A stretch of 64,000 nucleotides of DNA, counting the filler, from Sanchytrium tribonematis (lineage: Eukaryota), in NCBI GenBank assembly GCA_018985235.1. It is 5 parts of 5 records of this genome, joined end to end, with 100 filler letters (N's around TTAATTAATTAA, not from the genome) between each part and the next. Parts side by side here need not be neighbours in the genome. Positions count along the whole stretch, not along the records: positions 26,054 to 38,943 come from JADGIG010000206.1; 4 more parts are not named here. One strand, given 5' to 3'. A program made the translations under genes and the position numbers. Below, piece after piece: positions 1 to 64,000 of this stretch (the first letter of the stretch is position 1; the number at the start of each line of letters is the position of its first letter). The notes beneath the pieces are model-generated. The model made no database searches, was not told where the DNA came from, and was given only the letters and a program-made list of their open reading frames with translations.

Positions 1-2732
1 GAATAAGAAAGGAATTAGTTCATAAATTCCTGAACAGTGACACCATGGAGACACCTCCGCTTGATGTAGAGTCTTCCGGTGATGAAGAGAACTCTGAAAG
101 CAAAGCCTTAATTGAAAAAAATTTGGGCTACGTGGAGGTCGAATCCTCATTATTTTGTTTGCGAAAGAACAATCCTTTGAGGCGCTTTTGCTTATACATA
201 TGCAGTCCTCATAATGGCAAAAACTACTTTGAATATGTAGTTCGGATTATGATTATATTGTCAATAATAGAGGCCGCTTTTGATACCCCAATTAATCGAT
301 TGAAGTCCTATATGGATAATCCAACTACAAATTGGACAATATTTCGATATTTTGAGCTGTATTTTATTATTTTCTTCTCTCTTGAATTTCTAGTTAAAAT
401 TTTGGCGTTTGGATTCATTTTCAACAAAGACAGTTACCTCCGCAATCCCTGGAACCGATTTGATTTTATTGTTCTGACATTGCAAATTATTGGTTTTTTG
501 GCAGACGCGCAAGACAGTACTGGTGTTGCTCGTGTACTAAGAGTATCAAAAGCAATAAGAGTTTTGCGAATTATTAACCAGTTTGAGGGTATACGTAAAA
601 TTTTTAGTTTCATTATTCTTGCATTTTCAAGGATTTTGGATGCATCGATACTCAGTCTTATTGTTTTTGTTCCTTTCGCTTTGTATGGAAATTATGTTTA
701 TTCTAATTTATTTAAAAGTTGCAACGACTCCTCTGTTAATTCGAAAAGTGATTGTGTGGGGGTTTTCCCAGTAACTTCTCAATTAGGAATTGATCTTTTA
801 GTGCCAAGAGTATGGAAAAATCATTATAGCCCTTATTATACATTCGACACATTTGCTACTTCGTTATTGACTATGTTTGTGTTGAGTACAAGTGAATCGT
901 GGACAGACATTTACAATTTGGGGAACAGTGTCGTTGGTTTGGATTTGCAACCCCAACAAAGTCTGGATCTCGATTTGTTTGCGACTTTATATTTTTTTTC
1001 GTTTATGATTATTGGAAGCTTAATTGTAGTAGATTTATTTGCTGGTATTATTATTCAAAATTTTTTAAATATTTCCGGCTTGGCATATCTTACTATAGAG
1101 CAAAGGCAATATATTGATCTGGTTAAACAGGTCAAACTTGTGAAGCCCACAGTCGTCCCTTCTAGGCCCATTAATCCATTTCAAGCTCGTTGTTATGATA
1201 TTTTAATTTCCAGAAAATATTCTTATTTTATCAACTTTACCTTGGGGTTAACTGTACTTGTGAGCATGGTTCAATATGCTTCCGAACCTCCTGTACTTCG
1301 TGCGATTCGTGAAAAAGGTCTGCTAACAATATTTACCATAATTTTTTTGGGCGACGTAATTATAAAATACAATGGCTTTGGTCCGAGAAAATTTATGAAA
1401 TCGTGGTGGAACATTTTTGACTGTGTTGTAATCAGTGGTGCACTGCTTACCATTATTTCTCAATTCTTTTTTACTGATGTTCCCTATGCATTGTCTATTG
1501 CAATTAGAGTTCTTGTATTAAGTTTGAGCTTTAAATCGGTGCAAAGGATTCCGGTTTTGACACAGCTTTTTAAAACAATTGTTGCTAGTTTAAGTCAAAT
1601 TTTGGATATGTTGGCGGTGTTCGCACTCCTTCTTCTTACGTTTGCTTTAATTTTCATTGAAATTTTTGGCTTGACTCGATTTTATCAGATCTATAACTAT
1701 GACGCTAACTTTCGAAATTTACCCAATGCGATGTTGCTACTCATGAGAATGATAACAGGTGAAAGTTGGCATCGTGTGATGAACGACTGTTTAATTGATG
1801 GTGAATATTGCACTGACCAAAGTGATAATTATTTGTTTACCGATTGTGGCTCAAAAATTTGGGGATTTGTTTTGTTTATGAGTTACTATATAATTTGCAC
1901 GTATGTGTTTGCTAATATGTTTGTGGTTATTGTCCTGGAGAATTTTTCATATTTTTACTCTGAGGATGTTAAATTTTCAGTCATTACAAGGGAGGACATC
2001 AAATTATTTAAATCGGCTTGGGCAATGTTTGACGAAAGAGGGAAAGGGTTTATTAGCGATAAGCAATTGATTCCGTTCCTGAGAACATTACGTGGCAGAT
2101 TAAGGGTAAGTCTCTATCCCGATAACCTTGCTGTAAGTAATATTAGTCATGAAATTCGAGATGTTATACCAAATTGGAAGGACTGGGAAAATGCCGACAT
2201 CGAAAGTGTATTTAGAATTGTCGAAAGATTAAGATTCCATTTTGACAATATTACAACAGAAGACTTGCAAGAATCTCGTAAAAAATTCAATCGAGTACAT
2301 ACTGAATGCATGATGCATTTGAGTGACAAGGGTATCCCCTTTACAGATGTTTTGACCATACTAATGAATCATGTGGTAAACGATCAAACATTTCTGCGAA
2401 TCGATGAATTTATAAAAAGGAAACAAGTTTTGGAAGAGATCGACGAAAAAATATACTTAGAAAAGGCAATAGGTATTTTAACAACGATAGTTCAAAAAAG
2501 AAAATTGTTTAAGCTCAAGTCAGGAACAACTCAAGTCAACATTCCCCAAATTGTCATTGATGATAACATGAGCACTAGGTCGCGGTCTTCAAATCCAGTT
2601 ACACAAAGTCCTTCAGCAAGCGAATGGTCAGACTCTGATGTAGAAGAAAATGATAATATAAACGAGAAACTGAAGCAAGGAAAGTGGTATGGGATATATC
2701 AGGAAGTTCGAAAGCGTAATAATAAAATTTAA
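1..2732 (+). CDS. CCH1: Voltage-gated Ca2+ channel alpha subunit, fungal Cch1-like; 5' partial (repeats III-IV plus C-terminal EF-hand-like tail)
   Basis: Frame open from position 3. Two 6TM repeats with S4 (RVLRVSKAIRVLRII), pore loops TSESWTD and TGESWH, YLRNPWNRFDF, SYYIICTYVFANMFVVIVLENFSY, WAMFDERGKGFI. Confidence 0.85.
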   Translation, partial: IRKELVHKFLNSDTMETPPLDVESSGDEENSESKALIEKNLGYVEVESSLFCLRKNNPLRRFCLYICSPHNGKNYFEYVVRIMIILSIIEAAFDTPINRLKSYMDNPTTNWTIFRYFELYFIIFFSLEFLVKILAFGFIFNKDSYLRNPWNRFDFIVLTLQIIGFLADAQDSTGVARVLRVSKAIRVLRIINQFEGIRKIFSFIILAFSRILDASILSLIVFVPFALYGNYVYSNLFKSCNDSSVNSKSDCVGVFPVTSQLGIDLLVPRVWKNHYSPYYTFDTFATSLLTMFVLSTSESWTDIYNLGNSVVGLDLQPQQSLDLDLFATLYFFSFMIIGSLIVVDLFAGIIIQNFLNISGLAYLTIEQRQYIDLVKQVKLVKPTVVPSRPINPFQARCYDILISRKYSYFINFTLGLTVLVSMVQYASEPPVLRAIREKGLLTIFTIIFLGDVIIKYNGFGPRKFMKSWWNIFDCVVISGALLTIISQFFFTDVPYALSIAIRVLVLSLSFKSVQRIPVLTQLFKTIVASLSQILDMLAVFALLLLTFALIFIEIFGLTRFYQIYNYDANFRNLPNAMLLLMRMITGESWHRVMNDCLIDGEYCTDQSDNYLFTDCGSKIWGFVLFMSYYIICTYVFANMFVVIVLENFSYFYSEDVKFSVITREDIKLFKSAWAMFDERGKGFISDKQLIPFLRTLRGRLRVSLYPDNLAVSNISHEIRDVIPNWKDWENADIESVFRIVERLRFHFDNITTEDLQESRKKFNRVHTECMMHLSDKGIPFTDVLTILMNHVVNDQTFLRIDEFIKRKQVLEEIDEKIYLEKAIGILTTIVQKRKLFKLKSGTTQVNIPQIVIDDNMSTRSRSSNPVTQSPSASEWSDSDVEENDNINEKLKQGKWYGIYQEVRKRNNKI

Positions 2733-2738
2733 TCTTTT

Positions 2739-3729
2739 ATGAAATGTAGAATTACAAAATTTCTGACCCTTGGAACAATGCAAACAACATTACCAATTAC
2801 AAAAGTATTCGCTAAGGCACCTGGCTTTCCACATTGGCCAGGGTTTATCACAGAAAATGCTCCCGACTATGTGTTCTCAGCGGATAAATCGAAGGAAGAT
2901 TATTTTTGTGTATTTTTTTTTGATTCATGGGATTATCAGTTATTTAAAAAAACAAGTAGCGACGTAGTTGAACATGTCAAAAATTCAAAGCTTACTATCA
3001 ACTGGGACGAAAATTATGACAAATTTTACAAAGCAAACAAATCTAGAAAGAAATATGTCGCTGCACTTGAACAAGGTCAAAATTGGACCAATGAGGAAAT
3101 TTATGCCAAACTAAGCAAAGTTGCTCAAAAAAGAGTAGCCCAAGATGAAAAAAGAAAAGAGGCGGAGGAAAAAAAGAAAATAGAAAAGAAACCTGCTGTG
3201 AAAAAGGCTGTAAAACGTAAGACCGAGATCGACTCAGCTTCGTCTTCTAAAAAGCCGAAGACCGCATCTCCTCTTGATAATCTAATCAAGACAAGAACAT
3301 ATTTGCATTCTAGACTTTTCACTCATCCTAATAATACAAATATTTCAATTGATAAAATTAAGGAGCAACTTATTATGCTTCGTGGATTGGATGTCAATTT
3401 TGATATATTAAAATCAAGCAAGATTGGCAAAATGATAAAAAGGATTTCAAAACTCACCGAGGAGAGTACGGCGAGAGATGGGCCGCCAAAAGCTCAAATT
3501 AAAGCCTTGACTGAAGGTGGTGTTATACAAGATTGCCAAAATCTCGTTCAGCATTGGACCAATATTTTAAGTACAATTGATTTACGTAGCACATCAAGGC
3601 GTGTCTGATGGTGAAGTCAAGGGAGATGCACAAATGAAAAATGCCGAAAGTTCGAAAATTGAGCGGTCCGACTCCACAGATGCACACGTAGATGCATTAG
3701 TGACTAATGTTAGATCTGTTGAAGTTTAG
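2739..3729 (+). CDS. PWWP + TFIIS-N(LW)-like chromatin protein; join(2739 or 2778..3570,3590..3729)
   Basis: VFAKAPGFPHWPG (PWWP); ILKSSKIGKMIKRI (TFIIS-N-like). A 19-nt intron gtacaattgatttacgtag (3571-3589) extends the frame to TAG at 3727-3729. Confidence 0.75.
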
Positions 3730-3805
3730 CATAGTAAATAGTATTATATCATAGTCTTGGAGCCGATTTATAAGATATTAAGGAGCGATTTTTCTAACAG
3801 TAATT

Positions 3806-3988
3806 ATGTTAAAAAGATTTTTAACCCAAGCTACGAAAGTCAGACTATCTACTAAGCCTTTGACAAAGGGCAACAAATTTGATGAAAGAGAAACCGCGGC
3901 AGAAAACAAATATGTAAGAGATCATGATAGAGAATTGCTAAAAAACTTGAAAAAAAATCAAGAGAAAGAAAAGAAGCCCAAGAAATAA
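3806..3988 (+). CDS. INH1: Mitochondrial F1Fo-ATPase inhibitor (IF1/IATP family)
   Basis: Basic presequence followed by KFDERETAAENKYVRDHDRELLKNLKK. Confidence 0.8.
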   Translation: MLKRFLTQATKVRLSTKPLTKGNKFDERETAAENKYVRDHDRELLKNLKKNQEKEKKPKK

Positions 3989-4091
3989 ATATTCACACTA
4001 GAAGAATCTTATGTCTGCTTGTCCACTTGATCAAATTGTCAAAGCATGTATTTTACAAAGTGGCGTATACATAGGCCGCGTATTTTTAGAA

Positions 4092-5457
4092 ATGGAACTT
4101 GTTCAAGCTATATTTTTGTTTATCTATATTGCGGTTATATTGGGATGTTCAATCTATATGCTTAAATTACGAAAGAAAACTTCATTCTTTCGTTACAGAT
4201 TTTGTTGGATCATCTTATTCCAGAACGTGATATTATCTCTTTCATTGATTGCCCTTTCTCGACCAGCAGTATTTGGAGAAGAAGCAAAGGATGGTGAGTT
4301 AGACCCAGTATTTTGTGAGTATATTTATTGGGTAAGTTATGGAATGATCCTAGTACCTGTAATATTACATCCTTTAAGATCTTGGACGTTTTACTTCAAT
4401 TATCAATCAAGCCGTGCAAAATTATTAGCCTCCACTGCAGATCCCTTACTTTTTCAACCTCTCAACGATATTCCATTCGTCAAACTAGACCTTCAATGGT
4501 TTCTGCTCAAGAAAAAATATGGACATTTAAAATATGCATCTACATTCTACGCTATATTTATCGCCATAACTTTTGGAATCTACATTGTTATTCGATATAC
4601 GACAGACGATTGGAGCGAATCGAGAGTCACTATAAACCCTAAATATTGTCCTATGATGACAGAAATTGATTTAGTGGCCGTTATTGGTGCAATCGGATTC
4701 ATTCTTAATTTTGTGATGACAACTCTGCTAAGTAAGTGCAGGGAAAACATTAAGTTGGAATTGGAAACGGGAATCGTAAATATCTCGATAATGGTCATGG
4801 TAGTTGTATACTTACTATCCCTATTTGAGAGTGTGAGTGAAGTTATCGACTGCGAGGATTTTCGTAGAGTGTGTCTTATTGTCGTAGCAGTATGCTACAT
4901 GGTTGGAAATACGCTTTTTCCACTAGTGTATTACTACTTTAAATTCAAAAAAGGACTTGCAGATGGCTCGGCCCTAAAAGAAAATTTGCAAAACGTGTTT
5001 AACAATCCTCAACTGAAGATGCAGTTTAAGGAATTTTTGGTTTCAGAATTCAGCGTGGAAAATTTTCTATTTTTGGAGGCCATTAAAAAGTTCAAGAAAA
5101 AATATGAGGGTGAAGTAGACTTGAACATAATTAGAAAAGGCGTTCAAGAGGTTTACTCTGAATTTTTTGCAAAAGTTTTAGTTGTTAACGTAGGATGCGC
5201 CTAATGGACTTAATGTGACTCATTTAATATCTAAACTTCTCAACATGAAGATGCGCGACTTGCAAAAAATGAATGCCCAGGATATGTTATCCCTTTACGA
5301 CGAAGCTTACGCTGCGATTGCATTTTTAGTTGAGAGTGATTCCCTTAGAAGATTTTTGGTAGGTAAAGATTTCTCCGCTCTTCCTGCCAGATCGGCAAAA
5401 TCCCTTAATAATATGACAAATTCCAAGAGTGTGATAAAATCATCAAATGTTGAATAA
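4092..5457 (+). CDS. 7TM receptor-like protein with C-terminal RGS domain (GprK/AtRGS1-like); join(4092..5174,5194..5457)
   Basis: About 7 hydrophobic segments, then RGS motif FKEFLVSEFSVENFLF. Removing 19-nt intron gttttagttgttaacgtag (5175-5193) gives FFAKDAPNGLNV and DSLRRF. An alternative upstream ATG lies at 4011. Confidence 0.8.
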
Positions 5458-5573
5458 ACAATTCGACATTTTTTGACATTTGAACCAAATTTTATTGCAA
5501 CACCCATGGGAAACAAGGTCAATCGCGGCTTTGGCCATTTCATTTCGCAAATTACAGCTGGCCAAAGTTTCAA

Positions 5574-7062
5574 ATGTGTAAAAGTTCAACTGATTTTATT
5601 AGAAATTATTTTCTTCAATATAGGCTATATAAAACCTTGAATGTATTTGAAAAAGAATTAGAGGACTTGTCACCAAGGCCAAAATTCTTGCAATTAGAAA
5701 CTATTTATGAACAATTAATGTATTTAGAAAATGAAAATATTAAAATACAAGAGGAAATGCGTCAGTGTGATTTCAGAATGAAAGAAAATGATCGAGTTTT
5801 TTTGGAGAACAAGAAAGAAAGAGATGTGTTCAAAATGTATCATGTTCAACTTACTCACGATAAACAGAAGAGTGAGAAGGAAGTCAAAAAATTAAAAGAC
5901 ACCATTGAAAATCTTGAGAATGAAATAACATCTTTGAAGAAAAAAGTCATTAAGTATGACCGAGAAAGACTAAATGCTTCAAGAGAACTTGAAAACTTAA
6001 AAGCTAAAGCAACAAGTGGGACTGAAATAAATGCACTTCCACCTCTCATCTCAGAAGGTGAAAAGGAAAAACCTGAAGTTGTTCCAATTGGAGTGGTACA
6101 GCAAACAAGTATTCCTAAAACACCCAAAAAATACTGGAGACAAATAAAAAGCATCAGAGCCCATATAAATGAAATCAATCAGCTTATAACAGATGGAGAA
6201 AATTACTTTTCGTTTTCAGACGATCAGACTTGGAAAAAATATGACATCAACTTAGAATTGCTACAAGAAGGTACAGGACATGAGGGCCATGTCACTTGTG
6301 GAACTATTTATATAACTGATCAGGTCGTTTTATTTAGCGCTGACGCATTAGGAATTATTAAAGTCTGGAATACAACTAACGCGGAATGTTTGCACACTTT
6401 TCGACCTACCAAAAATGAGATATGGACGATATCCTCTAAAAAAGAACATTTGATTTTTGGAAAAAATTATGGCTCCAGCCTTTGGGATATCAAAACTCTG
6501 GTGAATATAAAAGACTTTGACGGTCACACTGCAGCTATTACACATTTAGACTTTTTAGACAACAATAACTACTACTCTTGTAGTATTGACCGCCTACTTA
6601 TTTTGCAAGATATCCGTCAAAATTCGCCGTTGCAAACAATAGGGCATAAATTTCCCTTAATTAGTGGGCAACACTTTGAAAATATGTTGGTGGCTGCTGA
6701 CAATAGTGGAAATGTGTTCCGTTATGATCTTAGGTTTTTGAATGATTCAGTCGTAGGTAGCAGCCCCGCAAAATTATCTCAGTCAATTGATTTTGGAAAG
6801 CATGCCGTACACAAATGCCTGATTCAAAATGACCAAGAAAAAGACAAATTGGGAGTCTTATATGCGGCTTGTGACAACGGTTATGTGTACCCGTAAATTA
6901 TTCTCATAAAGGTATGATTTGCAGACTTGGAGAATGCTTCCAGCATTTAAACCGCACACTTCATCTTGCTGTGGTGTTTTAATGACTAAACAAGGAATTT
7001 TAACTGCAGGAGCCGATGGATATTTGACGTTAACTAGTAAACACCGTGATTTAAATTACTAG
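5574..7062 (+). CDS. SPAG16: Axonemal central-pair WD40 protein SPAG16/PF20-like; join(5574..6892,6912..7062)
   Basis: DFIRNYFLQYRLYKTLNVFEKE and KERDVFKMYH coiled coil resemble SPAG16; WD40 repeats follow. A 19-nt intron at 6893-6911 restores the last WD repeat (HTSSCCGV...LTAGADG). Confidence 0.7.
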
Positions 7063-7128
7063 CCAAATAAAATTTGTGTTTCAATTGAACTCTCTAAATT
7101 AAAGTGGCTTCTAAAACCAGTATCAATA

Positions 7129-10100
7129 ATGAAGAAATCGTTTCTATTGGGCTCTGCCAATAGCTTGAGAAACAGAAGTGCTTCTAATCCTGTGGAAATA
7201 TCGCTTGAAAAGGAAAAAAGAAAACTAGCTCGACCAGTCAAGGCTCTTTCCCCGGAGTCACGCGTAAATGTCAATGAAATGGATCTAATCAATATTCAGA
7301 TTATGATATTTTGCACGAAAACCAACATAGTTTTATCGGAAGAGAGTACGCTGGATGCTCTGTATGAAAAAATTTGCTTAAAAATCAAGACCTTGTTCGG
7401 AATATCTGTTGATGTGGCCGATATTGAGCTACAAACTAATGTTGGTGAGTCAATATCAGTAACAATTTGGGAGGAATTGAAGATTACCTTCCAACTATAC
7501 CTTCACGTTGCTTTCACAAATTCAACGGTTTTTAAATATATAATTCGAGAATATGATGTCTCCAAATATAACGATTTCATTCAAATCATTGCCAGAAAAT
7601 CTGGAGCAGACACTTATTTAACTTTAGCTATTGTATTTCCTAACAAGGAAAGGGCGGTAGTTTTTACACCTCGTGATTCGGCTATTGATAAAATTTTGGA
7701 AGACGGATTGAAAGCTGGTAGATCTCTGTATGACTTTCAAGGCAAAAAATTTGAATATGGACTATCTTTGAAGTCTGAGGGGCATGTTCTAGCGCCAACA
7801 ATAAAACTGAGAGATTTAAAGCATGTTTTGGCATTCAGTGATGATGGTCAATGTCCAGAATTGTATTTACAAAAAATTGCGAGAGTTAGAAAAGACGCCA
7901 TAGATCTTATGATCAATGTCCCTAATCCGCAAATGATATTGTCAAACCAGGAAAGTTTTGACGAAAAGAAAGATGACAAAATCCCAAAAAAGTCTACTCA
8001 AAATCAAACTTCCCAGAAAGCTCGATCAATTTTTTCACTCAATGAAGAGACTGATGAAATTCAACCTATTCCATTTTTTGTTGAATTTATAATACCGAAA
8101 TATAAAAATTTACAGGTTTTGTGTAATACTGGTTGGACTTTACAAGAACTTCGCAATAAGATCGAAAAAACAGCTAAAGATAAGCTGAATGTTCATTTGA
8201 ACTGCGGGGGATATAATTTTGAAATAGAAGGACGGTCAATTACTGAGCAATTCCTTCACCAAAATTCGGACATTAAGAAACTTGTCTCGACTGGAAAAAA
8301 ATTTGCCATTTGTTTAGTGAAAAAAGAACTGTATTTGTTTCCTTCTTTCAAGGACCGAAAACTTGAGAGAAGGGTTTCTGAGTCTGATTTAAAGCAAAAA
8401 ACTAATCTCCGCTCCGGTATTTCCGATTCTGGTATACAAGTCTTAGAAAGTGACAGACAAAAAATTTGGAAAGACCTTTGCAAACTAGTTAGAAGTCGTT
8501 CACCTTTCATTGGACTGCGCGATACTTTTATAGAATCTCAATACGACAAATTGGAAAATAAGCCTGTGGCATTTTTTGATGTCCGGGCTACTTTTATGTT
8601 TGAAGAGTCTTTTGATGTTCTTCAAGCCTCTGAAAAAGAAAACGATCTCGATTTTGAAAATTTGGATATTGAAGAATTGATTTCCGCTGTTAAATTTGTT
8701 CAAATTAATCTACTTGGTCAAATACCATTTAATCTGCCCTTGGACGAAATTTTGACTGAAGAAGATGTGAGAAAGAAAGCTATCCTGAAAATCAGCAAAT
8801 TGCTATCACAATCGCTCGATAAAGAAGATTTAAAATTATTCACCTCAACTGGAGTAGAATTTATGCCGTTTGAAGTCTTGATAGATAATCCATATGTTTT
8901 GTCTTGCCTAAAAGAGCAAAACATCCCTAACTTACTGATAAGCACTAAGAACAGTAATATAATTCTAGAGGAACATGTCCGAAATGTCAAAAGTATTGTA
9001 TACGTACCTGAAAAGAAAAAGTCTCAGGACTCACTAGATTTAATAGACGACTCTGATGCACGTTATGATCGTATTCTGGATACTAAAAAGTTGCTAGTCA
9101 AAGTCCAACTACCTATGAAAATTCACACTAATTTAATATTGAGCAAATATTCGGAATTTTTTGTCATACTTGAAAAGTCTAATGCAAAGATCATATCACT
9201 TTTGGGGCAGAACATAGAGATTGATAATTTAGATATTGTTGGGGAATATGGAAATGAAGTATTCGACGTCGACCAAAAAGTTTTAGAAAGTCAATATGTT
9301 CGAAATTGTATAAAGCACAATATCGATCCTTCCTTCGTGGTTAAACTCAAAGATTCTTCAAAAGTTAAACCCGAAATTAGAGATATATTTAATAACAAAT
9401 TTATCGAAGTAGAAGATGAGAAAGGACTACAACAACAGAGCAGGCTTAAGGGAACTTTAATGAGGCCTGCTGAAGTAATTGAAACTTCTCAAAAGCCAAT
9501 TACGGTTGAATCAATTGCAAAAGATGTTGAAAAAACCCAAGTGCTTGGCATGAAAAAAGGCACCAACAAATCACCAGTATCGTATTTGATGAGAAAAGTG
9601 GAAAAGCGTGGCGAAAGTAGCAAGAGTTTGGACGAATTAACCACCACAAAAATTTTCATTCGCGATGAGAATGGAGAGGAAATTACACAAATCAGTATAG
9701 ATACCTTTATTACTGTTGGCGAAATTAAAAAATTTGCCGTTACAAAATTGGACTCTAGCAACAAAGCAGGAGTTTTTGTATTTAAGTTCTACAATGGCGT
9801 TCAGTATGTAGAATTGTTTGACGAGCTTCAGGTCCTTCAGACTACCAGTATTTATAAATTAAACCGTGACAATATAGTTCTAGTTTTGATTGAGAAAAAA
9901 CAACACGTCATTGGACCAACGGAGAAAAAAATAGCGAGTTTATTGGGAGTCGGTTACAGAAAGTATGAATTATTTAGAAGTGATGTTTACCCCATACTTC
10001 GTCGAAGGCTATTAAGTTTGTGTAAAAAGATGCAAGAGCGAAGGGATCTTTCTATATATCATTTAAGTCCAGAGGTTGATTTTTCTCCCTTACCTAGCTA

Positions 10101-12665
10101 TTTACAAAAACTATTAAAGGAAAATCCTGTTATTACTTTAAGAATATTTTCTTCTTCAGGTCCGGGAAGTTTTAAGACAATAACTTGCACCCCATTTGAA
10201 AAACCGACAGATGTAATTTTAAAATTTATCTCAAAATCTAGCGCCAAAGAAACAGATGCGGTGATCGTTGATCCCAGCAATTACATTTTAAAAAGTATTT
10301 TGAATGGTGAGTTTATCTTTGGAGATTATCCCTTAATAAGTTTTAGTTTCTTCAAAAATGAGATATTTAAGGGTAAAAAACTAATTGAACTTGTGATCAA
10401 GACTAGAGGTGTTCAAGAAACTTTGCCTTCGAACATAACAGAAGACCTGGTTGATGAGTCGAAGCCATATATTTCCGAACATAGAGCCCTTTCTATAGCT
10501 GGAAGAGAAATTTCAGATGTCAAAATTTTATCACAATGGGATATATTTAAAGATTTTAGGTTAAAACTTTTGAATATTGAAAATCTGATTATTAAAGACG
10601 CAAGTATAACGGATATACATATAAATTGCGGAATTTATTTTGGGGGTGAGGAATTATGCCCTTCTTTTGATACAAGCAGCATTAGTTTCAAAACAAATAC
10701 AAGCTTCAATATGTGGATAAATTTTGATATCTTCACTGCGAATATTCCAAAAAATGCGAGAATCTGTATTACTGTTTATGGGAAAACAAGTAAGAAGCAA
10801 GATCAGGATATTGTTGCTTTAGGTTGGGTAAACGTACTGCTTGTAGACTTTAGAAGTCATTTACTGCAAGGTAAGCAGTCATATAGACTGTGGCCACACG
10901 AAAAAGGAAATCCGATTGGAACAATATTTACAAGCAACGATAAAGATCATCCGCTATTGCATGTGAAGTTTCAAGATTATTCAGCTCCCGTCGTTTGTCC
11001 AGATTGCATACAGGAAAAAGACGAAAAGGCGGTTGAAGTTAGTGAAGATACTCGTTTTGCCATTGAACCCAAAGATATAAAAGAGCTTGACCGCATCTTA
11101 AATCTAGACCCTCTGTCAAGATTAACAGAGGAGGAGAAGTCTTTAGTCTGGAGGTATAGATATTGCATCATAGACCAGACCGAATCTTTACCAAAATTAA
11201 TTAGATCAACGCAGTGGAATGACCTTAATTCTGTATTAGAAATGAAAAGACTTTTGAAATTGTATTCTGACATTCCAATTGATGTGGCACTTGGCTTGTT
11301 AGATTCATATGTAAGCGATTCGGATATTAGAACATTTGCTGTTTTGAACTTAGAGAAGCAGCTTGGGGATTACCAATTGGTTGATTTAATGCTTCAATTG
11401 ACTCAAGCTTTAAAATATGAGCCCCGCTTGGATTCGGAGCTCGCGCGATTTTTGCTTAAGAGAGCTGTTTTAAACAAAAGCATTGGACATAGATTTTTTT
11501 GGTACTTGAAAGCTGATATCCATAGGCCTGATGTCTCCACTTTATTTGCGATTCTAATTGAATCATATTTACTTGCTTCTCCAGATCATATGGAAGAGCT
11601 TATAAGACAGAACATTTTGCTGAAACAGATGGACGATACTGCCTTAGCAGTGAAAAAAGCTCTTACCGCCGAACGTGGAAGAGTCCTGAAAAATATGCTA
11701 GGAGGATTAAAGCTCGACTCCGGTTTTGCGTTGCCATTAAATCCAAAATTGTCTTGTTCAGGTATCAATCTTAAAAAATGCAAAGTCATGGATTCTAAAA
11801 AATTGCCTCTATGGATCGTTTTTGACAATTTTGAAAGATATGGAGAAGAAATACCAATCATATATAAAAGCGGGGATGACCTACGACAAGACATGTTAAC
11901 CCTGCAGATGCTAAGGCTGATGGAAAAGATATGGCATAGTGAAGGATTGGATATGAGACTCGCACCATACGGTTGCCTCTCTACAGGTCCCGATATGGGG
12001 TTGATCGAAGTGGTAAAAAATTCTTCCACTGTCAGCGGCATTCAATTGAGTCTAGGTGGTAGTACTGCTGCATTTAAAGAAGACGTGCTTGACCAATGGC
12101 TAAGGACTCAAAATCCTGAAGAAGCAGACTACGCTAAGGCTGTGGAAATGTTTACATTGAGTTGTGCTGGATACTGCGTGGCAACATACTGTCTTGGAAT
12201 CGGAGACAGACACAATGACAATATCATGTTGTCAAAAGATGGTAGACTGTTTCACATTGATTTTGGACATTTTCTTGGAAACATTAAGCGAAAATTTGGA
12301 ATAAAGCGCGAGAGAGCTCCATTTGTCCTAACTCCTGATTTTGTTCTGATCATTGGGAAGAAAGACAGCCCGAATTTTCAGAGATTTTTGGATTTGTGTA
12401 TTCGTGCGTATATCATAATAAGGCGGCAAGCCAACATGTTTATTAATTTATTTGCAATGGTATTTTTTGTCTTATTTAGATGATCTCCACGGGCATTCCG
12501 GAGTTGAAATCTATTGAGGATATAGATTATTTAAAGGAAGCTTTCAGTCTCGGTTTGAATGAGGAAGAGGCAGCCGAAAGCTTCAAAAATCTAATATTCG
12601 AGAGCTTGAGGCTGGGATGGTCAACGCAACTAAATTGGTATGTCCACAACCTGGCTCACAAATAA
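7129..12665 (+). CDS. Class I-type phosphoinositide 3-kinase catalytic subunit with long N-terminal extension; join(7129..12459,12480..12665)
   Basis: ABD/RBD-like, C2, helical and kinase domains; KSGDDLRQDMLTLQ, GIGDRHNDNIM, FHIDFGHFLG, KRKFGIKRERAPF. A 20-nt intron at 12460-12479 gives FAMMISTGIPEL...NWYVHNL. Confidence 0.9.
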
Positions 12666-12671
12666 AATCGT

Positions 12672-12934
12672 TTATTCTTCAACACTGGTAACTGAATGAT
12701 TTAAATCGCCATAAATCTCGTAAAGTGTAACAGCTTTAGTTTTACCTTTGAGAGTTTCTTTACCGTGATACCGCGACCGAAATTTGTCCTTGATTTTTAA
12801 ATAGGTAGATTCCGCGACCAGCACCTAAATTAGATATAAATTACTTGATTGTCAATCGCCATTCCACAAATTCTGGAAGAAACATTCACGGCATCGCCTA
12901 TTGAGGTAACCTCAACTCGCTCTGCGCCACCAAG
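12672..12934 (-). CDS. Class III nucleotide (probably adenylyl) cyclase, C-terminal part only; join(complement 12845..12934, 12672..12824); truncated by contig end
   Basis: Not in the ORF track. Manual translation: LGGAERVEVTSIGDAVNVSSRICGMAIDNQ|VLVAESTYLKIKDKFRSRYHGKETLKGKTKAVTLYEIYG. 20-nt intron gtaatttatatctaatttag at 12825-12844. Confidence 0.85.
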
Positions 12935-13034
12935 NNNNNNNNNNNNNNNNNNNNNNNNNNNNNNNNNNNNNNNNNNNNTTAATTAATTAANNNNNNNNNN
13001 NNNNNNNNNNNNNNNNNNNNNNNNNNNNNNNNNN
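12935..13034. other. Artificial contig spacer (N44-TTAATTAATTAA-N44)
   Basis: Identical 100-nt spacer occurs four times; the 12-mer carries stops in all six frames. Confidence 0.97.
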
Positions 13035-13603
13035 AAGCTGGTGAAGAAAGAGTATTAAAGAGAGAAGGATTGAGAACCATCAAAACAGTTGGTACTTTAA
13101 GACCAAATGTTTTGCTTTATAATGAAATGAACCCAAACGACGTTGACGTTCAAAAGAAACTCACAAAAGACAGGAAGAAAGGAAATACTGTCATAGTCAT
13201 CGGGACTTCTTTAAAAGTTAACGGGATTAAGCGTGCAATAAAGGATTTGAGCCTGTCTGGCTGCGATGTCTGGTTAGTTAACCCGGACGAAAACATCAAA
13301 ATACCATCAGAACTAAAAAATATTTTCACCAAAATTTTGCACATGACAGCTGATGATTTTGCTAAATATATGGATACCAATGTACTAAAACAGTCAACTA
13401 TGGATAAATTTGTCAAGAAAACTTCCACAAATACCAAAAAGTCTATTGTAGTGGAAATTTCGTCTATCAAGAAAGAAACAAATCCTCTTAAAAATAAGAC
13501 ATTGAATTTCAAGACCAAAAAATTGGTTGAATCAGACACAAAAGCGGAAAATACTCCACCGGAAGAATCACAATTGAAGAGCAAAATCCTCCAAAGTAAA
13601 TAG
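13035..13603 (+). CDS. Sirtuin (Hst3/Hst4-like) C-terminal fragment, 5' partial
   Basis: GTLRPNVLLYNE, VIVIGTSLKV, VWLVN; frame open back to the contig start. Confidence 0.75.
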
Positions 13604-13610
13604 CATAAAT

Positions 13611-14471
13611 TTACAATTTTTTATTGAACATTTTTAATGCCCCCATTGTAGTGATTCTCTTATTTTTGTTTGGTTGCAACAAATTTTCCAGAATTTTGTT
13701 TCCATGGCAATCGACATACTTGAGACTGGAAATTTTGTTGATCATTTCATCGTCATCGACACACAACCAGGGCAAATCACCAATAATCAATTCATAATAA
13801 ATACAACCGATAGACCAAACGTCTCTTGCTAATCCATATTTATAAAATTCACCTATGAAGCATTCAGGCGCCATATATTCCAAAGTTCCTTCTAACCATT
13901 CAGAAGTCAATTCATGAGAAATTAACATTTCTGAAAATCCGAAATCAATCAATTTAAGTTTATCAGGCCTGACAAATACAATATTCATAGGCTTGATATC
14001 TTTATGAATGACATTCAATTGATGCAAAGACAATACAGCCCTACAAATTTCAACCATCAAAGAAACTACTATAGAACTATTTTTCAACTTGGGCATCATC
14101 TGGTGTAATGTATAAGGCGCATATTCAAATAATAGATGGTAATTGGTATTACTGGCTTCAAAAGCAATCAAATTGATGACATAGGGAATATCTTTAAGCA
14201 ACTGTAAACATTGCAATTCTTTCTCGGCATGATAATGAGTCACAGCATCCACCACCTTTGTCATTTTGAGGGCATATATATTGAAATTGATATGAACCTT
14301 GTAAACAGTGCTAGAATATCCATGGCCTAGAGCATTAATTAAAACTACATTGTATTCTTGAACAGAAATCACGGTTTTTGGTTCTATAGAACAAACACAT
14401 CCAAGTTCAATGTAACAGCAAATTATATCAAAAATCCAATAAAAGTAAGACAGAAGTTTTAAAATGGCCAT
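13611..14471 (-). CDS. Ser/Thr protein kinase
   Basis: LGHGYSSTVY, YALK, IHKDIKPMNI, DFG, GTLEYMAPE, DVWSIG. Confidence 0.9.
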   Translation of the reverse strand: MAILKLLSYFYWIFDIICCYIELGCVCSIEPKTVISVQEYNVVLINALGHGYSSTVYKVHINFNIYALKMTKVVDAVTHYHAEKELQCLQLLKDIPYVINLIAFEASNTNYHLLFEYAPYTLHQMMPKLKNSSIVVSLMVEICRAVLSLHQLNVIHKDIKPMNIVFVRPDKLKLIDFGFSEMLISHELTSEWLEGTLEYMAPECFIGEFYKYGLARDVWSIGCIYYELIIGDLPWLCVDDDEMINKISSLKYVDCHGNKILENLLQPNKNKRITTMGALKMFNKKL

Positions 14472-14530
14472 TGAGAGCGACTTTGTAGTTTTTCAACATT
14501 TTCAGAATGCTCCTACAGTTTTAACTTGAC

Positions 14531-14998
14531 ATGAGTGCGGAAGAGAGACTGGCGACCGAGAGGAAAAAATTTAGAAAAGAAAGACCACAAGGATTTTACG
14601 CGAAACCAGCCACAAAAAGGAATGGAGAATTAAACCTTTTTATTTGGAATTGTAAATTCCCAGGAGTCGCAAATACCATTTGGGCTGATGGCACATATAA
14701 CGTTATATTAGAATTTCCACCTGACTATCCGAAAAACCCACCGACTGCAAAGTTTTCGCCTCCCATATATCACGTAAATGTGTATGATGATGGATTAGTA
14801 TGTCTCAGTTTACTAGACGCTAATCAGGATTGGAAATCAACAGTAGATGTCAAAACAATACTAATTAGCTTACAGATGCTTTTAAATAGTCCTAATATAG
14901 AATCTCCTGCCAATCCAACAGCTGGGATGTGGTATGGTGAGAACAAGGCCAAGTACAATGAAAATGTAAAAATTTCAATAAAAAGTATGAAGAATTGA
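14531..14998 (+). CDS. UBC9: SUMO-conjugating enzyme Ubc9
   Basis: RLATERKKFRKERPQGFYAKP, LNLFIWNC, HVNVYDDGLVCLSLL. Confidence 0.88.
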   Translation: MSAEERLATERKKFRKERPQGFYAKPATKRNGELNLFIWNCKFPGVANTIWADGTYNVILEFPPDYPKNPPTAKFSPPIYHVNVYDDGLVCLSLLDANQDWKSTVDVKTILISLQMLLNSPNIESPANPTAGMWYGENKAKYNENVKISIKSMKN

Positions 14999-15008
14999 AT
15001 TAGGTTTA

Positions 15009-16336
15009 TTAAATCAATGGTAAATTTTGAGCCCTAGCGTCAATCTGCCGAATTTGTTGCCTTCTAATACGCAACTGTTCAAATTCCTTTTGCACATCAG
15101 AGGTCAGATCCTTCGGTGACAAAACTATGAGTGGTAATTTGCTAGTCTTATTTTCCAATTCAGGAAGCTGTTTCTAAATGAGAAAAAAATGCCCAAGCTC
15201 CAATGCCTCTTTTATTTTTAACTTCATTTACTGAAGTGTCTTCAAAACCCTACGAAAGTATGGAAGTTACATTTTGTTTGTTGGCTTCTTGCTTTTCTGC
15301 CAGTTTTTTGTCTTTCTTATCTTTGATTTGACCTTTTAAATACTCAGCATTAACTCTGTTTTTCTCAAGCTAAATGAACAAAAAATACCTTTTCTTCTCT
15401 ACCAGGATCGTCATTGGTATGATCGGAAGCTCTTCTACTAGGTTTTTCTGATGGACTCATCGTCATATTTCCAGAGCTAATTCTTGAACTAGCAGTACCA
15501 GGTTTTGATACTATAGTAGAAGAATTTTTTAAAGGCGGTAACTGGGCAGATGATAGCCGACTATTGTCCTCTGCTTGGTAATCATTGAACATTTCGGTAG
15601 AATTTTGGTGAGAAACTGATTTGGATCTTACACCAAGTTCTTTAAATTCTAAATCTGTGATCATTTCGTTCTGGAAATCAACAGAACCCTTTTTTGATTC
15701 GGGTTTTTCGATATTTGAAGTGTTTTGTCTTCTTCCAGAAGGATAGTTGCTCTGCTTACCATATCCATCGTATATTCTATCTCTTTCTTCTCCGGCGATG
15801 ATGTCAAACTTTTCAGTTCTTTCGTAAACGTGGTCCTTAACGGCTTTTCTACCATTATTTGTCTTAAATTCAGGGCCATTTCCGAAATTAGTTCCACTTT
15901 CTTGAGCAAGTTTTTTTTCTTGCTCTTTTTCGAGCATTTCTTGTCGTTTTTTGGCTTCTGCGTGCTTTTCCTTAAAATCCTGAAGCTCTTTCTTTCTTAG
16001 TTCGTTTTGGATACGGAGCTTTTCGAGCTGTTCTGGTGTGTGTTCATGAGCACCATTTGTAATTCGAGCATCTTTTTTTAGTGCTCGTCTATTTCCTTCA
16101 TCGACAGGTAGTTCTTTTAAAGCAGATTTTTTAGGAGTTCCGTCCAAATTGTAGTCTTGAAATCCGCCGTTAACAATTTTCTTGAAATCGGTCTTTTGCT
16201 CCTCTTGTTCATGACCAAGACTTGTAGCTCGTTTCGTCGGTCTATTTTGTATCTCTTTGGCTCTTCTTTCGTTTTCTTCTTTCTGTAATTTATTTGGATC
16301 GTTTGGTGTCATGTCATGAGCTAAAAAATTTGACAT
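15009..16336 (-). CDS. Hypothetical charged/low-complexity protein with three 3' micro-introns (15370-15388, 15250-15270, 15174-15192)
   Basis: ORF from ATG 16336. Removing 19-nt GT-AG, 21-nt GT-AG and 19-nt GC-AG introns gives a continuous frame to TAA at 15009, 10 nt from the UBC9 stop. The middle intron is less certain. Confidence 0.6.
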
Positions 16337-16456
16337 TTTCGGTGGCTTGTGCAAATGCCATTCGTTTTAAAACAGCCAAAAAAGTCTATCAACCCCTGAT
16401 ATATTGAAAATGAATAAACGTGTGGCTATTTACGCCAAAGTTAAAACTGAACTGAA

Positions 16457-17908
16457 ATGCTTATATCCATAATTTTCGGTTTGGAATTAATTAACCTACT
16501 CGCTCAAGTTAATTACGTGCAACGCCCACTTCAAAAATCATTTACTTCTAAGCCTAAGTTTAATGCTGGCGTAGCCAGTGGGGATCCTACTTTAAACTCG
16601 ATTATTTTATGGACACGGGTAGAAAATTACAGTGGCGTAGTCTACGTTGAAATAAGTGGGAAGGAAACTTTAGAAAATAGCGTGATTCATCATTCAAAAA
16701 CTTCTGCAAAACACGATTATATAGTCAAATTGGATGTATCAGGACTTCGGGCTCACAAGCGCTACTATTATCAATTTTACGTCAATTATGGCAACAAAAA
16801 GATCAGGTCCCTGATGGGAACATTTAAAACTTTGCCTGTTGACACAAAGCACGTCAAGTTAGCTATAGCCTCTTGTCAAAATTTACCATATGGTTTTTTT
16901 ACACCACTGAAGATTATGGTGGATCTCAAGGCGGACTATCAAGTTTTTTTAGGTGACTATATTTATGAGTACAGAAATGGTCCTTATGGCAATGGCACTG
17001 CTATCAATCGTCTACCTAAGCCGAATAGAGACCTCACGACATTGTCAGATTATAGAACGCGACATTTGCAATATAAACAAGATAGAGATTTGCAGCATTT
17101 TCATCAATACATCTCACAAATACCTGTGTGGGATGACCATGAATTTAGTGACAATAGCTGGAGAAATGGTTCCAAATTAAGAAATAGCACTTTTATGGCG
17201 AGAAAATTAGCCGCAATGCAGGCTTATTTTGAATACATGCCTATACGTGTTTTCCCAAAACAAATGTTTGATCCAATTTATCGAACATTTCAGTTTGGAA
17301 AATTATTTGAGTTGATTATGATGGACACTAGAAGCGTTCGTGATCAAAATGGGATTAGAAACCCAAAGATAATTGGAAATCCTAATAGAACCTTATTAGG
17401 GACTGCTCAAGAGAATTGGTTAAAAAAATTGCCTTTAAAACCAACCAAATGGACATTATATGGTAATCAAATCGCCTTTGCAGTAGTGAACAAGAAAATT
17501 CACAATCTCAATTTCCCACTTTTAGAAGACGCATGGGATGCCTACCCAGCATCTAGACGGTTTATGATTGATTATATGCATAAGAGACAATTAGAAAGTG
17601 GATCCAAACCCATTATGCTCTCTGGAGATGTTCATATTTCCATGCACAATCGAATTGAAGGAATTGATGAGCTCATCGCTCCAGCAATTGCTTCTCTCAG
17701 CTTTGAGAATAAGCATCTAAAGTCTGTTGCTAATAAGGTACTGAATCTTTTGAAAGTAGGAGAGTCTTTGTGGGTCGATGTCTATTCGAAAGGATTTATG
17801 ATGTTGGATATATTTGTGGATAAAATCAACGTAACTTGGATCCATCTTGATGTCAAAAAAGACACTTATAATTACACAGTGGGTAAGAATATTGTAATTT
17901 CAAAATAA
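16457..17908 (+). CDS. PhoD-family alkaline phosphatase, probably secreted
   Basis: GVASGDP, ILWTR, ASC, LGDYIYE, WDDHEF, MDTR, LLG..QENW, DAWDAY, LSGDVH. Confidence 0.92.
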   Translation: MLISIIFGLELINLLAQVNYVQRPLQKSFTSKPKFNAGVASGDPTLNSIILWTRVENYSGVVYVEISGKETLENSVIHHSKTSAKHDYIVKLDVSGLRAHKRYYYQFYVNYGNKKIRSLMGTFKTLPVDTKHVKLAIASCQNLPYGFFTPLKIMVDLKADYQVFLGDYIYEYRNGPYGNGTAINRLPKPNRDLTTLSDYRTRHLQYKQDRDLQHFHQYISQIPVWDDHEFSDNSWRNGSKLRNSTFMARKLAAMQAYFEYMPIRVFPKQMFDPIYRTFQFGKLFELIMMDTRSVRDQNGIRNPKIIGNPNRTLLGTAQENWLKKLPLKPTKWTLYGNQIAFAVVNKKIHNLNFPLLEDAWDAYPASRRFMIDYMHKRQLESGSKPIMLSGDVHISMHNRIEGIDELIAPAIASLSFENKHLKSVANKVLNLLKVGESLWVDVYSKGFMMLDIFVDKINVTWIHLDVKKDTYNYTVGKNIVISK

Positions 17909-17913
17909 AAGAT

Positions 17914-18183
17914 TTATTTCAATCCGAGTAAAAGTAACAATGGCCCAAAAAAAGCGAGAAATAGCGAGTTTAACTCAGATTGTTGCATATTATCCATCTC
18001 CGCTTCGATTGAAAGTATAAGGAGATTTAGTGACTTGAGTTTGCTTATTGATGATGTTCCTTGTTTCTGAATATAAAGATTTCTTAGTTTAGACTGCAAT
18101 TGATCATAATGCAAGTTATTCGCACTTTCAGATAGCTCTGGACCCATTGACGCAAACAATACAATCAAATTCAGTAGTATCAT
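17914..18183 (-). CDS. Small hypothetical protein with signal-like N-terminus and hydrophobic C-terminus
   Basis: 89-aa ORF; stop embedded in AATAAA and 5 nt from the convergent PhoD stop, like the other genes here. Confidence 0.55.
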   Translation of the reverse strand: MILLNLIVLFASMGPELSESANNLHYDQLQSKLRNLYIQKQGTSSISKLKSLNLLILSIEAEMDNMQQSELNSLFLAFFGPLLLLLGLK

Positions 18184-19076
18184 TGATCTTCCATCAAGCG
18201 CATTCTATTTAACAAATCAATTTAGCTGATGATTGGTCAGAAGTTTTGAGTGATTGGTTGGGAACTCTATTCTGCAAAGGCAATCTCGGAATCCTTTTTA
18301 AAACTTTTGAGACATCAAATATAAAAACCAGTGAATTCAAAAATTTGAAAGACTTTTAGAATCTTTGAAATGTTTATTGGAAAAAAGGTATCCAAAATAA
18401 CTGTAAGAAATCTGATCTAGTCATCAAGAATAAAATGTTGATTCAAATTGAGTTTGCATTGTCGTCAATAAATAGTGCAGACATTAATTTTCCAATTTGA
18501 TAGAATTTTCATAAAGTTCCAATAGTGCGGTGTTCAAAGGTCCTACAATTTTTTGGTATCTTTCTTCTTTTTCCAAATATGAATTATCAAATAATAGAGA
18601 CGGATCAGATTTTTTCAGATATTTAATAATTTAAATGAAGACCTTGCTTTCTCCCTAGCAATATTACAAAAGCAAAAGCGCTTTGAAGATCAGTTTCGTT
18701 GTGTGTTCTTTTAAATTCATCTTGGTATTCTGTATGAATTCCTGTTCGTTCAGATTATTAAATTGTCTTTTCAATGCATTATAATTTGAATTCATGATTG
18801 CCATTCCATCTACGTAGTCATCTTTAACCTTTCCATACAAAAGAAGATTGACAATTTCCGGGTTTTTGGACTTAAACTCAAATAGCTCAATTAATCTAAT
18901 GATTGAAATTGCTGGTCTAGTTTCTATATCAAACACTCGAAAGTACACAATTTGATTGGCTGACATTATTTAGTCTAGTTTATATATTTGAAATACAACA
19001 AAAGCTTGAATCGATTTATCTCGAATTAACAGTTCAGAAGTTAGTCTAGTTTTTATATTTGGTGTCCCTTTTATTA

Positions 19077-21138
19077 TTAATTACTTCTGTCGAAAAATTC
19101 GTGAAACTTTGCAAGATTTCTATTTAAAGCTCGGAGCAGATAAGGATTCAATTGCTGTTGAAAATAGGAACCTAATTTGTGTTTCCCAATTCTTACTATT
19201 AGTTTGGTAGCGCACACCTTAACTTGTGGATCAAAATGAAAGAGTCCTATAGCAATTGGAGAGAGTCCTCCTTGATCTATAGGTAAATAACTTAATAACT
19301 ACATTAAACTTAAATACTTCTTCAATTTGATTTGGCTGTTTAATAATTTTTTCAAAAGCTACAAATGTGTCTCTGACTTCATCGATGGATAGATTGCTGC
19401 ATTGTCTCAATTTGACAATCTCTGTCCCAAGATCTATGCCTTTACATGGCCTTTCTATGGTATAAAGTTTGAAATCCTCAACCAAGTTTTTGTAAACTTC
19501 GTTGCTTCTAAATGCAAGAATTCTAGCCTTGTTTTGCTTTAGTTCTTCCCTATCGATTGAGTCAAAAAAGGTATAACCTGTTGGGGGCTCAAGATTTAAA
19601 TTAAACTGGTCCACTTCGTCTATTAAGTCTTGCTGTTGTAAAGCTACCTGGCAATCTTGCTCTTCTCTTTCATAAGCAATAAGCAAATGAACAAATCTTT
19701 CGATATATTCTTGAAGCTTCATTCTCACGAAATGCTCTCCACATCTATTACTGATCATGTCGACCACTTCCTCGACCAATTCAAAATCTGTGAGATATTT
19801 GTCCAGCTTGGTTTTCTGGTTTTCTTTGTCTTTATCACGACTTTTTGTCCTTCTATGCATTTCCTCTGTGCTCAGGGTTTCCAGCATATCTTTCTTTATA
19901 ATCGATTTAAACCACTTTTCTTTCTTTTCGTCATCTTTGTGAGCTACACAATCTGGGCTTATGGTGACTTCACCAGTTTTCACATTAACAAGAACATCCC
20001 ACCATTTGGTTTTTGTTTCATATGCAGGATTAGTTACTCCTGCAATGTATCCTGGGCAACCAAGTACTGTATCCAGATGAAAAATACTACAATAGGGAAA
20101 GCACCGTTTTGAAATGCCTCTTAAAATTGAACCATTACCACTGGCAATTGAAACTAATGCCAAAACATGTTGACAAACCTCGCTTGCACTAATTGCATGC
20201 CCAAGAAATAATACTCTTTTTCCAGTGAGTACGGCATTAATCAACACTATCAAATTTGGGGTTTCAACACCACTGCTGTGCAGTTCCTTGATCATTGGGC
20301 CAGTTGGGAATTCTGTACCAGCTTTATTATACTTTTGAATGAAATCTATTATACTAAACTCACCTATTCTTTCAATTTTTTTGGTCGAAATAATGGGTAT
20401 TTGCAATTTCATACTTACTTTGTAAGCGCTGATCGTAACTTGTTGAGTTTTGTTTTCAGGAAAAACACTAGCCCGTCTTCTAATAAGCCCTACATTTTCT
20501 TGAGGTTGAATTTGGTCGAAATTTGAAACTGTCTGTCTTTTCTTGGCAGATTCGCTTTGGCTTCTAGGTCTTGGTTTCTTCTTAATTTCACTTTCGCTTT
20601 TCGTTCGGTCTCTAAATTCATCTGTACTGGCTTCCAAAGTTGCCATTTTTGGTTTAAATACTTCAGTGCGATTGAATTGAGTAGTCTCGGTTTGTTCGAT
20701 AATTTTTCTGCGATATTCAGGAATGGGTGAAATTTTTGAAATGTCACTGTTGTTTATCGCTTCAAATACAATTTTAAGCATATCGGGATCATTTGATTTG
20801 AAATATTGATCAAGCGTTAAAACAAGCAAGGGACGAAAGACGTGCAAAAAAGGTTTTGTGCTACAAATTGCTAAGGCTTTCATTCTTGCACCTCGCTGGG
20901 CAGTATCATCTTTTTTTGTCATAACCAAATTCAATGCATACATCTGCTGATTAGATTTCAAAAAGTGATGAAGAAAAAACCAAGTCCAATCCGTATCCCT
21001 TGAATGACCTCCTTCAGGCAACATTAATTCGGCTAGAACCTGTTCGTCAACACCCGTTGGAGTAGGATACTGCTGCCGCAAGGTGCTTCCCTTTAGAATG
21101 TCAAACTCGCTTAATAAAACATAGTCCACGATAGTCAT
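19077..21138 (-). CDS. DENN-family polarity protein Afi1/MesA-like; join(complement 19318..21138, 19077..19298)
   Basis: VDYVLLSEFDILKGS, LAELMLPEGGH, RGARMKALAI, IAGVTNP. A 19-nt intron at 19299-19317 yields LLSYLPIDQGGLSPIAIGLFH. Confidence 0.85.
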
Positions 21139-21273
21139 TTTATAGGAGTTTCAAAATTGCTTGAATTTTTTTATAGTTATTCCTAATCTACCTTGTCTCA
21201 AAGTAAAAGAATTAAATGCTGTTGATATTCGATATCTTTTTCATATTTTGCGCCAAAAATAATTTAGGTCAAA

Positions 21274-21831
21274 ATGTTGTTTTATTCCTCTTATTTGGCT
21301 GCAAAATATTGTTTTGAGAACAACTTGTGTTATTCCCTTAACAAAGGCACTGATAACTTGGAGGTATATATTGAAGCACCAATCCAAGGCTGGGCTGGGA
21401 TTGGATTCTCAAATTTAACTATTGGAATGAAAGCAGATGTGCTATTGTTTTGGAGCTACAATAATTCTGTAATTGTCAGCCCTAGATTAGCAAGTGCCTA
21501 TAGCAGACCAAGTACAGTGAGTCAAAATGTAGCAATTATCAATCAAACGGTTACAGATACTGGATTCCGTGTAGCGTTCTCACGACCATTGTTAGCTACA
21601 GGTGGATACTCATATAGTTATGGGGATTATGTGTTACTCGCATACACTAATACTCCGATTTCAAGTTCCAGTGCAAGCTATGCAATTGGAAAGCATGTCA
21701 ATCGCACAAGATGGCAACCACAAGAAAGCGCATCTGCTCAGTCTACAGACACACCTCAAGGCCAAAATTCTAATGCCGAACAATTACTCAATATTTTGCA
21801 TATGTTCTTTTTGTTTGCAAATTGGATTTAA
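21274..21831 (+). CDS. DOMON-domain surface/secreted protein
   Basis: GWAGIGFS...MKADV, FSRPL, conserved H (IGKH); hydrophobic C-terminus suggests a GPI signal. Confidence 0.7.
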   Translation: MLFYSSYLAAKYCFENNLCYSLNKGTDNLEVYIEAPIQGWAGIGFSNLTIGMKADVLLFWSYNNSVIVSPRLASAYSRPSTVSQNVAIINQTVTDTGFRVAFSRPLLATGGYSYSYGDYVLLAYTNTPISSSSASYAIGKHVNRTRWQPQESASAQSTDTPQGQNSNAEQLLNILHMFFLFANWI

Positions 21832-21902
21832 TAAATATTTAACATTCAAGGAGATTAGGTAATGATCGAATAATATTGAGGAGTTGAAACTACATTCATC
21901 AA

Positions 21903-23796
21903 ATGGCGGAACGATCTGAAAATCATGAATTGGCATCAATTTCTAAAAATGAAGATCAAAAGGAAAAGCTTCTAAATGAGGAAGAAATTACACTCACTTG
22001 GCATGATATTAAATATACGATTACCAAAAAAAAGAAAGATACTACATTATTGGCTGGAATTAGTGGAGAGGTCAAAGCAGGCGAGATGGTAGCGATACTT
22101 GGAAGCTCTGGGGCTGGAAAATCGACTTTATTAAATGTTTTGAGTGGCCGCGTGAATACTGGTAAAATTGAAGGCCAGGTTTTAGTCAATGGTCAGCCCA
22201 GAGATCCTAAAATTTGGACAAAGCAATGTAATGTTGTGGAGCAAGATGACATGTTTTATGCTACGACTACAGTGAAAGACGCAATTGCATTCAGTGGAAA
22301 GCTAAGGCTACCGAAACAAAGTCCGGAGAGCTTAAACAAAACTGTCGACACCACTATAGAAGAACTAGGACTTATTCATGTAAAAAATACGAGGATTGGG
22401 GACGCAATCAGAAGAGGTATCAGTGGTGGAGAAAGGAAACGTTGCGCAATTGGAGTCGAATTGGTTACCAATCCTAAACTATTGTTTTTGGACGAGCCGA
22501 CTACTGGACTTGATAGTTTTATTGCATACAATATTATACAGACACTGAAAAATCTAGCCGCTAGAGAAAATCGATCCATCCTGATGACAATCCATCAGCC
22601 AAGAGAAACAATTGTTGCCCTGTTTGACAAAATTATGCTACTGAGCAAAGGACGCTGTATTTTTTTCGGTAATATACAAGAGGCCTTAGACTATTTCTCT
22701 AAAAACGGGTTTCCTTGCCCAGAAAATACGAACCCTGCAAATTTCTTTATCGATCTGATCACAATAGATTATCGAACTGAAGAAAAACGAGAGAAAAGTG
22801 AAAACAGAATCAATAAGTTGATTGAAAATTGGAAGCAGCACGATTTTAAAGCAAAATATCCGAAAATACAGGAGTACCATGTGGCAGGTGGCCACCTTAG
22901 TTTTCAATACAATTCTACTTGGCTATATGAATTTGGAATACTATTTAAAAGAAGTCTTAAAGAAACGACACAAAATCCGGCCATTGTTGGCATCACCATT
23001 GTGCAGTCTTTGTTCCAACTTTTGCTTCTTGGTGTGGTGTTTAACAACTTAGACAAGTCCCAAAAAGGAATTCAAAATCGTATTGGTTTTGTATTTTTTC
23101 TGTCTCTCAATTTACTGTTCACTAATGTCATGCCAACCGTAAATACCTTTCCCCTATTGAGAAGCATTATTAGCAGGGAGAGACGATCTGGAATGTACAG
23201 AGCAAGTTCCGCGTTTCTTGCGAGGCTATTAAGTGTGTTTCCATTAATTACATTCCAATGGGCATTTTTTGTAATTCCAATTTATTGGATCTTGGGGATG
23301 GATCCCGCTGCTGATAAATATGTCATTTATTTTGTAGCTGCATACCTACACCAAATTTTTGCATGTTGCCTTGGTTTGATGATTGGATCAGCAGTTCCGG
23401 TAATTTTGATTTATATAGACTCCAGAATTGGGTCAGGTTATCGCCCCTATAGTAGCTTTGTTGATGATAATATTTGGAGGTTTGGTTGTGAATTTAAAAT
23501 CCCTCTCGCCAGCCATTTCTTGGCTACAATACCTCAGCCCAATTAGCAACACAGTGAAAATTATGAGTCAAAATGAATTCAAAGGCCAGGTGTATAATTG
23601 TGTCTCAAAAGCTCAAACTCCTAATGGGCCACAGTGCGTAGATTTAACTGGTGAGGATATTTTATCAAATCAAGCACTTGATACACCAGTTTTGTTAGTT
23701 TGCTTTATAATTAACATAAGCTGCGTTGTATTCATGGCAATATGTGGAGTGTGTTGCTTTAATCGAACAACAAGGCCAAAATTAAAGTTAAAGTAA
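21903..23796 (+). CDS. ABCG half-transporter (White/ABCG2-like); join(21903..23399,23419..23796)
   Basis: GSSGAGKST, ISGGERKR, LDEPTTGLD, TIHQP and TMD. A 19-nt intron at 23400-23418 joins the two ORFs (AVP|TPELGQ). Confidence 0.93.
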
Positions 23797-23805
23797 ATTT
23801 AATTC

Positions 23806-23968
23806 TCAAACTCTGGTGCTTGAATTTTTTTTATTATATTTACTTTGGATGTTTTCTAGCTCAAGTATTATCTGACTTTGTTGATTTTGTGTAATACTGT
23901 ATAAACAAAAAATACAGAAAGTCATTGTAAGGTAAAATTTCACTAATGGATTTGCATCTTGATTCCAT
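23806..23968 (-). CDS. Putative 47-aa micro-protein; join(complement 23916..23968, 23806..23896)
   Basis: ATG at 23968, consensus 19-nt intron gtattttttgtttatacag (23897-23915), stop 9 nt from the convergent ABCG stop. No homology recognised. Confidence 0.4.
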
Positions 23969-24013
23969 TAATTGCAATTTGTTGCTATAATCGGAAAAAG
24001 CTGAAGTAAAATT

Positions 24014-24905
24014 TTATTTTTTGTACTTTGTGACTTCAATCCCTCTTTTAATTTCTACTTTGGATGTTTTTACCCTGGAGGGACCTGGCACATTTCTTTC
24101 TCGTTCTTTTTTTAGAGTATGACTAGGTGTGGAATATTCGGAATTTTCTCCAAGTAATTCTTGGAATGGCAAAGGCAATTTCTGTATATGAACAGTTTGC
24201 ACCTCATTTAAATCCAATTTATGATCTGTAGGGCTGTTTGATAGTACTGGTATTGTCTCATTATTTAATGCAGACAATCCTCTCATAAATGCCTGTTTTA
24301 ATTTTGCTTCATACTGTTCTTTAGATTGTTGAACAGCATTCAACTGGTGTGTGAGAGAAGCAACTTGCTGTCGAAGCTATATGAGTAGGAATAACGTCTA
24401 TTATATCTGTTTCGTATCTTTGTCGCAATTCGTGAATTTCCTTGTCATGTTTAGCCTTAACCCTTTTTTCAAAAACTTTTTCTTTAGATTGTTCAATTTG
24501 CCCTTTCCAGCCCTCTAGCACTCTTCTCTTAAGGTGTCGCTCGTAAATCACGCTCGTGGTTTGTTCTTTAAGTTTTAAAATTGATGACGATTGGAATTTA
24601 ATTGCCCATACACTGTAATATTTATGTTTTAATTTTGAATATGCTGCTTTACAAAGAATACTAGCAGCATTTTCTAAAAATTCGTTTTTTAAATCCGCTT
24701 TTGCTTGTAGTTCTAAATTAATATTATTCAGATTTTGAAGCTTGTCTTGAACATCTTTCAGTTTTAATAAATGCTCGCGTTCAAATTCCGTCATTTTTGT
24801 ATTATATTCATGCTTCAGTTGATTATGAGAGTCTGCCATATCAGCTATGACTGCTTTCTTGAAAAGCATCGTCCACTTATCCAAATCTCCAGAAAGTTTT
24901 TCCAT
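24014..24905 (-). CDS. POC5: Centriolar protein POC5-like; join(complement 24396..24905, 24014..24376)
   Basis: Coiled coil with Sfi1-like W-containing repeats and LKQAFMRGLSALNNE (POC5 signature-like); 19-nt intron at 24377-24395. Confidence 0.75.
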
Positions 24906-24954
24906 TTTGGGCTTTTATATTGACCTAGTAACAAAGTTTTCACATAATTTATAT

Positions 24955-25953
24955 TTATTCTTCAGATTCTATCAATATCACTTCCTTAATCTTTCCATCT
25001 AAACCGCCACTTATTATTTTGTTGTTAAAAACATCCAATGTCCTGATAGTATTGGTATGAACTTTAATTTTCATCAAAATTGAGTCAGTAGTGGCGTGTT
25101 TAATAGCTAGATTCTTCTTGATCTCAAAAATGTATAAATGCTGGTCCGCACTTGTAGCAACAAAAGTGTTCGCATCCAGAAATTTGACTTTTGGCAAAAA
25201 ATACTCATTATGAATAACTCCATAGAATTTGGTAAGTAATTTAAATGGATAGAGTGAGCAGTACAAAATTAGTCCCGAGTCAGAGTCCGTAGTTAAAAGG
25301 GCGTGACCCTCAAATATATCCATGTCCATGACATTAAAGCTAATTACGTTGTCTCCAGTAGCATTAAGATTGTGGTGGTTCACCTCATTTTTGTACTCAT
25401 AAAGCTCATGGCTATTTTGGCAGGCAATAAATAAATTTTCGTCAACATATATTAGCTTTGAAATATTGCCTTGAAAATCTAGTGATTTAATTATGGTCAT
25501 GTTGTGATCCAAAATGACGACTCTATGATCATAGCCACCTGTCGCTATGTTGTTTCTATTTACGGAAATGGTATTTAAATACTTTTGATGAATTTGCACG
25601 ATTTCACATTCCTTTGTGTGTAAATTAGTTTTTGATAATTTACCGTCTATACCTCCCATGTAAATAAAATCTTCGTAAATTTCCACACATAATATTGGTG
25701 TTTTATGTCCTAATTTATCGGTGAGGTAATAATCGTGAGGTTGGATGCAAACAGATTTGTCGACACTACTCGATACGATTCTATCATCATGATATTTGCA
25801 GAACAAAATATTATCTGTGTGGGTATGCGATATTTCTTTGATATGGTAATCCTTAAACAATAGCGACTTTTTGCTTGAAGGATTTAGTTGAATCCACAAT
25901 TTTATCAAATCTTGCAATGTGGGTAAATCAACAGATTTGGTTTCAATATCTTG
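24955..25953 (-). CDS. WD40-repeat protein, probably 5' partial at contig end
   Basis: Multiple WD-like repeats (SSSVDKSV, TGGYDHRV, SGGLDGKI). Confidence 0.75.
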   Translation of the reverse strand, partial: QDIETKSVDLPTLQDLIKLWIQLNPSSKKSLLFKDYHIKEISHTHTDNILFCKYHDDRIVSSSVDKSVCIQPHDYYLTDKLGHKTPILCVEIYEDFIYMGGIDGKLSKTNLHTKECEIVQIHQKYLNTISVNRNNIATGGYDHRVVILDHNMTIIKSLDFQGNISKLIYVDENLFIACQNSHELYEYKNEVNHHNLNATGDNVISFNVMDMDIFEGHALLTTDSDSGLILYCSLYPFKLLTKFYGVIHNEYFLPKVKFLDANTFVATSADQHLYIFEIKKNLAIKHATTDSILMKIKVHTNTIRTLDVFNNKIISGGLDGKIKEVILIESEE

Positions 25954-26053
25954 NNNNNNNNNNNNNNNNNNNNNNNNNNNNNNNNNNNNNNNNNNNNTTA
26001 ATTAATTAANNNNNNNNNNNNNNNNNNNNNNNNNNNNNNNNNNNNNNNNNNNN
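25954..26053. other. Artificial contig spacer
   Basis: N44-TTAATTAATTAA-N44. Confidence 0.97.
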
Positions 26054-26559
26054 CTCTAGTTTCACGTTATCAGAATTGTGGTTATTCTCAAAGATCCAAT
26101 TGCCTGATGAATTTGCTAGAGCAATTTATCTCATCTTCTAATGCGTATGAAATAAGCCAGACAAGAATATTAATCTTTACTGATAAAAAGATATATTCTC
26201 GCTTTTTATATAGAGCCCTAAATGAGAACAACATACTTAAAAATTACAATCCTACCTTTATTGTGGGACAAGGTGGAAATGGTAAAATGAATTGGGAAAA
26301 AGATCAAAAACATATATTGAAGAATTTTGAAAAAGGAGTGTCCAAAATTTTGATCAGTACCTCTGTCCTTGAGGAGGGTTTAGATATATCACAATGCAGC
26401 CATGTAATATTATTCAACGATGAGGCTATAAATCATTTGAGAATGATTCAAATGAGAGGAAGGGCTCGTAAATCGGAAGGAAAATTCATCATTTTATCGA
26501 AGCTATTGTTAAACGAACCATTAAAGACTTGTCTAAAGAATGGAAGAATGTCAAACTAG
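26054..26559 (+). CDS. Dicer/RIG-I-like SF2 helicase C-terminal (Hel2) domain, 5' partial; probably the N-terminal part of the downstream RdRP gene
   Basis: Motif IV RILIFTDK, FIVGQG, motif V ISTSVLEEGLDISQC, motif VI MIQMRGRARK. Frame open from the contig start; overlaps the RdRP frame over 26472-26559. Confidence 0.85.
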
Positions 26560-29500
26560 ATATTAAATTAAGAGAATTTATCTCCAAGTTTAAATCCTCA
26601 AAAATAATAATACCGCAAGCCCCACATGAAAAACCATGTCTGAATGAAATCAGATTTGATTTTTTGACAGACGAGTATACTGATGATGACTTGGACAATC
26701 TAATATCTCTGTTGGGCAAATCAGATATAAAGTGTGAAAATTTTGTTATATCGTCCTCTCAGACTCATACTGAGCTACTATTTAATCTATCTGAAGCCTT
26801 GGCTTCTACCCTACCTTCTCTCTGTTGGAAAATTAGACCCAGCAATATTGACTTCAAGCCAGCAGTCGATCATATTCTTTTCTCCGTCAACCAGGTTTCT
26901 AGAGGATTTTCTGTAGACAAAACTCAATTTTGTTGTATAGATTCTACTCATCCGGAAAAAATCAAAATACTGGATTTTAATTTGAACGAACTTTCTTTGG
27001 AATTTCCCTACAAAACATGTATGGCAAAAGCACACTTTCAAACCATTTACCCAAATATATATATAGATTTGTGCGAGTCCAAAATGATGCTACTATTTAC
27101 TTCTCCGCCACTGTTTTACACCGATGGATCCAGGAAAAAACGCGAATTTTTGGATCTGAATTTTCAGCCGATGTACTTTGCTTTCGATTTAAATTTGAAA
27201 GACGAATTTTTGGTTTCTTTTTTACCATTCTATTCGGCTTTTGGCTCTTTTAACATACAATTTGTTTCCTTTAGTACAGTTTATTCCAAATTTGATTTGA
27301 ATGAATCCTCATTAAGTTTTGAATCTTTATGCTACATCTCAAAATATTCTTGTTATCTATATCCTGGTTTTAAAGTTAATCAAATACTTGATAAGACTGA
27401 GGATTTCGAAAAATTGATGTCTAATTTGCCAGTTCCATTTACAAAATTTGAGCCTAAATTATTTTCTGGAAACAAATATTTGCAGTCATTCAAATTTCAT
27501 AAAAGAGTACATAGATATATTTTTACACCAAGCAGAATGATCATTGAACCGTATCTGTTGGTGCATAATAATAGAGCCATCAATTTCGAGGAAGCAGATG
27601 TAGTCGAAAACTTTTGCCTATTTCAATTTTTGGATGAAAATTTCAACAAAGTAAAGCCAAGTGAAAAAAAATTGGTCGAAAGGTTGAATCAAATCTTACA
27701 AACGGGATTTTTTGGTCCCTACAAAAGAAAGTTTCGCTTTCTAGGTGCCACCTCCTCGCAAGTATTAGAGCATTCTGCGTGGTTTACGACTTATAACCCT
27801 GAAGAATTTTTGTCTTCGATGGGAAATTTTGAAGAGATATTAAACCCCGGTCTTCGTCTAAGTCGGATTGGCTTGCTTTTCAGTTCCACTATGTCAATAT
27901 GTAAAATTCCATCCGGATCATTATTTTCGGCTTCAGAGGACATATTTACACTTGATTTTAAGTTCAAATTTTCAGATGGCTGTGGGTCTATAAACTTAGC
28001 TGTGGCTCAAATAGTTCAAGATAAATTGGATCTTGACTTTCTTCCTTCAGCTGTGCAATTTCGAGTGGGTCCATATAAAGGAGTATTGAGTGTCAATAAT
28101 AGACAAGTTGAGCCTTTTAAATTCCGACCTTCTATGAAGAAATTCTTCAGTTTCAATAGAGCATTCGAAATTGTAGGATTTTCGAAACCCAATAAGTGCT
28201 ATTTAAATCGACAACTGATTATGATATTAACATCTTTGGGTTTGGAGGAAAAATTATTTTTAGATTATTTAGACAATGACATTAAAGACATATTCATGTC
28301 TAATATAAATTCTATACAGCAAATTCTTAGTCCAGATATCCCATTTTTCTCAAAAGACTGTTTAGATAGATTAGTCACCTTTAATGTCGAAAACGACAAT
28401 TTTTGGACTAATATAATCCATTTGACGAGAATATCGATGATTAAAAATTTAAAAGATAAGGCTAGAATTCATGTTCCCCAAGGTAGACTTTTACTTGGGA
28501 TTATCGACGAGTTCAATATTTTAAAGGAAAATGAGGTTTACATTGCAATCACCTTAGAAGATCAGAGTATAAAAGTCATTGAAGGCGATCTGATTCTTAT
28601 CAAGAATCCTTGCATACATCCTGGGGATTTAAGGCCAGCAACGGCGATTGGTAAACATCCAGATTATCATGGGCTAGTCGATGTCATTATCATGCCTTCA
28701 AAAGGTGTCAGGGATTTAGCCTCTCAAACTAGTGGTGGAGATTTAGATGGGGACCAATTTACTGTGATTTGGGATCCAAAATTGAGACCACCTGAATTTT
28801 TTGAGCCAATGACGGAAGGGCCGACGATAACGAGCAAATTCAAAGGTAGTATAATAGATGCATACATCAAGATTGTGACCGAGGATTGTATTGGCACTTT
28901 GAGTCATGCTCAACTAGCGTTGGCAGATCAAAGGCCTGGTCATTTCTTAAATCAAGATGTAATAGATTTTTCAGGTTTGATAAGCAAAGCTGTTGATTTT
29001 CCTAAAAGATTAACTTCTTTCGATTTTCCCACTGCTATAGTTGATGACTTAAAATACCCAGACTATTTGGAAAAACACAGCAGTATTAGCTACATCAGCA
29101 CCCATGCGCTAGGTTTTATTTATAGAAAGTGCAAATCTTATCTAAATCTTACAAAGCCAAAAATTACTCCTCAAATTATGAGTCATGATTACCAAAGCGT
29201 ATTTGAAGATGCATACAATGAGTACAGCAACAAGCTTTTTAGCATTGGAAGACTATATCAATGTGAAAATGAGTACGAAATTCTTACTGGGTGTGTGATA
29301 TTGAAGGCATTTAGGAATAAAGAGTCCAGAATTAGGGCGCATGTTAACCAAATGGTCTCGGTTTTGACCAAAGAAACTAGGGTTAGAATAATGCAGATCA
29401 TGAGGAACGAGTTAGATAGTTCATCCACAAATGAGAGGGGGCTACTTCTCAAGAAATTAACCAAGGCCTTAAAATGTTTTCAATTGCAATCATTTGGATG

Positions 29501-31886
29501 GTGTGTATACGAAATTTTGTTTGAACACGATGCAACAAAAATTGTTACTGGTTCTAGTATCAACACAGATCGAGGACTGAATGTTGAATTGAAAAAATAC
29601 TTTGATGTTGCTAAAAAAGACATCTTAAGTGAATATCAAAATAGAATACATTTGATGAATAGGGTTGACCTAGTTTGTAGATCCATTCATCCAGAGTACA
29701 AGGCATTTTTGTATGGTAGCAGTTCGTATTTACTATTTGATTATTTCAGTGATACCGATATAGGTATATATTCTAATGAACCTATCCTAGAAGCAATGTA
29801 TGTCTTGCTTAAAGCAGAATTCCAATCAATACAATATATCAAAAATGCTAGAGTTCCAATTCTAAAGTCGACTACCCCAAGTTTTGATATATCTCAGAAT
29901 ATAAAAGGAATTTGTAAAACTTTAATAATTTTACATGTTATTGATACTAACCCCGAATTTTATGCGCATTTTTTATTGATTGCACAATTTGGTAGATCAT
30001 TTGGTTTAATCCAGTCGCAAAGACTAAATGAATTATCTCAAATAATAAGCACATTTGGCCTCATTTATTTATACATCCAACATATAAGACAATTTAACGA
30101 GTTCCATATTATGTCCGATGCCACAGTCATGAAAAATTATGAAAGCGATATTTTAACATATATTGAAAAATTACCTAAAAATTTGGACAACATAATTGAA
30201 AAATTGGAAAATTTAAAGTTTGAATCTAGTTACGTCTTAATTTCTTTTTTTCAAAAGTACTCAAAGGCCAAGGCGATTAAAGTGGATGATCCTGTCAATT
30301 TTGGACAAAGTTTGGTAAATATTGCAGACGAAAAAATAATATACTTTAATAGTGCATGCTTGGAATTTTTGGACTTGTTGCATATATACAAGAATAATAT
30401 CTCCAAATTGTTTGAAAAAAAGGATATCAAAAGCATCATTCGACTTCCAAATCACATCAAACATGAATTTGAAACTAAATTAAGCTTTTATAAAGAAAAT
30501 ATAATTCAACAAGCTTCCAAATTAGCAAAACGCAAAATTTTGGTTGATCTGACAATTGACGTGAAAACTTACAATTCCTTTGTGCATCTAAGTGGTCCCT
30601 CTGAAGATATAGGAATTGTTCAGCCGATTTTGAACTCACTCATTCAGGATATTGTTCACTACAAAAGAGGAAGCGGAGGCGCAACATACCTTCTAGGTTC
30701 TTTCCATTTAATGGTCGAAGACTCGAGTCATGATTTTACAGTAGTACAATTTGAAAAATTGGAGCGAAACAAATCTATTCGAGATGAGTTGTATTTTATC
30801 AAATCACAACAAGAACGCCTTGATAATAATTTAATGAAATTTCGTATTGCGTGCAAAGACCAATTGTTACACCTAGATTGTGCCGAGTCTTTATCAAGAT
30901 TTAAGGCGACTGTAAAGTTTGGAAACTTATATTTTAAGAATATTGAAAATGCAGCTATGGAAATTCACGAGTTGGAAGATTTGCTCGTTCATTCCTTAAA
31001 TCAAACTTCTATGGATAAGATAGATGATAAGAAGGTCGAAGATGATCAAAACCAAAACTTTCGTTCTCTTAAAATTTTAGATTTTGATAATTCCTCCAAC
31101 GCTGTTAAAGAACAAAGAAAAAAGTTTCATATGAAAAAAGTTCGATCTTTTGGCAACAAAAAGGCAAAACCTTCAATTGCATTTTCTAGAGCAATAGTCA
31201 TTTCTGAGACCTTGTGCAATTTTTTAGTGTCACAATTTCAGCTGGAACATTACTCAACTATTCAGGAGCTTGTTATTTCATCAAAAATTGATGGCCAGCT
31301 TTGTAAGATTGTTATAGATGTCAGCTATGCACCTAAATTTTCGAAAATTTTGAAACATTCAAAGCGCTTGTTGGATGCCAATCTTGTGACAAACGACTCT
31401 CTTTTGAAAGTCCCGGATATAAGATATAACATTGAATCCAAAGATTTTATTAAGGATATAAAGGAAGAATACAGATCCATTTTAAATATTAATCAGGCCA
31501 TAAAATCAATTGGAAATATCAAATTTATTGAGCGAGATGAAGTGAATGCTACTTTTCCTTTTAAATTAGACTCTGAAGTCTTGAAGATGTTTAATGCATC
31601 TCACATCCGATATATCGTCAGAAAAGGGTTTTCTTGTTCCATGAATCCTGATGGCGCATTCAATTTAATCAGTCTGGAATACTTTAAAAGATTTTATATT
31701 AATAAGGTATGTAATGCAGAAGTGAGAAATGGAGAAGCTAAAGTAATTTCCGATTCAGTAGAAATACAAATTGATGTCAACATGCCCAAGTCAACAAAAA
31801 AGGACTCCGAAATGGAAAGATTTGCAGAAAGCTTTTACAACTTAGGCACCGATGTAATCAAAGTGATGCGAGAAAATGTTTTGTGA
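26529..31886 (+). CDS. Cellular RNA-dependent RNA polymerase fused to a Cid1/TUTase-family nucleotidyltransferase and an unknown C-terminal region
   Basis: RdRP: FSDGCG, QFRVGPYKGVL, RPSMKKF, LNRQLI, KNPCIHPGD, SGGDLDGD (28740-28754), AVDFPK. NTase: LYGSS..SDTDI (29712-29762), ARVPILK, FDIS (29886), FFQKYS, DDPVN. Confidence 0.92.
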   Translation: MSKEWKNVKLDIKLREFISKFKSSKIIIPQAPHEKPCLNEIRFDFLTDEYTDDDLDNLISLLGKSDIKCENFVISSSQTHTELLFNLSEALASTLPSLCWKIRPSNIDFKPAVDHILFSVNQVSRGFSVDKTQFCCIDSTHPEKIKILDFNLNELSLEFPYKTCMAKAHFQTIYPNIYIDLCESKMMLLFTSPPLFYTDGSRKKREFLDLNFQPMYFAFDLNLKDEFLVSFLPFYSAFGSFNIQFVSFSTVYSKFDLNESSLSFESLCYISKYSCYLYPGFKVNQILDKTEDFEKLMSNLPVPFTKFEPKLFSGNKYLQSFKFHKRVHRYIFTPSRMIIEPYLLVHNNRAINFEEADVVENFCLFQFLDENFNKVKPSEKKLVERLNQILQTGFFGPYKRKFRFLGATSSQVLEHSAWFTTYNPEEFLSSMGNFEEILNPGLRLSRIGLLFSSTMSICKIPSGSLFSASEDIFTLDFKFKFSDGCGSINLAVAQIVQDKLDLDFLPSAVQFRVGPYKGVLSVNNRQVEPFKFRPSMKKFFSFNRAFEIVGFSKPNKCYLNRQLIMILTSLGLEEKLFLDYLDNDIKDIFMSNINSIQQILSPDIPFFSKDCLDRLVTFNVENDNFWTNIIHLTRISMIKNLKDKARIHVPQGRLLLGIIDEFNILKENEVYIAITLEDQSIKVIEGDLILIKNPCIHPGDLRPATAIGKHPDYHGLVDVIIMPSKGVRDLASQTSGGDLDGDQFTVIWDPKLRPPEFFEPMTEGPTITSKFKGSIIDAYIKIVTEDCIGTLSHAQLALADQRPGHFLNQDVIDFSGLISKAVDFPKRLTSFDFPTAIVDDLKYPDYLEKHSSISYISTHALGFIYRKCKSYLNLTKPKITPQIMSHDYQSVFEDAYNEYSNKLFSIGRLYQCENEYEILTGCVILKAFRNKESRIRAHVNQMVSVLTKETRVRIMQIMRNELDSSSTNERGLLLKKLTKALKCFQLQSFGWCVYEILFEHDATKIVTGSSINTDRGLNVELKKYFDVAKKDILSEYQNRIHLMNRVDLVCRSIHPEYKAFLYGSSSYLLFDYFSDTDIGIYSNEPILEAMYVLLKAEFQSIQYIKNARVPILKSTTPSFDISQNIKGICKTLIILHVIDTNPEFYAHFLLIAQFGRSFGLIQSQRLNELSQIISTFGLIYLYIQHIRQFNEFHIMSDATVMKNYESDILTYIEKLPKNLDNIIEKLENLKFESSYVLISFFQKYSKAKAIKVDDPVNFGQSLVNIADEKIIYFNSACLEFLDLLHIYKNNISKLFEKKDIKSIIRLPNHIKHEFETKLSFYKENIIQQASKLAKRKILVDLTIDVKTYNSFVHLSGPSEDIGIVQPILNSLIQDIVHYKRGSGGATYLLGSFHLMVEDSSHDFTVVQFEKLERNKSIRDELYFIKSQQERLDNNLMKFRIACKDQLLHLDCAESLSRFKATVKFGNLYFKNIENAAMEIHELEDLLVHSLNQTSMDKIDDKKVEDDQNQNFRSLKILDFDNSSNAVKEQRKKFHMKKVRSFGNKKAKPSIAFSRAIVISETLCNFLVSQFQLEHYSTIQELVISSKIDGQLCKIVIDVSYAPKFSKILKHSKRLLDANLVTNDSLLKVPDIRYNIESKDFIKDIKEEYRSILNINQAIKSIGNIKFIERDEVNATFPFKLDSEVLKMFNASHIRYIVRKGFSCSMNPDGAFNLISLEYFKRFYINKVCNAEVRNGEAKVISDSVEIQIDVNMPKSTKKDSEMERFAESFYNLGTDVIKVMRENVL

Positions 31887-31909
31887 AATAAATTTATTGT
31901 TTCGGTCAA

Positions 31910-32401
31910 ATGGAAAAATTAAAAACAGAAAGAACAAAATCAGTCCAATATGAAAATGCTAGACAAATTTTGAATCAGGTGCCTGGTCAGAACATAGGAC
32001 CTAGAAGAGCCACCATACAAGCTGATGCTGGGGATTTTGAAAATGTGGTGGACCGATTAAAAACACAAGAATTGAAATTGATTAAAAAAAGCAAATTATC
32101 AATTAATCAAGTTGGCAGCCAGAATATTAGCACAGCAAAAATAGAAATTAAAAATCCAAAAGAAATTAAAATTGATATCACAAATGAAAAATATTTACTG
32201 CCATCATCTTTGATCACACCAACAAATTTGCGCAAAGAATTATCTGATTTGCAACTTAGCCAAGAGGTAATTACGGCAGGAATTCCAATCTTAAAAAGAA
32301 TTAGGCTAAAAGCCATAGAAGAACTAGGTAAGAAATCGGAATATGTAAAGCGTTGTGAAGAACATATTGATTTAATTATGAAACATGGCGGCGATTTATA
32401 G
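31910..32401 (+). CDS. Hypothetical protein
   Basis: 163-aa ATG-initiated ORF filling the space between genes; no family recognised. Confidence 0.6.
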   Translation: MEKLKTERTKSVQYENARQILNQVPGQNIGPRRATIQADAGDFENVVDRLKTQELKLIKKSKLSINQVGSQNISTAKIEIKNPKEIKIDITNEKYLLPSSLITPTNLRKELSDLQLSQEVITAGIPILKRIRLKAIEELGKKSEYVKRCEEHIDLIMKHGGDL

Positions 32402-32435
32402 TTTTTAATAAAAGTCCAGTTTTGCCTCTAATTTC

Positions 32436-33629
32436 ATGCTTTTCGAATTAAGCATTTTATTTTATGTTGCGTTGTTAAGATTTGAGAATGTTGATCATTC
32501 ATTCTTATACAAGACCAAATATAATTGGATTCGAGAATTTTCATTAGATTTCCAGACAGTCAATCATTGTAGTAGAAGTGTGGGTGTTCGTTATAATTAT
32601 ATCAAGGAAGCCCGTTTCAAATATTTTATAGTATTAAATTTACACAACAGTGACCAAATATTACCAAATATGGCACTGCAAATCAACAAATTAATATTTT
32701 CATGGCTGGGTACTGACAATGTCTACATATCGATTTACGAGTCGGGAAGTAGTGATTACACCAAAGAATACCTTCGACAGTGGTCAAAATTGTTGAATAC
32801 CAATAAAGTGAGGCACCATTTCCAAACGGAAACTATATCTAAAACAAAACAAATGAATAGGATAGATTATTTAGCAAGAGTGCGCAATAAAGCCCTGGAT
32901 CCATTGAAATACCTCTCAAACATTGTGTTCGATCACTCAATATTTTTAAATGATATTCTCTTTTGTGTCGACGATCTGCTGGAATTAATCCATCAGCGCA
33001 TCTTTCAAAATGCGTCAATGGTTGCGGGGCTAGACTTTGATATGAAAAAGGATAGACTCGGATTCTACGATAATTGGGTGATGCGGGATATGAATGGCGA
33101 GATTCCGCATTTCTTTATAGAGAATTTGATGACTGATCCCAAAAGTAATATAGATATTCAAATGCGAGATCCTACACAAGTGATTTGTATTTGGAATGGC
33201 GCTGTTGTCATTGACCCTCAAATATTTCATGAGACTATATTTTTTCGAAGAGGCAACAATCGAGAACCCGGGTTAAACAAGCCAGGCGAATGTTCTGCCA
33301 GTGAAATCACGACATTTTGCATGGATATGATCAGAAACGGATTTGATAAAGTTGTTTTAGTTCCTACTGTCCATGTAGTTTACAATATGAAAGACTTCAA
33401 AAAGCTAAAATTTGGGAACGATCCATTAAGTAAAGAATCTACAAATGTTAGGATACAAACTAAAAAGGTCCAATTCAGACCATTACCCCAATCATTTGTA
33501 TGCGAGCCGTATCATGATCATTGGAGGCTTAATGGACCTAACAAAAAACTGAGCTATAAAGAAGCAATTCCGCCAAGAATTGTCAAAACCAAGGTGTTTC
33601 AAAGACCCTTAAAATTTTCAGCAAGTTGA
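32436..33629 (+). CDS. CAP59/CMT1-family alpha-1,3-mannosyltransferase (GT69)
   Basis: ISIYESGSSD, RIDYLARVRNKALDPL, FLNDILFC, FYDNWVMRD, CIWNG, CSASE. Confidence 0.88.
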   Translation: MLFELSILFYVALLRFENVDHSFLYKTKYNWIREFSLDFQTVNHCSRSVGVRYNYIKEARFKYFIVLNLHNSDQILPNMALQINKLIFSWLGTDNVYISIYESGSSDYTKEYLRQWSKLLNTNKVRHHFQTETISKTKQMNRIDYLARVRNKALDPLKYLSNIVFDHSIFLNDILFCVDDLLELIHQRIFQNASMVAGLDFDMKKDRLGFYDNWVMRDMNGEIPHFFIENLMTDPKSNIDIQMRDPTQVICIWNGAVVIDPQIFHETIFFRRGNNREPGLNKPGECSASEITTFCMDMIRNGFDKVVLVPTVHVVYNMKDFKKLKFGNDPLSKESTNVRIQTKKVQFRPLPQSFVCEPYHDHWRLNGPNKKLSYKEAIPPRIVKTKVFQRPLKFSAS

Positions 33630-33684
33630 TTGGGCACAACACGTGCAGAATTGAAATGTCACTCGAAAAATAAACAATTACTTC

Positions 33685-34456
33685 ATGACTGCAGGCAAAA
33701 ATAAGAGAATTTCCAAAGGAAAGAAGGGTGGAAAGAAGAAGATCATAGATCCATTTTCACGTAAAGAATGGTATAATGTCCAAGCACCAGCATTATTTAA
33801 GCAAAACACATTGGGATGGACTCTTGTTAATAGATCTCAAGGTATGAGAAATTGTGTCGATGATTTAAAGGGAAGAGTATTTGAGTCATCTCTTGGAGAT
33901 TTGAACAAAGATGAAGAACAAGCCTTTAGAAAGATGAGTTTTGTTGTCGAAGAAGTTGTCAATAATGAATGTTTGACTGGATTCCATGGCATGAGCATCA
34001 CATCCGACAAACTTAAATCTATGATTAAAAAGTGGCAGTCTCTGGTTGAAGTTTGCATTGATGTCAAAACCACTGATGGATATCTTCTAAGAGTTTTTGT
34101 TATTGGATTTACCAAGAGACGTCAAAGACAAGTCAAGAAAACTGCATATGCACAATCCGCTCAGATTAGGGAAATCAGAAAGAGATCTTTTGAAGTTATT
34201 CAAAAAGAAGCAAACTGTGAGTTGAAAGAATTAATTCAAAAATTGTAAATCATATTTATTTAGCTCTGCTGAAACTATCGGAAGACAAATTACTAAAGCT
34301 ACTAATGGAGTATATCCATTGCAGAATGTGTATGTTAGAAAAGTGAAAGTTTTGAAAACACCAAAAACTGATCTTAGCACATTTTTGGAATTGCACGAGA
34401 CTGGAAAGAAAGTCGATGGCGGATTCAAGGAGCCAGAAATTTTAGAAGAAGTTTAA
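33685..34456 (+). CDS. RPS1: 40S ribosomal protein eS1 (S1/S3a); join(33685..34244,34264..34456)
   Basis: [25 protein letters not shown] 19-nt intron at 34245-34263 gives [36 protein letters not shown]. Confidence 0.97.
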
Positions 34457-34475
34457 TTTTAAATAAATTTACTTT

Positions 34476-34961
34476 TCATCGAATTATATCCTCCATGTCT
34501 TGGCTTTGTGAATTTGGTATCTTAATGTCATCAATTCCTATTTCGAGATCGTCAACGATATCTTCATCGACTTCATTCTCAATGCCTACTTCAACATCCG
34601 AGTCATCCATCTTGATTTCGTCATGTGGATTAATCTCATCTTTTTGATCATCTGTTTTACCTTTCTTTGCCGCAAATTTTTCCGCCTCTTCCATTATTCT
34701 AGCATGTACCATGTCATCTATGTCTTCAAGCCAGGCTTTATATCCAATATCCTCTATGCTCTTTTTATAATCTTCTTCTTTTATTGTCTTGATTTTAGTT
34801 TTTGTTGAAGCAATTGTTGTTATAAATGCAAGAAACAATACTGCACTTTCGTTCAACAAGTCAATCGCAGGCGGTTGAATTCTTTTCTCGTTCAAAATGG
34901 GCTTTACAATCTTTCTGAGTGTAGCTTTGGGAAACGTAAACTCGGATATTCCTCCACTCAT
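34476..34961 (-). CDS. Histone-fold protein (Dpb4/POLE3 or NC2-beta-like) with acidic tail
   Basis: FPKATLRKIVK...ESAVLFLAFIT...KTIKEED. Confidence 0.7.
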   Translation of the reverse strand: MSGGISEFTFPKATLRKIVKPILNEKRIQPPAIDLLNESAVLFLAFITTIASTKTKIKTIKEEDYKKSIEDIGYKAWLEDIDDMVHARIMEEAEKFAAKKGKTDDQKDEINPHDEIKMDDSDVEVGIENEVDEDIVDDLEIGIDDIKIPNSQSQDMEDIIR

Positions 34962-34994
34962 TTTCAGACTAGGAGAATTGCAATAAGAATTTTA

Positions 34995-35640
34995 TTAGTG
35001 ACACTTTTGCGCGTGCTTGTTCCATAATACATGTATTGGATTTCTCGCGGACGTAATGGGTATCCACTGATTGCATTTATGACACATTCCGCAAGTAGCT
35101 TGGCTTAAGTGGTCAATTTTAAGTTCAATTGGTTTCTGATATGGTCGACTAAATTATTTTAAATTACCCAGTGGAAGACGAAATGCCATGTATTATATTT
35201 AAATGATACCAGTATTGACTTATTTTTATATTAAACCACGATGGTCGCTTGCATAAACGACACAAGCCTTCTTTGGTTTTCCCTTTACCCCGCACATAAA
35301 TTGGGGTATATAAATCTTCTTTTGACTTGATAAATTGGGACAGTCCCTGAAGCTCTATAATTGTCCTGTGATATGACGCAGTCTCAAGAGCAATTTTATC
35401 AATATCTTCTATGGGTTGCGAATCGATCGGACTCCTCTCTTGTAGTGGATCATAATCTTTATCCGTTTTCAGTTTTCCGTAAAATTTGTGTGCGGAAGTT
35501 TTATCGTTAAAACGACTACTTTTATTTTCATGCGTTATTTCCTTCGCCGCCATCTTTGATACAAGTATTAAGGATTTAAAAAGTCTGCTTGTTTGTTCTG
35601 ATAAGTGTGCTTGTTCGTCTTGTATATTTAATGCTATCAT
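34995..35640 (-). CDS. Rua1 C-terminal (DUF4451-like) Cys/His domain protein; join(complement 35168..35640, 34995..35148)
   Basis: DLYTPIYVRG, EGLCRLC, YWYHLNIIHGISS. A 19-nt intron at 35149-35167 adds GRPYQKP...CGMCHKCNQWI...WNKHAQKCH. Confidence 0.8.
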
Positions 35641-35732
35641 CGTTTTGTATTTGGCCTATCGGCATTTTATTGCACATGCTATTGACCCATTCAAAGTATA
35701 TAAACACGAAAGCACAAAATTTTAAATAAATT

Positions 35733-38700
35733 TTATTGTTCACTTAGTTTGACATAACTAGATGGTGCGAATTTCTTTTTGAGTTTCTTGAGTATTAAAA
35801 GCGGGACACAACTGCTTAGTGTCAAGACGGCGGTTTTCCATATAAAAGTACCACCCGAAATATATCTTAAATCTATATAAAACCAAATTACTGAAATCAG
35901 GAAGAACAACCATTGCGATTAAATAAACAATCACACTGGCGACTTCCGCGTAAACCATAAATCTGTGCCAGGTATTGATTTCTATGGCGACCATGATCAA
36001 CTCATTAAATATTAATGCAGTAAATGTTATTGCTACGATGTGTATAAATTCTGACTCGAATAAGTATAGTGCAAACAACATTATGATTCCGCCTTGGTAT
36101 ATTGAAATGACAGTCCAAATTAAAAATGTTTTTGTATTAAGGGCCCTTCCTTTAACTAAATCTCTATACAGCTCTGGATATTCCATTGCTAAATTGGGAG
36201 TGACATCTTGATCTAAAACAAGTGAAAACACAGGCCACATAGTAAAAATGGTGGAATAACCAACTAATAGAGCACCCTGGTATAGTGCAATAGGCGCAAA
36301 GAAAAATAAAGAGCTAAAAACTGCTTGGAGAAATGATATAATAAGACCTCTGTGTATCACAAATTGACTCAATTTTGCTGTTCTTTTGTAACAGCATCTT
36401 CCGTGCCAGAGCAATAACCTAGCTATGTGACTGAATTGAGTTATCGAAAAATCTGCAGCAAGAGATGCTTGCTTGCCTTCTTTTCCAACGATTCCAATTC
36501 CGCAATGACCTGTTTGAATCATTGAAACGTCATTCCCACCGTCACCAATAGCAGCAACTCTCTTTCCGGTAAAATCCATAATTAGCTTCGTAACATCTGC
36601 TTTTTGCGTTGGGGAACATCTACAGCATACTACAGCAGGAAGTTCCACAGCTCTTTTTATAAAATCATCTTTTAGATGATCTAAGCACGTTTGCAAGCTC
36701 AATCCATCTACGACAAGACAGTAATTGGAATTCGAGTCAATTTTTCTCAATATATCTAGACAATCGTTGGGAGATGTGCATTTCGCGATTGGCAACAATT
36801 CTTGATCTCTACTACACAATCTAGTCGACATTGCTATTGTTTGAGCAGTTTCTATTTTGTCACCAGTCAACATCCAAATCTTGATACCGGCTTCTCTTAA
36901 TGTTTCCAGGGTATGCTTTACATTATCTTGCAATTTATCTTCAACACCAGTCAAACCAAGTAAAGTCATTTGCTTCGAAATAAAATCAAATACCTTATTT
37001 GTTTGCTGCACTCTATCTGGACTGAGCTGTGCAGCCAGATATCTTTCCTGAAATGATTTATACAATTTTGTATCCAGATCCCTTTTTGCGACAGCCAAAA
37101 CTCGCAAACCTTCTCTTGCCATATTAGTAGTTTCTTCATCAAGCCAGTCATTGGCTAATACCAATTTTGCTACTACAGTATCTGCCCCTTTTACATATAA
37201 AGTTATGTTATCCATAGCATCTTGAATGACAATACCCATTCTTTTTGTCTCACTTGTGAAAGGAAAAGTTTGTAAAATTTTGTAAACGTGAATTGTGTTA
37301 TGATATTTGATATGAATAGAGCCCATATCTCGGTGAATGAGAGAATAGCCTATACGCTTTGTAAATTCCACGATAGCAATTTCGTCTGGACTACTTGCTT
37401 GATAACTTATCGTCTTGTCAAACTCAGAATAACTTGGTGTCACATTATGACATACTGCCAACGCAATCACCAACTCTAAAGCTTTTGGCTTGATATTTTC
37501 CATCAATTCGTCAAAAGTTTCGACAGTATACGCCACGTATCCCAAATGTAGTTTCTTAAGCTCCATTTCGTTTTTTGTTAAAGTCCCAGTCTTGTCGCTT
37601 AAAAGGTATTCTATTCTCCCAAGCTCTTCAGGAAGATGGGAGGTTCTGACAACTGTATCGTTAATCTGGTCGTCTTTTTGAATGGCATATGAATAATAAG
37701 TCTTTGCCATATCCAAATTGACTCTTAAACTAATTGGAATAATGCTTGAAAATAAAATCATAAACCTAGTTATAAGTATATACCATTCGCTTTTGTTTGT
37801 ACTAAATAAATACATAATCATCGATAGAGCAAAAGTGAAAACAAATAAAACTTTTGACAGATAGTTTAACTCTAAATCTACAATTCCTACCTTATTTTGA
37901 GGCATTTTTGTATTAAGCATCGACTTTGTCTCTTTACCAGTATAGAGAACTAGGCCATACACAACGGTGTTACTAGCAACAATTGTATTTGCCCATAAAG
38001 CATTGTCGATGCTCAAAGGTATGGCTTCATAGGGACTTTTTGAGCCATTTAAATGCTTCAATTCAATCATACTATGATCCGATGTAGCGGATTGTGGACT
38101 TAGAGAAGGAGAATGTGGTTTGGCGTCCAAAGAAAATTTTTCCACCATCATTGTGCCAAAGAAGCTATATAAATCTTTGTGTGGTTCTTCGTAATTCACT
38201 TTGATATATTTACATTGGTGAAGTGGTATATTTTGAGTGTGTGGAACAGGAACTTTTAACTTCCAATCTGTTTCGCCGTCAAGTTGGTCAGTTCGTAAAA
38301 ACATGCTTTCATTCTGGTCGACTTCTCCAATTGCTTCTTTCTTGGATCCATCAACGCATTTAACCAGTAAAAGGTCCGATGGTACTCTAGAATTTTTTGT
38401 GAGCATGATTACGTCACCCACTCTCAGTTGGGATGCTGATTTAATTGTAGTGTATTCGTTTTGTGCTTCTAGATTATCTACAGAACTATCAATGACCTTG
38501 TAAAGTTCTTTGTTTAATTCCCCATCTCTTCGCTTTCTTTTCAAGTCATCTAGTGCCTCTTTCGACATGGTTATCATCAAAACAAAACAGAGAGGTCCAA
38601 AGTAAGTAATTAAATATCCAATACGAAGTTGAGGAATCAGCTGGCTCATTGCGACTAATAAGAAATACATATTAAAAAACATCTTAAACTGTTCAAATAA

Positions 38701-38895
38701 AATTAACGGTATAAATGAGTATATTGTGTATTTTGTATTTTCTATAGAATTAGGAGGTGATTTATAAACTGCGGGTTTTATGTCATACGAAGAATTGTAT
38801 TCTGTGGTATATTTTGGGTTGCCGGTAGCGTAATCTGGATAATCTGAGTGGAAAAAGTAGCAAAAGCGGTCGGAATTCGAATTTTTCGAGCCCAT
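35733..38895 (-). CDS. NEO1: P4-type ATPase (phospholipid flippase) Neo1/ATP9; join(complement 35892..38895, 35733..35872)
   Basis: TDQLDGETDWKL, DKTGTLT, WMLTGDK, GDGGNDVSMIQ. A 19-nt intron at 35873-35891 restores the last TM helix and the APSSYVKL tail. Confidence 0.93.
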
Positions 38896-38943
38896 TCCTT
38901 TGTTTCAAAAATTAAGCATTATACTAAAAGCAATTTACTTTAC

Positions 38944-39043
38944 NNNNNNNNNNNNNNNNNNNNNNNNNNNNNNNNNNNNNNNNNNNNTTAATTAATTAAN
39001 NNNNNNNNNNNNNNNNNNNNNNNNNNNNNNNNNNNNNNNNNNN
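38944..39043. other. Artificial contig spacer
   Basis: N44-TTAATTAATTAA-N44. Confidence 0.97.
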
Positions 39044-39541
39044 TCAGTGAAATCTCCGCTCTTTGTTGGTTTCTAAAGTAAAGAGTGCTGAAATATAATG
39101 TTCCTGTTGCTGTAGGAAATACGATATACCAATATGGAAACAACCTTCTAGCAAAAGACATCCGTGTATCACAACTCGAATCTTATGAATATTTTGCCAA
39201 TGCTTAAACCCATACTACATTGGATCAATGCTTTGGTCATTCACTAATTACGAAGATGGTTACATAAATTATGATATCAAAAATATAAATTAAAATCAAG
39301 TCATTATGTAGGTGGCAAAAATATTGCATTAATTTACTCTTTCAATGACAATTTTAGAATTTTTCTAGAAAATTGCACAATTTTTTTCCCGAAAGTGGTG
39401 GCCGTTAATATGAAATGCGGGTGAATAATATCAAATAGAGGCGACGATTTCGGGTGTCCTTTCCAATTAAGTAGCGATCTACTTTAGACCTGCCATTTTA
39501 TGGTATAAATTAAGAAGCTGCCCTATATTTATGCAAGAACA

Positions 39542-39817
39542 ATGAATAGACAACGCCAAATTTGGCCTTCAACAATGAGGGGCAATTTAGACCATACTTG
39601 GCCTGAAGTATTTGATTTGGAAGCTGTATTGTACGCACAGGATCAAATTCTGAAATCCTTGCCGAAGCCTATATTTCCCAAGCAATTGACTCCTGCCCAA
39701 GCCGATCTCGAGTCTGTGAGATTAATGAAGCGCCAATTCGGATTTCATGGAAGAAAGACTTCTCATTGCCCAGGTTGTGGTTGGTGCGGTAGTTCTACTT
39801 CTTCCTCTAAATCTTAA
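39542..39817 (+). CDS. Small hypothetical protein with C-terminal HCxxCxxC
   Basis: 91-aa ATG ORF only. Confidence 0.4.
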   Translation: MNRQRQIWPSTMRGNLDHTWPEVFDLEAVLYAQDQILKSLPKPIFPKQLTPAQADLESVRLMKRQFGFHGRKTSHCPGCGWCGSSTSSSKS

Positions 39818-40035
39818 CACATTTAAGGTTCTTTATAGATATTATAGAAAGTAAATTAAATTATATTAATTCCATTAAATCCGAAGTTCTTACGATAACA
39901 CATTGATTTGAAAACCAAACCCATCATGGCTATGGCGAAATCGAATGATTTCTATGGTCCCGTATCACCAAATTGCCGAATTAACAGGAGCTCAGACAAA
40001 TTCGTAGAAAAGGGAAGAAACGGTTTTAAGTCATA

Positions 40036-40401
40036 ATGAGTGCCCAAACAGAGAGTAATAACGAAAATAAAGAGTGGCTACCGTCCTTAAGTATAGTGTT
40101 AAACCACGCAAATATAGACTATAATATTCGATCCCAGCCTGTAAGCCAGTCTAGCATTTTGGATGACATATCATTATACACTACCAACAACAACCCAGAA
40201 AGAAAATGTCCCCATTGTGACAAAGTATTTAAAAATATCCATGCAAAGAAGAAGCACGAGACTAGCGTTCATGGCCCGAAACTTCCTTGTGAATATTGCG
40301 GTAAAATGCTAAAAGTTTATGGTAGACATGATCTGATGAAGCAGCATCTAGACAGATGTAAAAAGTACAAGCTTTTCCTTGATGAAAACATCAGTAAATA
40401 G
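40036..40401 (+). CDS. Small C2H2/C2HC zinc-finger protein
   Basis: CPHCDKVF...HETSVH and CEYCGK...HLDRC. Confidence 0.8.
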   Translation: MSAQTESNNENKEWLPSLSIVLNHANIDYNIRSQPVSQSSILDDISLYTTNNNPERKCPHCDKVFKNIHAKKKHETSVHGPKLPCEYCGKMLKVYGRHDLMKQHLDRCKKYKLFLDENISK

Positions 40402-40514
40402 TTCAAAATTTTGTTTATTAAATACCTTTTTTCCTTCAAATAAGCGGCAAAAAGGGCGATTGGAGCCTCCTTGTTTCTGCTTTGTTAATTACATGGAATT
40501 TTAGGTCACTCCAA

Positions 40515-41219
40515 ATGAATGTAGATAAAACACGAAAAATAAAGCTTCCACCTTTAACTCATTTTAAAGAAAGATATGCCCAAATAAAAGACAGCAGGCA
40601 TGATTTAGGCCTTCAAACTGAGATAAAAGAAATTCCAATAACAATGAGAGAGGTCCAAATGGAGACAGACCTACTACTAAATAGACCACCAACACCTCCA
40701 TATGTCCCTATTAAGCCAGGTATTGACGCAGAAATTCAGGCTGAAGAATTGTTTGATTTTGATTTGGAAGTGCAGCCTTTATTAGATATCATTGTAGACC
40801 AGATTGTTGGAGATGCTTATGTTAAGTATTATTATGATAAGGAGTTGGAAAAGGTTCATTTACAAATACAACAGCACAAAGACAGACAATTTAAGTATTT
40901 AGTGGAGTTACAAAAATTCGAATTAGCAGAGCAAGATATGCACGAGCAGAGAGAAAAACTAATGCTTCAATTTGCTGCCGCTCAAGACAAAGCTTCGAAA
41001 GAGAGGGAGCAGAATAAAAAAGCAAAAGACATTCAAAATACAATAGGTAGCATATTAATGGATGTGGAGCTAAATTTGTTTAGCAGAAAGCAAGCTAAAA
41101 CAAGCCAAATTGATCTTAAACCGGAAATTTTTAATAACAATCTACTTTCCACTCCTCAAAATGGTGAATTAGCTGAAGCAATTGTTGCAAATATTATTTT
41201 AGATGCTTTCGAACAATAA
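40515..41219 (+). CDS. RSPH3: Flagellar radial spoke protein 3
   Basis: RPPTPPYVPIKPGIDAEIQ..ELFDFDLEVQPLLDIIV. Confidence 0.85.
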   Translation: MNVDKTRKIKLPPLTHFKERYAQIKDSRHDLGLQTEIKEIPITMREVQMETDLLLNRPPTPPYVPIKPGIDAEIQAEELFDFDLEVQPLLDIIVDQIVGDAYVKYYYDKELEKVHLQIQQHKDRQFKYLVELQKFELAEQDMHEQREKLMLQFAAAQDKASKEREQNKKAKDIQNTIGSILMDVELNLFSRKQAKTSQIDLKPEIFNNNLLSTPQNGELAEAIVANIILDAFEQ

Positions 41220-41227
41220 ATTTGAAT

Positions 41228-42346
41228 TTACTGATAGGCTTGACACATCCGAAGTAGAATTGGCGTAGTCCCTTTTAAAAATCGCACCATTGCTAAAGCT
41301 TGTACATTTGTCATCATTTCTAATTCTAATTCTGGTATAGAATCAATTGCTTCAGGAAATCTAGAAAGCGAAGATGCTCGAGAAACAGAATCGACAGATG
41401 CTTGCTTCACCAAGTACCCGCAAGTTCGCTCTTGATAGGTTGGCATATTTAGATAATCAATACTTTCCATTTCTTCGTAGCCAAAACATTTAAAAATTGC
41501 AATAAAAAGCTGTTCTAATTGAGACATGCTTAACTTCAATGTAAGAAGCACATCTACTACCTTGTTCACCAAGTCGTGAAAGAACAAACGAAAAAACTTG
41601 GACTGATTTAACATGCAGCCAATATAAATTAAATTTCTGATCATATTTCTAAAGTTATTTGGCTGTGTTATACTGAAATCCAGTTTTTCAATTAAACTTG
41701 ATTTAAAAGCTTCATACCCTTCCTTCGTCATCATGACAAGTCTTAAAGATTTAAGATCTTTTGCAAAATAAATCTCAATATCGTCAGTGGGATCTAATAT
41801 ACTTGGCTGCCATGCACTCATCATCCATCCAGTACAAAACATAATGTCTTGAAAGCTCAAATTTCTCAATTTTTTATGAAGGCATTCCATTCTATGTATG
41901 CAAAGGAAAGCGACATGGCAATATTGAACTGCCAATTCTTGTTGAAAGCAAAATTCGCTGGTTAAAATTTGAATACCTCTTTCACCTGGTTGCATTTCCT
42001 CAATTCTCTTTACTACAAATTTTATATTATTAAATTGTTTTTCGTTTAAAGTTATTTCATCCATTTCTTTCTTCGTGCGGCTAGTTAATTTTTTGCCCAA
42101 TAACTCTCTTACATAAGCGTCATTTAACTGGTAGTATGTTTGCACTATAATAATTTTGGCGTTTGCAGTTATGTTTAATAAATCAGTCGCAATGAAATAG
42201 CTTGGATTTTTGAGAATTGGCTCCATATAATTGTAAAGCCGAAATTGCTCCATTTCAAACGAAGTTAGGCGACTAGTGTCCTCGTTTGCGAGCCATTTTT
42301 TGAACTGTTCTGGATGAAAAAATGGGTTTGAGGAAACTAATAACAT
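41228..42346 (-). CDS. FIBP: Acidic FGF intracellular-binding protein (FIBP)-like
   Basis: YYQLNDAYVRELLGKKLTSRTKKEMDEI...QFNNIKFVVK..EE; IGCMLNQSK..R.FF.DLV.KVV. Confidence 0.75.
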   Translation of the reverse strand: MLLVSSNPFFHPEQFKKWLANEDTSRLTSFEMEQFRLYNYMEPILKNPSYFIATDLLNITANAKIIIVQTYYQLNDAYVRELLGKKLTSRTKKEMDEITLNEKQFNNIKFVVKRIEEMQPGERGIQILTSEFCFQQELAVQYCHVAFLCIHRMECLHKKLRNLSFQDIMFCTGWMMSAWQPSILDPTDDIEIYFAKDLKSLRLVMMTKEGYEAFKSSLIEKLDFSITQPNNFRNMIRNLIYIGCMLNQSKFFRLFFHDLVNKVVDVLLTLKLSMSQLEQLFIAIFKCFGYEEMESIDYLNMPTYQERTCGYLVKQASVDSVSRASSLSRFPEAIDSIPELELEMMTNVQALAMVRFLKGTTPILLRMCQAYQ

Positions 42347-42374
42347 TAAAGTCAATTTTTGCTACAAGAGGAGA

Positions 42375-43431
42375 ATGGACGAGTTAATATTACCATTACC
42401 TGATCTGAAATTGGTGCAGTATGCTTTCAACAAACAGGTCGATTTGGCTGTCGAAGAAATTAAAAAATACAAGATGAAGCCATACTATGAGTTTTTGCAA
42501 AAGTCTCAAAAGCTTCCGAAATTGCAAGGGCTAGACGCTGATCCATTGGAGCATCCTGCATTAGAAGAGGATGATGATTATGCAAAAATGCAGCAAACTG
42601 TCAAATCTGCTGTTTATTTAGCTCAGCAAGGATCCTTGGATGCAATTCCGATTTTTGAACAGGTCATTTCTCAAAGTGGAAATGCAGGTCTCAAAATAGA
42701 AGCCTTGCTGGCTTGTGTTCGTTTGCACTGGCTATATAATAAAGATCCGGCACCTTTGTTTGCCAAATTGGATACTTTGGTTGAGAATGCAGATTGGGAC
42801 AGAAGAAACAAATATAAGGTATACAAAGCTGTTTATTTGCTAACCAAAAGACAATTTACTGAAAGTTCAGTACTGTTAGCAGAGACATTGAGTACTTTCA
42901 CAAGTTATGAACTGTGTACATTTCAGGAATATACTCAAATAGCTGTGATTGTCTGCATTTTAACTCATTCCCGCCCAGATTTGAAAAAATTGAATATTCA
43001 AGTTGATAGTCCTTTATTTGTCGAATACCAACAATCTCTTTATCTATGTAATTATGGGGACTTTTTTCTCAAGCTGTCTGATATTGAAGAATACATGGAA
43101 AAACACTGGTTCTTGAGTCTACATTTAAAATACTACATTAAGGAAATGAAATTGAAAGCCTATCAGCAAGTTCTTACTAGTTACCAAAGTATTCATATCC
43201 ACCACTTGGCTAGATTATTTGGCGTTTCCAATGATTATATTGAATCGTAATCAGTATTTATTTAGAGAATTATTTAAGGCAATTTCAAGCGGCAGAATTA
43301 ATGCTCAAATTGACAAGGTTAATGGAATGGTCAAAATGGCACCTAAAAAGGGTCTTTATACAGAAATCATGAAAGTGGGTGATCAACTCATGAACAAAAT
43401 TCAAGCCTTGAGTAGAGTAATTTACACTTGA
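42375..43431 (+). CDS. RPN7: 26S proteasome regulatory subunit Rpn7; join(42375..43246,43266..43431)
   Basis: ADWDRRNKYKVY, STFTSYEL, PCI domain. A 19-nt intron at 43247-43265 gives YIESELFKAISSGRINAQIDKVNG. Confidence 0.93.
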
Positions 43432-43450
43432 GAAATAAATTTAAAACAAA

Positions 43451-44665
43451 ATGTCTGATTCTTTGCGACAAAGAGCCATTTATTTACAAAAAGAATTTGA
43501 GTTGGATGGAATAATCAAAGATAAAAGCACTAAACCATTGAGAAAAGTTACAAAGCTTGTCAAAAGTAAGATCAGAGAGTGGATGAACAAAAAACCCACT
43601 CATAACAAGGCTAGTTTCAGAGGATTTTGTCAAATGGTTGTGGAGCACAGATACTTTAAGGGATTCATGATGTTCACAATCCTTTTTAATATTATTGTAA
43701 TATGCATCAATTTATCAAATGCAGATCGTAGAACACCTGAAAGATGGTCCGTAATTGCGAATTGTATATTCATTGGAATTTACTCGTTTGAGTTTGGAGT
43801 GAGATTCTACGTTGACATTTTCTATTATACTCGAAGTGGATATGATTTCTTCGATATTGTCATTCTGTTTCTGAGCTATTTGGACATGATATATGGAAGT
43901 AAAATTCCCAATTCGTCTATTTTCAAGGTGCTCAGATCTTTGAGAGCACTTCGAATTTTTAGATCCATCGGATTTTTAAGGAAGCTGAGACTCATCATTG
44001 ATGCGCTTGGAAAAACTCTCAGAAATTCGGTATTTAATGTGACAATGCTACTAGTTTTAATGATGTTCATATTCGCAATTCTTGGTTGTAATATGTTTTC
44101 CAACACTCAGGAATTTTCAGATTTAAAATCAGCTTTCTTTGCATTATTTAGATATGTAACTGCAGAAAGCTGGATGGAAGTGCAGGACTCATTGACAAAA
44201 CATGGTTATTCTGGTTCGCAGTGGTTTTCGGTGGTTTTTATGTTCATTGCAAATACAGTGTTAACAAACTTGTTTATTGGAGTGATTTGCGAAAACATCG
44301 ATGAAGCAACAGCTGCAGATGAAGATGAACAAATGAATAAAAGGCTTAAGCAACAGCGAGAGAAAAGACAACTATTGGCCAAGAAGCAAGAAGAAGATAT
44401 GAAAAAACTTTTTGGCAAAAAACTTGATGCAGAAATTGATGCAAAAGAAGTAGAGGATCTTCTAGAGAAGATGGCAGGTAATTTAGAGAATGACTTGACC
44501 CCAATGAGGCATCAATATTTCAATCCAACATGGATGAATGCTTATCTCATTACATTAAAAAATAAAATGCAACTAATCATGAAACAACAGCAAGGGTATA
44601 TCCAGCTAGTCAACAGTCTGAAGGAAATGCAAGATGTACTCAATGAAGACAAGAAATCTGAATAA
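43451..44665 (+). CDS. Single-domain 6TM voltage-gated cation channel, CatSper alpha-subunit-like
   Basis: S4 KVLRSLRALRIFRSI, pore YVTAESW, S6 NLFIGVICENI, C-terminal coiled coil. Confidence 0.7.
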   Translation: MSDSLRQRAIYLQKEFELDGIIKDKSTKPLRKVTKLVKSKIREWMNKKPTHNKASFRGFCQMVVEHRYFKGFMMFTILFNIIVICINLSNADRRTPERWSVIANCIFIGIYSFEFGVRFYVDIFYYTRSGYDFFDIVILFLSYLDMIYGSKIPNSSIFKVLRSLRALRIFRSIGFLRKLRLIIDALGKTLRNSVFNVTMLLVLMMFIFAILGCNMFSNTQEFSDLKSAFFALFRYVTAESWMEVQDSLTKHGYSGSQWFSVVFMFIANTVLTNLFIGVICENIDEATAADEDEQMNKRLKQQREKRQLLAKKQEEDMKKLFGKKLDAEIDAKEVEDLLEKMAGNLENDLTPMRHQYFNPTWMNAYLITLKNKMQLIMKQQQGYIQLVNSLKEMQDVLNEDKKSE

Positions 44666-44783
44666 AATTACGTCCTTGGCACTAAAATGCTTGAATGTTT
44701 CATTTTCACCTCCTTGCTTCGATCTGCATTTTCTGCCGATCGAGATTTCGAAATAAAAGCAATGGCGAGTTTACTTGGAGGAT

Positions 44784-45197
44784 ATGACCGAGGACAGGCT
44801 CGACAACAATATTAATGCTAACGAAGATGATGTAAACGATATTAATGCGAATGAAAGCATCTCAAATGCTTCTAATAATAGCAGTAGCAATTCAAACTCA
44901 AATTCTAATGAAGGCAATAATTCTACAGAAAATGGTACTAGATCAAGTAAAAGTACTGATGATACTCCAGGAAAATCATATATTTGTTCAATTTGTGATA
45001 AATCTTTTACAAGAAATACAGATTTAAGAAGGCATGAAAAGTCACACAATGGTACAAAATCATATGCTTGCAATTTCTGCGGGAAAGGCTTTGTTAGAAG
45101 TGATACCCTTAATCGACATGTGAAAAATCAATGCAAAGGAAGGCTGAGTAACTTCCAACAAGACATTGTTAAAAAATACCCATTTGCGCATGAATGA
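44784..45197 (+). CDS. C2H2 zinc-finger transcription factor with Asn/Ser-rich N-terminus
   Basis: CSICDKSFTRNTDLRRHEKSH and CNFCGKGFVRSDTLNRH. Confidence 0.88.
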   Translation: MTEDRLDNNINANEDDVNDINANESISNASNNSSSNSNSNSNEGNNSTENGTRSSKSTDDTPGKSYICSICDKSFTRNTDLRRHEKSHNGTKSYACNFCGKGFVRSDTLNRHVKNQCKGRLSNFQQDIVKKYPFAHE

Positions 45198-45334
45198 CCA
45201 GTTGACTATCAATTATCTGATGGGAAAGGAAGCTGATTTAACAAGGAGGAAAAATGATCTCACGCAAAATATAATTGACAGACTTAGTACAAACAAAAGA
45301 CGAAAAATCAAAGCCAAGTAAATACATTAATATC

Positions 45335-47539
45335 TTAAGATTTACTTCTTTTCTTCTGAACAATTAATTTAGAAAAGTACTCATCAGGAAAATTGTGCCA
45401 TTTCTGAATGTCATGATAAATGTCATACGCTAACTGCGATTTCCTCTTTTTATCAATGGGGATGTCTCTTTCTGAAGCAAAATCTTTTAGTTGTTCAATC
45501 TTATACCTATTTAATTTTTTTAAATCTAGAGTAGCGTCATTTTCAAGCTTCTGATAATATTTATCTTGAGTTTGTGAACTTGCAAAACTTTGACCCAAAA
45601 TATCCAAAAGATTATTAATTTTTTTGTCTATTTGTCGCAAGAGCTTGGCATCTAGTAATATTATCGGATTTTCTAAATATTTTTTGTTGTATTCACTAAC
45701 TTTAAACCAAATTGACTTTGCGAAACCACTAAAAGAAAACACTATCCTTATACAATTCAATTGCTGATTTGTGAACGCAGATTCAAGCTTGAGAGAGTCC
45801 AAAGCAGAACAGAATGACGACCAGGTGTAATATTGTCCTTTGCAATTCGAGTGCACCAGCACAACAGACTTATTTATGGTAGAAAATAGAATATTAGGCC
45901 CCATTAATGTGCCTGGATATACCATTTTAGAGGAATGATCAAAAAAAGCATTGAGATAATCCTCAACAACCATGTCAGGAAAGTATTCCTCGTAGGTTGC
46001 CATGGTTTTGACTAGATGCTCATGCCCAACACATACTTCTTTGAAATATTTTTTCAGAAATTGACCCACCATTCTTTCACAAATGTATCCCTTTGTTGGG
46101 TGTCCTAGTTTTTCAACTATATGGATGTTATTTTGAATTCTCGAAAGATAAACATAAACATAATCTTCATCGAGTTGGCTTGCAAATTCTAAAATCGCTT
46201 TCTTGTAAATTGTGTCTACTATTAAGAATCCATTATTATGTTTAGTCAATTGAGCAAATCCTGCCGAAACTATTCGATACGTAACTTCGTCTTCAACTAT
46301 GTTTAAAATAGAATTACAACATTGAACAGCGTACAATAATAAAATTAGGTAACCATTGGCGGTTTCTATTGTATTAATTATTAAATTTTCACTTTTCCTA
46401 CTTTGAATTCTTGCCTTTGCGTGTTTTAGAGCTTCAAAAAAGCAATCCGTAAATTTTGATTTAACTTTTGAAATACTCCGAGGACGAGCTTTGCAAAGCG
46501 GTTTTATCAGAAATTCTAGTAAGAATAAAGGCCGTCCAATCCAGTCATTAAAGAAAAGTTCATAGTCTACCCGATTACCTGGTATGTCTTTGTAATAGTA
46601 TTTGATCGTATTCCAAACATCATCTTCATTGCAAACAGGTAGGTCTGAGTATTTGTAAAAAGTATCGCGGGAGAGTAGAGATTGGGACAGCTCCAAGTTT
46701 TGCCAAATGCGAAAAAGGGTTGAGTTCATAATAGTTCCAAAGGCTGGATATTCTGAACGCAAGACATCTACCAAAATTGTTCTAAAAATGTAGAAAAGAT
46801 CAGTGCAGAATTCTTTGTTGGGGCGAGGGATTCCATTTTGTTCGTCTTTCCAATAATTAATGACGCGGTCTTGCTCGCTTTGAAGAATATTTAAATCACA
46901 TCTATGCAAGAAGAAACCTGATTTTAAGCCGATAAACTCGTGTATTTCATCAAATCCAACTACAATCCTCAAGCCTCTGATTTCTTTTTCAAAATTATCA
47001 ATAAAATTTTTTAATTTTAAATTGGCCTCAAACTGTAAAGATACTGCACTAGAAAAATGTCTCGAAGTGAGAAGGTAGACCATTGATGCCCTTTGATTTG
47101 ATTTGGAATTATCGAGATCTTTGGTAATTTTGATCGTAAGTTCAATGTGACTATAAATCCAAGTCTTAAATATTTCAACTGACCTATTGTGAAAACGCAA
47201 AATGTTTTCATATGTAAAATCACTTGGAAATATGCTTTGAATCTCTGCTTCTAATCTTAAGACCGAATTTTTCTTTTTCAAGATTCGGATAGGGATTACA
47301 AAATCGAAACAATCCAAATTCCCTAATTCAATCAAGCATTTTGTTTTCCCAGATCCATACGCTTGAACTACTGCTGCAATACTTCTCATCTGTACATCGC
47401 TACTCCAGGTCAATTGTAATTTTTCTTCAAGTTCCTCATATGTTCCAGAACCGATAATCAAATCATTTAATAAAAGATTATTATCCTTCTTTAACTCTTT
47501 CATTTCCGTTCTGCAGTCCAAAATTAATTTGTTCAACAT
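45335..47539 (-). CDS. P-loop NTPase + degenerate restriction-endonuclease-like protein (Crinkler/RHS-type C-terminal architecture)
   Basis: Walker A AYGSGKT, Walker B IVVGFDEIH, IGRP, KGYICE, YPGTLMGPNILF...VLVHSN. Confidence 0.6.
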   Translation of the reverse strand: MLNKLILDCRTEMKELKKDNNLLLNDLIIGSGTYEELEEKLQLTWSSDVQMRSIAAVVQAYGSGKTKCLIELGNLDCFDFVIPIRILKKKNSVLRLEAEIQSIFPSDFTYENILRFHNRSVEIFKTWIYSHIELTIKITKDLDNSKSNQRASMVYLLTSRHFSSAVSLQFEANLKLKNFIDNFEKEIRGLRIVVGFDEIHEFIGLKSGFFLHRCDLNILQSEQDRVINYWKDEQNGIPRPNKEFCTDLFYIFRTILVDVLRSEYPAFGTIMNSTLFRIWQNLELSQSLLSRDTFYKYSDLPVCNEDDVWNTIKYYYKDIPGNRVDYELFFNDWIGRPLFLLEFLIKPLCKARPRSISKVKSKFTDCFFEALKHAKARIQSRKSENLIINTIETANGYLILLLYAVQCCNSILNIVEDEVTYRIVSAGFAQLTKHNNGFLIVDTIYKKAILEFASQLDEDYVYVYLSRIQNNIHIVEKLGHPTKGYICERMVGQFLKKYFKEVCVGHEHLVKTMATYEEYFPDMVVEDYLNAFFDHSSKMVYPGTLMGPNILFSTINKSVVLVHSNCKGQYYTWSSFCSALDSLKLESAFTNQQLNCIRIVFSFSGFAKSIWFKVSEYNKKYLENPIILLDAKLLRQIDKKINNLLDILGQSFASSQTQDKYYQKLENDATLDLKKLNRYKIEQLKDFASERDIPIDKKRKSQLAYDIYHDIQKWHNFPDEYFSKLIVQKKRSKS

Positions 47540-47882
47540 GCTTAAGCGGAGTTGCTTTTGAAAAGAATTTATGGAGAAATTGAAAGAGGCTAATTTATAA
47601 AAATCAATTCAATTAAATGCTAAATTTAGTATTCGTATATTTACAAAGTTTGATATTATTTGATTAAGCAATCGTTTCACGGCATTGACTAAGAGTATGC
47701 TAATGATTTATTGAATTCATTTTGCCAAAGGAAAAGCTAAAATTGGTTCAATATGATTTAGCTGACCTATAAATTCTCAAGATTTACTATTGATTGTTGG
47801 AATACAAAGTTTTGCGTTGTTGCTCAAATCAGATTTTACGTCATGTTTTTTAATCTATAGAAATGTCATTCTCAATCACTAT

Positions 47883-48116
47883 TTAAAATAGCATATGATG
47901 ATCTATTTTTTTACCGGTTTTCTTCTCGTATTCTTTAGCGTCCTCTGCAAAAGCATCCCATACACAGTAAACACATCCTGACATACAGCAATTATTTGGA
48001 ATTTCCGGCGGTTTGACAAATTCCACAGCTTTAAATGAAGCAATTTGCATCGGCTCTTTGCCTTGTAGCCCGCGTGTAGGTCTCAGTAAAAGATATTTGT
48101 AGTAACCTCGTAACAT
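47883..48116 (-). CDS. Oxidoreductase-like N-terminal domain protein (small, probably mitochondrial)
   Basis: PPEIPNNCCMSGCVYCVWD. Confidence 0.8.
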   Translation of the reverse strand: MLRGYYKYLLLRPTRGLQGKEPMQIASFKAVEFVKPPEIPNNCCMSGCVYCVWDAFAEDAKEYEKKTGKKIDHHMLF

Positions 48117-48159
48117 AAAAGAAATAATTTTTAATGGAAACCAAGGGAGACGCGATTTT

Positions 48160-48537
48160 ATGCGTAATTTATTTTCCAAGTTAAGTTATCCGGTTTCTAT
48201 AATAAGTAATCATAATAGAGGAATCACAATTAATAGCTTGCATTCGTTTTCCTTGAACCCTAATTTAATTTGCTTTAATATTTTCCATCGAAGTACAATT
48301 TTACCATTAGAGGCTTTCAAAATATACTGTTTACAGCGGCATCATGTGAAAATTGCGAAGCATTATGCAAATTCTAGATCTTACATGGACGTACCTAAAG
48401 ATACTATTTTGATGAATTGTGAAAAAGTGAAAGAGGTTCATGTAGCTGATCATCTTTTAGTTATTGCAAAACCTGAAATACTTCGGGTGCCAATAGATTT
48501 CAATGCACTACAGTATGTCCACTCTAATTACCAATAA
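48160..48537 (+). CDS. Flavin reductase-like FMN-binding domain protein
   Basis: SKLSYPVSII, RGITINSLHSFSLNP, VADHLLVIA. Confidence 0.75.
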   Translation: MRNLFSKLSYPVSIISNHNRGITINSLHSFSLNPNLICFNIFHRSTILPLEAFKIYCLQRHHVKIAKHYANSRSYMDVPKDTILMNCEKVKEVHVADHLLVIAKPEILRVPIDFNALQYVHSNYQ

Positions 48538-48543
48538 ATAGAT

Positions 48544-49888
48544 TTATTCCCATGCGTTTTTCATATAAACTTGGACTGCATTTAATGCTTTATATTTAAC
48601 TTCGTCATTCTCATGAGACATTAATTCCATTATTTTTTGTTTGGCACCACTTAGCTGAACATACCTTAATAAATCAAAATTACTTTTTGGAATCAGGACA
48701 GTATTTGAGTACCTGTCCAATATCATGACAACAAATTGCCAACACTTCGGGCTTTGAAGATGCACTTAGCAGCCTAGCTAGTGACTTTATCAGAGCGCCA
48801 TCCATTTCCATAAATTTGCTTGCATTAAATTTCCAAAATATATCAGACGTGTGGACTGGCGACCATTCCAGATTTCCGCTTGTAATTTCAGCAGCATAAT
48901 GATCAAAAGTAGATAAATTTAGGACGTGCTCCTGAATAGCAGCATCCAACTGTTTAATATCCTCTTTCATATCGTCGTCATTGAATTTTAAACTCTCAAA
49001 TAGAGTGTGAGCATGAAATCCAACAAGCGCATTAAGAGTGTCCGTCTTGTCCCCTTTCCACAAATTGTAAATCAGCGAAATAGAAATTCTGGCAACCTTT
49101 TCCTTGGTTGTTCTCCTTAATATTCTTAATAATGACCCGCATGTTCTATATTTGTTGATAATTTCACACATTTTTGGTTCGAAAGATACCAGCCATAAAA
49201 TATAAGAGAGCTGATATTGCTTTTGAATGCTAGATGCATCCCAACTTTCCATTTCTGATATTGTTTTAAGCTTTTTAGCAATCACCTCTGTATATTTCTC
49301 TTGTTGCATATATTGCTGCCTAATCTCCTTGACTGCCAAAATAGCTTGAAGACCCTCCAAGGCAAACTCGCTGGACTTTTGAGAGTTCATTTCTGCAATG
49401 TATGGATATAAAATATCGAAAATAATTCTAACATCGTGACTTCTATATTTTTTCCACACACTTCTTTGCTGAGAAAAGCAAACAATTTCTGCAATTATCT
49501 TCAAACAAATCCATGGAGTTATTTGATCACCTTTCCATTTATCCATTTTACTTAACAAAACAGGTATTGGGTCTTCAGAGCTTGCCAAACAAACTGACAG
49601 ACGGTATGGATCTTGCACAAGTTCCTCAAATAAATATAGAATAGAATTAATAGTGTCAGTCTTTTGTAATCTGTTTAGTAATGATATCCAAATATTATAA
49701 TATTTTAACACTTTTTCTGGCTCTGGCTTATCTTGGCTTAAAATGGTGCTGTAAGTTTTTATTGCATCAAATTCTTCATTTGTAATCAGCTGTGCAGAAA
49801 AGTAGCCCTCCCAAGGAATATTGGTTTGCTTTCCCGGCAAATCGATTAAAGTTGAAGGCGGAAGAGTAGTAGGAAGTACAGTTTGCAT
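48544..49888 (-). CDS. VMA13: V-ATPase subunit H; join(complement 48684..49888, 48544..48664)
   Basis: KEKVARI, LSTFDHYAAEITSGNLEWSPVH, CHDIGQ. A 19-nt intron at 48665-48683 gives GAKQKIMELMSHENDEVKYKALNAVQ. Confidence 0.93.
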
Positions 49889-49934
49889 CTCCTTTGTCTC
49901 AAGAAAAGATAATTTTAAATTTCGGCCAATAAAA

Positions 49935-50273
49935 ATGTTCAAAAGAAGTGGTTTTGTATATAGGGAACCATCTTTACCTATCCAGGGACTGCCAGTAGTC
50001 CATCAAGATACATTCTTTGCCATCAAGGATACTGACTCTAAGAGCACTAAGAAAAAGAAAAGACTTTACGAGAAGATGGAGCGGTCCAGAATTCCTAGAA
50101 GCATTAAGCAGGTAGTAATACCAGAGACTGAAGAGTATGCACTATATGGTTGTGATTGTTGTTATTGTAATTTGCACAGGCGCGTCCTTTGTAAAATGGC
50201 CGCAGAAGATAAATATGCGAAAGGAAAAAGCAATTCTAGCGAATTAGCTGTAGCTTTTGACACTCAGACTTAA
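49935..50273 (+). CDS. Hypothetical protein with Cys-rich motif (GCDCCYC)
   Basis: ATG at 49935, divergent from VMA13; AATAAA follows the stop. Confidence 0.5.
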   Translation: MFKRSGFVYREPSLPIQGLPVVHQDTFFAIKDTDSKSTKKKKRLYEKMERSRIPRSIKQVVIPETEEYALYGCDCCYCNLHRRVLCKMAAEDKYAKGKSNSSELAVAFDTQT

Positions 50274-50758
50274 ATGGCAATAAAAAATTGAATTATTTTA
50301 GGTAAACTTTATTTATAATACTATGGGTTTAATAGTTTTTTCCGAGAATAGGCAAGAGAATGTTGCAACTAGAGACTGACTTGTTAAAAAATATTCGGTA
50401 AATAATCTTCAAGTTAATCAAACTTAGTTAGTTGGCGGCTTTGATAAAACCTACTTCAAATAGACTAAAATAGCTCAAATCTATAGTGTCTTCTTCATTT
50501 TTGAGCTACTGTAATATGCTGCTGTGGCTAATATTCATAACTATGTACCTAAGCGTATTTAAATTTGGATGAGATTGCGAATTATAAGGGTGCCGAAGCC
50601 ATCCATAAAATCTATAAAATCTTCGCCTTATTAAAAACGATTACGTCTTAGAACAAACGAAACCAGCTGAGATGGAATTCTAGAATAAAATATTAATTTA
50701 ATTCTATTGATATTTTTTTAAAATTTGTTCAGGTCAGTCCCCTGGTTTCTACGAAAAC

Positions 50759-51904
50759 ATGATAACTACAAAATATCATGAAATGCTTAAAAATCACGAT
50801 ATGAGCGAAGATTTTTTTTTAGAAATATCTGCATTAAACTCTTTGAAGCCTTTGAGGTCATATTTAGAAAAATTAGTAGATTCAAATTCATTTCTATTAA
50901 GTGGTAAATATGATATACTGAAGCATATATGCAATAATACGACTAATGTGGAAAATTTTCTTAGTTTGTTTTCAAACTGTGATTCCATGTCCCAACTTGA
51001 AAGAAAGAATATCTTGTCTGAGATTCACATTGAAATGCAAAAGTTGGTGGCTGAATTTGAAATTGATATAAATGACCTGGTGTTTTCTGGTAACCCGGTA
51101 ACAGTCAATTTTAATCTAACCAATATTGTTAAAAAAAGAAAGACAGATATCAAATTAAGAATCGATGCATCCCAATTGCAATACGGTTCGATGTTTCCAA
51201 ATATTTTTTCTCCCAAGTGGGATGAGAAATCAAATTCTAGCGATGAGCTATTCACAACTCGAAACTTCAAATCTTTATATAGCATGCAGCGTGTATCCCT
51301 TATTCGACCCTGCCAATTTTTAAATTTAGAGATAGAAATGAAAATGTATTCAACTATCAAAAAACAATGTCTCGATGATTTAGAGGGACAATACGGCTCA
51401 ATCAAATCTAATATTTATTTTGTCGACCGCCTTGATTACACGGATTTATATGAGAAAAGGAAAAAAATAGCTACAGATCTTGGGAGCCCAAAAGTACAAG
51501 TATTCTGCACAAACATAAACCAATTTTATCCAAATTTTTACACTCATGCAAGCTCCTGGATTTTCAGCAATAGATTTCATGGCAAAACCTTGAAAAAACC
51601 GCATGACATTTGGTACAATGCGATCGAGCAGTCTTTACTCAAATGCCAGGAAAAATCTTCTTTTGGTGTTCCTATTTCTCCGTTAATGGTGGACGACTTG
51701 ATGAATGAAGTCATGAGATTGTTGGCATTTCAAGTGGTCGAAGAAGTAGGAAAGGTGCTACATAATTTCAAAACAATTGTGAGATCTGACTCGTTTGAGT
51801 TCCACGTATTGGTATCTGAGCTAAAGATGCCAGAGGATGAAATTGAACATTATGTTAAAATATCTTGCTCAAAAATATTGACAAATTACAGACTTGACTT
51901 AAAT
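50759..51904 (+). CDS. Hypothetical protein, 3' partial at contig end
   Basis: >380-aa open frame running into the spacer; no family recognised. Confidence 0.6.
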
Positions 51905-52004
51905 NNNNNNNNNNNNNNNNNNNNNNNNNNNNNNNNNNNNNNNNNNNNTTAATTAATTAANNNNNNNNNNNNNNNNNNNNNNNNNNNNNNNNNNNNNNNN
52001 NNNN
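51905..52004. other. Artificial contig spacer
   Basis: N44-TTAATTAATTAA-N44. Confidence 0.97.
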
Positions 52005-52525
52005 AAAAACAATAGCCCATTACATACTACATCTAAGAAAATACTTCTACATGATTTATGAGCAATTATGATGGATTTTTAAGGGTTCAGTTGTAATCCA
52101 ATGTCATCCAGTCTCTCTTGTATATCTGATATTGCATTAGTTAGTGCGCGTTTGGAATATGCTAGAACACAAATATTATCGGCATAGTAAATGGTTTTGT
52201 AAAGATCATTTTGAAGTGAATATAAATCTATTAATGCAAATCCAAATAAACTCGGGCTAATAATGCTTCCTTGCGCAGTTCCTGATGTTGTATTTATTGG
52301 ATCAGAAATATGTTGCAACAAAAACATAATTTGAGATGTGATGCGTAGTAAATGCAATATGATGCGCACTAAATATCTATTATAATGATTGAACAGTTGA
52401 ATAGACAGACTCTGTTTAGATTATCATAAGCTTTTCTTGAATCTAAAAGAGCGATAAATTGGATTTTTTGATTATTTCTGTTTCTAGTGTGAAAAATGGA
52501 TTCTAAATGAGATAATGCATCATTT
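52005..52525 (-). mobile_element. Degenerate non-LTR (LINE) reverse transcriptase fragment
   Basis: Minus-strand INDALSHL...LLDSRKAYDNLNR, GTAQGSIISPSLF, YYADNI; disrupted by frameshifts/stops. Confidence 0.8.
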
Positions 52526-52529
52526 ATAT

Positions 52530-54828
52530 CGGTTACAGTTTTATAGCGGGTCGTGGTGACCTTTACAAAGGAGATTTTTACGACAAGGTCGCAGAGACCT
52601 TCAAGTCAAATAAATGCTTTCTTTTTATTAAATTAGCCAATCATTGAAAAGAAAAAAATTTCAATCAAATATTTGTGTTTTGTTGTGCCATACGGGTCAA
52701 ACAAATGTCACGTCCAAAAAGAGCAGCTGCAATTAACACCCAATACAATTCTAATTATGAAGTTGATCTTGCCACATACATTGGAGAGTCAACCTCAGAA
52801 GAGGAAAGCAATTGTGGAGACTTAAATTATAGTGATGCGGAAGAAGTGGATGATGCAGTCGAAGAAGACACAGTTAGAGATCCCCAATCTACCCAAAGAC
52901 CTGCTACAACCAATAGCAATGCTGCCCCATTTTTTATCAACGAATTACCGATTGACTACAGTCGATTCAAAGCAAATAATTTTCAAAAAACAACAAGTAA
53001 TTTGCCAGATGATTTCTCCGAGAATCCTACTCCATTAGATTATTTTCAGTTATTAGCACCTCCATCATTCACAGAACAAATAACTAGAGCGACCAACAGA
53101 TCAATTTGGAATTATGAGCATTCAATCGCAATGCAAAATTTATCATCTGATGGTGTTACATCACAGGAAACATATACTATCGAGTGTTTAACAAATAAAA
53201 CTATGTTGTGTTTTTTTGGCATGATGGTATATATGGGAATAAAGAAATATCCCGAGCAAAAAATGTATTTTTTCAAAAGTAAAGATGATGAATTTGATTC
53301 ACCTCCATTTGTGAACGTCATGCTTTACAAATCATTTAAAAAATAAAAAGATGTATCAGTGTACCAGAAATAGAATTGACGGATGATTACCAGTATATGT
53401 CTCATTCGTATGAAAGATTGCATGAATCAACCAATGTAAATTTTCTTTTAAAACACATAAACACTACCTTTCAGCTATATCTCAACTTAGGAAATGAATA
53501 TGCCGTTGATGAAAGTATGGCATTGTGCAAATGCAAGTGTTATTTTGCCAAAAAGATGAAAAGTAAACCCATTAATTTGGGATTGCGAAATTTTATGATT
53601 TGTTGTTCTTCTAGTAACATGTGCCCGGGTATTCTATTGGATAATAAAGAAAGGCATATTACTGCACCAGCACTATTTATTGAATCATTGTTTGTGAAAT
53701 TATTGCAAATTGTACCCAATTCCCAACAGAGTCTAATTGTTGCTGACAATTATTACAACTCATCCAGCATTGTTAATATGCTGTTAAATACATACAGCAT
53801 CTACTGCCGAGGTACATTGAGAAAGAATAAAGTACCGGATGACATGGAGATTGGTAATTTAAAGACAATGGCTTATGGAGTTGAAGTGACACAGGTCATT
53901 AATTTGCCATTTTGTCATTATAGTGGTGACCAATTTGATGTATTCTTTTGTCGAGACATAACTGAATTCATGTCATAACAAGCCATCCAATCTTAAGAAA
54001 TCAAAGCTCTGTCATTCATTAGGCAAAAATTAATTTATCACAATTAATAACCTTTGGTTTACGAAGAGATCAAAAGGTATTATTCAAAAAACAGCTACTC
54101 GTATGCAAGGAATATAATCAATCTATGGGCGCCGTAGATATTAATGATAGACTTTTAGCGTCCTATCAGTTCAAGAGAAAGGATAGGGAGTGGTTGAAAT
54201 CTTTTTTTATTACATTTTGAATTTGATAGTTGTGAATAGCTACTTGTTATACAGACGCAGAAGAACAAGGTCATCAGCCAATGTCTCACTTAAAGTTTAG
54301 ACGACAATTATCAAATCAATTAATGCTGTTTGGTGTGAACAAATGGAAACAATTGTACAAGAGTCTTTGAACGGAAAAGTAGATATCACAAGAAAATTGA
54401 ATCAACCATTAACTGCAGCATTAGAGAATTGGAAGCAGTTTATGATCACACGTTCAGATGTACCTCAAAAAGACAAAAAAAGAGTAATAGACACATACAG
54501 AATGCCTGCACATTAAAAGGAAAGAGGATTTTTATTAATTTAGTGGCAATCACTGGATGGTGGAAATCCAAGCGATCCTCAAAGACTCTGCTAGACCAAG
54601 ATTCATGCTGGAATAAAGTAAACACAGCCTGTAATAAATGCCACGTTGCTTTGTGTGGAAAGCACTTTAATGTGTGGCATTGGGAATACAAATGCTACCA
54701 ATACATTCCAAGAAATAAATTATAAATTTTATCTGGTCGTGACGACCTTCAAGGTCAAACATAGATTTTTAAAGGGTAAAACAAAAATTGGACATTTATT
54801 TGGCCCTGATTTTCGAAAGCTGTAACCG
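52530..54828 (+). mobile_element. piggyBac-like DNA transposon with decayed transposase
   Basis: TIRs CGGTTACAGTTTT (52530) / revcomp CGGTTACAGCTTT (ends 54828). Transposase remnants TPLDYFQL, AVDESM, KPINLG, ADNYY, GTLRKN, MGAVD and a C-terminal C/H cluster (ACNKCHVALC). Confidence 0.85.
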
Positions 54829-55129
54829 ATGTGTTATCTCTTAAACACAATTAGAGTAATAGGGAGAGTCAAGATGAACACTTGGGCATTAGAACCCGAT
54901 CTCCCTGGCGAAAATGCGTAAGCATACGCACTGGCTGCATACGCTGACTTTTATTGAGCATGCAGCCAAAGCCAAAAAAGATAAAAGCCACATGGAACGC
55001 CTCCCTTTGTATGAAAGAAGTGAATTTGTTTTCAGCATAAATGTCTTTGATAGGTGGATCCCTGTGGGTTTATTAATTGTGTCTTTTTGTTCAGTATTGT
55101 ATAGTCGATTGTATGCCTTAAAATTAATA

Positions 55130-55314
55130 TGCGATGGTCGCAAAATAGATCACATGGATGTGAATCAGATGACAGTAACATGCATGAAAGCAAATAGGGA
55201 TGATTGGAGTAATGATGATGTGCAATGGCACTATGGATGGTCAAATGACGTGACGGAAGTGTTTAAATAGCGAATTAATAAATACTTACTTGGTTAAAAA
55301 ATGCAATCTCAACA
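55130..55314 (+). repeat. 5' LTR (185 bp)
   Basis: Direct repeat of 62919-63102; begins TG and ends CA. Confidence 0.92.
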
Positions 55315-58275
55315 TACTATCGCGGAATATGCTTACAAATGTGTTATAAATTATGAGTACGACCATTAGGGGATGTCATTTGAGAATTGGCAAAACGGGT
55401 TTGTGAAGCTTGCAGTTACAATGGGAATTCCAGAGGACTGCTACTTTCGAGAGTTGATGAAGGGACTAAATCAAGAGTATAAGATGTACGCGATGTCGGT
55501 TTTTACAGATGTCACGCATAAGGAGTTTGTGAGAATGTTATCTGAAAGATACACATTTTAAAGACGATGAATTTTACCGTCTAAAACAGGGTAAAAATGA
55601 GTCTGTGACAGATTATGCAGATAAAATCTTCAGAATGGGAAATGTAGCAAATGTAAAACTGAAAAACGTCATTCGACACTTTAAATCATCATTGGCAATA
55701 TTGCCGTTCATTTGATTGCATGCGACTTTAGGTCTTGGAATAAAGGTTGGAAATGGAGAATCGATTTGGAAGTTTAAAGAACGTTGTTGAAAGACCGAGT
55801 GGTCGATTTTGTCAAATGTGTAAATCGAATGATCATTCTACGTGATTCTGCCTAATTAAGCCTTTGGTATGTTCATTCTGTGATGGAGTTTGTCATAAAG
55901 AGAAAGATTGTTTTAAGAAGAAAGGACAGATTGGTGAGGAGTTAGCCGCCAATAATGTGCAAATGGAAGAAGTAAATATGAATTTTTCATATTTGACTCT
56001 TTTTCTTAACACTTTGTCTTTCAAATGTTTGGTTGACACCGGCGCAAACTGTTCAATTATTAGTAGAAAAGACATAATCAAATTGAATGCAAAAATTGAG
56101 AAATGTGCTGGAAAAGTGAAGATGGGGACAAATTTCTACCATTTAATTGGTTTCACTTGATTTAAAGTTGAAAAAAGGGTGCCAGATTACGCCAAAAACC
56201 GTATTCTGATTCGTTTCCCGAGAGGTTTTATTGGAAGAGATTTTACAGCCCAGCGTTTGTGTTGCATAAATATGGGAAATATAGGTTAGTGGCGGATTAA
56301 ACGAGATATTGGGAGCATCCGGCTATCCGTTACCTCGAATTGAGTGACAATGTCCACTGCTAAATTGACAGCATTTGTAACAACAGTAGCGTAGTATTTG
56401 CAATTAAGATTGGGTCAAGGTACCAAAGTCTCAGGAGGGATATTCCAGCATGTTACTTCAAATTTTAAACGCGGGATTGATAACATCCGTCAATACATTG
56501 ACGACCTCATTTTGTTTCATGACAATTTGACAGAGCACTTGAAAGATGTATAAATGCTAGTGAGCATCGCTACGGAATACAATATAAACCCAAAAATCGC
56601 AAAATCTCAAATGTATTATCATGAAGTGAAGTTATGACACAAGGAGATTTGGATTTGCATAACGCATAATCTAAAAATTCAAAAATGCAAACAAAAAATG
56701 GATATTACTATTGAAAATGATGATTGCAAGGAATTGGAAGAGTAAGATAAAGAACTGAGTGAGTACGGAAGCCGATTTAATGCACAAAGAAAGTCATCCA
56801 ACAACAATGATTTCCAATCAAGGGAATTAAATCGTATTTTTGTTAAGAAGGTGTACCCATATAGTGAATTGAATAGAGAAATTGAGGATCTTTCCGAATT
56901 ACAAAGCGCTTTAATTGGATCTACAAATTGCTTTATCTAAATTCACATGAAAGGAATTGAAAGTGAAATGAAAAATTGAAAAAGATGATCAAAGCGCAAA
57001 AAAAGGGGAAAACGTATTGATGACTCAGAATTACGTCGGTAAGAAGATCAGTCAATCGAATTTTTGCAAAAAAATGATTTTAAAACATTTGGATTCATTT
57101 ATCAGAGAAGATATCTGGAAATTATTGTACCTAAAAAGTACAATTAGTTCATGAAATCAGGATTTCTCACAATGAAAGATAATTCACGATTTAAGTCTAT
57201 TTTGGGTGATGCAATTTTGTACAATGAGATGCCCAGTTATAAGAAAAAAGGAATACAAGCGACTTGAAGAATTGATCATTGATAGTGGTGGTCATCATTT
57301 CATTCAAACTTGTCAAAAATACTTCAATTTTCATGTCAAATTTTACTGCAAATTAATTAAGGGCATTATGGGATACAATGATTCGCAGTATGAAATGGCA
57401 GAAAAGAAATGGAAGGATGAAATTATTTCAAGAATCAAAAGTCAAACCAAATTGGATGCCGATGGCATTATTTACACTGATGATGAGGAAGAAAAGGTGC
57501 CCATGCACAAAATTCCAGTCCCAACGCCAAAAATGACTGAAGAAAGTCATGAAGAAATAGCATTATCAAAAATAGATGTAGAACAGACAAAATATCAAAT
57601 CACACCCAAGCAGCAAGTGGTTGACTCAAAAGACACCAATTATTGATTGAGGAAGACCCAATAAATGACCAAACGGAACCCAAATTTAAATTGGTTGTCA
57701 ATGGGGAAGAAACGTTGCAGTCTATTACATCAGAATCAACAATTGAGAAAATCGCACCCATACTTGGAAAGCATTCATGAAGATTTACAACTTGAAACTG
57801 GTTGTCAATTCTCAAAACACCATCGAAACCAATTCAACCTTGTTTTTAGTGTCACAGCACTTTAAATGTAGCAAAGTGTACTTCAGTGTGAACTGATAGA
57901 CATATGATTTGACGATACCAACTGGATTTAGAGTGCCATTGGGAATTACAAACAACTTGACAGAATCCAATATCATTATCAATGGCTCAGCAAGGAACTC
58001 TTCCACTCCAACCCCAAAAGTCATTTCGAGAATTGAAATCAATGGTGATGAAGCAATAAATGCTTTCATTTCTTATTTGCGTAGCTCGGGAATATTTGAT
58101 GATGTTTACTTCAAATGTAGTATATTTACAAATTAATCAACAGATTTATGCATAAGATGAGTCAATGTCTGATCATGTTACTTTATTTGTGCATAAGTAT
58201 GAATATTTTAAGCATCTATGACATAAAAGTTAATTTTGCTAGAAATGTGTTTGATATTCGTGAGCCTATCAAGTA

Positions 58276-59362
58276 TCCTCTGTTACAGGGATTTGTCGCC
58301 AAATATTACAGATAAAATTTATTAATCAAGTCACCATTTAGCTGCAAACACTTCTGCAATTTAGTTTTAAATGATAGTGCAAGATTTTCCAGCATATCTA
58401 AGTCGTTTTCTTGAATGGATTCCCATAATTTCAATGTAATATTCTCCAAAGCGTCTTCATTGGGTGGAAAATCCAATTTTCCAAGCCTTCTTTTCATAAT
58501 CGCCCATAAATCTTCTATTGGGTTCAGATCAGGACTACAAGATGGCCAGTCAATTAGTACAATACCTTTTTGTTTAAACCAGTTACGGGTGTAACGAGCA
58601 TTATGACAAGGTGCATTGTCTTGCTGGAAAAAAGGTCTAAAAAGAGTCTTGGCAGCATTCCACTCTGGTAACAAATGATCTTGCATCATTTGGCAGTATG
58701 TGAATTGATTTAATTTGCCTCTAATAGTCGTTATTGGTCCTAGTCCGTAAAAACTAAAGCATCCCCAAAATTGAGTTCCATATCTGTCGCCTTGTTTTCT
58801 TCTAACGCGCATGTCATTTCGTTTATTGACTCCATAATAGAACTTTTGAGAGTCAAAATTCTGAAATTTAAATACAGATTCGTCCGAAAATATAATACAC
58901 TTTAGAAAATCTGGATCCTCAGAAATAATTTGTAGCATTCGGGTAGCAAAACATACACGCTGGTCTTTATGTTGCTGTGAAAATACAATGCCATACTCTC
59001 GTCGATGTTTATTCAAGTTGTTTTCCTTCATATATCGATTTAAAGTCTGGTAGCAAAATGGGAATCCCTGCTGTTGCAATTTATTACAGCGATCCCGAAG
59101 CGAGTCTTTTGGATACGTCTCAACATGCTGCTTAATTTTGAGGCCCCAATGAGCGTTTATTTGTCTTTTTGAGATGACGGGCTTCAATGGCAAATGTTGT
59201 TTTTGGCGATAACGTTCAATTCTCTTTTGCATACATTTGTAAGTGACCGCTTCAAGGTCAGCTAGATCTTTTATATTCATTCCGCCTTCCAGTAGCTTCA
59301 TTACATCGTCCATGTTCAATTTTGCCATTGTAACAATGGAGACAAATCCCTGTAACAGAGGA
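58276..59362 (-). mobile_element. Tc1/mariner (DD34E) DNA transposon, apparently intact, 1087 bp
   Basis: 26-bp TIRs TCCTCTGTTACAGGGATTTGTC(G/T)CCA; TA at 58274-58275 and 59363-59364. Confidence 0.93.
58306..59328 (-). CDS. Tc1-family transposase, 340 aa
   Basis: FSDES, QQDNAPCH, SPDLNPIE with 34 residues between D and E. The first ATG wholly inside the TIRs is at 59328 (the ORF-track start lies outside the element). Confidence 0.92.
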   Translation of the reverse strand: MAKLNMDDVMKLLEGGMNIKDLADLEAVTYKCMQKRIERYRQKQHLPLKPVISKRQINAHWGLKIKQHVETYPKDSLRDRCNKLQQQGFPFCYQTLNRYMKENNLNKHRREYGIVFSQQHKDQRVCFATRMLQIISEDPDFLKCIIFSDESVFKFQNFDSQKFYYGVNKRNDMRVRRKQGDRYGTQFWGCFSFYGLGPITTIRGKLNQFTYCQMMQDHLLPEWNAAKTLFRPFFQQDNAPCHNARYTRNWFKQKGIVLIDWPSCSPDLNPIEDLWAIMKRRLGKLDFPPNEDALENITLKLWESIQENDLDMLENLALSFKTKLQKCLQLNGDLINKFYL

Positions 59363-62300
59363 TATGTCCAGGATCTTGGAATTGAATTTGCTGCTCGTGA
59401 TATTTCCAATGGTAAATTGCATTTCCAAGGCGACCACTTGATTGGGGAGAAGAAATAGCCCCAGATCACAATGGGCAATTATTTTTCAAATTGGACCCTA
59501 GAGAGCCAAGCATTACTGCCTCAACTATCACAGAAGTACAGGAAATGCGCATATGTGGTTTGAATGTGAATGGAATTGCCCAAAACATCCAGGATATTCA
59601 AAATTATTGAGAATGTAAAGTTAGACACAATTTCCCAATTTCAGCCAATGTTAAGTACTTTAACAGCCAGATTCGGCTTATGAATGCGCAGTGTTTTATC
59701 ATCCACGTAAATTTACACAAAGAGAATCAAATGTTCATGGCACTGAGTGCCATATACTTGTCAAAATGAGATCAGTGAATATTCTCTATGGATATAAAAA
59801 GTCAAACTTGAATCCAATTCTATGGTTTGATGAATTAAGACCCCTCTTTTCTGGTAAAATCTTCTGCTTTGGGGATATAAACATAAATCTACTTCGCACA
59901 TTAACAACAAGAAAAATTGTATCCTTTGATCTGATGGCTAGTGAAGAATTGCTTAAATATGATGTGTATGATAATGAAAACCTCACTTATACATTCTATA
60001 AGACAGATACAAGTTACACTGTAACAGATGCATATCATATAGATTTATTTCATTTATCTGACCACAAGGCCATTGTTTTTGATCTGGCGCTGGATGATTC
60101 CGATGTTCTGATTTTCGAGAAAAGACCTCGCTAGAATGTCAAGCTACTAGAAAAAGAGGATAATCTATGCAGATATCAAAATGAAATGGACGTTGAGTGT
60201 ATTCGACGAATGCCAGACATGCAACAGGCTCTATTTGTCATGAATTACTCGAATTATACTTTTAACGAGAGAATTGATAATTGCAATGATATTGCTAATG
60301 ACCTCATAGCAATAATCAATAAATCCGCGAATGAAGGGTGCCCCAAAACTCGGAAATATCGTGAAATTAGCTCTGCCAAATTGGCATCTCTTCAAACTAG
60401 TAGATTGAGTAATAATGATAATTCTAATAGAATCCTTAACAAAGCAAGAAAATTAGCACTAAAGAAATACAAATCTAATATGAATAGCCTTGATCCACCA
60501 AATCATGAAAGCGATCAAATTGGCAGCACTCCGTAAGGGGATAAATTCAAAATATCTTGATAAACTGAAGATTGTTGATCATTTTACAAAATGGAATGGT
60601 AAATGGGACCTGAATGATCAGACTCACGGTAATTACTATCCAGACAGAATGGAGAATGTAGAATGGCTTCAAATGGAATATGAAATGTTTAACAATTTAT
60701 TAATGAAATCACCCAAATCCAAGAGTAGTGGTCCTGATAACATCATGAATGAGCTTTTACACAATGCCACTGAGAGATTAAAGCAGTTTCTGTGTCAATA
60801 TTTCAATGTAATTGGTAAAACTGGATTAATTCCTGATAATTTCCGATACAGCATTATTATCCCAGTTCACAAAGGAAAAGACACTGCTTATGATGATATC
60901 ATGGAATACAGGCCCATATCTTTATGTTCGATGCTTCGAAAAGCATTCGAATGCATGTGAAAACCCAAATTAATGGCATATTTAGAAACAACTCAAAACC
61001 AATTAACCAATTTGGATTCAAAGCAATGAACTCTACATTGGACGCCGCTTGATTCTTTGAGTCTAAACGGACATGGTGATGAGAATCCAAATGGATTCAA
61101 TTATGCAAGCGATTTTCTGACTCATTTTCACAGCCAATTTTTATTTCCACCTCTTGAATTGAAAATAAGCAAGATAGCAAAGAGACTCCGCAAGGAAAAA
61201 CCACGTGTGGATGTCTTCAGATTGAAATACTGGAAAGAAGCAGCTACTGAAAGATATGAGTTGTTGATGGACTTACACCAATTACATGATGTCTCCAAGA
61301 TCACATCCAGTGTTACCTAGAGTGACTGGCATTACGGGAGCTTCAAATTTCAATAAATAATTAAAAAAAAGAAAAGTGAAGTTTTGTGGTTTTAAATTAA
61401 TGAGGATGGATTCGGTGTAAATTCTGCATATCTAGTCGAAATCAAATCGTTAAAATCTCCATGTAACAGGAAACAAACCCAAAAATTGATTGGAATGTTG
61501 GTATGGATTCGTCAGTTTGTTCCCGCATTTGAAAATCACATGGAGCCGATTCGTAGCCCAATTGAATCCCCTGGCAACTTTAAATGGACGAGTGAGGCAG
61601 AGTTAGCATTGAGACGCATATTGGCTTTAGCAGAAAGCTCACGCCTTGTGAGTTATTCGTTGACGCTTCCAAAAAAGCAGTTGGCGGTGCTTTATTTCAA
61701 AATGGGAGTTTGTTTGGATAATTTAGCAAGAAACTGAATTCAACAATGTAAAACTGGGATAACTTTGAGAGAGAATTGTTTAGTATTAAAATTGAATTAG
61801 AGAAATATGGTAATTACATGGGTGTAAACCAAATTATCATCAAAACAGACAATGAAGCATGTGTGTATTCAAAACTAATTGTTATTGCAAAGTGTAGTCA
61901 GGTGTGGGAGAATTGCTCAGTATGTGGTTTATATTCTCATTTGAACTGTGTAGGAAATATCATTAGAAAATAATTATTCAAATGTATTTTGTCGTTGATT
62001 AGAACAGGCGAAATTGTGGTTAAAGGGGAGCAGCAGCAATTGCTTGCGCATGCTCATGTTTACCATCCCGGTCGCAATACGATGAAAATGTTGTTGAAGC
62101 ATAAGAAATGGCCAGGAAAAGACACTCAAATTGAAGAATTAGTGGATGCGTGTGGTATTTGCAAGCATAAATCAACACCAAAGATGGCCAAATTGTCATT
62201 CAGACAGCCTAGATATCTGAATGAATTCGTCGGAGTTGATTTGTTAGAAGTGCATGATTGGAAAATGAATATTGATACATCATGTTAATTAAAGAATATA

Positions 62301-62918
62301 TTACAGGCATGACTGTGCTTCATCCAATGGAAACCAAGGAACCACAGTATGCACTCGGTGGATTATTGCAATACGTCTCTAGTTTTGGATTAATGACAAA
62401 TTTGACATTGGATGGCGGTAATGAATTGAAACAATTTCTGTGAATAGATGAATATCAATACTAATAGTAAGATATCCCACGAAAATGGGTTTAGCGAGGC
62501 AGGAATTGCCTTGGAAAAATCAAGACTCAGAATGACTCGAATGGAATATCCGGAATTGCCAATTTCAAACTGTTGTACAAATGGCTGCCGTGTATATAAA
62601 TAATACTCAAAAATCAGCAACAGGATATAGCCCAGAGGCCTTGATGACACTCATAAAAGCTAATTTAATGAACAAAAAATGAACATTGCCAGACTGGTTA
62701 AAAGAGAACATGAATCAAATATAGGATTAAGAGATGTTAAACAGACCGTTGGAGATAGTTGTTGGTATTATAACCAGGTGTGAAATTGAAATTGGAAGAT
62801 ATTGCACAATTGGCTATATTTACGAGACTCACAAGAGATAAGCAATATGGGATCGAGCAGGGTTTTGGCGCACCAAGATTCATTAATTAAAATCTATGTG
62901 AAGCATTTTAAAGGGGAG

Positions 62919-63102
62919 TGTGATGGTCACAAAATAGATCACATGAATGTAAATCAGATGACAGTAACGCGTGACAGCAAATAGGGATGATTGGAGTAAT
63001 GATGATGTGCAATGGCACTATGGATGGTCAAATGACGTGACGGAAGTGTTTAAATAGCGAATTAATAAATATACTTACTTGGTTAAAAATGCAACCCCAA
63101 CA
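62919..63102 (+). repeat. 3' LTR (184 bp)
   Basis: Preceded by the polypurine tract; matches the 5' LTR with 8 substitutions and 3 small indels by manual alignment. Confidence 0.92.
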
Positions 63103-64000
63103 TAATGAACTTGTGACTTTTAAAAAATTCAAATTTTTTATCAATAAATCTCTCGCAGAATAAAATTGCCAATCATACCGGTGATAATATTGAAATCACG
63201 TTCTTTGTTATAATCATACCAATTTCATTAACTTGTCAATCATTTTCAGGCCACAACATCTGCTACAGCTAAACTAATATTTCAATTTGATTGTAGCTGT
63301 GCTGCTTTACATTTATTTTTTATATGAAACGAGGAGTTCTCAAAAATCTAGTAAATTTTTTTCATTTTTTTTTAAATTTTACTTATTTTTAACAAACTCT
63401 GTGATAATTTATGTTCAACATCTAATATCACCAAAATGGTTACAATTGTAGCACTCTTTCATCCAGAATTGGCTAAAAAACTTCTAAAAATAGTCTCAAA
63501 AACAGATTAACAAAATTACATAATAAATTCTTCAACTACCATTTTGCGCGTAACCATGTCAAATAGCCAAATCGCTAGTCTCAGAGCTCAATCAACAATT
63601 GAATCAACCATTGGCGTCCTTTCACGCAGCGAGTCATTTCAAATGGTCTATTTATTATCACAATTGCACAGTCTACAGCCATTAACTCTGACACAATTGC
63701 CGATATTCATATTTTACTAAAAATTACTTGTATTGTTGTGAGTTGCTCTCATATGTATCATTTAGCGGCATTTAACTCGAAAGACTCAAGAAATAATCGT
63801 GAAATACTCATTCCGAGATTCTGCAATCAACCTGAGAAGATCACCCCACATCACATCTTCAAGCATATTTCAAAATATGTCGAATTACTAAAACTCAAGG
63901 AATTCAAAGAATTGGAAACAAATCTGAAGGATATGATCCCAATCATTACCAATCAACCACATAAACTCCCCACAATTCTCATTTTAAATCCCAAACACTT

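Follow-up and report, generated by a model that had tools for sequence, protein, structure and literature searches.

The spliceosomal introns closest to those considered here have been described in a few distant lineages. In the heterotrich ciliate Stentor coeruleus they measure 15-16 nt (PMC9505925). In the nucleomorph of Bigelowiella natans, introns of 18-21 nt are densely packed, with about 900 distributed over 283 genes, and the branch adenosine is not discernible (PMC6009652). The parasite Mikrocytos mackini has introns of 16-17 nt, and the mikrocytid spliceosome comprises 17-19 proteins, with only the U2, U4 and U6 snRNAs found (PMC10245619). Short introns are also present in microsporidia and myxobolids (median 22 bp; PMC13644364). 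Prp18 and Slu7 are dispensable when the distance from the branch to the 3' splice site is short, and Prp18 has been described as imposing a minimum distance (PMC10711555). Intron-poor genomes as a rule show a 5' positional bias (PMC532390).

In this study, we analyzed a single 64-kb stretch of DNA from Sanchytrium tribonematis (hereafter the window), about 44.6 kb of it coding, which contains 16 candidate introns, or about 0.36 per kb. The species is a sanchytrid fungus that parasitises algae. The window consists of five contigs, with joining spacers at 12935, 25954, 38944 and 51905; 13 of its 32 counted genes carry an interruption, and contig 5, which holds decayed transposons, yielded no intron call. 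An earlier note on this DNA had described ultra-short spliceosomal introns in a fungus-like genome, a description supported here for a fungus; its 16 coordinates and lengths are exact. We are confident that the segments are, in all likelihood, U2-type introns in the 3' parts of conserved genes, processed by a near-complete major spliceosome whose 3' cut probably falls five bases past the branch adenosine.

Evidence for very short introns

Thirteen of the 16 intervals are 19 nt long, two are 20 nt and one is 21 nt; 15 have GT..AG ends and one GC..AG, so that the acceptor AG is present in 16/16 (Table 1). As the note had claimed, excision restores the reading frame: every cut lets translation run on for another 19-125 codons, until the following intron or the stop codon is reached. 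Fifteen of the introns shift the frame, and the sole one with a length divisible by three (21 nt) contains a stop. An ORF-rescue scan also yields many alternative cuts of 4-300 nt, and frame rescue alone thus does not set intron length; the Neo1 cut is absent from its list because the 46-codon exon ends too near the read-through stop for the filter.

For four genes, every possible excision was scored against a homolog HMM, and the proposed cut ranked first in 4/4. Pfam positions are continuous across the cut in RPS1, ABCG, Rpn7 and Vma13, and resume after a 7-position gap in the Rua1-like gene. Homology fixes seven of the 16 introns to the base (RPS1, Neo1, ABCG, Afi1, PI3K, Rpn7 and Vma13), and domain continuity supports one more (Rua1-like). 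The other eight, with no or weak homolog support (PWWP, RGS, WD40, cyclase-like, coiled coil and three within a single gene), are based on frame rescue, motif and codon usage, by which the proposed frame was the top of six in 12/12 exons tested. The label of the cyclase-like gene is tentative, taken from a motif, and neither of its exons matched in Pfam or PDB; an Atlas search with the three-intron gene gave low scores only. Length-blind pairing of donors and acceptors produced a modest peak at 19 nt (21 against a mean of 10.1 and a next-highest count of 19, P=0.002), which drops to background (8) after removal of the 16. The claim that no longer intron was needed is borne out wherever a gene model can be built, which leaves 17910-18970 unaccounted for.

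Table 1 Proposed introns of the window and one further candidate
Feature	Position	Strand	Phase, host gene and location	Basis
19-nt GT-AG intron	3571..3589	+	phase 1, PWWP/TFIIS-N gene, 140 nt before stop	frame, motif, codon usage only
19-nt intron	5175..5193	+	phase 0, TM-RGS gene, 264 nt before stop	weak RGS similarity in exon 2, E=0.3
19-nt intron, AAG acceptor	6893..6911	+	phase 2, WD40 gene, 151 nt before stop	exon 2 propeller match, E=0.04
20-nt intron	12460..12479	+	phase 0, class I-like PI3K, 186 nt before stop	joins PI3K alpha and gamma without a gap; on PI3K-gamma (7mez), residue 1033 is the last of exon 1 and 1034 the first of exon 2
20-nt intron	12825..12844	-	phase 0, cyclase-like gene truncated by contig end, ~150 nt before stop	frame, codon usage
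19-nt GC-AG intron	15174..15192	-	third intron of three-intron gene	frame, codon usage
21-nt intron containing in-frame stop	15250..15270	-	three-intron gene	without branch A at -6; weakest call
19-nt intron	15370..15388	-	first intron of three-intron gene	frame, codon usage
19-nt intron	19299..19317	-	phase 0, Afi1/SPA gene, 222 nt before stop	best of 257 cuts (131.1 bits; 123.6 for a different 19-nt cut; 56.6 unspliced); relative P0265 breaks at same codon
19-nt intron	23400..23418	+	phase 0, ABCG transporter, 378 nt before stop	best of 325 cuts (394.4 bits; runner-up 381.9; unspliced 236.6); intron-less P0250/P0251 align gap-free
19-nt intron	24377..24395	-	phase 0, coiled-coil gene, 363 nt before stop	frame, codon usage
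19-nt intron	34245..34263	+	phase 2, RPS1/eS1, 193 nt before stop	best of 197 cuts (396.3 bits; runner-up 370.9; unspliced 309.0); A. gromovi ORF stops at same codon
19-nt intron	35149..35167	-	phase 2, Rua1-like gene, 154 nt before stop	both flanking exons match Pfam Rua1_C
19-nt intron	35873..35891	-	phase 1, Neo1/ATP9 flippase, 140 nt before stop	best of 259 cuts (472.2 bits; runner-up 447.5; unspliced 424.2); three relatives break at same codon
19-nt intron	43247..43265	+	phase 2, Rpn7, 166 nt before stop	exons match the PCI domain over 6-57 and 60-82, gap-free
19-nt intron, AAG acceptor	48665..48683	-	phase 2, V-ATPase subunit H (Vma13), 121 nt before stop	V-ATPase_H_C 1-78 then 82-117, gap-free
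New candidate 19-nt intron	23897..23915	-	~100 nt 3' of coiled-coil gene stop; 3' UTR or 47-codon ORF	PWM 14.5 bits

Outside the window, the read-through tail of the S. tribonematis paralog P006122 (P0253) decodes to a 19-nt intron that scores 137.5, whereas the next length reaches 56 and none of 200 shuffles exceeds 72.2. The Neo1 tail of the sister species A. gromovi fits 20 nt (or 25 and over) and the tail of ENA P0123 fits 22 nt (or 27 and over), while decoding fixes no intron length for the tails of P0001, P0002, P0126, P0127 and P0254. A narrow range under about 22 nt describes 16/16 introns of the window, at 19-21 nt, and the one 19-nt case outside it. Judged from the DNA itself, the segments are likely U2-type introns removed by splicing. 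U12-type signals (RTATCCTT donor, CCTTAAC branch) occur in 0/16, and U12-type introns, readthrough and recoding were all rejected, as was an in-frame 21-nt candidate at 46297-46317, which scores low and lacks the T at -8.

Branch-like motif, spliceosome and intron length

The consensus of the segments is GTAWT...T-N-A-Y-N-W-AG, with G at +5 in 0/16. The combination T(-8)/A(-6)/Y(-5) is found in 15/16 (P ~1e-17) and in 3.6-6.8% of other 19-21-nt G[TC]..AG strings (about 7% background). The A at -6 is kept in the 19-nt and 20-nt classes alike, the only exception being the 21-nt intron, and this T-N-A-Y adenosine is a putative branch point, the consensus being of the type named yTnAy-like. Neither the branch-like motif nor the 3'-end confinement described below figured in the earlier note. 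A PWM of the introns recovers 13/16 in leave-one-out; it found no further 19/20-nt site on the sense strand inside annotated genes, and one new site in intergenic DNA, downstream of a stop (Table 1). Antisense strands gave 7 matches at 19-20 nt where about 2.6 were expected, and the motif alone is therefore not diagnostic. The high-scoring ones at 21972-21991, 22923-22941 and 26218-26236 lie opposite known genes and were taken as chance.

Rfam and ARAGORN searches of the 64-kb window returned no match, and no snRNA was found in it. The A. gromovi annotation lists U1-70K, U1A/U2B'', Luc7, Prp40, both U2AF subunits and BBP, together with Prp8, Brr2, SF3B1 and SF3B3 (PMC8371127 supplement 4), and contains at least 63 occurrences of the spliceosome GO id. 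Slu7, Prp18 and U1C were not found in the searchable part of this annotation, which covers about half of the proteins and was queried by id. Judged by A. gromovi, the loss of the U1 snRNP and most factors, as in reduced-spliceosome systems, is not seen here, and the proposal of a miniaturised spliceosome made in the note finds no support, since U1 proteins, U2AF and BBP are kept. Its description as length-measuring holds in part: the spacing from branch A to AG is constant, whereas total length varies (19 nt, 20 nt and, by inference from one relative, 22 nt).

In the mechanism that we propose, splicing would follow intron definition: U1/U6 would read the short GTAWT donor and U2, on the far side of a loop of 13-14 nt, would bulge the A at -6. 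We lean slightly towards an AG taken at a fixed distance, five bases past branch A, a distance that lies below the Prp18-imposed yeast minimum and fits the failure to find Prp18 and Slu7 in the sister species. By the same slight preference, the narrow total length would result from deletion bias pressing the loop between the 5' site and the branch onto a steric floor, and not from a ruler counting 19; a narrow size range also follows from such a bias.

Three other readings bear on the nature and length of the segments. That they are assembly errors, pseudogenes or programmed frameshifts is suggested by the short contigs and by a genuine frameshift in the window near 26500, in a helicase/RdRP, which is not an intron. 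However, the same end dinucleotides and internal motif recur in 15-16 cases, the breaks in RPS1, Neo1 and Afi1 fall at identical codons in A. gromovi and other relatives, and a frameshift cannot remove six surplus codons; in addition, run X1 contigs are indel-free over three introns, on contig 3 only and with X1 possibly the window's own source. We give this reading almost no weight. The introns could also be real but mostly retained, with inefficient or regulatory splicing, as in microsporidia, whose tiny introns have a median splicing of about 25% as cited in PMC13644364, and mikrocytid introns are spliced at 37-63% (PMC10245619). Such retention seems unlikely to us: the introns cut essential domains (RPS1, the Rpn7 PCI, Vma13 and the PI3K kinase end), 15/16 shift the frame and the only 3n intron holds a stop, and in a chlorarachniophyte nucleomorph splicing removes most introns from 80-100% of transcripts. 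The third reading, a dedicated ruler by which a miniaturised spliceosome counts about 19 nt from the donor, would explain why 13/16 measure exactly 19 nt. It would also suit ABCG, where the homolog test prefers the 19-nt cut over one from a GT 6 nt upstream that uses the same acceptor, and PI3K, joined gap-free at 20 nt despite a GC 6 nt upstream. These bypassed donors are also weaker in sequence, though, the A at -6 retained in 20-nt introns places the anchor in the 3' part, relatives fit 20 and 22 nt, and A. gromovi retains U1 proteins, U2AF and BBP; we consider the ruler rather unlikely, if somewhat less so than widespread retention.

Position of the introns within genes

All 16 introns lie 121-378 nt upstream of a stop codon (P ~1e-7, with 375/400-nt cut-offs picked post hoc). 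In the threshold-free form, the relative position is 0.58-0.97 for 15/15 introns in 13 complete genes (KS P=3e-6), and ORFs of 900-1800 codons in the window are unbroken. The 5' enrichment expected of intron-poor genomes is absent from the window, where the bias is reversed. Two ENA ABCG homologs break farther upstream, the one in P0254 being placed by homology some 650 nt ahead of the stop, and the 400-nt limit is thus not absolute in relatives.

It is possible, though we would not expect it, that introns would persist or arise only near 3' ends, recognition being helped by coupling to nearby 3'-end processing. A historical origin is a possibility of similar standing: internally primed reverse transcription may have erased upstream introns, or gains may have been tolerated only near 3' ends. 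For ascomycetes, both a lower rate of loss at 3' ends and internal priming have been proposed (PMC532390). Turnover is evident, the ABCG intron being missing in two close relatives and paralogs breaking at other codons, and the RPS1 site is without an intron in 19/19 intron-bearing genomic loci of other eukaryotes. A site that outgroups do not share speaks against introns simply persisting from an ancestor, and internal priming ought to spare some 5' introns as well, of which none was found in the window. The 21-nt "insertion" of locus L045 at the RPS1 site is a protein insertion without GT-AG and not a shared intron. A small-sample or detection effect, with introns actually throughout genes, would draw on there being only 13 complete genes, on the post hoc cut-offs and on detection limits, as introns at the extreme 5' end and 3n introns that contain no stop escape notice more easily. 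However, a mid-gene 19-nt intron would break long ORFs equally visibly, the KS result needs no threshold, the matches to the Afi1 and UQ_con profiles begin at profile position 1, no more than about 10 residues from the ORF start, and the RPS1 first exon aligned along its entire length; this explanation appears improbable. The most far-reaching reading is that 19-20-nt introns are possible only in a gene's last few hundred bases, where a Prp18/Slu7-less spliceosome coupled to the poly(A) machinery would cut five bases past branch A. It would give the shortest fungal introns, the first 3'-confined landscape and a branch geometry convergent with Stentor, and we regard it as doubtful.

Annotation and comparison with known tiny-intron systems

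The proteins of the sanchytrid genome paper were called by TransDecoder on genomic contigs. The mis-annotation foreseen in the note is borne out, as all 12 of the interrupted ORFs compared with EukProt (12/12) are present there as exact entries in unspliced form. At interrupted genes, public sanchytrid proteomes would be truncated or end in false C-termini, with consequences for what is inferred about domains, gene loss and phylogenomics in the phylum. Among the best 80 of 487 confirmed JGI metagenome loci retrieved with an RPS1 query, identity was at most 66% and none was sanchytrid DNA. No published account of these introns was found in the literature searched; if spliced, the segments would be shorter than any fungal intron found in print. 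A fungal lineage would then join the small number of eukaryotes whose spliceosomal introns approach the minimum size. Confinement to 3' ends inverts the rule for intron-poor genomes and offers a test case for reverse-transcription loss versus coupling to 3'-end processing.

The introns of the window resemble those of Stentor (PMC9505925) in their GT-AG ends, AU-richness, GTAATT-type donor and low density, and in the position of the branch A (putative in the window) at the sixth base from the 3' end, with a 5-nt tail, a geometry that points to a shared physical floor. In both, Slu7 and Prp18 were not detected while U1 and U2AF are kept, the sanchytrid side being the A. gromovi annotation. The window's introns differ in being 19-20 nt long, with a longer 5' loop, in a clearer T-N-A-Y, in their fungal host and in a 3' instead of a 5' positional bias. 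With the B. natans nucleomorph they share size range and canonical ends, but they are sparse and have a fixed branch-like A (PMC6009652). The likeness to M. mackini lies in parasitism, few introns, very narrow lengths and conserved sequence, whereas A. gromovi keeps U1 proteins and the window's introns also occur in transporters and enzymes (PMC10245619). Microsporidia and myxobolids likewise combine reduced parasite genomes with sub-30-nt U2-type introns. Compared with these and other opisthokont short introns, the set in the window is shorter and narrower, and its putative branch A is fixed, whereas that of myxobolids shifts with length (PMC13644364).

Evidence for introns of 19 to 21 nt

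The 16 short segments that interrupt genes in the window are very probably U2-type introns. The positions and lengths claimed for them in an earlier note hold (13 of 19 nt, two of 20 nt and one of 21 nt); 15 have GT..AG ends and one GC..AG. In four genes, all G[TC]..AG cuts of 4-199 nt near the break were scored against a homolog HMM, and the proposed cut ranked first in each: of 197 excisions in RPS1, 259 in Neo1, 325 in ABCG and 257 in Afi1, where the second-best cut is likewise 19 nt. Pfam coordinates are gapless across the introns of RPS1, ABCG, Rpn7 and Vma13 and continue only loosely across that of Rua1, and the PI3K exons meet between residues 1033 and 1034 of PI3K-gamma and between 1004 and 1005 of PI3K-alpha. 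Two close ENA relatives lack the ABCG intron, and both align gaplessly to the spliced product. Homolog evidence of these kinds covers eight of the 16 introns; by codon score, the proposed frame was top of six in all 12 exons tested. The 21-nt intron is the least secure of the set.

The introns share a GTAWT-like donor, with G at +5 in none, and a 3' end with T at -8 and a pyrimidine at -5 in 16/16, A at -6 in 15/16 (unshifted in the 20-nt introns) and a terminal TAG (14) or AAG (2). Elsewhere in the window, this 3'-end motif occurs in 3.6% of 1654 other 19-21-nt G[TC]..AG strings, and in 6.8% of 265 AT-rich, WAG-ending background strings (P ~1e-17). Two results count against the introns: length-blind pairing gave only a modest peak at 19 nt (21 versus a mean of 10.1; next highest 19), which drops to background when the 16 are taken out, and on antisense strands the intron PWM had 7 matches at 19-20 nt versus ~2.6 expected.

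Position within genes and surrounding loci

The 13 complete genes contain 15 introns, every one of them 121-378 nt upstream of the stop, at a relative position of 0.58-0.97. The 16th intron, in a gene cut by a contig end, is ~150 nt upstream of its own stop. Intron density is ~0.36 per kb. The PWM, which recovered 13/16 introns in leave-one-out, found no further 19/20-nt site on the sense strand of annotated genes. Its one intergenic site, a strong 19-nt candidate, lies ~100 nt past a stop codon and would be either a 3' UTR intron or part of a 47-codon ORF ending just before the convergent ABCG stop.

Positions within 400 nt of a stop make up only 28.6% of the coding sequence (44.6 kb); for the 3' concentration of the introns, P is ~9e-8 (13 genes; cut-off set post hoc), with KS P=3e-6. 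A sampling effect seems an improbable explanation of this confinement and ranks below the two others. Biased loss or gain is a possible cause; the RPS1 site is empty in 19/19 intron-bearing genomic loci from other eukaryotes and the intron sites of ABCG homologs differ, which together point to intron turnover (in the ENA homolog P0254, the break, placed by homology, is ~650 nt from the stop). Level with it stands coupling with 3'-end processing, which we tentatively, and only slightly, favour.

Coordinates of introns, genes and other loci in the window
Feature	Positions	Strand	Remarks
RPS1 intron	34245-34263	+	19 nt
Neo1 intron	35873-35891	-	19 nt
ABCG intron	23400-23418	+	19 nt
Afi1 intron	19299-19317	-	19 nt
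PI3K intron	12460-12479	+	20 nt
Rpn7 intron	43247-43265	+	19 nt
Vma13 intron	48665-48683	-	19 nt
Rua1 intron	35149-35167	-	19 nt
21-nt intron	15250-15270	-
16th intron	12825-12844	-	20 nt
Intergenic intron-like site	23897-23915	-	19 nt
Multi-repeat voltage-gated channel	3-2732
Class I-like PI3K	7063-12665		Ras-binding domain
PhoD phosphatase	16451-17908		intron-less
Short frames	17910-18970	-	no Pfam match
Helicase/RdRP locus	26056-31886	+
CAP59-family mannosyltransferase	32412-33629		intron-less
Radial spoke protein 3 family gene	40422-41219
Single-repeat ion channel	43445-44665		presumably CatSper-like
Glycosyltransferase-99	50711-51904		weak match; intron-less
Decayed-transposon contig	52005-64000
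Tc1/mariner ORF	58306-59478		intact-looking

The five spacer-joined contigs, ~12.9 kb each, have 34.5% GC; base composition and contig size agree with the published S. tribonematis figures of 34.64% GC and an N50 of 11.9 kb (PMC8371127). Contigs 1-4 bear introns; contig 5 carries a broken transposase (IS4/piggyBac-like DDE split over two frames) and retroelement-like fragments. At the helicase/RdRP locus, the C-terminal domain of a helicase is in one frame and an ORF with RdRP and nucleotidyltransferase in another. The frame break near 26498 was rejected as an intron. A contig from a DNA sequencing run, ~97% identical at this locus, has 43 extra bases there; by hand arithmetic, these would put helicase and RdRP in one frame. 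Such a helicase-RdRP fusion probably differs between the two sequences through allelic, paralogous or assembly variation. The short frames (several of 45-100 codons, none cleanly joined by tiny introns) may be small genes or a decayed gene. Radial spoke, channel and PI3K genes occur here in a lineage whose flagellum is described as non-motile.

Splicing machinery and proposed mechanism

Splicing factors were sought in the A. gromovi sheet and the beginning of the S. tribonematis sheet in supplement 4 of the genome paper (PMC8371127). Among the factors that the earlier note proposed to inventory, rows exist for U1-70K, U2AF (U2AF65, U2AF35) and SF3B1/SF3B3, with rows also for U1A/U2B'', Luc7, Prp40, BBP, Prp8 and Brr2; Snu114 is uncertain, the first row bearing its id being labelled EFG_IV. 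Searches by family id, giving counts only, were positive for Prp5, Prp16, Prp17, Prp22, Dbr1, Upf1, Mago, Y14, Isy1, SF3A1 and Prp31. In these sheets, U1C, Slu7, Prp18, SRSF1 and two minor factors had zero id matches, weak absences given that annotation reaches only about half of the proteins. Slu7 and Prp18 are also marked as undetected in the Stentor factor table (PMC9505925), and in yeast both are dispensable when the branch-to-3'SS distance is short (PMC10711555). A. gromovi BBP/SF1 is split into two adjacent ORFs on one contig (rows 1135-1136), a pattern that an unspliced intron would yield; such pairs could serve genome-wide intron counts.

We propose that these introns would be recognised by intron definition, across the intron, with the acceptor set at five bases past the branch A. 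The 5' loop would have been worn down to a steric floor, an erosion also proposed for mikrocytids (PMC10245619).

Relatives, annotation and known systems

Relatives were examined via public unspliced ORFs, which run into their introns. These end 0-7 codons from the window's site in 4/4 close relatives for RPS1 (A. gromovi among them), 3/3 for Neo1 and 1/1 for Afi1. RPS1 exon 1 shares a 90% cluster with A. gromovi P005481 (EukProt EP00835), and for Neo1 the identity in the searched region is 87% with A. gromovi P006050 and ~60% with other fungi. A named S. tribonematis protein is a paralog of the window ABCG. On these matches the window comes from a sanchytrid other than A. gromovi, probably S. 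tribonematis. The tail of P0253 (S. tribonematis P006122) leads into ABCG exon 2 only with 19 nt removed (decoding score 137.5 versus 56.0 for the next-best of 42 lengths; at most 72.2 in 200 shuffles). A motif-compatibility test fitted completely in 3/8 tails, at 20 nt in A. gromovi Neo1, 22 nt in the relative P0123 and 19 nt in P0253, longer lengths also being allowed in each. Environmental assemblies contain several more sanchytrid-like genomes (proteins P0001, P0123, P0126, P0127, P0250-P0254, P0265), 72-90% identical in RPS1, Neo1 and Afi1 with identical intron breaks; they offer material for a lineage-wide intron survey.

The expectation that such genes would be mis-annotated was confirmed: 12/12 interrupted ORFs looked up are letter-identical to unspliced EukProt entries, as is one intron-less control ORF. 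For the genome paper, ORFs were called from the contigs with TransDecoder; words starting with 'splic' are absent from its main text, where 'intron' appears a single time, in the title of a reference (PMC8371127). The consulted portions of PMC8476143, PMC9730499 and PMC10459994 hold no sanchytrid intron data. Searches on sanchytrid introns and splicing, on short fungal and microsporidian introns and on 3' intron bias, in literature with few subscription papers covered, turned up neither these introns nor a 3'-confined distribution.

The 16 introns, judged real, would join the tiny-intron systems described elsewhere: 15-16 nt in heterotrichs (Stentor: PMC9505925), 16-17 nt in mikrocytids (PMC10245619), 18-21 nt in nucleomorphs (PMC6009652), a median of 22 in myxobolids (PMC13644364) and 23 in Trichomonas (PMC12316389). 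By the yeast convention, the branch-to-3'SS distance from the putative branch A is 5, whereas the natural minimum in yeast is 10 nt, with 7 nt emerging without Prp18 (PMC10711555). A 5' bias is the described pattern of intron-poor genomes (PMC532390) and is likewise found in Stentor (PMC9505925), whereas the sanchytrid introns of the window lie near 3' ends.

What the first reader, a model, noticed from the sequence alone, without database searches (positions are those of the whole stretch)
3590..48664. All introns sit close to the stop codon regardless of gene length
Coding lengths of the last exons are 140, 264, 151, 186, 153, 165, 222, 378, 363, 193, 154, 140, 166 and 121 nt, in genes from ~0.6 kb to 5.5 kb. 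PI3K has 5.3 kb and NEO1 3.0 kb of uninterrupted first exon. Established: intron-poor genomes such as budding yeast and microsporidia show the opposite, 5' bias. Inference: splicing here may be coupled to 3'-end formation (terminal exon definition), or intron loss or selection spares only a window upstream of the poly(A) site. Caveat: stop-free 3n introns and introns right after the ATG would be hard to see, but internal 19/20-nt introns would break ORFs and are absent.
Basis: partly seen in the sequence, partly recalled or inferred. Interest (0 to 1): 0.75.

Follow-up and report, generated by a model that had tools for sequence, protein, structure and literature searches.

The report
Tiny fungal introns hug gene ends
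In this stretch of DNA from an alga-parasitising fungus, all 16 predicted 19-21-base introns lie 120-380 bases before the stop codon whatever the gene's length, the reverse of the usual pattern in intron-poor fungi, and they are likely old introns that survived only there, possibly because their removal is tied to finishing the message's tail.

Summary
Confirmed in this window. The DNA is from a sanchytrid fungus, five contigs joined by linkers. Sixteen predicted introns of 19-21 nt lie 121-378 coding nt before the stop, and AATAAA usually sits on or beside that stop. None lies in 33 kb of coding sequence further upstream (upper bound 0.09/kb) and none in the last 120 nt. Planted introns were recovered at 96-99% in 5' and middle positions, so this is not detection bias. 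Two tested positions (RPN7, RPS3A) are shared with distant eukaryotes, so these are likely survivors of ancestral introns, not gains. RPS3A and V-ATPase H introns recur in other sanchytrids. Splicing is inferred from DNA, the genome-wide pattern is untested, and the cause is inferred. I favour coupling to 3'-end formation (0.45) over a loss route that misses the 3' end (0.25) or NMD surveillance (0.12). The ciliate Fabrea salina has a published 3' enrichment.

The parts
3571..3589 (+). 19-nt GT-AG intron, PWWP/TFIIS-like gene 2739-3729; last exon 140 nt
   Evidence: motif and gene finder only; last exon has no Pfam hit
5175..5193 (+). 19-nt intron, RGS gene 4011-5457; last exon 264 nt
   Evidence: gene finder; RGS profile stops at 60/117 in exon 1; last exon had no hit
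6893..6911 (+). 19-nt intron, WD40 gene 5574-7062; last exon 151 nt
   Evidence: weak beta-propeller hit for last exon, E=0.04
12460..12479 (+). 20-nt intron, PI3K gene 7129-12665 (PI3K_rbd, C2, PIK, kinase); first exon 5331 nt, last exon 186 nt
   Evidence: last exon matches p110beta C-terminus from its first residue, E=3.6e-13
12825..12844 (-). 20-nt intron, 5'-truncated gene ending 12672 (cyclase-like by recalled motif only); last exon 153 nt
   Evidence: no Pfam or PDB hit
15370..15388 (-). 19-nt intron 1 of three, gene 16336-15009; 321 coding nt from stop
   Evidence: no homology
15250..15270 (-). 21-nt intron 2 with an in-frame TAG; lacks the A at -6; 222 nt from stop; weakest call
15174..15192 (-). 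19-nt GC-AG intron 3; last exon 165 nt
19299..19317 (-). 19-nt intron, AFI1/SPA gene 21138-19077; last exon 222 nt
   Evidence: last exon had no Pfam hit
23400..23418 (+). 19-nt intron, ABCG transporter 21903-23796; last exon 378 nt
   Evidence: ABC2_membrane profile 2-158 in exon 1, 160-211 in exon 2
23897..23915 (-). candidate 19-nt intron in a doubtful 47-codon gene 23968-23806; last exon 91 nt (or a 3'-UTR intron, or chance)
   Evidence: gene finder only; no Pfam hit
24377..24395 (-). 19-nt intron, coiled-coil gene 24905-24014 (POC5-like, recalled); last exon 363 nt
   Evidence: no Pfam hit
34245..34263 (+). 19-nt phase-2 intron, RPS3A 33685-34456; last exon 193 nt; shared with other sanchytrids and one distant eukaryote
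   Evidence: Pfam to 158, then 162-191; P0002-P0004 lose homology at the same codon; P0135 begins its homology here
35149..35167 (-). 19-nt intron, Rua1_C gene 35640-34995; last exon 154 nt
   Evidence: Rua1_C 2-60 in exon 1, 84-122 in exon 2
35873..35891 (-). 19-nt intron, NEO1 38895-35733; first exon 3004 nt, last exon 140 nt
   Evidence: ATP9A 834-973 then 974-1014
43247..43265 (+). 19-nt phase-2 intron, RPN7 42375-43431; last exon 166 nt; position shared with many distant eukaryotes
   Evidence: PCI 6-57 then 58-82; database fragments break at this exact codon
48665..48683 (-). 19-nt phase-2 intron, V-ATPase H 49888-48544; last exon 121 nt; shared with three other sanchytrid sequences
   Evidence: V-ATPase_H_C 1-78 then 79-117; P0010-P0012 lose homology at the same codon
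46297..46317 (-). possible hidden stop-free 21-nt intron 980 nt from the stop of gene 47539-45335; untested possible exception
   Evidence: score in the range of real introns; one such hit is within chance
26490..26515 (+). frame break in the helicase-RdRP gene; a deletion of about 11-12 codons relative to the ortholog, not an intron
   Evidence: alignment to the unbroken 2532-aa A. gromovi ORF P0015

Best explanation
These predicted 19-21-nt spliceosomal introns lie only in a band 120-400 nt before the stop codon and poly(A) signal, and they are likely ancestral introns kept there because splicing in this fungus is likely coupled to 3'-end formation, while introns elsewhere were lost. Shown from sequence: the band, its independence of gene length, AATAAA at the stop, and for RPN7 and RPS3A a position shared with distant eukaryotes. 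Inferred: (a) the sanchytrid ancestor lost nearly all introns during genome compaction and shrank the rest to about 19 nt; (b) an intron in the terminal position is spliced with help from, or helps, the cleavage/polyadenylation machinery or terminal polymerase slowing, so its loss was not favoured, while introns beyond about 400 nt gained nothing and went; (c) because 3' UTRs shrank to almost nothing, introns within about 120 nt of the stop left too little room or time for splicing before cleavage and were purged. I put the descriptive half (old introns spared in a 3' band) at about 0.8 and the coupling cause at about 0.45.
For: Band and statistics; detection control. AATAAA within -12..+30 of the stop in 24 of 39 genes (background about 0.016 per window), 12 of 15 intron-bearing genes; convergent genes a median 8 nt apart, so distance to stop approximates distance to the poly(A) signal. 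RPN7: of 33 hits, 31 could be anchored and 17 had non-homologous sequence right up to this codon. All 17 carry S or R there, as an AG|N acceptor would give; one (P0167) looks misclassified by eye, leaving 16. RPS3A: fragment P0135 breaks at the same codon after a pyrimidine-like run. Other eukaryotes' RPS3A introns at codons 5, 27, 54, 213 and 231 are all absent here. Density at 120-200 nt (3.3/kb) approaches ancestral fungal estimates (5.30 Chytridiomycota, 4.23 Agaricomycotina; PMC8476143 Table 1), in the zone that poly(A)-primed cDNA should strip first, which suggests protection rather than neglect. Three introns in one gene, all inside the band, fit a positional rule better than a one-per-gene rule. 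U2AF65/35, SF3B1, CPSF1 and CPSF3 are annotated in A. gromovi. Last-intron/3'-end coupling and U2-CPSF contact are established in mammals (PMC3325483, passages).
Against: Splicing is inferred from DNA alone; one 52-kb sample, 16 introns, 7 of 14 genes with homology across the junction. CFIm25 and CFIm68 have no row in the A. gromovi table (KO numbers recalled, only about half the proteome annotated), which weakens a mammal-type U2AF65-CFIm bridge. CBP20, CBP80, U1-70K and Prp40 are present, so cap-side help is not visibly gone. Intron-like 19/20-mers more than 420 nt from the stop are slightly scarcer than in codon shuffles (0 vs 3.1, P=0.037; 4 vs 8.8, P=0.047; several thresholds tried), a hint that the spliceosome can act upstream. 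25 of 40 genes manage without an intron. None of 80 RPS3A loci had the codon-187 intron (many look like transcripts). S/R is also the natural residue in 7 of 14 unbroken RPN7 homologs. A. gromovi CPSF1 is split over two ORFs of one contig, the smaller scoring 162 bits, which could be a break further from the stop.
Confidence: 0.45

Rival explanations
1. Mutational sparing. Introns were lost by a route that misses the 3' end, such as cDNA primed inside the message or repair templated by the spliced nascent RNA while it is still tethered. Exposure then grows with distance from the poly(A) site. The floor at 120 nt comes from short poly(A)-primed cDNAs or from selection.
For: Density decays with distance (3.3, 0.85, 0.97, 0 per kb) regardless of gene length. 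It needs no benefit, so 25 intronless genes and one three-intron gene both fit. Upstream intron-like sequences seem slightly avoided. RT and transposase remnants are present in the fifth contig. Fabrea salina is described as preferential 5' loss (PMC13685798).
Against: Needs a second process for the empty last 120 nt (0-1 seen, 6.7 expected). Fungi in general lose 3' introns preferentially (PMC8476143 section 8). Two-sided homology models would spare 5' ends too, and no 5' intron was found.
Confidence: 0.25
2. NMD surveillance. A late exon junction deposits an EJC that marks premature stops anywhere upstream, so selection keeps the last intron and lets the rest go.
For: Mago, Y14, eIF4A3/Fal1, CWC22 (469 bits), UPF1 and UPF2 are annotated in A. 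gromovi. 13 of 14 intron-bearing genes have a single intron.
Against: 25 of 40 genes, including the 2.7-kb channel and the RdRP gene (over 7.5 kb unbroken in A. gromovi), have none. One gene keeps three. It gives no reason for the floor at 120 nt or the ceiling at 400 nt. No UPF3 row.
Confidence: 0.12
3. The bias is local or an artefact. 5', UTR or 3n introns are missed, or other contigs differ.
For: One window, DNA only. One 21-nt candidate lies mid-gene. Nine loose upstream GT/GC-AG candidates were listed but not resolved. Split CPSF1 in the sister species.
Against: Held-out planting recovers 96-99% of 5' and middle introns. The pattern holds on all four gene-rich contigs. PRP8, RPB1, RPB2 and SF3B1 each occupy a single row in the A. 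gromovi table. Intron-unaware ORFs give about 92% BUSCO completeness (PMC8371127), which argues against many internal introns.
Confidence: 0.1
4. New gains. The introns were inserted near gene ends, for example in accessible linker DNA beside the terminal nucleosome.
For: Three introns are near-identical 19-mers (23400, 35891, 48683). The peak at 140-190 nt resembles one nucleosome repeat (inference).
Against: Both positions tested are shared with distant eukaryotes. The similarity may reflect a tight consensus in 19 nt.
Confidence: 0.08

Closest known systems
Fabrea salina 3'-enriched tiny introns (PMC13685798, passages and section 7; PMC9004412, passages)
   Same: Streamlined genome, tiny introns (15 nt) with a conserved branch A, most genes intronless (68%), 'extreme 3' enrichment' attributed to loss of 5'-proximal introns.
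   Different: A ciliate, so an independent case. The passages I saw give neither an absolute-distance band, a floor, nor anchoring to the poly(A) signal; figures were not visible. Here introns are 19-20 nt and mostly not multiples of three.
Intron-poor fungi with RT-mediated 3' loss (PMC8476143, passages and section 8)
   Same: Massive loss from an intron-rich ancestor; 0.36 introns/kb here.
   Different: Opposite polarity: they keep start-proximal introns and lose 3' ones.
Terminal exon definition / last-intron coupling to 3'-end formation (PMC3325483, passages)
   Same: Last intron next to an AATAAA signal; U2, U2AF and CPSF genes annotated in the sister species.
   Different: In mammals it serves the last of many introns; here it would set where introns can exist at all. 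CFIm is not annotated, and coupling is untested.
Entodinium caudatum, introns kept at both gene ends (PMC13685798)
   Same: Loss of central introns, survival at the 3' end.
   Different: No 5' survivors are seen here.
Chlorarachniophyte nucleomorph 18-21-nt introns (sizes recalled; PMC6009652 seen only as a search listing)
   Same: Same size class.
   Different: Those are numerous and spread along genes (recalled).

Membership tests
U2-type spliceosomal introns | GT/GC-AG ends whose removal restores a conserved protein | tested here: met
   15 GT-AG and 1 GC-AG; homology continues across the junction in 7 of 14 genes
U2-type spliceosomal introns | Branch-point adenosine near the 3' end | tested here: met
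   A at position -6 in 15 of 16 (sequences); branching itself is inferred
U2-type spliceosomal introns | Spliceosome encoded | tested here: met
   Sister species only: PRP8, BRR2, SF3B1, U2AF65/35, U1-70K, CWC22 in the A. gromovi table; no snRNA in the window
U2-type spliceosomal introns | Removed from mature mRNA | not testable with these tools
   needs RNA reads
RT-mediated, 5'-biased intron retention | Survivors near the start codon | tested here: not met
   0 introns in 33 kb beyond 400 nt from the stop with 96-99% planted recovery
Fabrea-type 3' enrichment | Introns concentrated at 3' ends | tested here: met
   this window only
Fabrea-type 3' enrichment | Arises by loss of upstream ancestral introns | tested here: inconclusive
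   2 of 2 tested positions are old and other RPS3A positions are absent, but no ancestral reconstruction was possible
Terminal exon definition | Poly(A) signal at a short distance downstream of the last 3' splice site | tested here: met
   AATAAA at the stop in 12 of 15 intron-bearing genes; cleavage sites not mapped
Terminal exon definition | Bridging factors (U2AF65-CFIm, U2-CPSF) | tested here: inconclusive
   U2AF65, CPSF1 and CPSF3 annotated; no CFIm25/68 rows
Terminal exon definition | Mutual dependence of splicing and cleavage | not testable with these tools
   needs reporters or nascent RNA
EJC-dependent NMD surveillance | EJC core and UPF1-3 present | tested here: inconclusive
   Mago, Y14, eIF4A3, UPF1, UPF2 yes; UPF3 no row
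EJC-dependent NMD surveillance | Most genes, long ones above all, keep one late intron | tested here: not met
   25 of 40 genes intronless; 7 of 16 genes of at least 1 kb with a known 3' end intronless
Introner-type gain | Lineage-specific positions | tested here: not met
   RPN7 and RPS3A positions shared with distant eukaryotes; 14 other introns untested

The most novel reading that the evidence does not exclude
Sanchytrids have a spliceosome that works only as part of the 3'-end machinery. An intron can be removed only if it lies about 120-400 nt from the poly(A) signal, so the whole genome's intron map is measured from the tail. This would be a natural organism in which terminal exon definition is the only way of finding introns.
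Probability: 0.25. Interest if true: 0.9.

Novelty: new variant of a known kind. Interest (0 to 1): 0.7.

Why it matters
[quoted passage not shown] A fungus whose survivors sit in a fixed band near the poly(A) signal contradicts that prediction. With Fabrea salina it would give two independent cases for asking why any intron persists. The band's two edges give numbers to test against models of splicing coupled to cleavage. There is also a practical point: the published sanchytrid proteomes were called without splicing (PMC8371127, methods passage), and six of these genes were found in EukProt as the unspliced first ORF, so about a third of the genes here would have a wrong or missing C-terminus.

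Tried and rejected
No whole genome is held, so no genome-wide count was possible. No RNA holder was listed; this is not evidence either way, and no reads were laid. The metagenome scan with RPS3A gave 80 loci at 51-65% identity, none sanchytrid and none with the codon-187 intron. Genome and viral scans gave nothing useful (one search returned one bacterial P-type ATPase). The helicase-RdRP break was rejected as an internal intron because sequence is missing, not added. A 19-nt GT-AG that would join 31910-32401 to the CAP59 gene was not chosen by the gene finder and was not tested by homology. Two intron calls in the transposon contig (55842, 61708) were dropped before counting as likely false positives; that whole contig (52005-64000) was excluded from all counts. 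Supplements of two ribosomal-protein intron papers had no RPS3A entry. The Stentor genome paper is not held. Human intron positions at the same RPS3A, RPN7 and V-ATPase H codons are recalled only and are not used as evidence. Rfam and ARAGORN found nothing credible. The atlas search for gene 47539-45335 gave only hypothetical-protein clusters and no way to test its 21-nt candidate. Cluster look-ups gave no organism names for the RPN7 and RPS3A fragments. Earlier-finding look-ups returned nothing relevant. Retention outcomes and nucleosome phasing were looked at, but 16 points cannot separate models.


Full report
Source. The window is five contigs of 12-13 kb joined by N-linkers. Four are gene-dense; the fifth holds transposon remnants and was left out of all counts. 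The unspliced RPS3A ORF is in EukProt and clusters at 90% with an Amoeboradix gromovi protein. GC is about 34-35%, close to the 34.64% published for Sanchytrium tribonematis (PMC8371127 Table 1). I take it to be a sanchytrid, probably that species (inference). No whole genome is held.

The observation. I wrote a two-strand gene finder (3-periodic coding model, 18-22-nt intron model, same intron probability at every position). It also found two more introns in gene 16336-15009(-) and one in a doubtful 47-codon gene. The intron model was trained on the 14 known introns, so recovering them is not independent; the planting test below is the control. The 16 introns are 19 nt (13), 20 nt (2) or 21 nt (1); 15 are GT-AG and one GC-AG; 15 have A at -6. 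Homology continues across seven junctions: V-ATPase H (profile 1-78, 79-117), RPN7 (6-57, 58-82), ABCG (2-158, 160-211), RPS3A (to 158, from 162), Rua1 (2-60, 84-122), PI3K and NEO1. The other seven genes rest on motif and reading frame; their last exons gave no convincing hit.

Statistics. Forty genes give 47.1 kb of coding sequence with 17 intron calls in 15 genes (0.36/kb); 25 genes have none. Distance to the stop is 121-378 nt for 16 calls and 91 nt for the doubtful one. It does not correlate with CDS length (rho 0.004), whereas distance from the start does (0.99). Per kb of available sequence: 0 below 120 nt (4524 nt; 6.7 expected, P=0.001, or 0.009 if the doubtful intron counts), 3.3 at 120-200, 0.85 at 200-300, 0.97 at 300-400, and 0 in 33,177 nt beyond (95% upper bound 0.09). 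The edges are post hoc.

Ascertainment. Real introns planted at random positions, with the planted intron and the test gene held out of training, were recovered in 96-99% of 5' and middle trials and 90% within 120 nt of the stop (an earlier run of 12,573 trials without the gene held out agreed). Hidden 3n introns: one 21-mer scores like a real intron (46317-46297), and 18/21-mers are no commoner than in 300 synonymous shuffles. The only internal frame break, in the helicase-RdRP gene, lacks about 11-12 codons relative to an unbroken 2532-aa A. gromovi ORF, so it is a deletion and not an intron. UTR introns cannot be seen.

Beyond the window. Intron-unaware ORFs of relatives lose homology at the same codon in RPS3A (3 of 3 cluster members) and V-ATPase H (3 of 3 close hits), so these introns predate the split from Amoeboradix. 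In the A. gromovi annotation table PRP8 (2418 bits), RPB1 (1838), RPB2 (1481) and SF3B1 (793) are single rows. CPSF1 and DBP2 are each split over two ORFs of one contig with unknown break points. This fits few internal introns but is not a genome-wide test.

Old or new. Searching 1.84 billion representatives with the RPN7 last exon gave 33 hits at 37-56% identity. Of 31 that could be anchored, 17 have unrelated sequence up to exactly this codon, and all 17 have S or R there, the residues an AG|N phase-2 acceptor yields. One of the 17 looks homologous by eye, and S/R is also natural in 7 of 14 unbroken hits, so the sharp break is the stronger sign. Two hits read through longer introns at this site. 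These are protein fragments without organism names, so the evidence is indirect. For RPS3A, one of 2 short hits (P0135, 63% identity) breaks at the same codon. None of 80 RPS3A loci had that intron. In 24 genomic-looking loci re-aligned with closer references, introns fell mainly at codons 5, 27, 54 and 231, once at 213, and at single sites within the first 20 codons; all are missing here. Both tested positions therefore look old; 14 are untested.

The 3' end. AATAAA lies within -12..+30 nt of the stop in 24 of 39 genes, often overlapping TAA, and convergent genes are a median 8 nt apart. 3' UTRs are thus likely minimal, and the band is in effect measured from the poly(A) signal. Cleavage sites are not mapped.

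Mechanism. Standard loss through poly(A)-primed cDNA removes 3' introns first, and fungi as a whole follow this (PMC8476143 section 8). Here the 120-200-nt zone keeps a density close to ancestral estimates while everything upstream is gone. I favour coupling of splicing to 3'-end formation (0.45), because one process can explain both edges and the three-intron gene, and such coupling is established in mammals (PMC3325483). Against it, CFIm is not annotated in the sister species, cap-side factors are present, and intron-like 19/20-mers are slightly avoided upstream too (P about 0.04, several thresholds). A loss route blind to the 3' end (0.25) fits the decay but needs a second process for the floor. 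EJC/NMD surveillance (0.12) has its genes but fails on the 25 intronless genes. Artefact or local effect 0.10; new gains 0.08. KO numbers used for the table searches were recalled. Present ones are confirmed by the row text; absent ones are not, and only about half the proteome is annotated.

What is in print. Fabrea salina shows 'extreme 3' enrichment' through loss of 5' introns, and Entodinium keeps both ends (PMC13685798; passages and section 7; figures and supplements not seen). PMC9004412 (passages) describes Fabrea's 15-nt introns. The sanchytrid genome paper has no 'splic' in its text and called proteins with TransDecoder (passages). I searched supplementary file 4, which is cut early in the Sanchytrium sheet; two larger supplements could not be read and may bear on novelty. 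Searches: Sanchytrium+intron gave 8 papers, none on this by title or abstract; sanchytrid+splic gave 0; broader searches showed no fungal case in their listings. PMC3619158 was read as passages and gave only a reference title on terminal-exon pausing. Subscription journals are mostly outside the library.

Verdict. A real, strong and apparently undescribed pattern in a fungus, parallel to one ciliate. New variant of a known kind; interest 0.7; cause open.

Noticed in passing
window 26054-31886 (+): Helicase-RdRP-nucleotidyltransferase fusion gene broken by a deletion of about 11-12 codons with a frame change near 26500; unbroken (2532 aa) in A. gromovi. Assembly error or recent decay.
   Followed up: partly
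window 15009-16336 (-): Three-intron gene with internal exons of 99 and 57 nt, a GC-AG intron and a 21-nt intron with an in-frame stop; no Pfam match.
   Followed up: partly
window-wide: AATAAA overlaps or abuts the stop codon in 24 of 39 genes; convergent genes are 5-19 nt apart (one 137), so 3' ends of opposite transcripts would overlap.
   Followed up: partly
window 17909-18663: About 750 nt without a convincing gene apart from an 89-codon ORF (18183-17914, -); no Rfam or tRNA hit. Unusually long for this genome.
   Followed up: partly
window 52005-64000: Contig of decayed mobile elements: RVT_1, IS4/piggyBac-type DDE, Tc1-type DDE_3, aspartyl protease, integrase zinc finger.
   Followed up: no
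window 7129-12665 (+): PI3K with Ras-binding, C2, PIK and kinase domains whose last exon best matches class I p110beta; unusual for fungi (recalled).
   Followed up: no
window 40515-41219 (+), 43451-44665 (+), 3-2732 (+): Radial spoke protein 3 and two ion-channel genes in an organism described as having a non-motile pseudocilium.
   Followed up: no
window 12935, 25954, 38944, 51905: Artificial N/TTAATTAATTAA/N linkers join unrelated contigs; gene order across them means nothing.
   Followed up: yes
PMC8371127 supplementary file 4: A. gromovi table has no rows for CFIm25, CFIm68, UPF3, U1C or Prp39 under recalled KO numbers; CBP80 scores only 76 bits.
   Followed up: partly

What the first reader, a model, noticed from the sequence alone, without database searches (positions are those of the whole stretch)
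26054..31886. Candidate all-in-one RNA-silencing amplifier: Dicer/RIG-I-type helicase + RdRP + terminal nucleotidyltransferase
Seen: one 1785-aa frame carries a complete cellular RdRP core (SGGDLDGD, 28740-28754) followed in frame by a Pol-beta/Cid1-family nucleotidyltransferase. The NTase has the GS motif and all three catalytic Asp (YGSS...SDTDI...FDIS) plus ARVPILK and DDPVN. Directly upstream is a Dicer/RIG-I-class Hel2 domain. Established: these activities act as separate subunits in S. pombe RDRC (Rdp1, Hrr1 helicase, Cid12), Tetrahymena (Rdr1 + Rdn1/2) and C. elegans (RRF-1/EGO-1 + DRH-3, with RDE-3/MUT-2 tailing templates). Helicase-RdRP fusions are known in Dictyostelium. Inference: this protein could bind RNA, tail it and copy it by itself. 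The DDPVN loop lacks the His that gives Cid1 its UTP preference, so tail chemistry (U, A or UG) is open. I cannot tell from the sequence whether the fusion is already catalogued.
Basis: partly seen in the sequence, partly recalled or inferred. Interest (0 to 1): 0.9.

Follow-up and report, generated by a model that had tools for sequence, protein, structure and literature searches.

The report
One-chain RNA copying and tailing machine
This fungus-like microbe's gene joins an RNA helicase, an RNA-copying polymerase, a predicted RNA-tailing enzyme and a predicted triphosphate-gripping barrel in one protein, a design shared by sponges, Hydra, slime moulds and algae, which likely lets a single chain tag RNAs and copy them for gene silencing.

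Summary
The RdRP (Pfam E 1e-118) and a Cid1/GLD-2-type nucleotidyltransferase share one 1,804-codon frame. The NTase models onto Cid1, GLD-2 and TUT4 (Z about 20). Its Asp triad is kept in 64 of 70 RdRP-bearing relatives.

(1) The helicase is out of frame in the window. A public DNA run has 43 more bases there, which join the frames with the ortholog's exact spacing, so the break is probably a second haplotype or an assembly fault.
(2) A KH-like domain and a triphosphate-tunnel barrel follow the NTase. The barrel is closest to RESC1/2 (Z 19-22), and its metal-binding glutamates appear lost.
(3) The design is pan-eukaryotic: Amoeboradix, a chytrid, sponge, Hydra, dictyostelids, liverwort, diplonemids, dinoflagellate.

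It belongs to the known helicase-RdRP clade (Dictyostelium RrpA-C type). One preprint legend already notes an NTase in two amoebozoan RdRPs. I found no paper on the barrel or on any function of these domains. This scan found the same design earlier on other DNA. Tail chemistry and activity are untested.

The parts
26056..26498 (+). C-terminal RecA-like lobe (Hel2) of a Dicer/RIG-I-class helicase, cut at the contig edge; the rest of the helicase and the N-terminal zinc-type domain(s) lie outside the window
   Evidence: Pfam Helicase_C E 7.3e-13; 50% identical to Amoeboradix P0002 aa 595-729; a family profile hits ancestral Dicer helicase 9mw6 (1.6e-119), DCL1 and RIG-I
26495..26498 (+). Frame break: a 4-base repeat at which the window has 43 bases fewer than run X1
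   Evidence: The X1 contig has 39 extra letters plus the 4-base repeat; read by hand this gives 15 codons without a stop that join both frames; the ortholog has 15 residues at this place
26499..27521 (+). Post-helicase helix and RdRP N-terminal region
   Evidence: Continuous alignment to P0002 from its aa 745
27522..29132 (+). Cellular RdRP core, catalytic DLDGD at 28740-28754
   Evidence: PF05183 E 1e-118, whole profile covered; plant RDR2 7eu0 E 2e-73
29133..29585 (+). Helical region that closes the RdRP and links it to the NTase
   Evidence: The RDR2 match continues to aa 963; DxDGD-to-GS spacing is 316-412 aa in 70 relatives
29586..30434 (+). Cid1/GLD-2/TUT-type terminal nucleotidyltransferase; GS at 29715, Asp at 29751, 29757 and 29886; recognition loop DDPVN at 30285
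   Evidence: PF22600 E 2.7e-8; profile hits GLD-2 E 9e-8; model residues 1-283 match GLD-2 Z 21.0, TUT4 Z 20.8, Cid1 Z 20.4; triad in 64 of 70 relatives
30417..30677 (+). KH-like domain without the GxxG loop (tentative)
   Evidence: Beta-alpha-alpha-beta-beta-alpha order; type I KH domains match at Z only 2.5-3.4, rmsd 2.3-3.5 over 70-80 residues for most; weak KH_1 hits, below cut-off, in 2 of 36 relatives
30690..31886 (+). Triphosphate-tunnel (TTM) barrel of the RESC1/2-Cet1 type; conserved Arg at 31422 and 31608, Glu at 31761; probably not catalytic
   Evidence: RESC1/2 Z 19.0-22.0, Cet1 Z 15.8, Pct1 Z 13.9; Foldseek E 1e-9; R1651 in 61 of 62 and R1713 in 56 of 62 aligned rows

Best explanation
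This is the 3' three-quarters of one gene for a protein of about 2,500 residues that carries a helicase, an RdRP, a predicted nucleotidyltransferase, a likely KH-type domain and a predicted triphosphate-tunnel barrel, and it likely works as a one-chain version of the RdRP-tailing complexes of fission yeast and ciliates.

Shown: the domain order, intact RdRP and NTase motifs, and conservation across eukaryotes.

Inferred steps: (1) the helicase, with an N-terminal zinc-type domain seen only in relatives, loads on a structured or cut target RNA; (2) the NTase adds a short untemplated tail to the target's 3' end; (3) the RdRP uses the tailed end to start copying; (4) the barrel, which seems to have lost the metal-binding glutamates but keeps tunnel arginines, would hold the 5'-triphosphate end of the new strand as RESC2 holds guide RNAs; (5) the double strand goes to Dicer or Argonaute to silence transposons or viruses. 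The window's first 700 bases are probably a second haplotype with a frameshift, or an assembly fault in one; the main form in run X1 is in frame.
For: One frame holds RdRP, NTase, KH-like domain and barrel. The ortholog P0002 is one 2,532-aa chain, 35% identical over 1,847 columns and 50% over the helicase piece. The X1 contig (48.8 kb) bridges the break in frame. Of the 150 listed profile hits, 73 have RdRP followed by NTase and 37 of these also have both helicase lobes. GS is kept in 69 of 70 and the Asp/Glu triad in 64 of 70. In a quick unrooted tree of RdRP domains, 29 family rows and 19 plain plant and fungal RdRPs are split by one branch, SH-aLRT 98. NTases are required partners of RdRPs in Tetrahymena, Paramecium and S. 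pombe (PMC4066745 passages), and template tailing feeds RdRPs in C. elegans (bioRxiv 2024.05.27.596008 passages). Dictyostelium RrpC, a helicase-RdRP, is needed for spreading of silencing (PMC3661229 passages; PMC3950715 title and passages). RESC2 binds 5'-triphosphate RNA with an inactive tunnel (bioRxiv 2023.02.01.526499 passages).
Against: No activity was tested, and every mechanistic step is by analogy. The window's own letters break the frame between helicase and RdRP, and the in-frame form rests on one run of one study that may be the window's own source. In 14 of the 150 hits an RdRP is followed by the KH-like domain and/or barrel with no NTase profile hit, and 6 of 70 lack part of the triad, so some lineages (oyster type) do without tailing. 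The recognition loop is remodelled: 40 of 70 have Trp where Cid1 has Asp330. Nematostella, which has helicase-RdRPs, showed no secondary siRNAs after dsRNA injection (PMC12768352 passages); I did not check that its RdRPs carry the NTase. In Arabidopsis, NTases also act on the RdRP's product. The barrel's residues were mapped by motif, not by superposition.
Confidence: 0.55

Rival explanations
1. Same protein, but the NTase tails the RdRP's product rather than its template, making a 3' overhang for Dicer or marking products for turnover.
For: HESO1 extends RDR6-made dsRNA by UU, and the authors propose the same for Cid12. The NTase follows the RdRP directly and precedes a barrel that could hold the product's 5' end.
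Against: Template tailing is the documented role in C. elegans and is named in the title of the Tetrahymena RDRC paper (seen only as a reference). Nothing in my calls separates the two.
Confidence: 0.2
2. An innate-immunity sensor and effector rather than an siRNA amplifier: it recognises foreign RNA ends, then tags or copies them for a response that does not pass through secondary siRNAs.
For: The helicase is of the Dicer/RIG-I class. The N-terminal domain of relatives gives weak Yippee-Mis18 hits in 5 of 19 and RIG-I C-terminal-domain hits in 4 of 19, all under the curated cut-offs. Nematostella RdRPs are induced by poly(I:C), yet no secondary siRNAs were seen. Branchiostoma RdRPs were suggested to act outside RNAi (PMC6396948 passage).
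Against: The Dictyostelium helicase-RdRP RrpC is needed for transitive small RNAs and transposon silencing. No signalling domain was seen in any scanned relative.
Confidence: 0.12
3. The gene is decaying in this organism: the helicase half is uncoupled, and only an RdRP-NTase from Met184, or nothing, is made.
For: 43 bases are missing at a 4-base repeat in the window. The same stretch differs from X1 at 14 letters, 9 of them synonymous against 20% expected (P 4e-4), so it looks like a real second haplotype or copy and not base-calling noise; the frameshift may be real in that haplotype.
Against: X1's contig at depth 86 is in frame, and no listed X1 record shows the short form (some records are filtered out). 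The remaining 5.4 kb has no stop and keeps all catalytic motifs.
Confidence: 0.06
4. The NTase fold is a non-catalytic RNA-binding or scaffold domain.
For: The recognition loop is poorly conserved and the triad is lost in 6 of 70, including the oyster type.
Against: G 70/70, S 69/70 and second Asp 70/70 across sequences only about 15-30% identical is hard to explain without catalysis.
Confidence: 0.07

Closest known systems
Helicase-RdRP clade: Dictyostelium discoideum RrpA/RrpB/RrpC, oomycete RDR, Hydra and Nematostella RdRPs (PMC4791657, PMC3661229)
   Same: Dicer-type DExH helicase in front of a cellular RdRP in one chain. Hydra vulgaris and two other dictyostelids (Heterostelium, Acytostelium) are direct hits with the same C-terminal half.
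   Different: Those papers describe only two domains (helicase, RdRP). The NTase appears only in the legend of bioRxiv 2023.10.19.562841 Extended Data Fig. 10 (two RdRPs); I found no mention of the KH-like domain or the barrel. I did not test D. discoideum RrpA-C themselves.
RDRC-type complexes: S. pombe Rdp1-Hrr1-Cid12; Tetrahymena Rdr1 with Rdn1 or Rdn2; Paramecium Rdr1/2 with Cid1/2; C. elegans RdRPs downstream of RDE-3
   Same: RdRP coupled to a Cid1-family NTase.
   Different: Those are separate subunits; here one chain. Hrr1 is, from my recall, a ZNFX1/Upf1-type helicase, whereas this one is Dicer/RIG-I type. No barrel is described in those complexes as far as I saw.
Cid1, GLD-2/TENT2, TUT4, CutA
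   Same: Fold (Z about 20-21, rmsd 3.0-3.8 over about 250 residues), GS motif and three Asp.
   Different: No His at the Cid1 His336 position by counting; the loop is remodelled across the family; no closer family could be named (hits tie within 1 Z unit).
Trypanosome RESC1/RESC2 and fungal Cet1/Pct1 RNA triphosphatases (TTM barrel)
   Same: Best fold matches for the last 400 residues, Z 19-22 and 14-16; conserved tunnel arginines.
   Different: Only 10-14% identity; fused to an RdRP; metal-binding glutamates mostly absent as in RESC1/2, unlike Cet1; binding untested.

Membership tests
Cellular RdRP (PF05183) | Full RdRP domain with DxDGD | tested here: met
   E 1e-118 over the whole profile; DLDGD at 28740
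Helicase-RdRP clade (RrpA-C type) | DExH helicase in the same chain, N-terminal to the RdRP | tested here: met
   Hel2 present; in frame in the X1 contig and in ortholog P0002, though out of frame in the window's own letters; motifs I and II lie outside the window
Helicase-RdRP clade (RrpA-C type) | RdRP domain groups with dictyostelid and Hydra helicase-RdRPs, apart from plain RdRPs | tested here: inconclusive
   One branch (SH-aLRT 98) separates 29 family rows from 19 plain rows, but the tree is quick, unrooted, and its plain set holds only plant and fungal hits; deep forks inside the family are weak
Helicase-RdRP clade (RrpA-C type) | Needed for secondary small RNAs or transposon silencing | not testable with these tools
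   No RNA holder listed; no genetics
Cid1/TENT-type nucleotidyltransferase | Pol-beta palm plus helical central domain | tested here: met
   Model (pLDDT 83) residues 1-283 match GLD-2, TUT4, Cid1 at Z 20-21
Cid1/TENT-type nucleotidyltransferase | GS motif and three catalytic Asp | tested here: met
   Present at 29715, 29751, 29757, 29886; 64 of 70 relatives keep the triad
Cid1-type poly(U) polymerase | His336 in the nucleotide-recognition motif | tested here: not met
   Gln by counting from the Asp-Pro; His is not among the five commonest residues of that column in 70 rows. 16 of 70 rows show a His two columns later (read). Not checked by superposition. His336's role: PMC13702519 passages
Cid1/TENT-type nucleotidyltransferase | Untemplated nucleotide addition to RNA 3' ends | not testable with these tools
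   Needs an assay
TTM barrel (Cet1/RESC type) | Triphosphate-tunnel beta-barrel fold | tested here: met
   RESC1/2 Z 19.0-19.6 (rmsd 3.2, 239-264 aligned), Cet1 Z 15.8 among 48,161 chains; Foldseek E 1e-9
Active RNA triphosphatase (Cet1) | Three metal-binding Glu (Cet1 E305, E307, E496) | tested here: not met
   The matching columns hold Lys, Thr and Gln here; Glu in 10 of 58, not among the top four of 59, and 10 of 57 rows. The mapping uses the ExExK motif recalled from memory plus one search's residue numbers, not a superposition
RESC2-like 5'-triphosphate binder | Basic tunnel residues that bind the triphosphate | tested here: inconclusive
   R1651 (61 of 62) and R1713 (56 of 62) are conserved on barrel strands; their match to RESC2 K311/R359/R402/R424 was not established
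Type I KH domain | Fold and GxxG loop | tested here: inconclusive
   Element order fits, but Z is only 2.5-3.4; no GxxG
RDRC (S. pombe, Tetrahymena) | Multi-subunit complex of separate RdRP and NTase proteins | tested here: not met
   One reading frame; it works like an RDRC at most, and is not filed as one

The most novel reading that the evidence does not exclude
An ancient eukaryotic RdRP class, kept from slime moulds and diplonemids to sponges, Hydra, liverworts and early fungi, is a self-contained machine that senses an RNA end, tails it, copies it and then holds its own 5'-triphosphate product in a dead capping-enzyme barrel. The multi-subunit RdRP-tailing complexes of model organisms would then be split or rebuilt forms of a job once done by one chain.
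Probability: 0.3. Interest if true: 0.85.

Novelty: new variant of a known kind. Interest (0 to 1): 0.6.

Why it matters
Why RdRPs need tailing enzymes is unsettled: template tagging or product finishing. A natural fusion with separable active sites lets single Asp mutants answer it, and the clade includes dictyostelids and Hydra, where genetics exists. It also offers a lead for the unexplained RdRPs of sponges, cnidarians and molluscs, and gives the triphosphate-tunnel fold a possible role in RNA silencing. This locus itself is a poor entry point: it is cut at the 5' end, frameshifted in the window, and in a non-model organism.

Tried and rejected
Intron joining helicase and RdRP: the GT/GC-AG candidates listed remove sequence that aligns with the ortholog, whereas the ortholog needs 15 MORE residues; rejected once X1 showed the extra 43 bases.

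Linkage to the upstream WD40 gene: rejected; it is on another piece and another X1 contig. The 5' half of the gene is not elsewhere in the window, and no whole genome is held, so Dicer and Argonaute content of the host is unknown.

Horizontal or viral origin: no sign; GC 0.33 and GC3 0.31 match six neighbouring ORFs, and neighbours are housekeeping genes.

Expression: no RNA holder listed, which is no evidence either way.

Stand-alone relatives of the NTase domain (156-499 aa): none at E <= 1 among 707 candidates; this word search is insensitive and names no donor family. ESM Atlas gave no usable hit for the barrel region. Pfam has no convincing family for the barrel region in 36 relatives. 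The careful tree did not finish; only the quick one is used. No NTase or helicase tree was built.

Literature: ten full-text searches (plus 69 on RESC). RdRP + triphosphate tunnel + RNAi gave 0 papers; RdRP + nucleotidyltransferase + fused + helicase + Dictyostelium gave 0. Subscription papers are mostly not held; Talsky and Collins 2010 was not held, and the supplement of PMC11014262, which may show which RdRPs carry the NTase and where, could not be read.
Full report
What is in the window. The window is a string of pieces joined by N-padded linkers, from a compact, 34% GC eukaryote with fungal-type housekeeping genes. The finding starts at the first base of one piece (26054). A frame at 26056-26559 encodes a helicase C-terminal lobe (Pfam E 7.3e-13). 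A different frame, 26472-31886, is open for 1,804 codons and encodes a complete RdRP (E 1e-118) and an NTase palm (E 2.7e-8).

The frame break. The closest relative, Amoeboradix gromovi P0002, is one 2,532-aa chain. It matches the helicase frame at 50% up to its residue 729 and the RdRP frame at 35% from residue 745; the window has only 2 bases for the 15 residues between. The one public run that holds the stretch (X1, DNA) has a 48,824-base contig that crosses the place with 39 extra letters plus a repeated 4-mer, 43 bases in all. Read by hand this gives 15 codons without a stop and joins the frames. The same contig differs from the window at 14 letters, all in 26109-26738, and X1's main records show none from there to 32500; a minor 140-base record differs at 4. 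Nine of the 14 are synonymous where 20% is expected (P 4e-4). The neighbouring piece also shows differences crowding at its end, with two variants side by side. So the window's first 700 bases most likely come from a second haplotype or copy; whether the 43-base loss is real in it or an assembly fault is not settled. X1 may be the window's own source, so it is not independent support.

The NTase. A profile of the C-terminal half from five relatives hits GLD-2 (E 9e-8), MEAT1, Trf4 and CutA in the PDB. An AlphaFold model of window 29586-31883 (64 sequences, pLDDT 83) matches GLD-2, TUT4 and Cid1 over residues 1-283 at Z 20-21. The same profile finds 361 proteins at E <= 0.001 among 1.84 billion representatives, of which 150 were listed; these include the rows the profile was built from. 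With my own domain profiles, 73 of the 150 have RdRP then NTase, 37 of them with both helicase lobes; 14 have an RdRP and the later domains without an NTase hit; 63, mostly short, have no RdRP. For motif counts I kept the 70 rows with a DxDGD upstream and NTase coverage and dropped 80: G 70/70, S 69/70, Asp/Glu triad 64/70. The recognition loop is variable; Cid1's Asp330 position is Trp in 40 and Asp in 18 of 70, and this protein has Gln at the His336 position by counting (His336's role from PMC13702519 passages). U, A or mixed tails all remain possible.

Two more domains. Earlier notes of this scan suggested a triphosphate-binding barrel at the C-terminus of similar proteins; I tested it. A second model of 30417-31883 (pLDDT 77), aligned to 48,161 chains, gives RESC1/2 Z 19.6 and 19.0, Cet1 15.8, Pct1 13.9, then other tunnel enzymes; Foldseek agrees. 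Two arginines are nearly invariant (61 of 62, 56 of 62) and one Glu is conserved (47 of 57), while the columns that I map by motif to Cet1's metal ligands are mostly not Glu. RESC1/2 lack two of these three ligands, and RESC2 binds 5'-triphosphate RNA (bioRxiv 2023.02.01.526499 passages). Between NTase and barrel sits an 85-residue domain with KH order but low Z and no GxxG: tentative.

Spread. Oopsacas, Prorocentrum and Ostrea came; the oyster form lacks the helicase and has a degenerate NTase. Helicase motifs I, II and VI are present in 25, 28 and 28 of 28 full-length relatives, and their profile is closest to ancestral Dicer helicase, DCL and RIG-I. A four-Cys N-terminal domain gives only weak Yippee or RIG-I C-terminal hits; it lies outside the window. 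In a quick unrooted RdRP tree the window pairs with Amoeboradix (90) and the family is split from plain plant and fungal RdRPs by one branch (98); that fits one origin but does not show it.

What is known. Helicase-RdRPs are described for Dictyostelium, peronosporomycetes, Hydra and Nematostella, with a common origin of their helicases; that paper's main text never mentions a nucleotidyltransferase (PMC4791657, passages). Dictyostelium papers list two domains for RrpA-C and show RrpC is needed for spreading and DIRS-1 control (PMC3661229 and PMC3950715, passages and titles). However, the legend of Extended Data Fig. [quoted passage not shown] So the three-enzyme layout has been noted in passing, not studied. 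I found nothing on the barrel. Separate NTase partners of RdRPs are established in S. pombe, ciliates, C. elegans and Arabidopsis, with both template-tailing and product-tailing models (PMC4066745 and bioRxiv 2024.05.27.596008, passages). Against a simple amplifier role, Nematostella gave no secondary siRNAs (PMC12768352, passages).

Verdict. The fusion is real (about 0.93 for the domain layout). It is a member of a known clade whose C-terminal third has been largely overlooked. The most likely mechanism is bind, tail, copy and hold the triphosphate end (0.55), all by analogy. The scan has reported the same design on other DNA; a look-up by sequence and by place found no note on this DNA.

Noticed in passing
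window 12935-13034, 25954-26053, 38944-39043, 51905-52004: N-padded linkers join pieces of steadily falling length (12,934 to 12,861), so the window looks like size-sorted, unlinked contigs; gene neighbourhoods across linkers mean nothing.
   Followed up: yes
window 13035-25953 versus 26054-32500: Run X1's contig depth is about 47-49 on one piece and 86-92 on the next, and both show two-variant bubbles at uneven depth (63:22; 37:24; 33:17). Could be uneven ploidy or a mixed culture; the tool warns that depth is no copy number.
   Followed up: partly
window 40422-41219 (+): Radial spoke protein 3 (Pfam E 1e-25), a flagellar gene, in an organism whose RdRP is closest to a sanchytrid's; sanchytrids have a reduced, non-motile flagellum according to an abstract.
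   Followed up: no
window 7063-12483 (+): PI3-kinase with Ras-binding, C2, PIK and kinase domains (class I/II layout) behind about 1,000 N-terminal residues without a Pfam hit at 1e-5.
   Followed up: no
window 58306-59478 (-): Tc1/mariner-type transposase with an open frame (DDE_3 E 1e-12, HTH_Tnp_Tc3_2), a possible target of RNA silencing in this genome.
   Followed up: no
window 32412-33629 (+): CAP59-type mannosyltransferase (E 8.5e-54) two genes downstream on the same piece.
   Followed up: no
window 45335-47608 (-), 50711-51904 (+), 15365-16366 (-): Long ORFs (757, 398, 333 aa) with no Pfam family at 1e-5.
   Followed up: no
proteins P0012, P0099, P0145, P0166, P0171, P0180: A branch of the family (oyster type) has lost the helicase and NTase catalytic residues but keeps the KH-like domain and barrel, a natural comparison for what the barrel does alone.
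   Followed up: partly
protein P0002 aa 1-215: The Amoeboradix ortholog seems to carry two N-terminal Cys clusters in tandem where sponge and dinoflagellate relatives have one (read).
   Followed up: no
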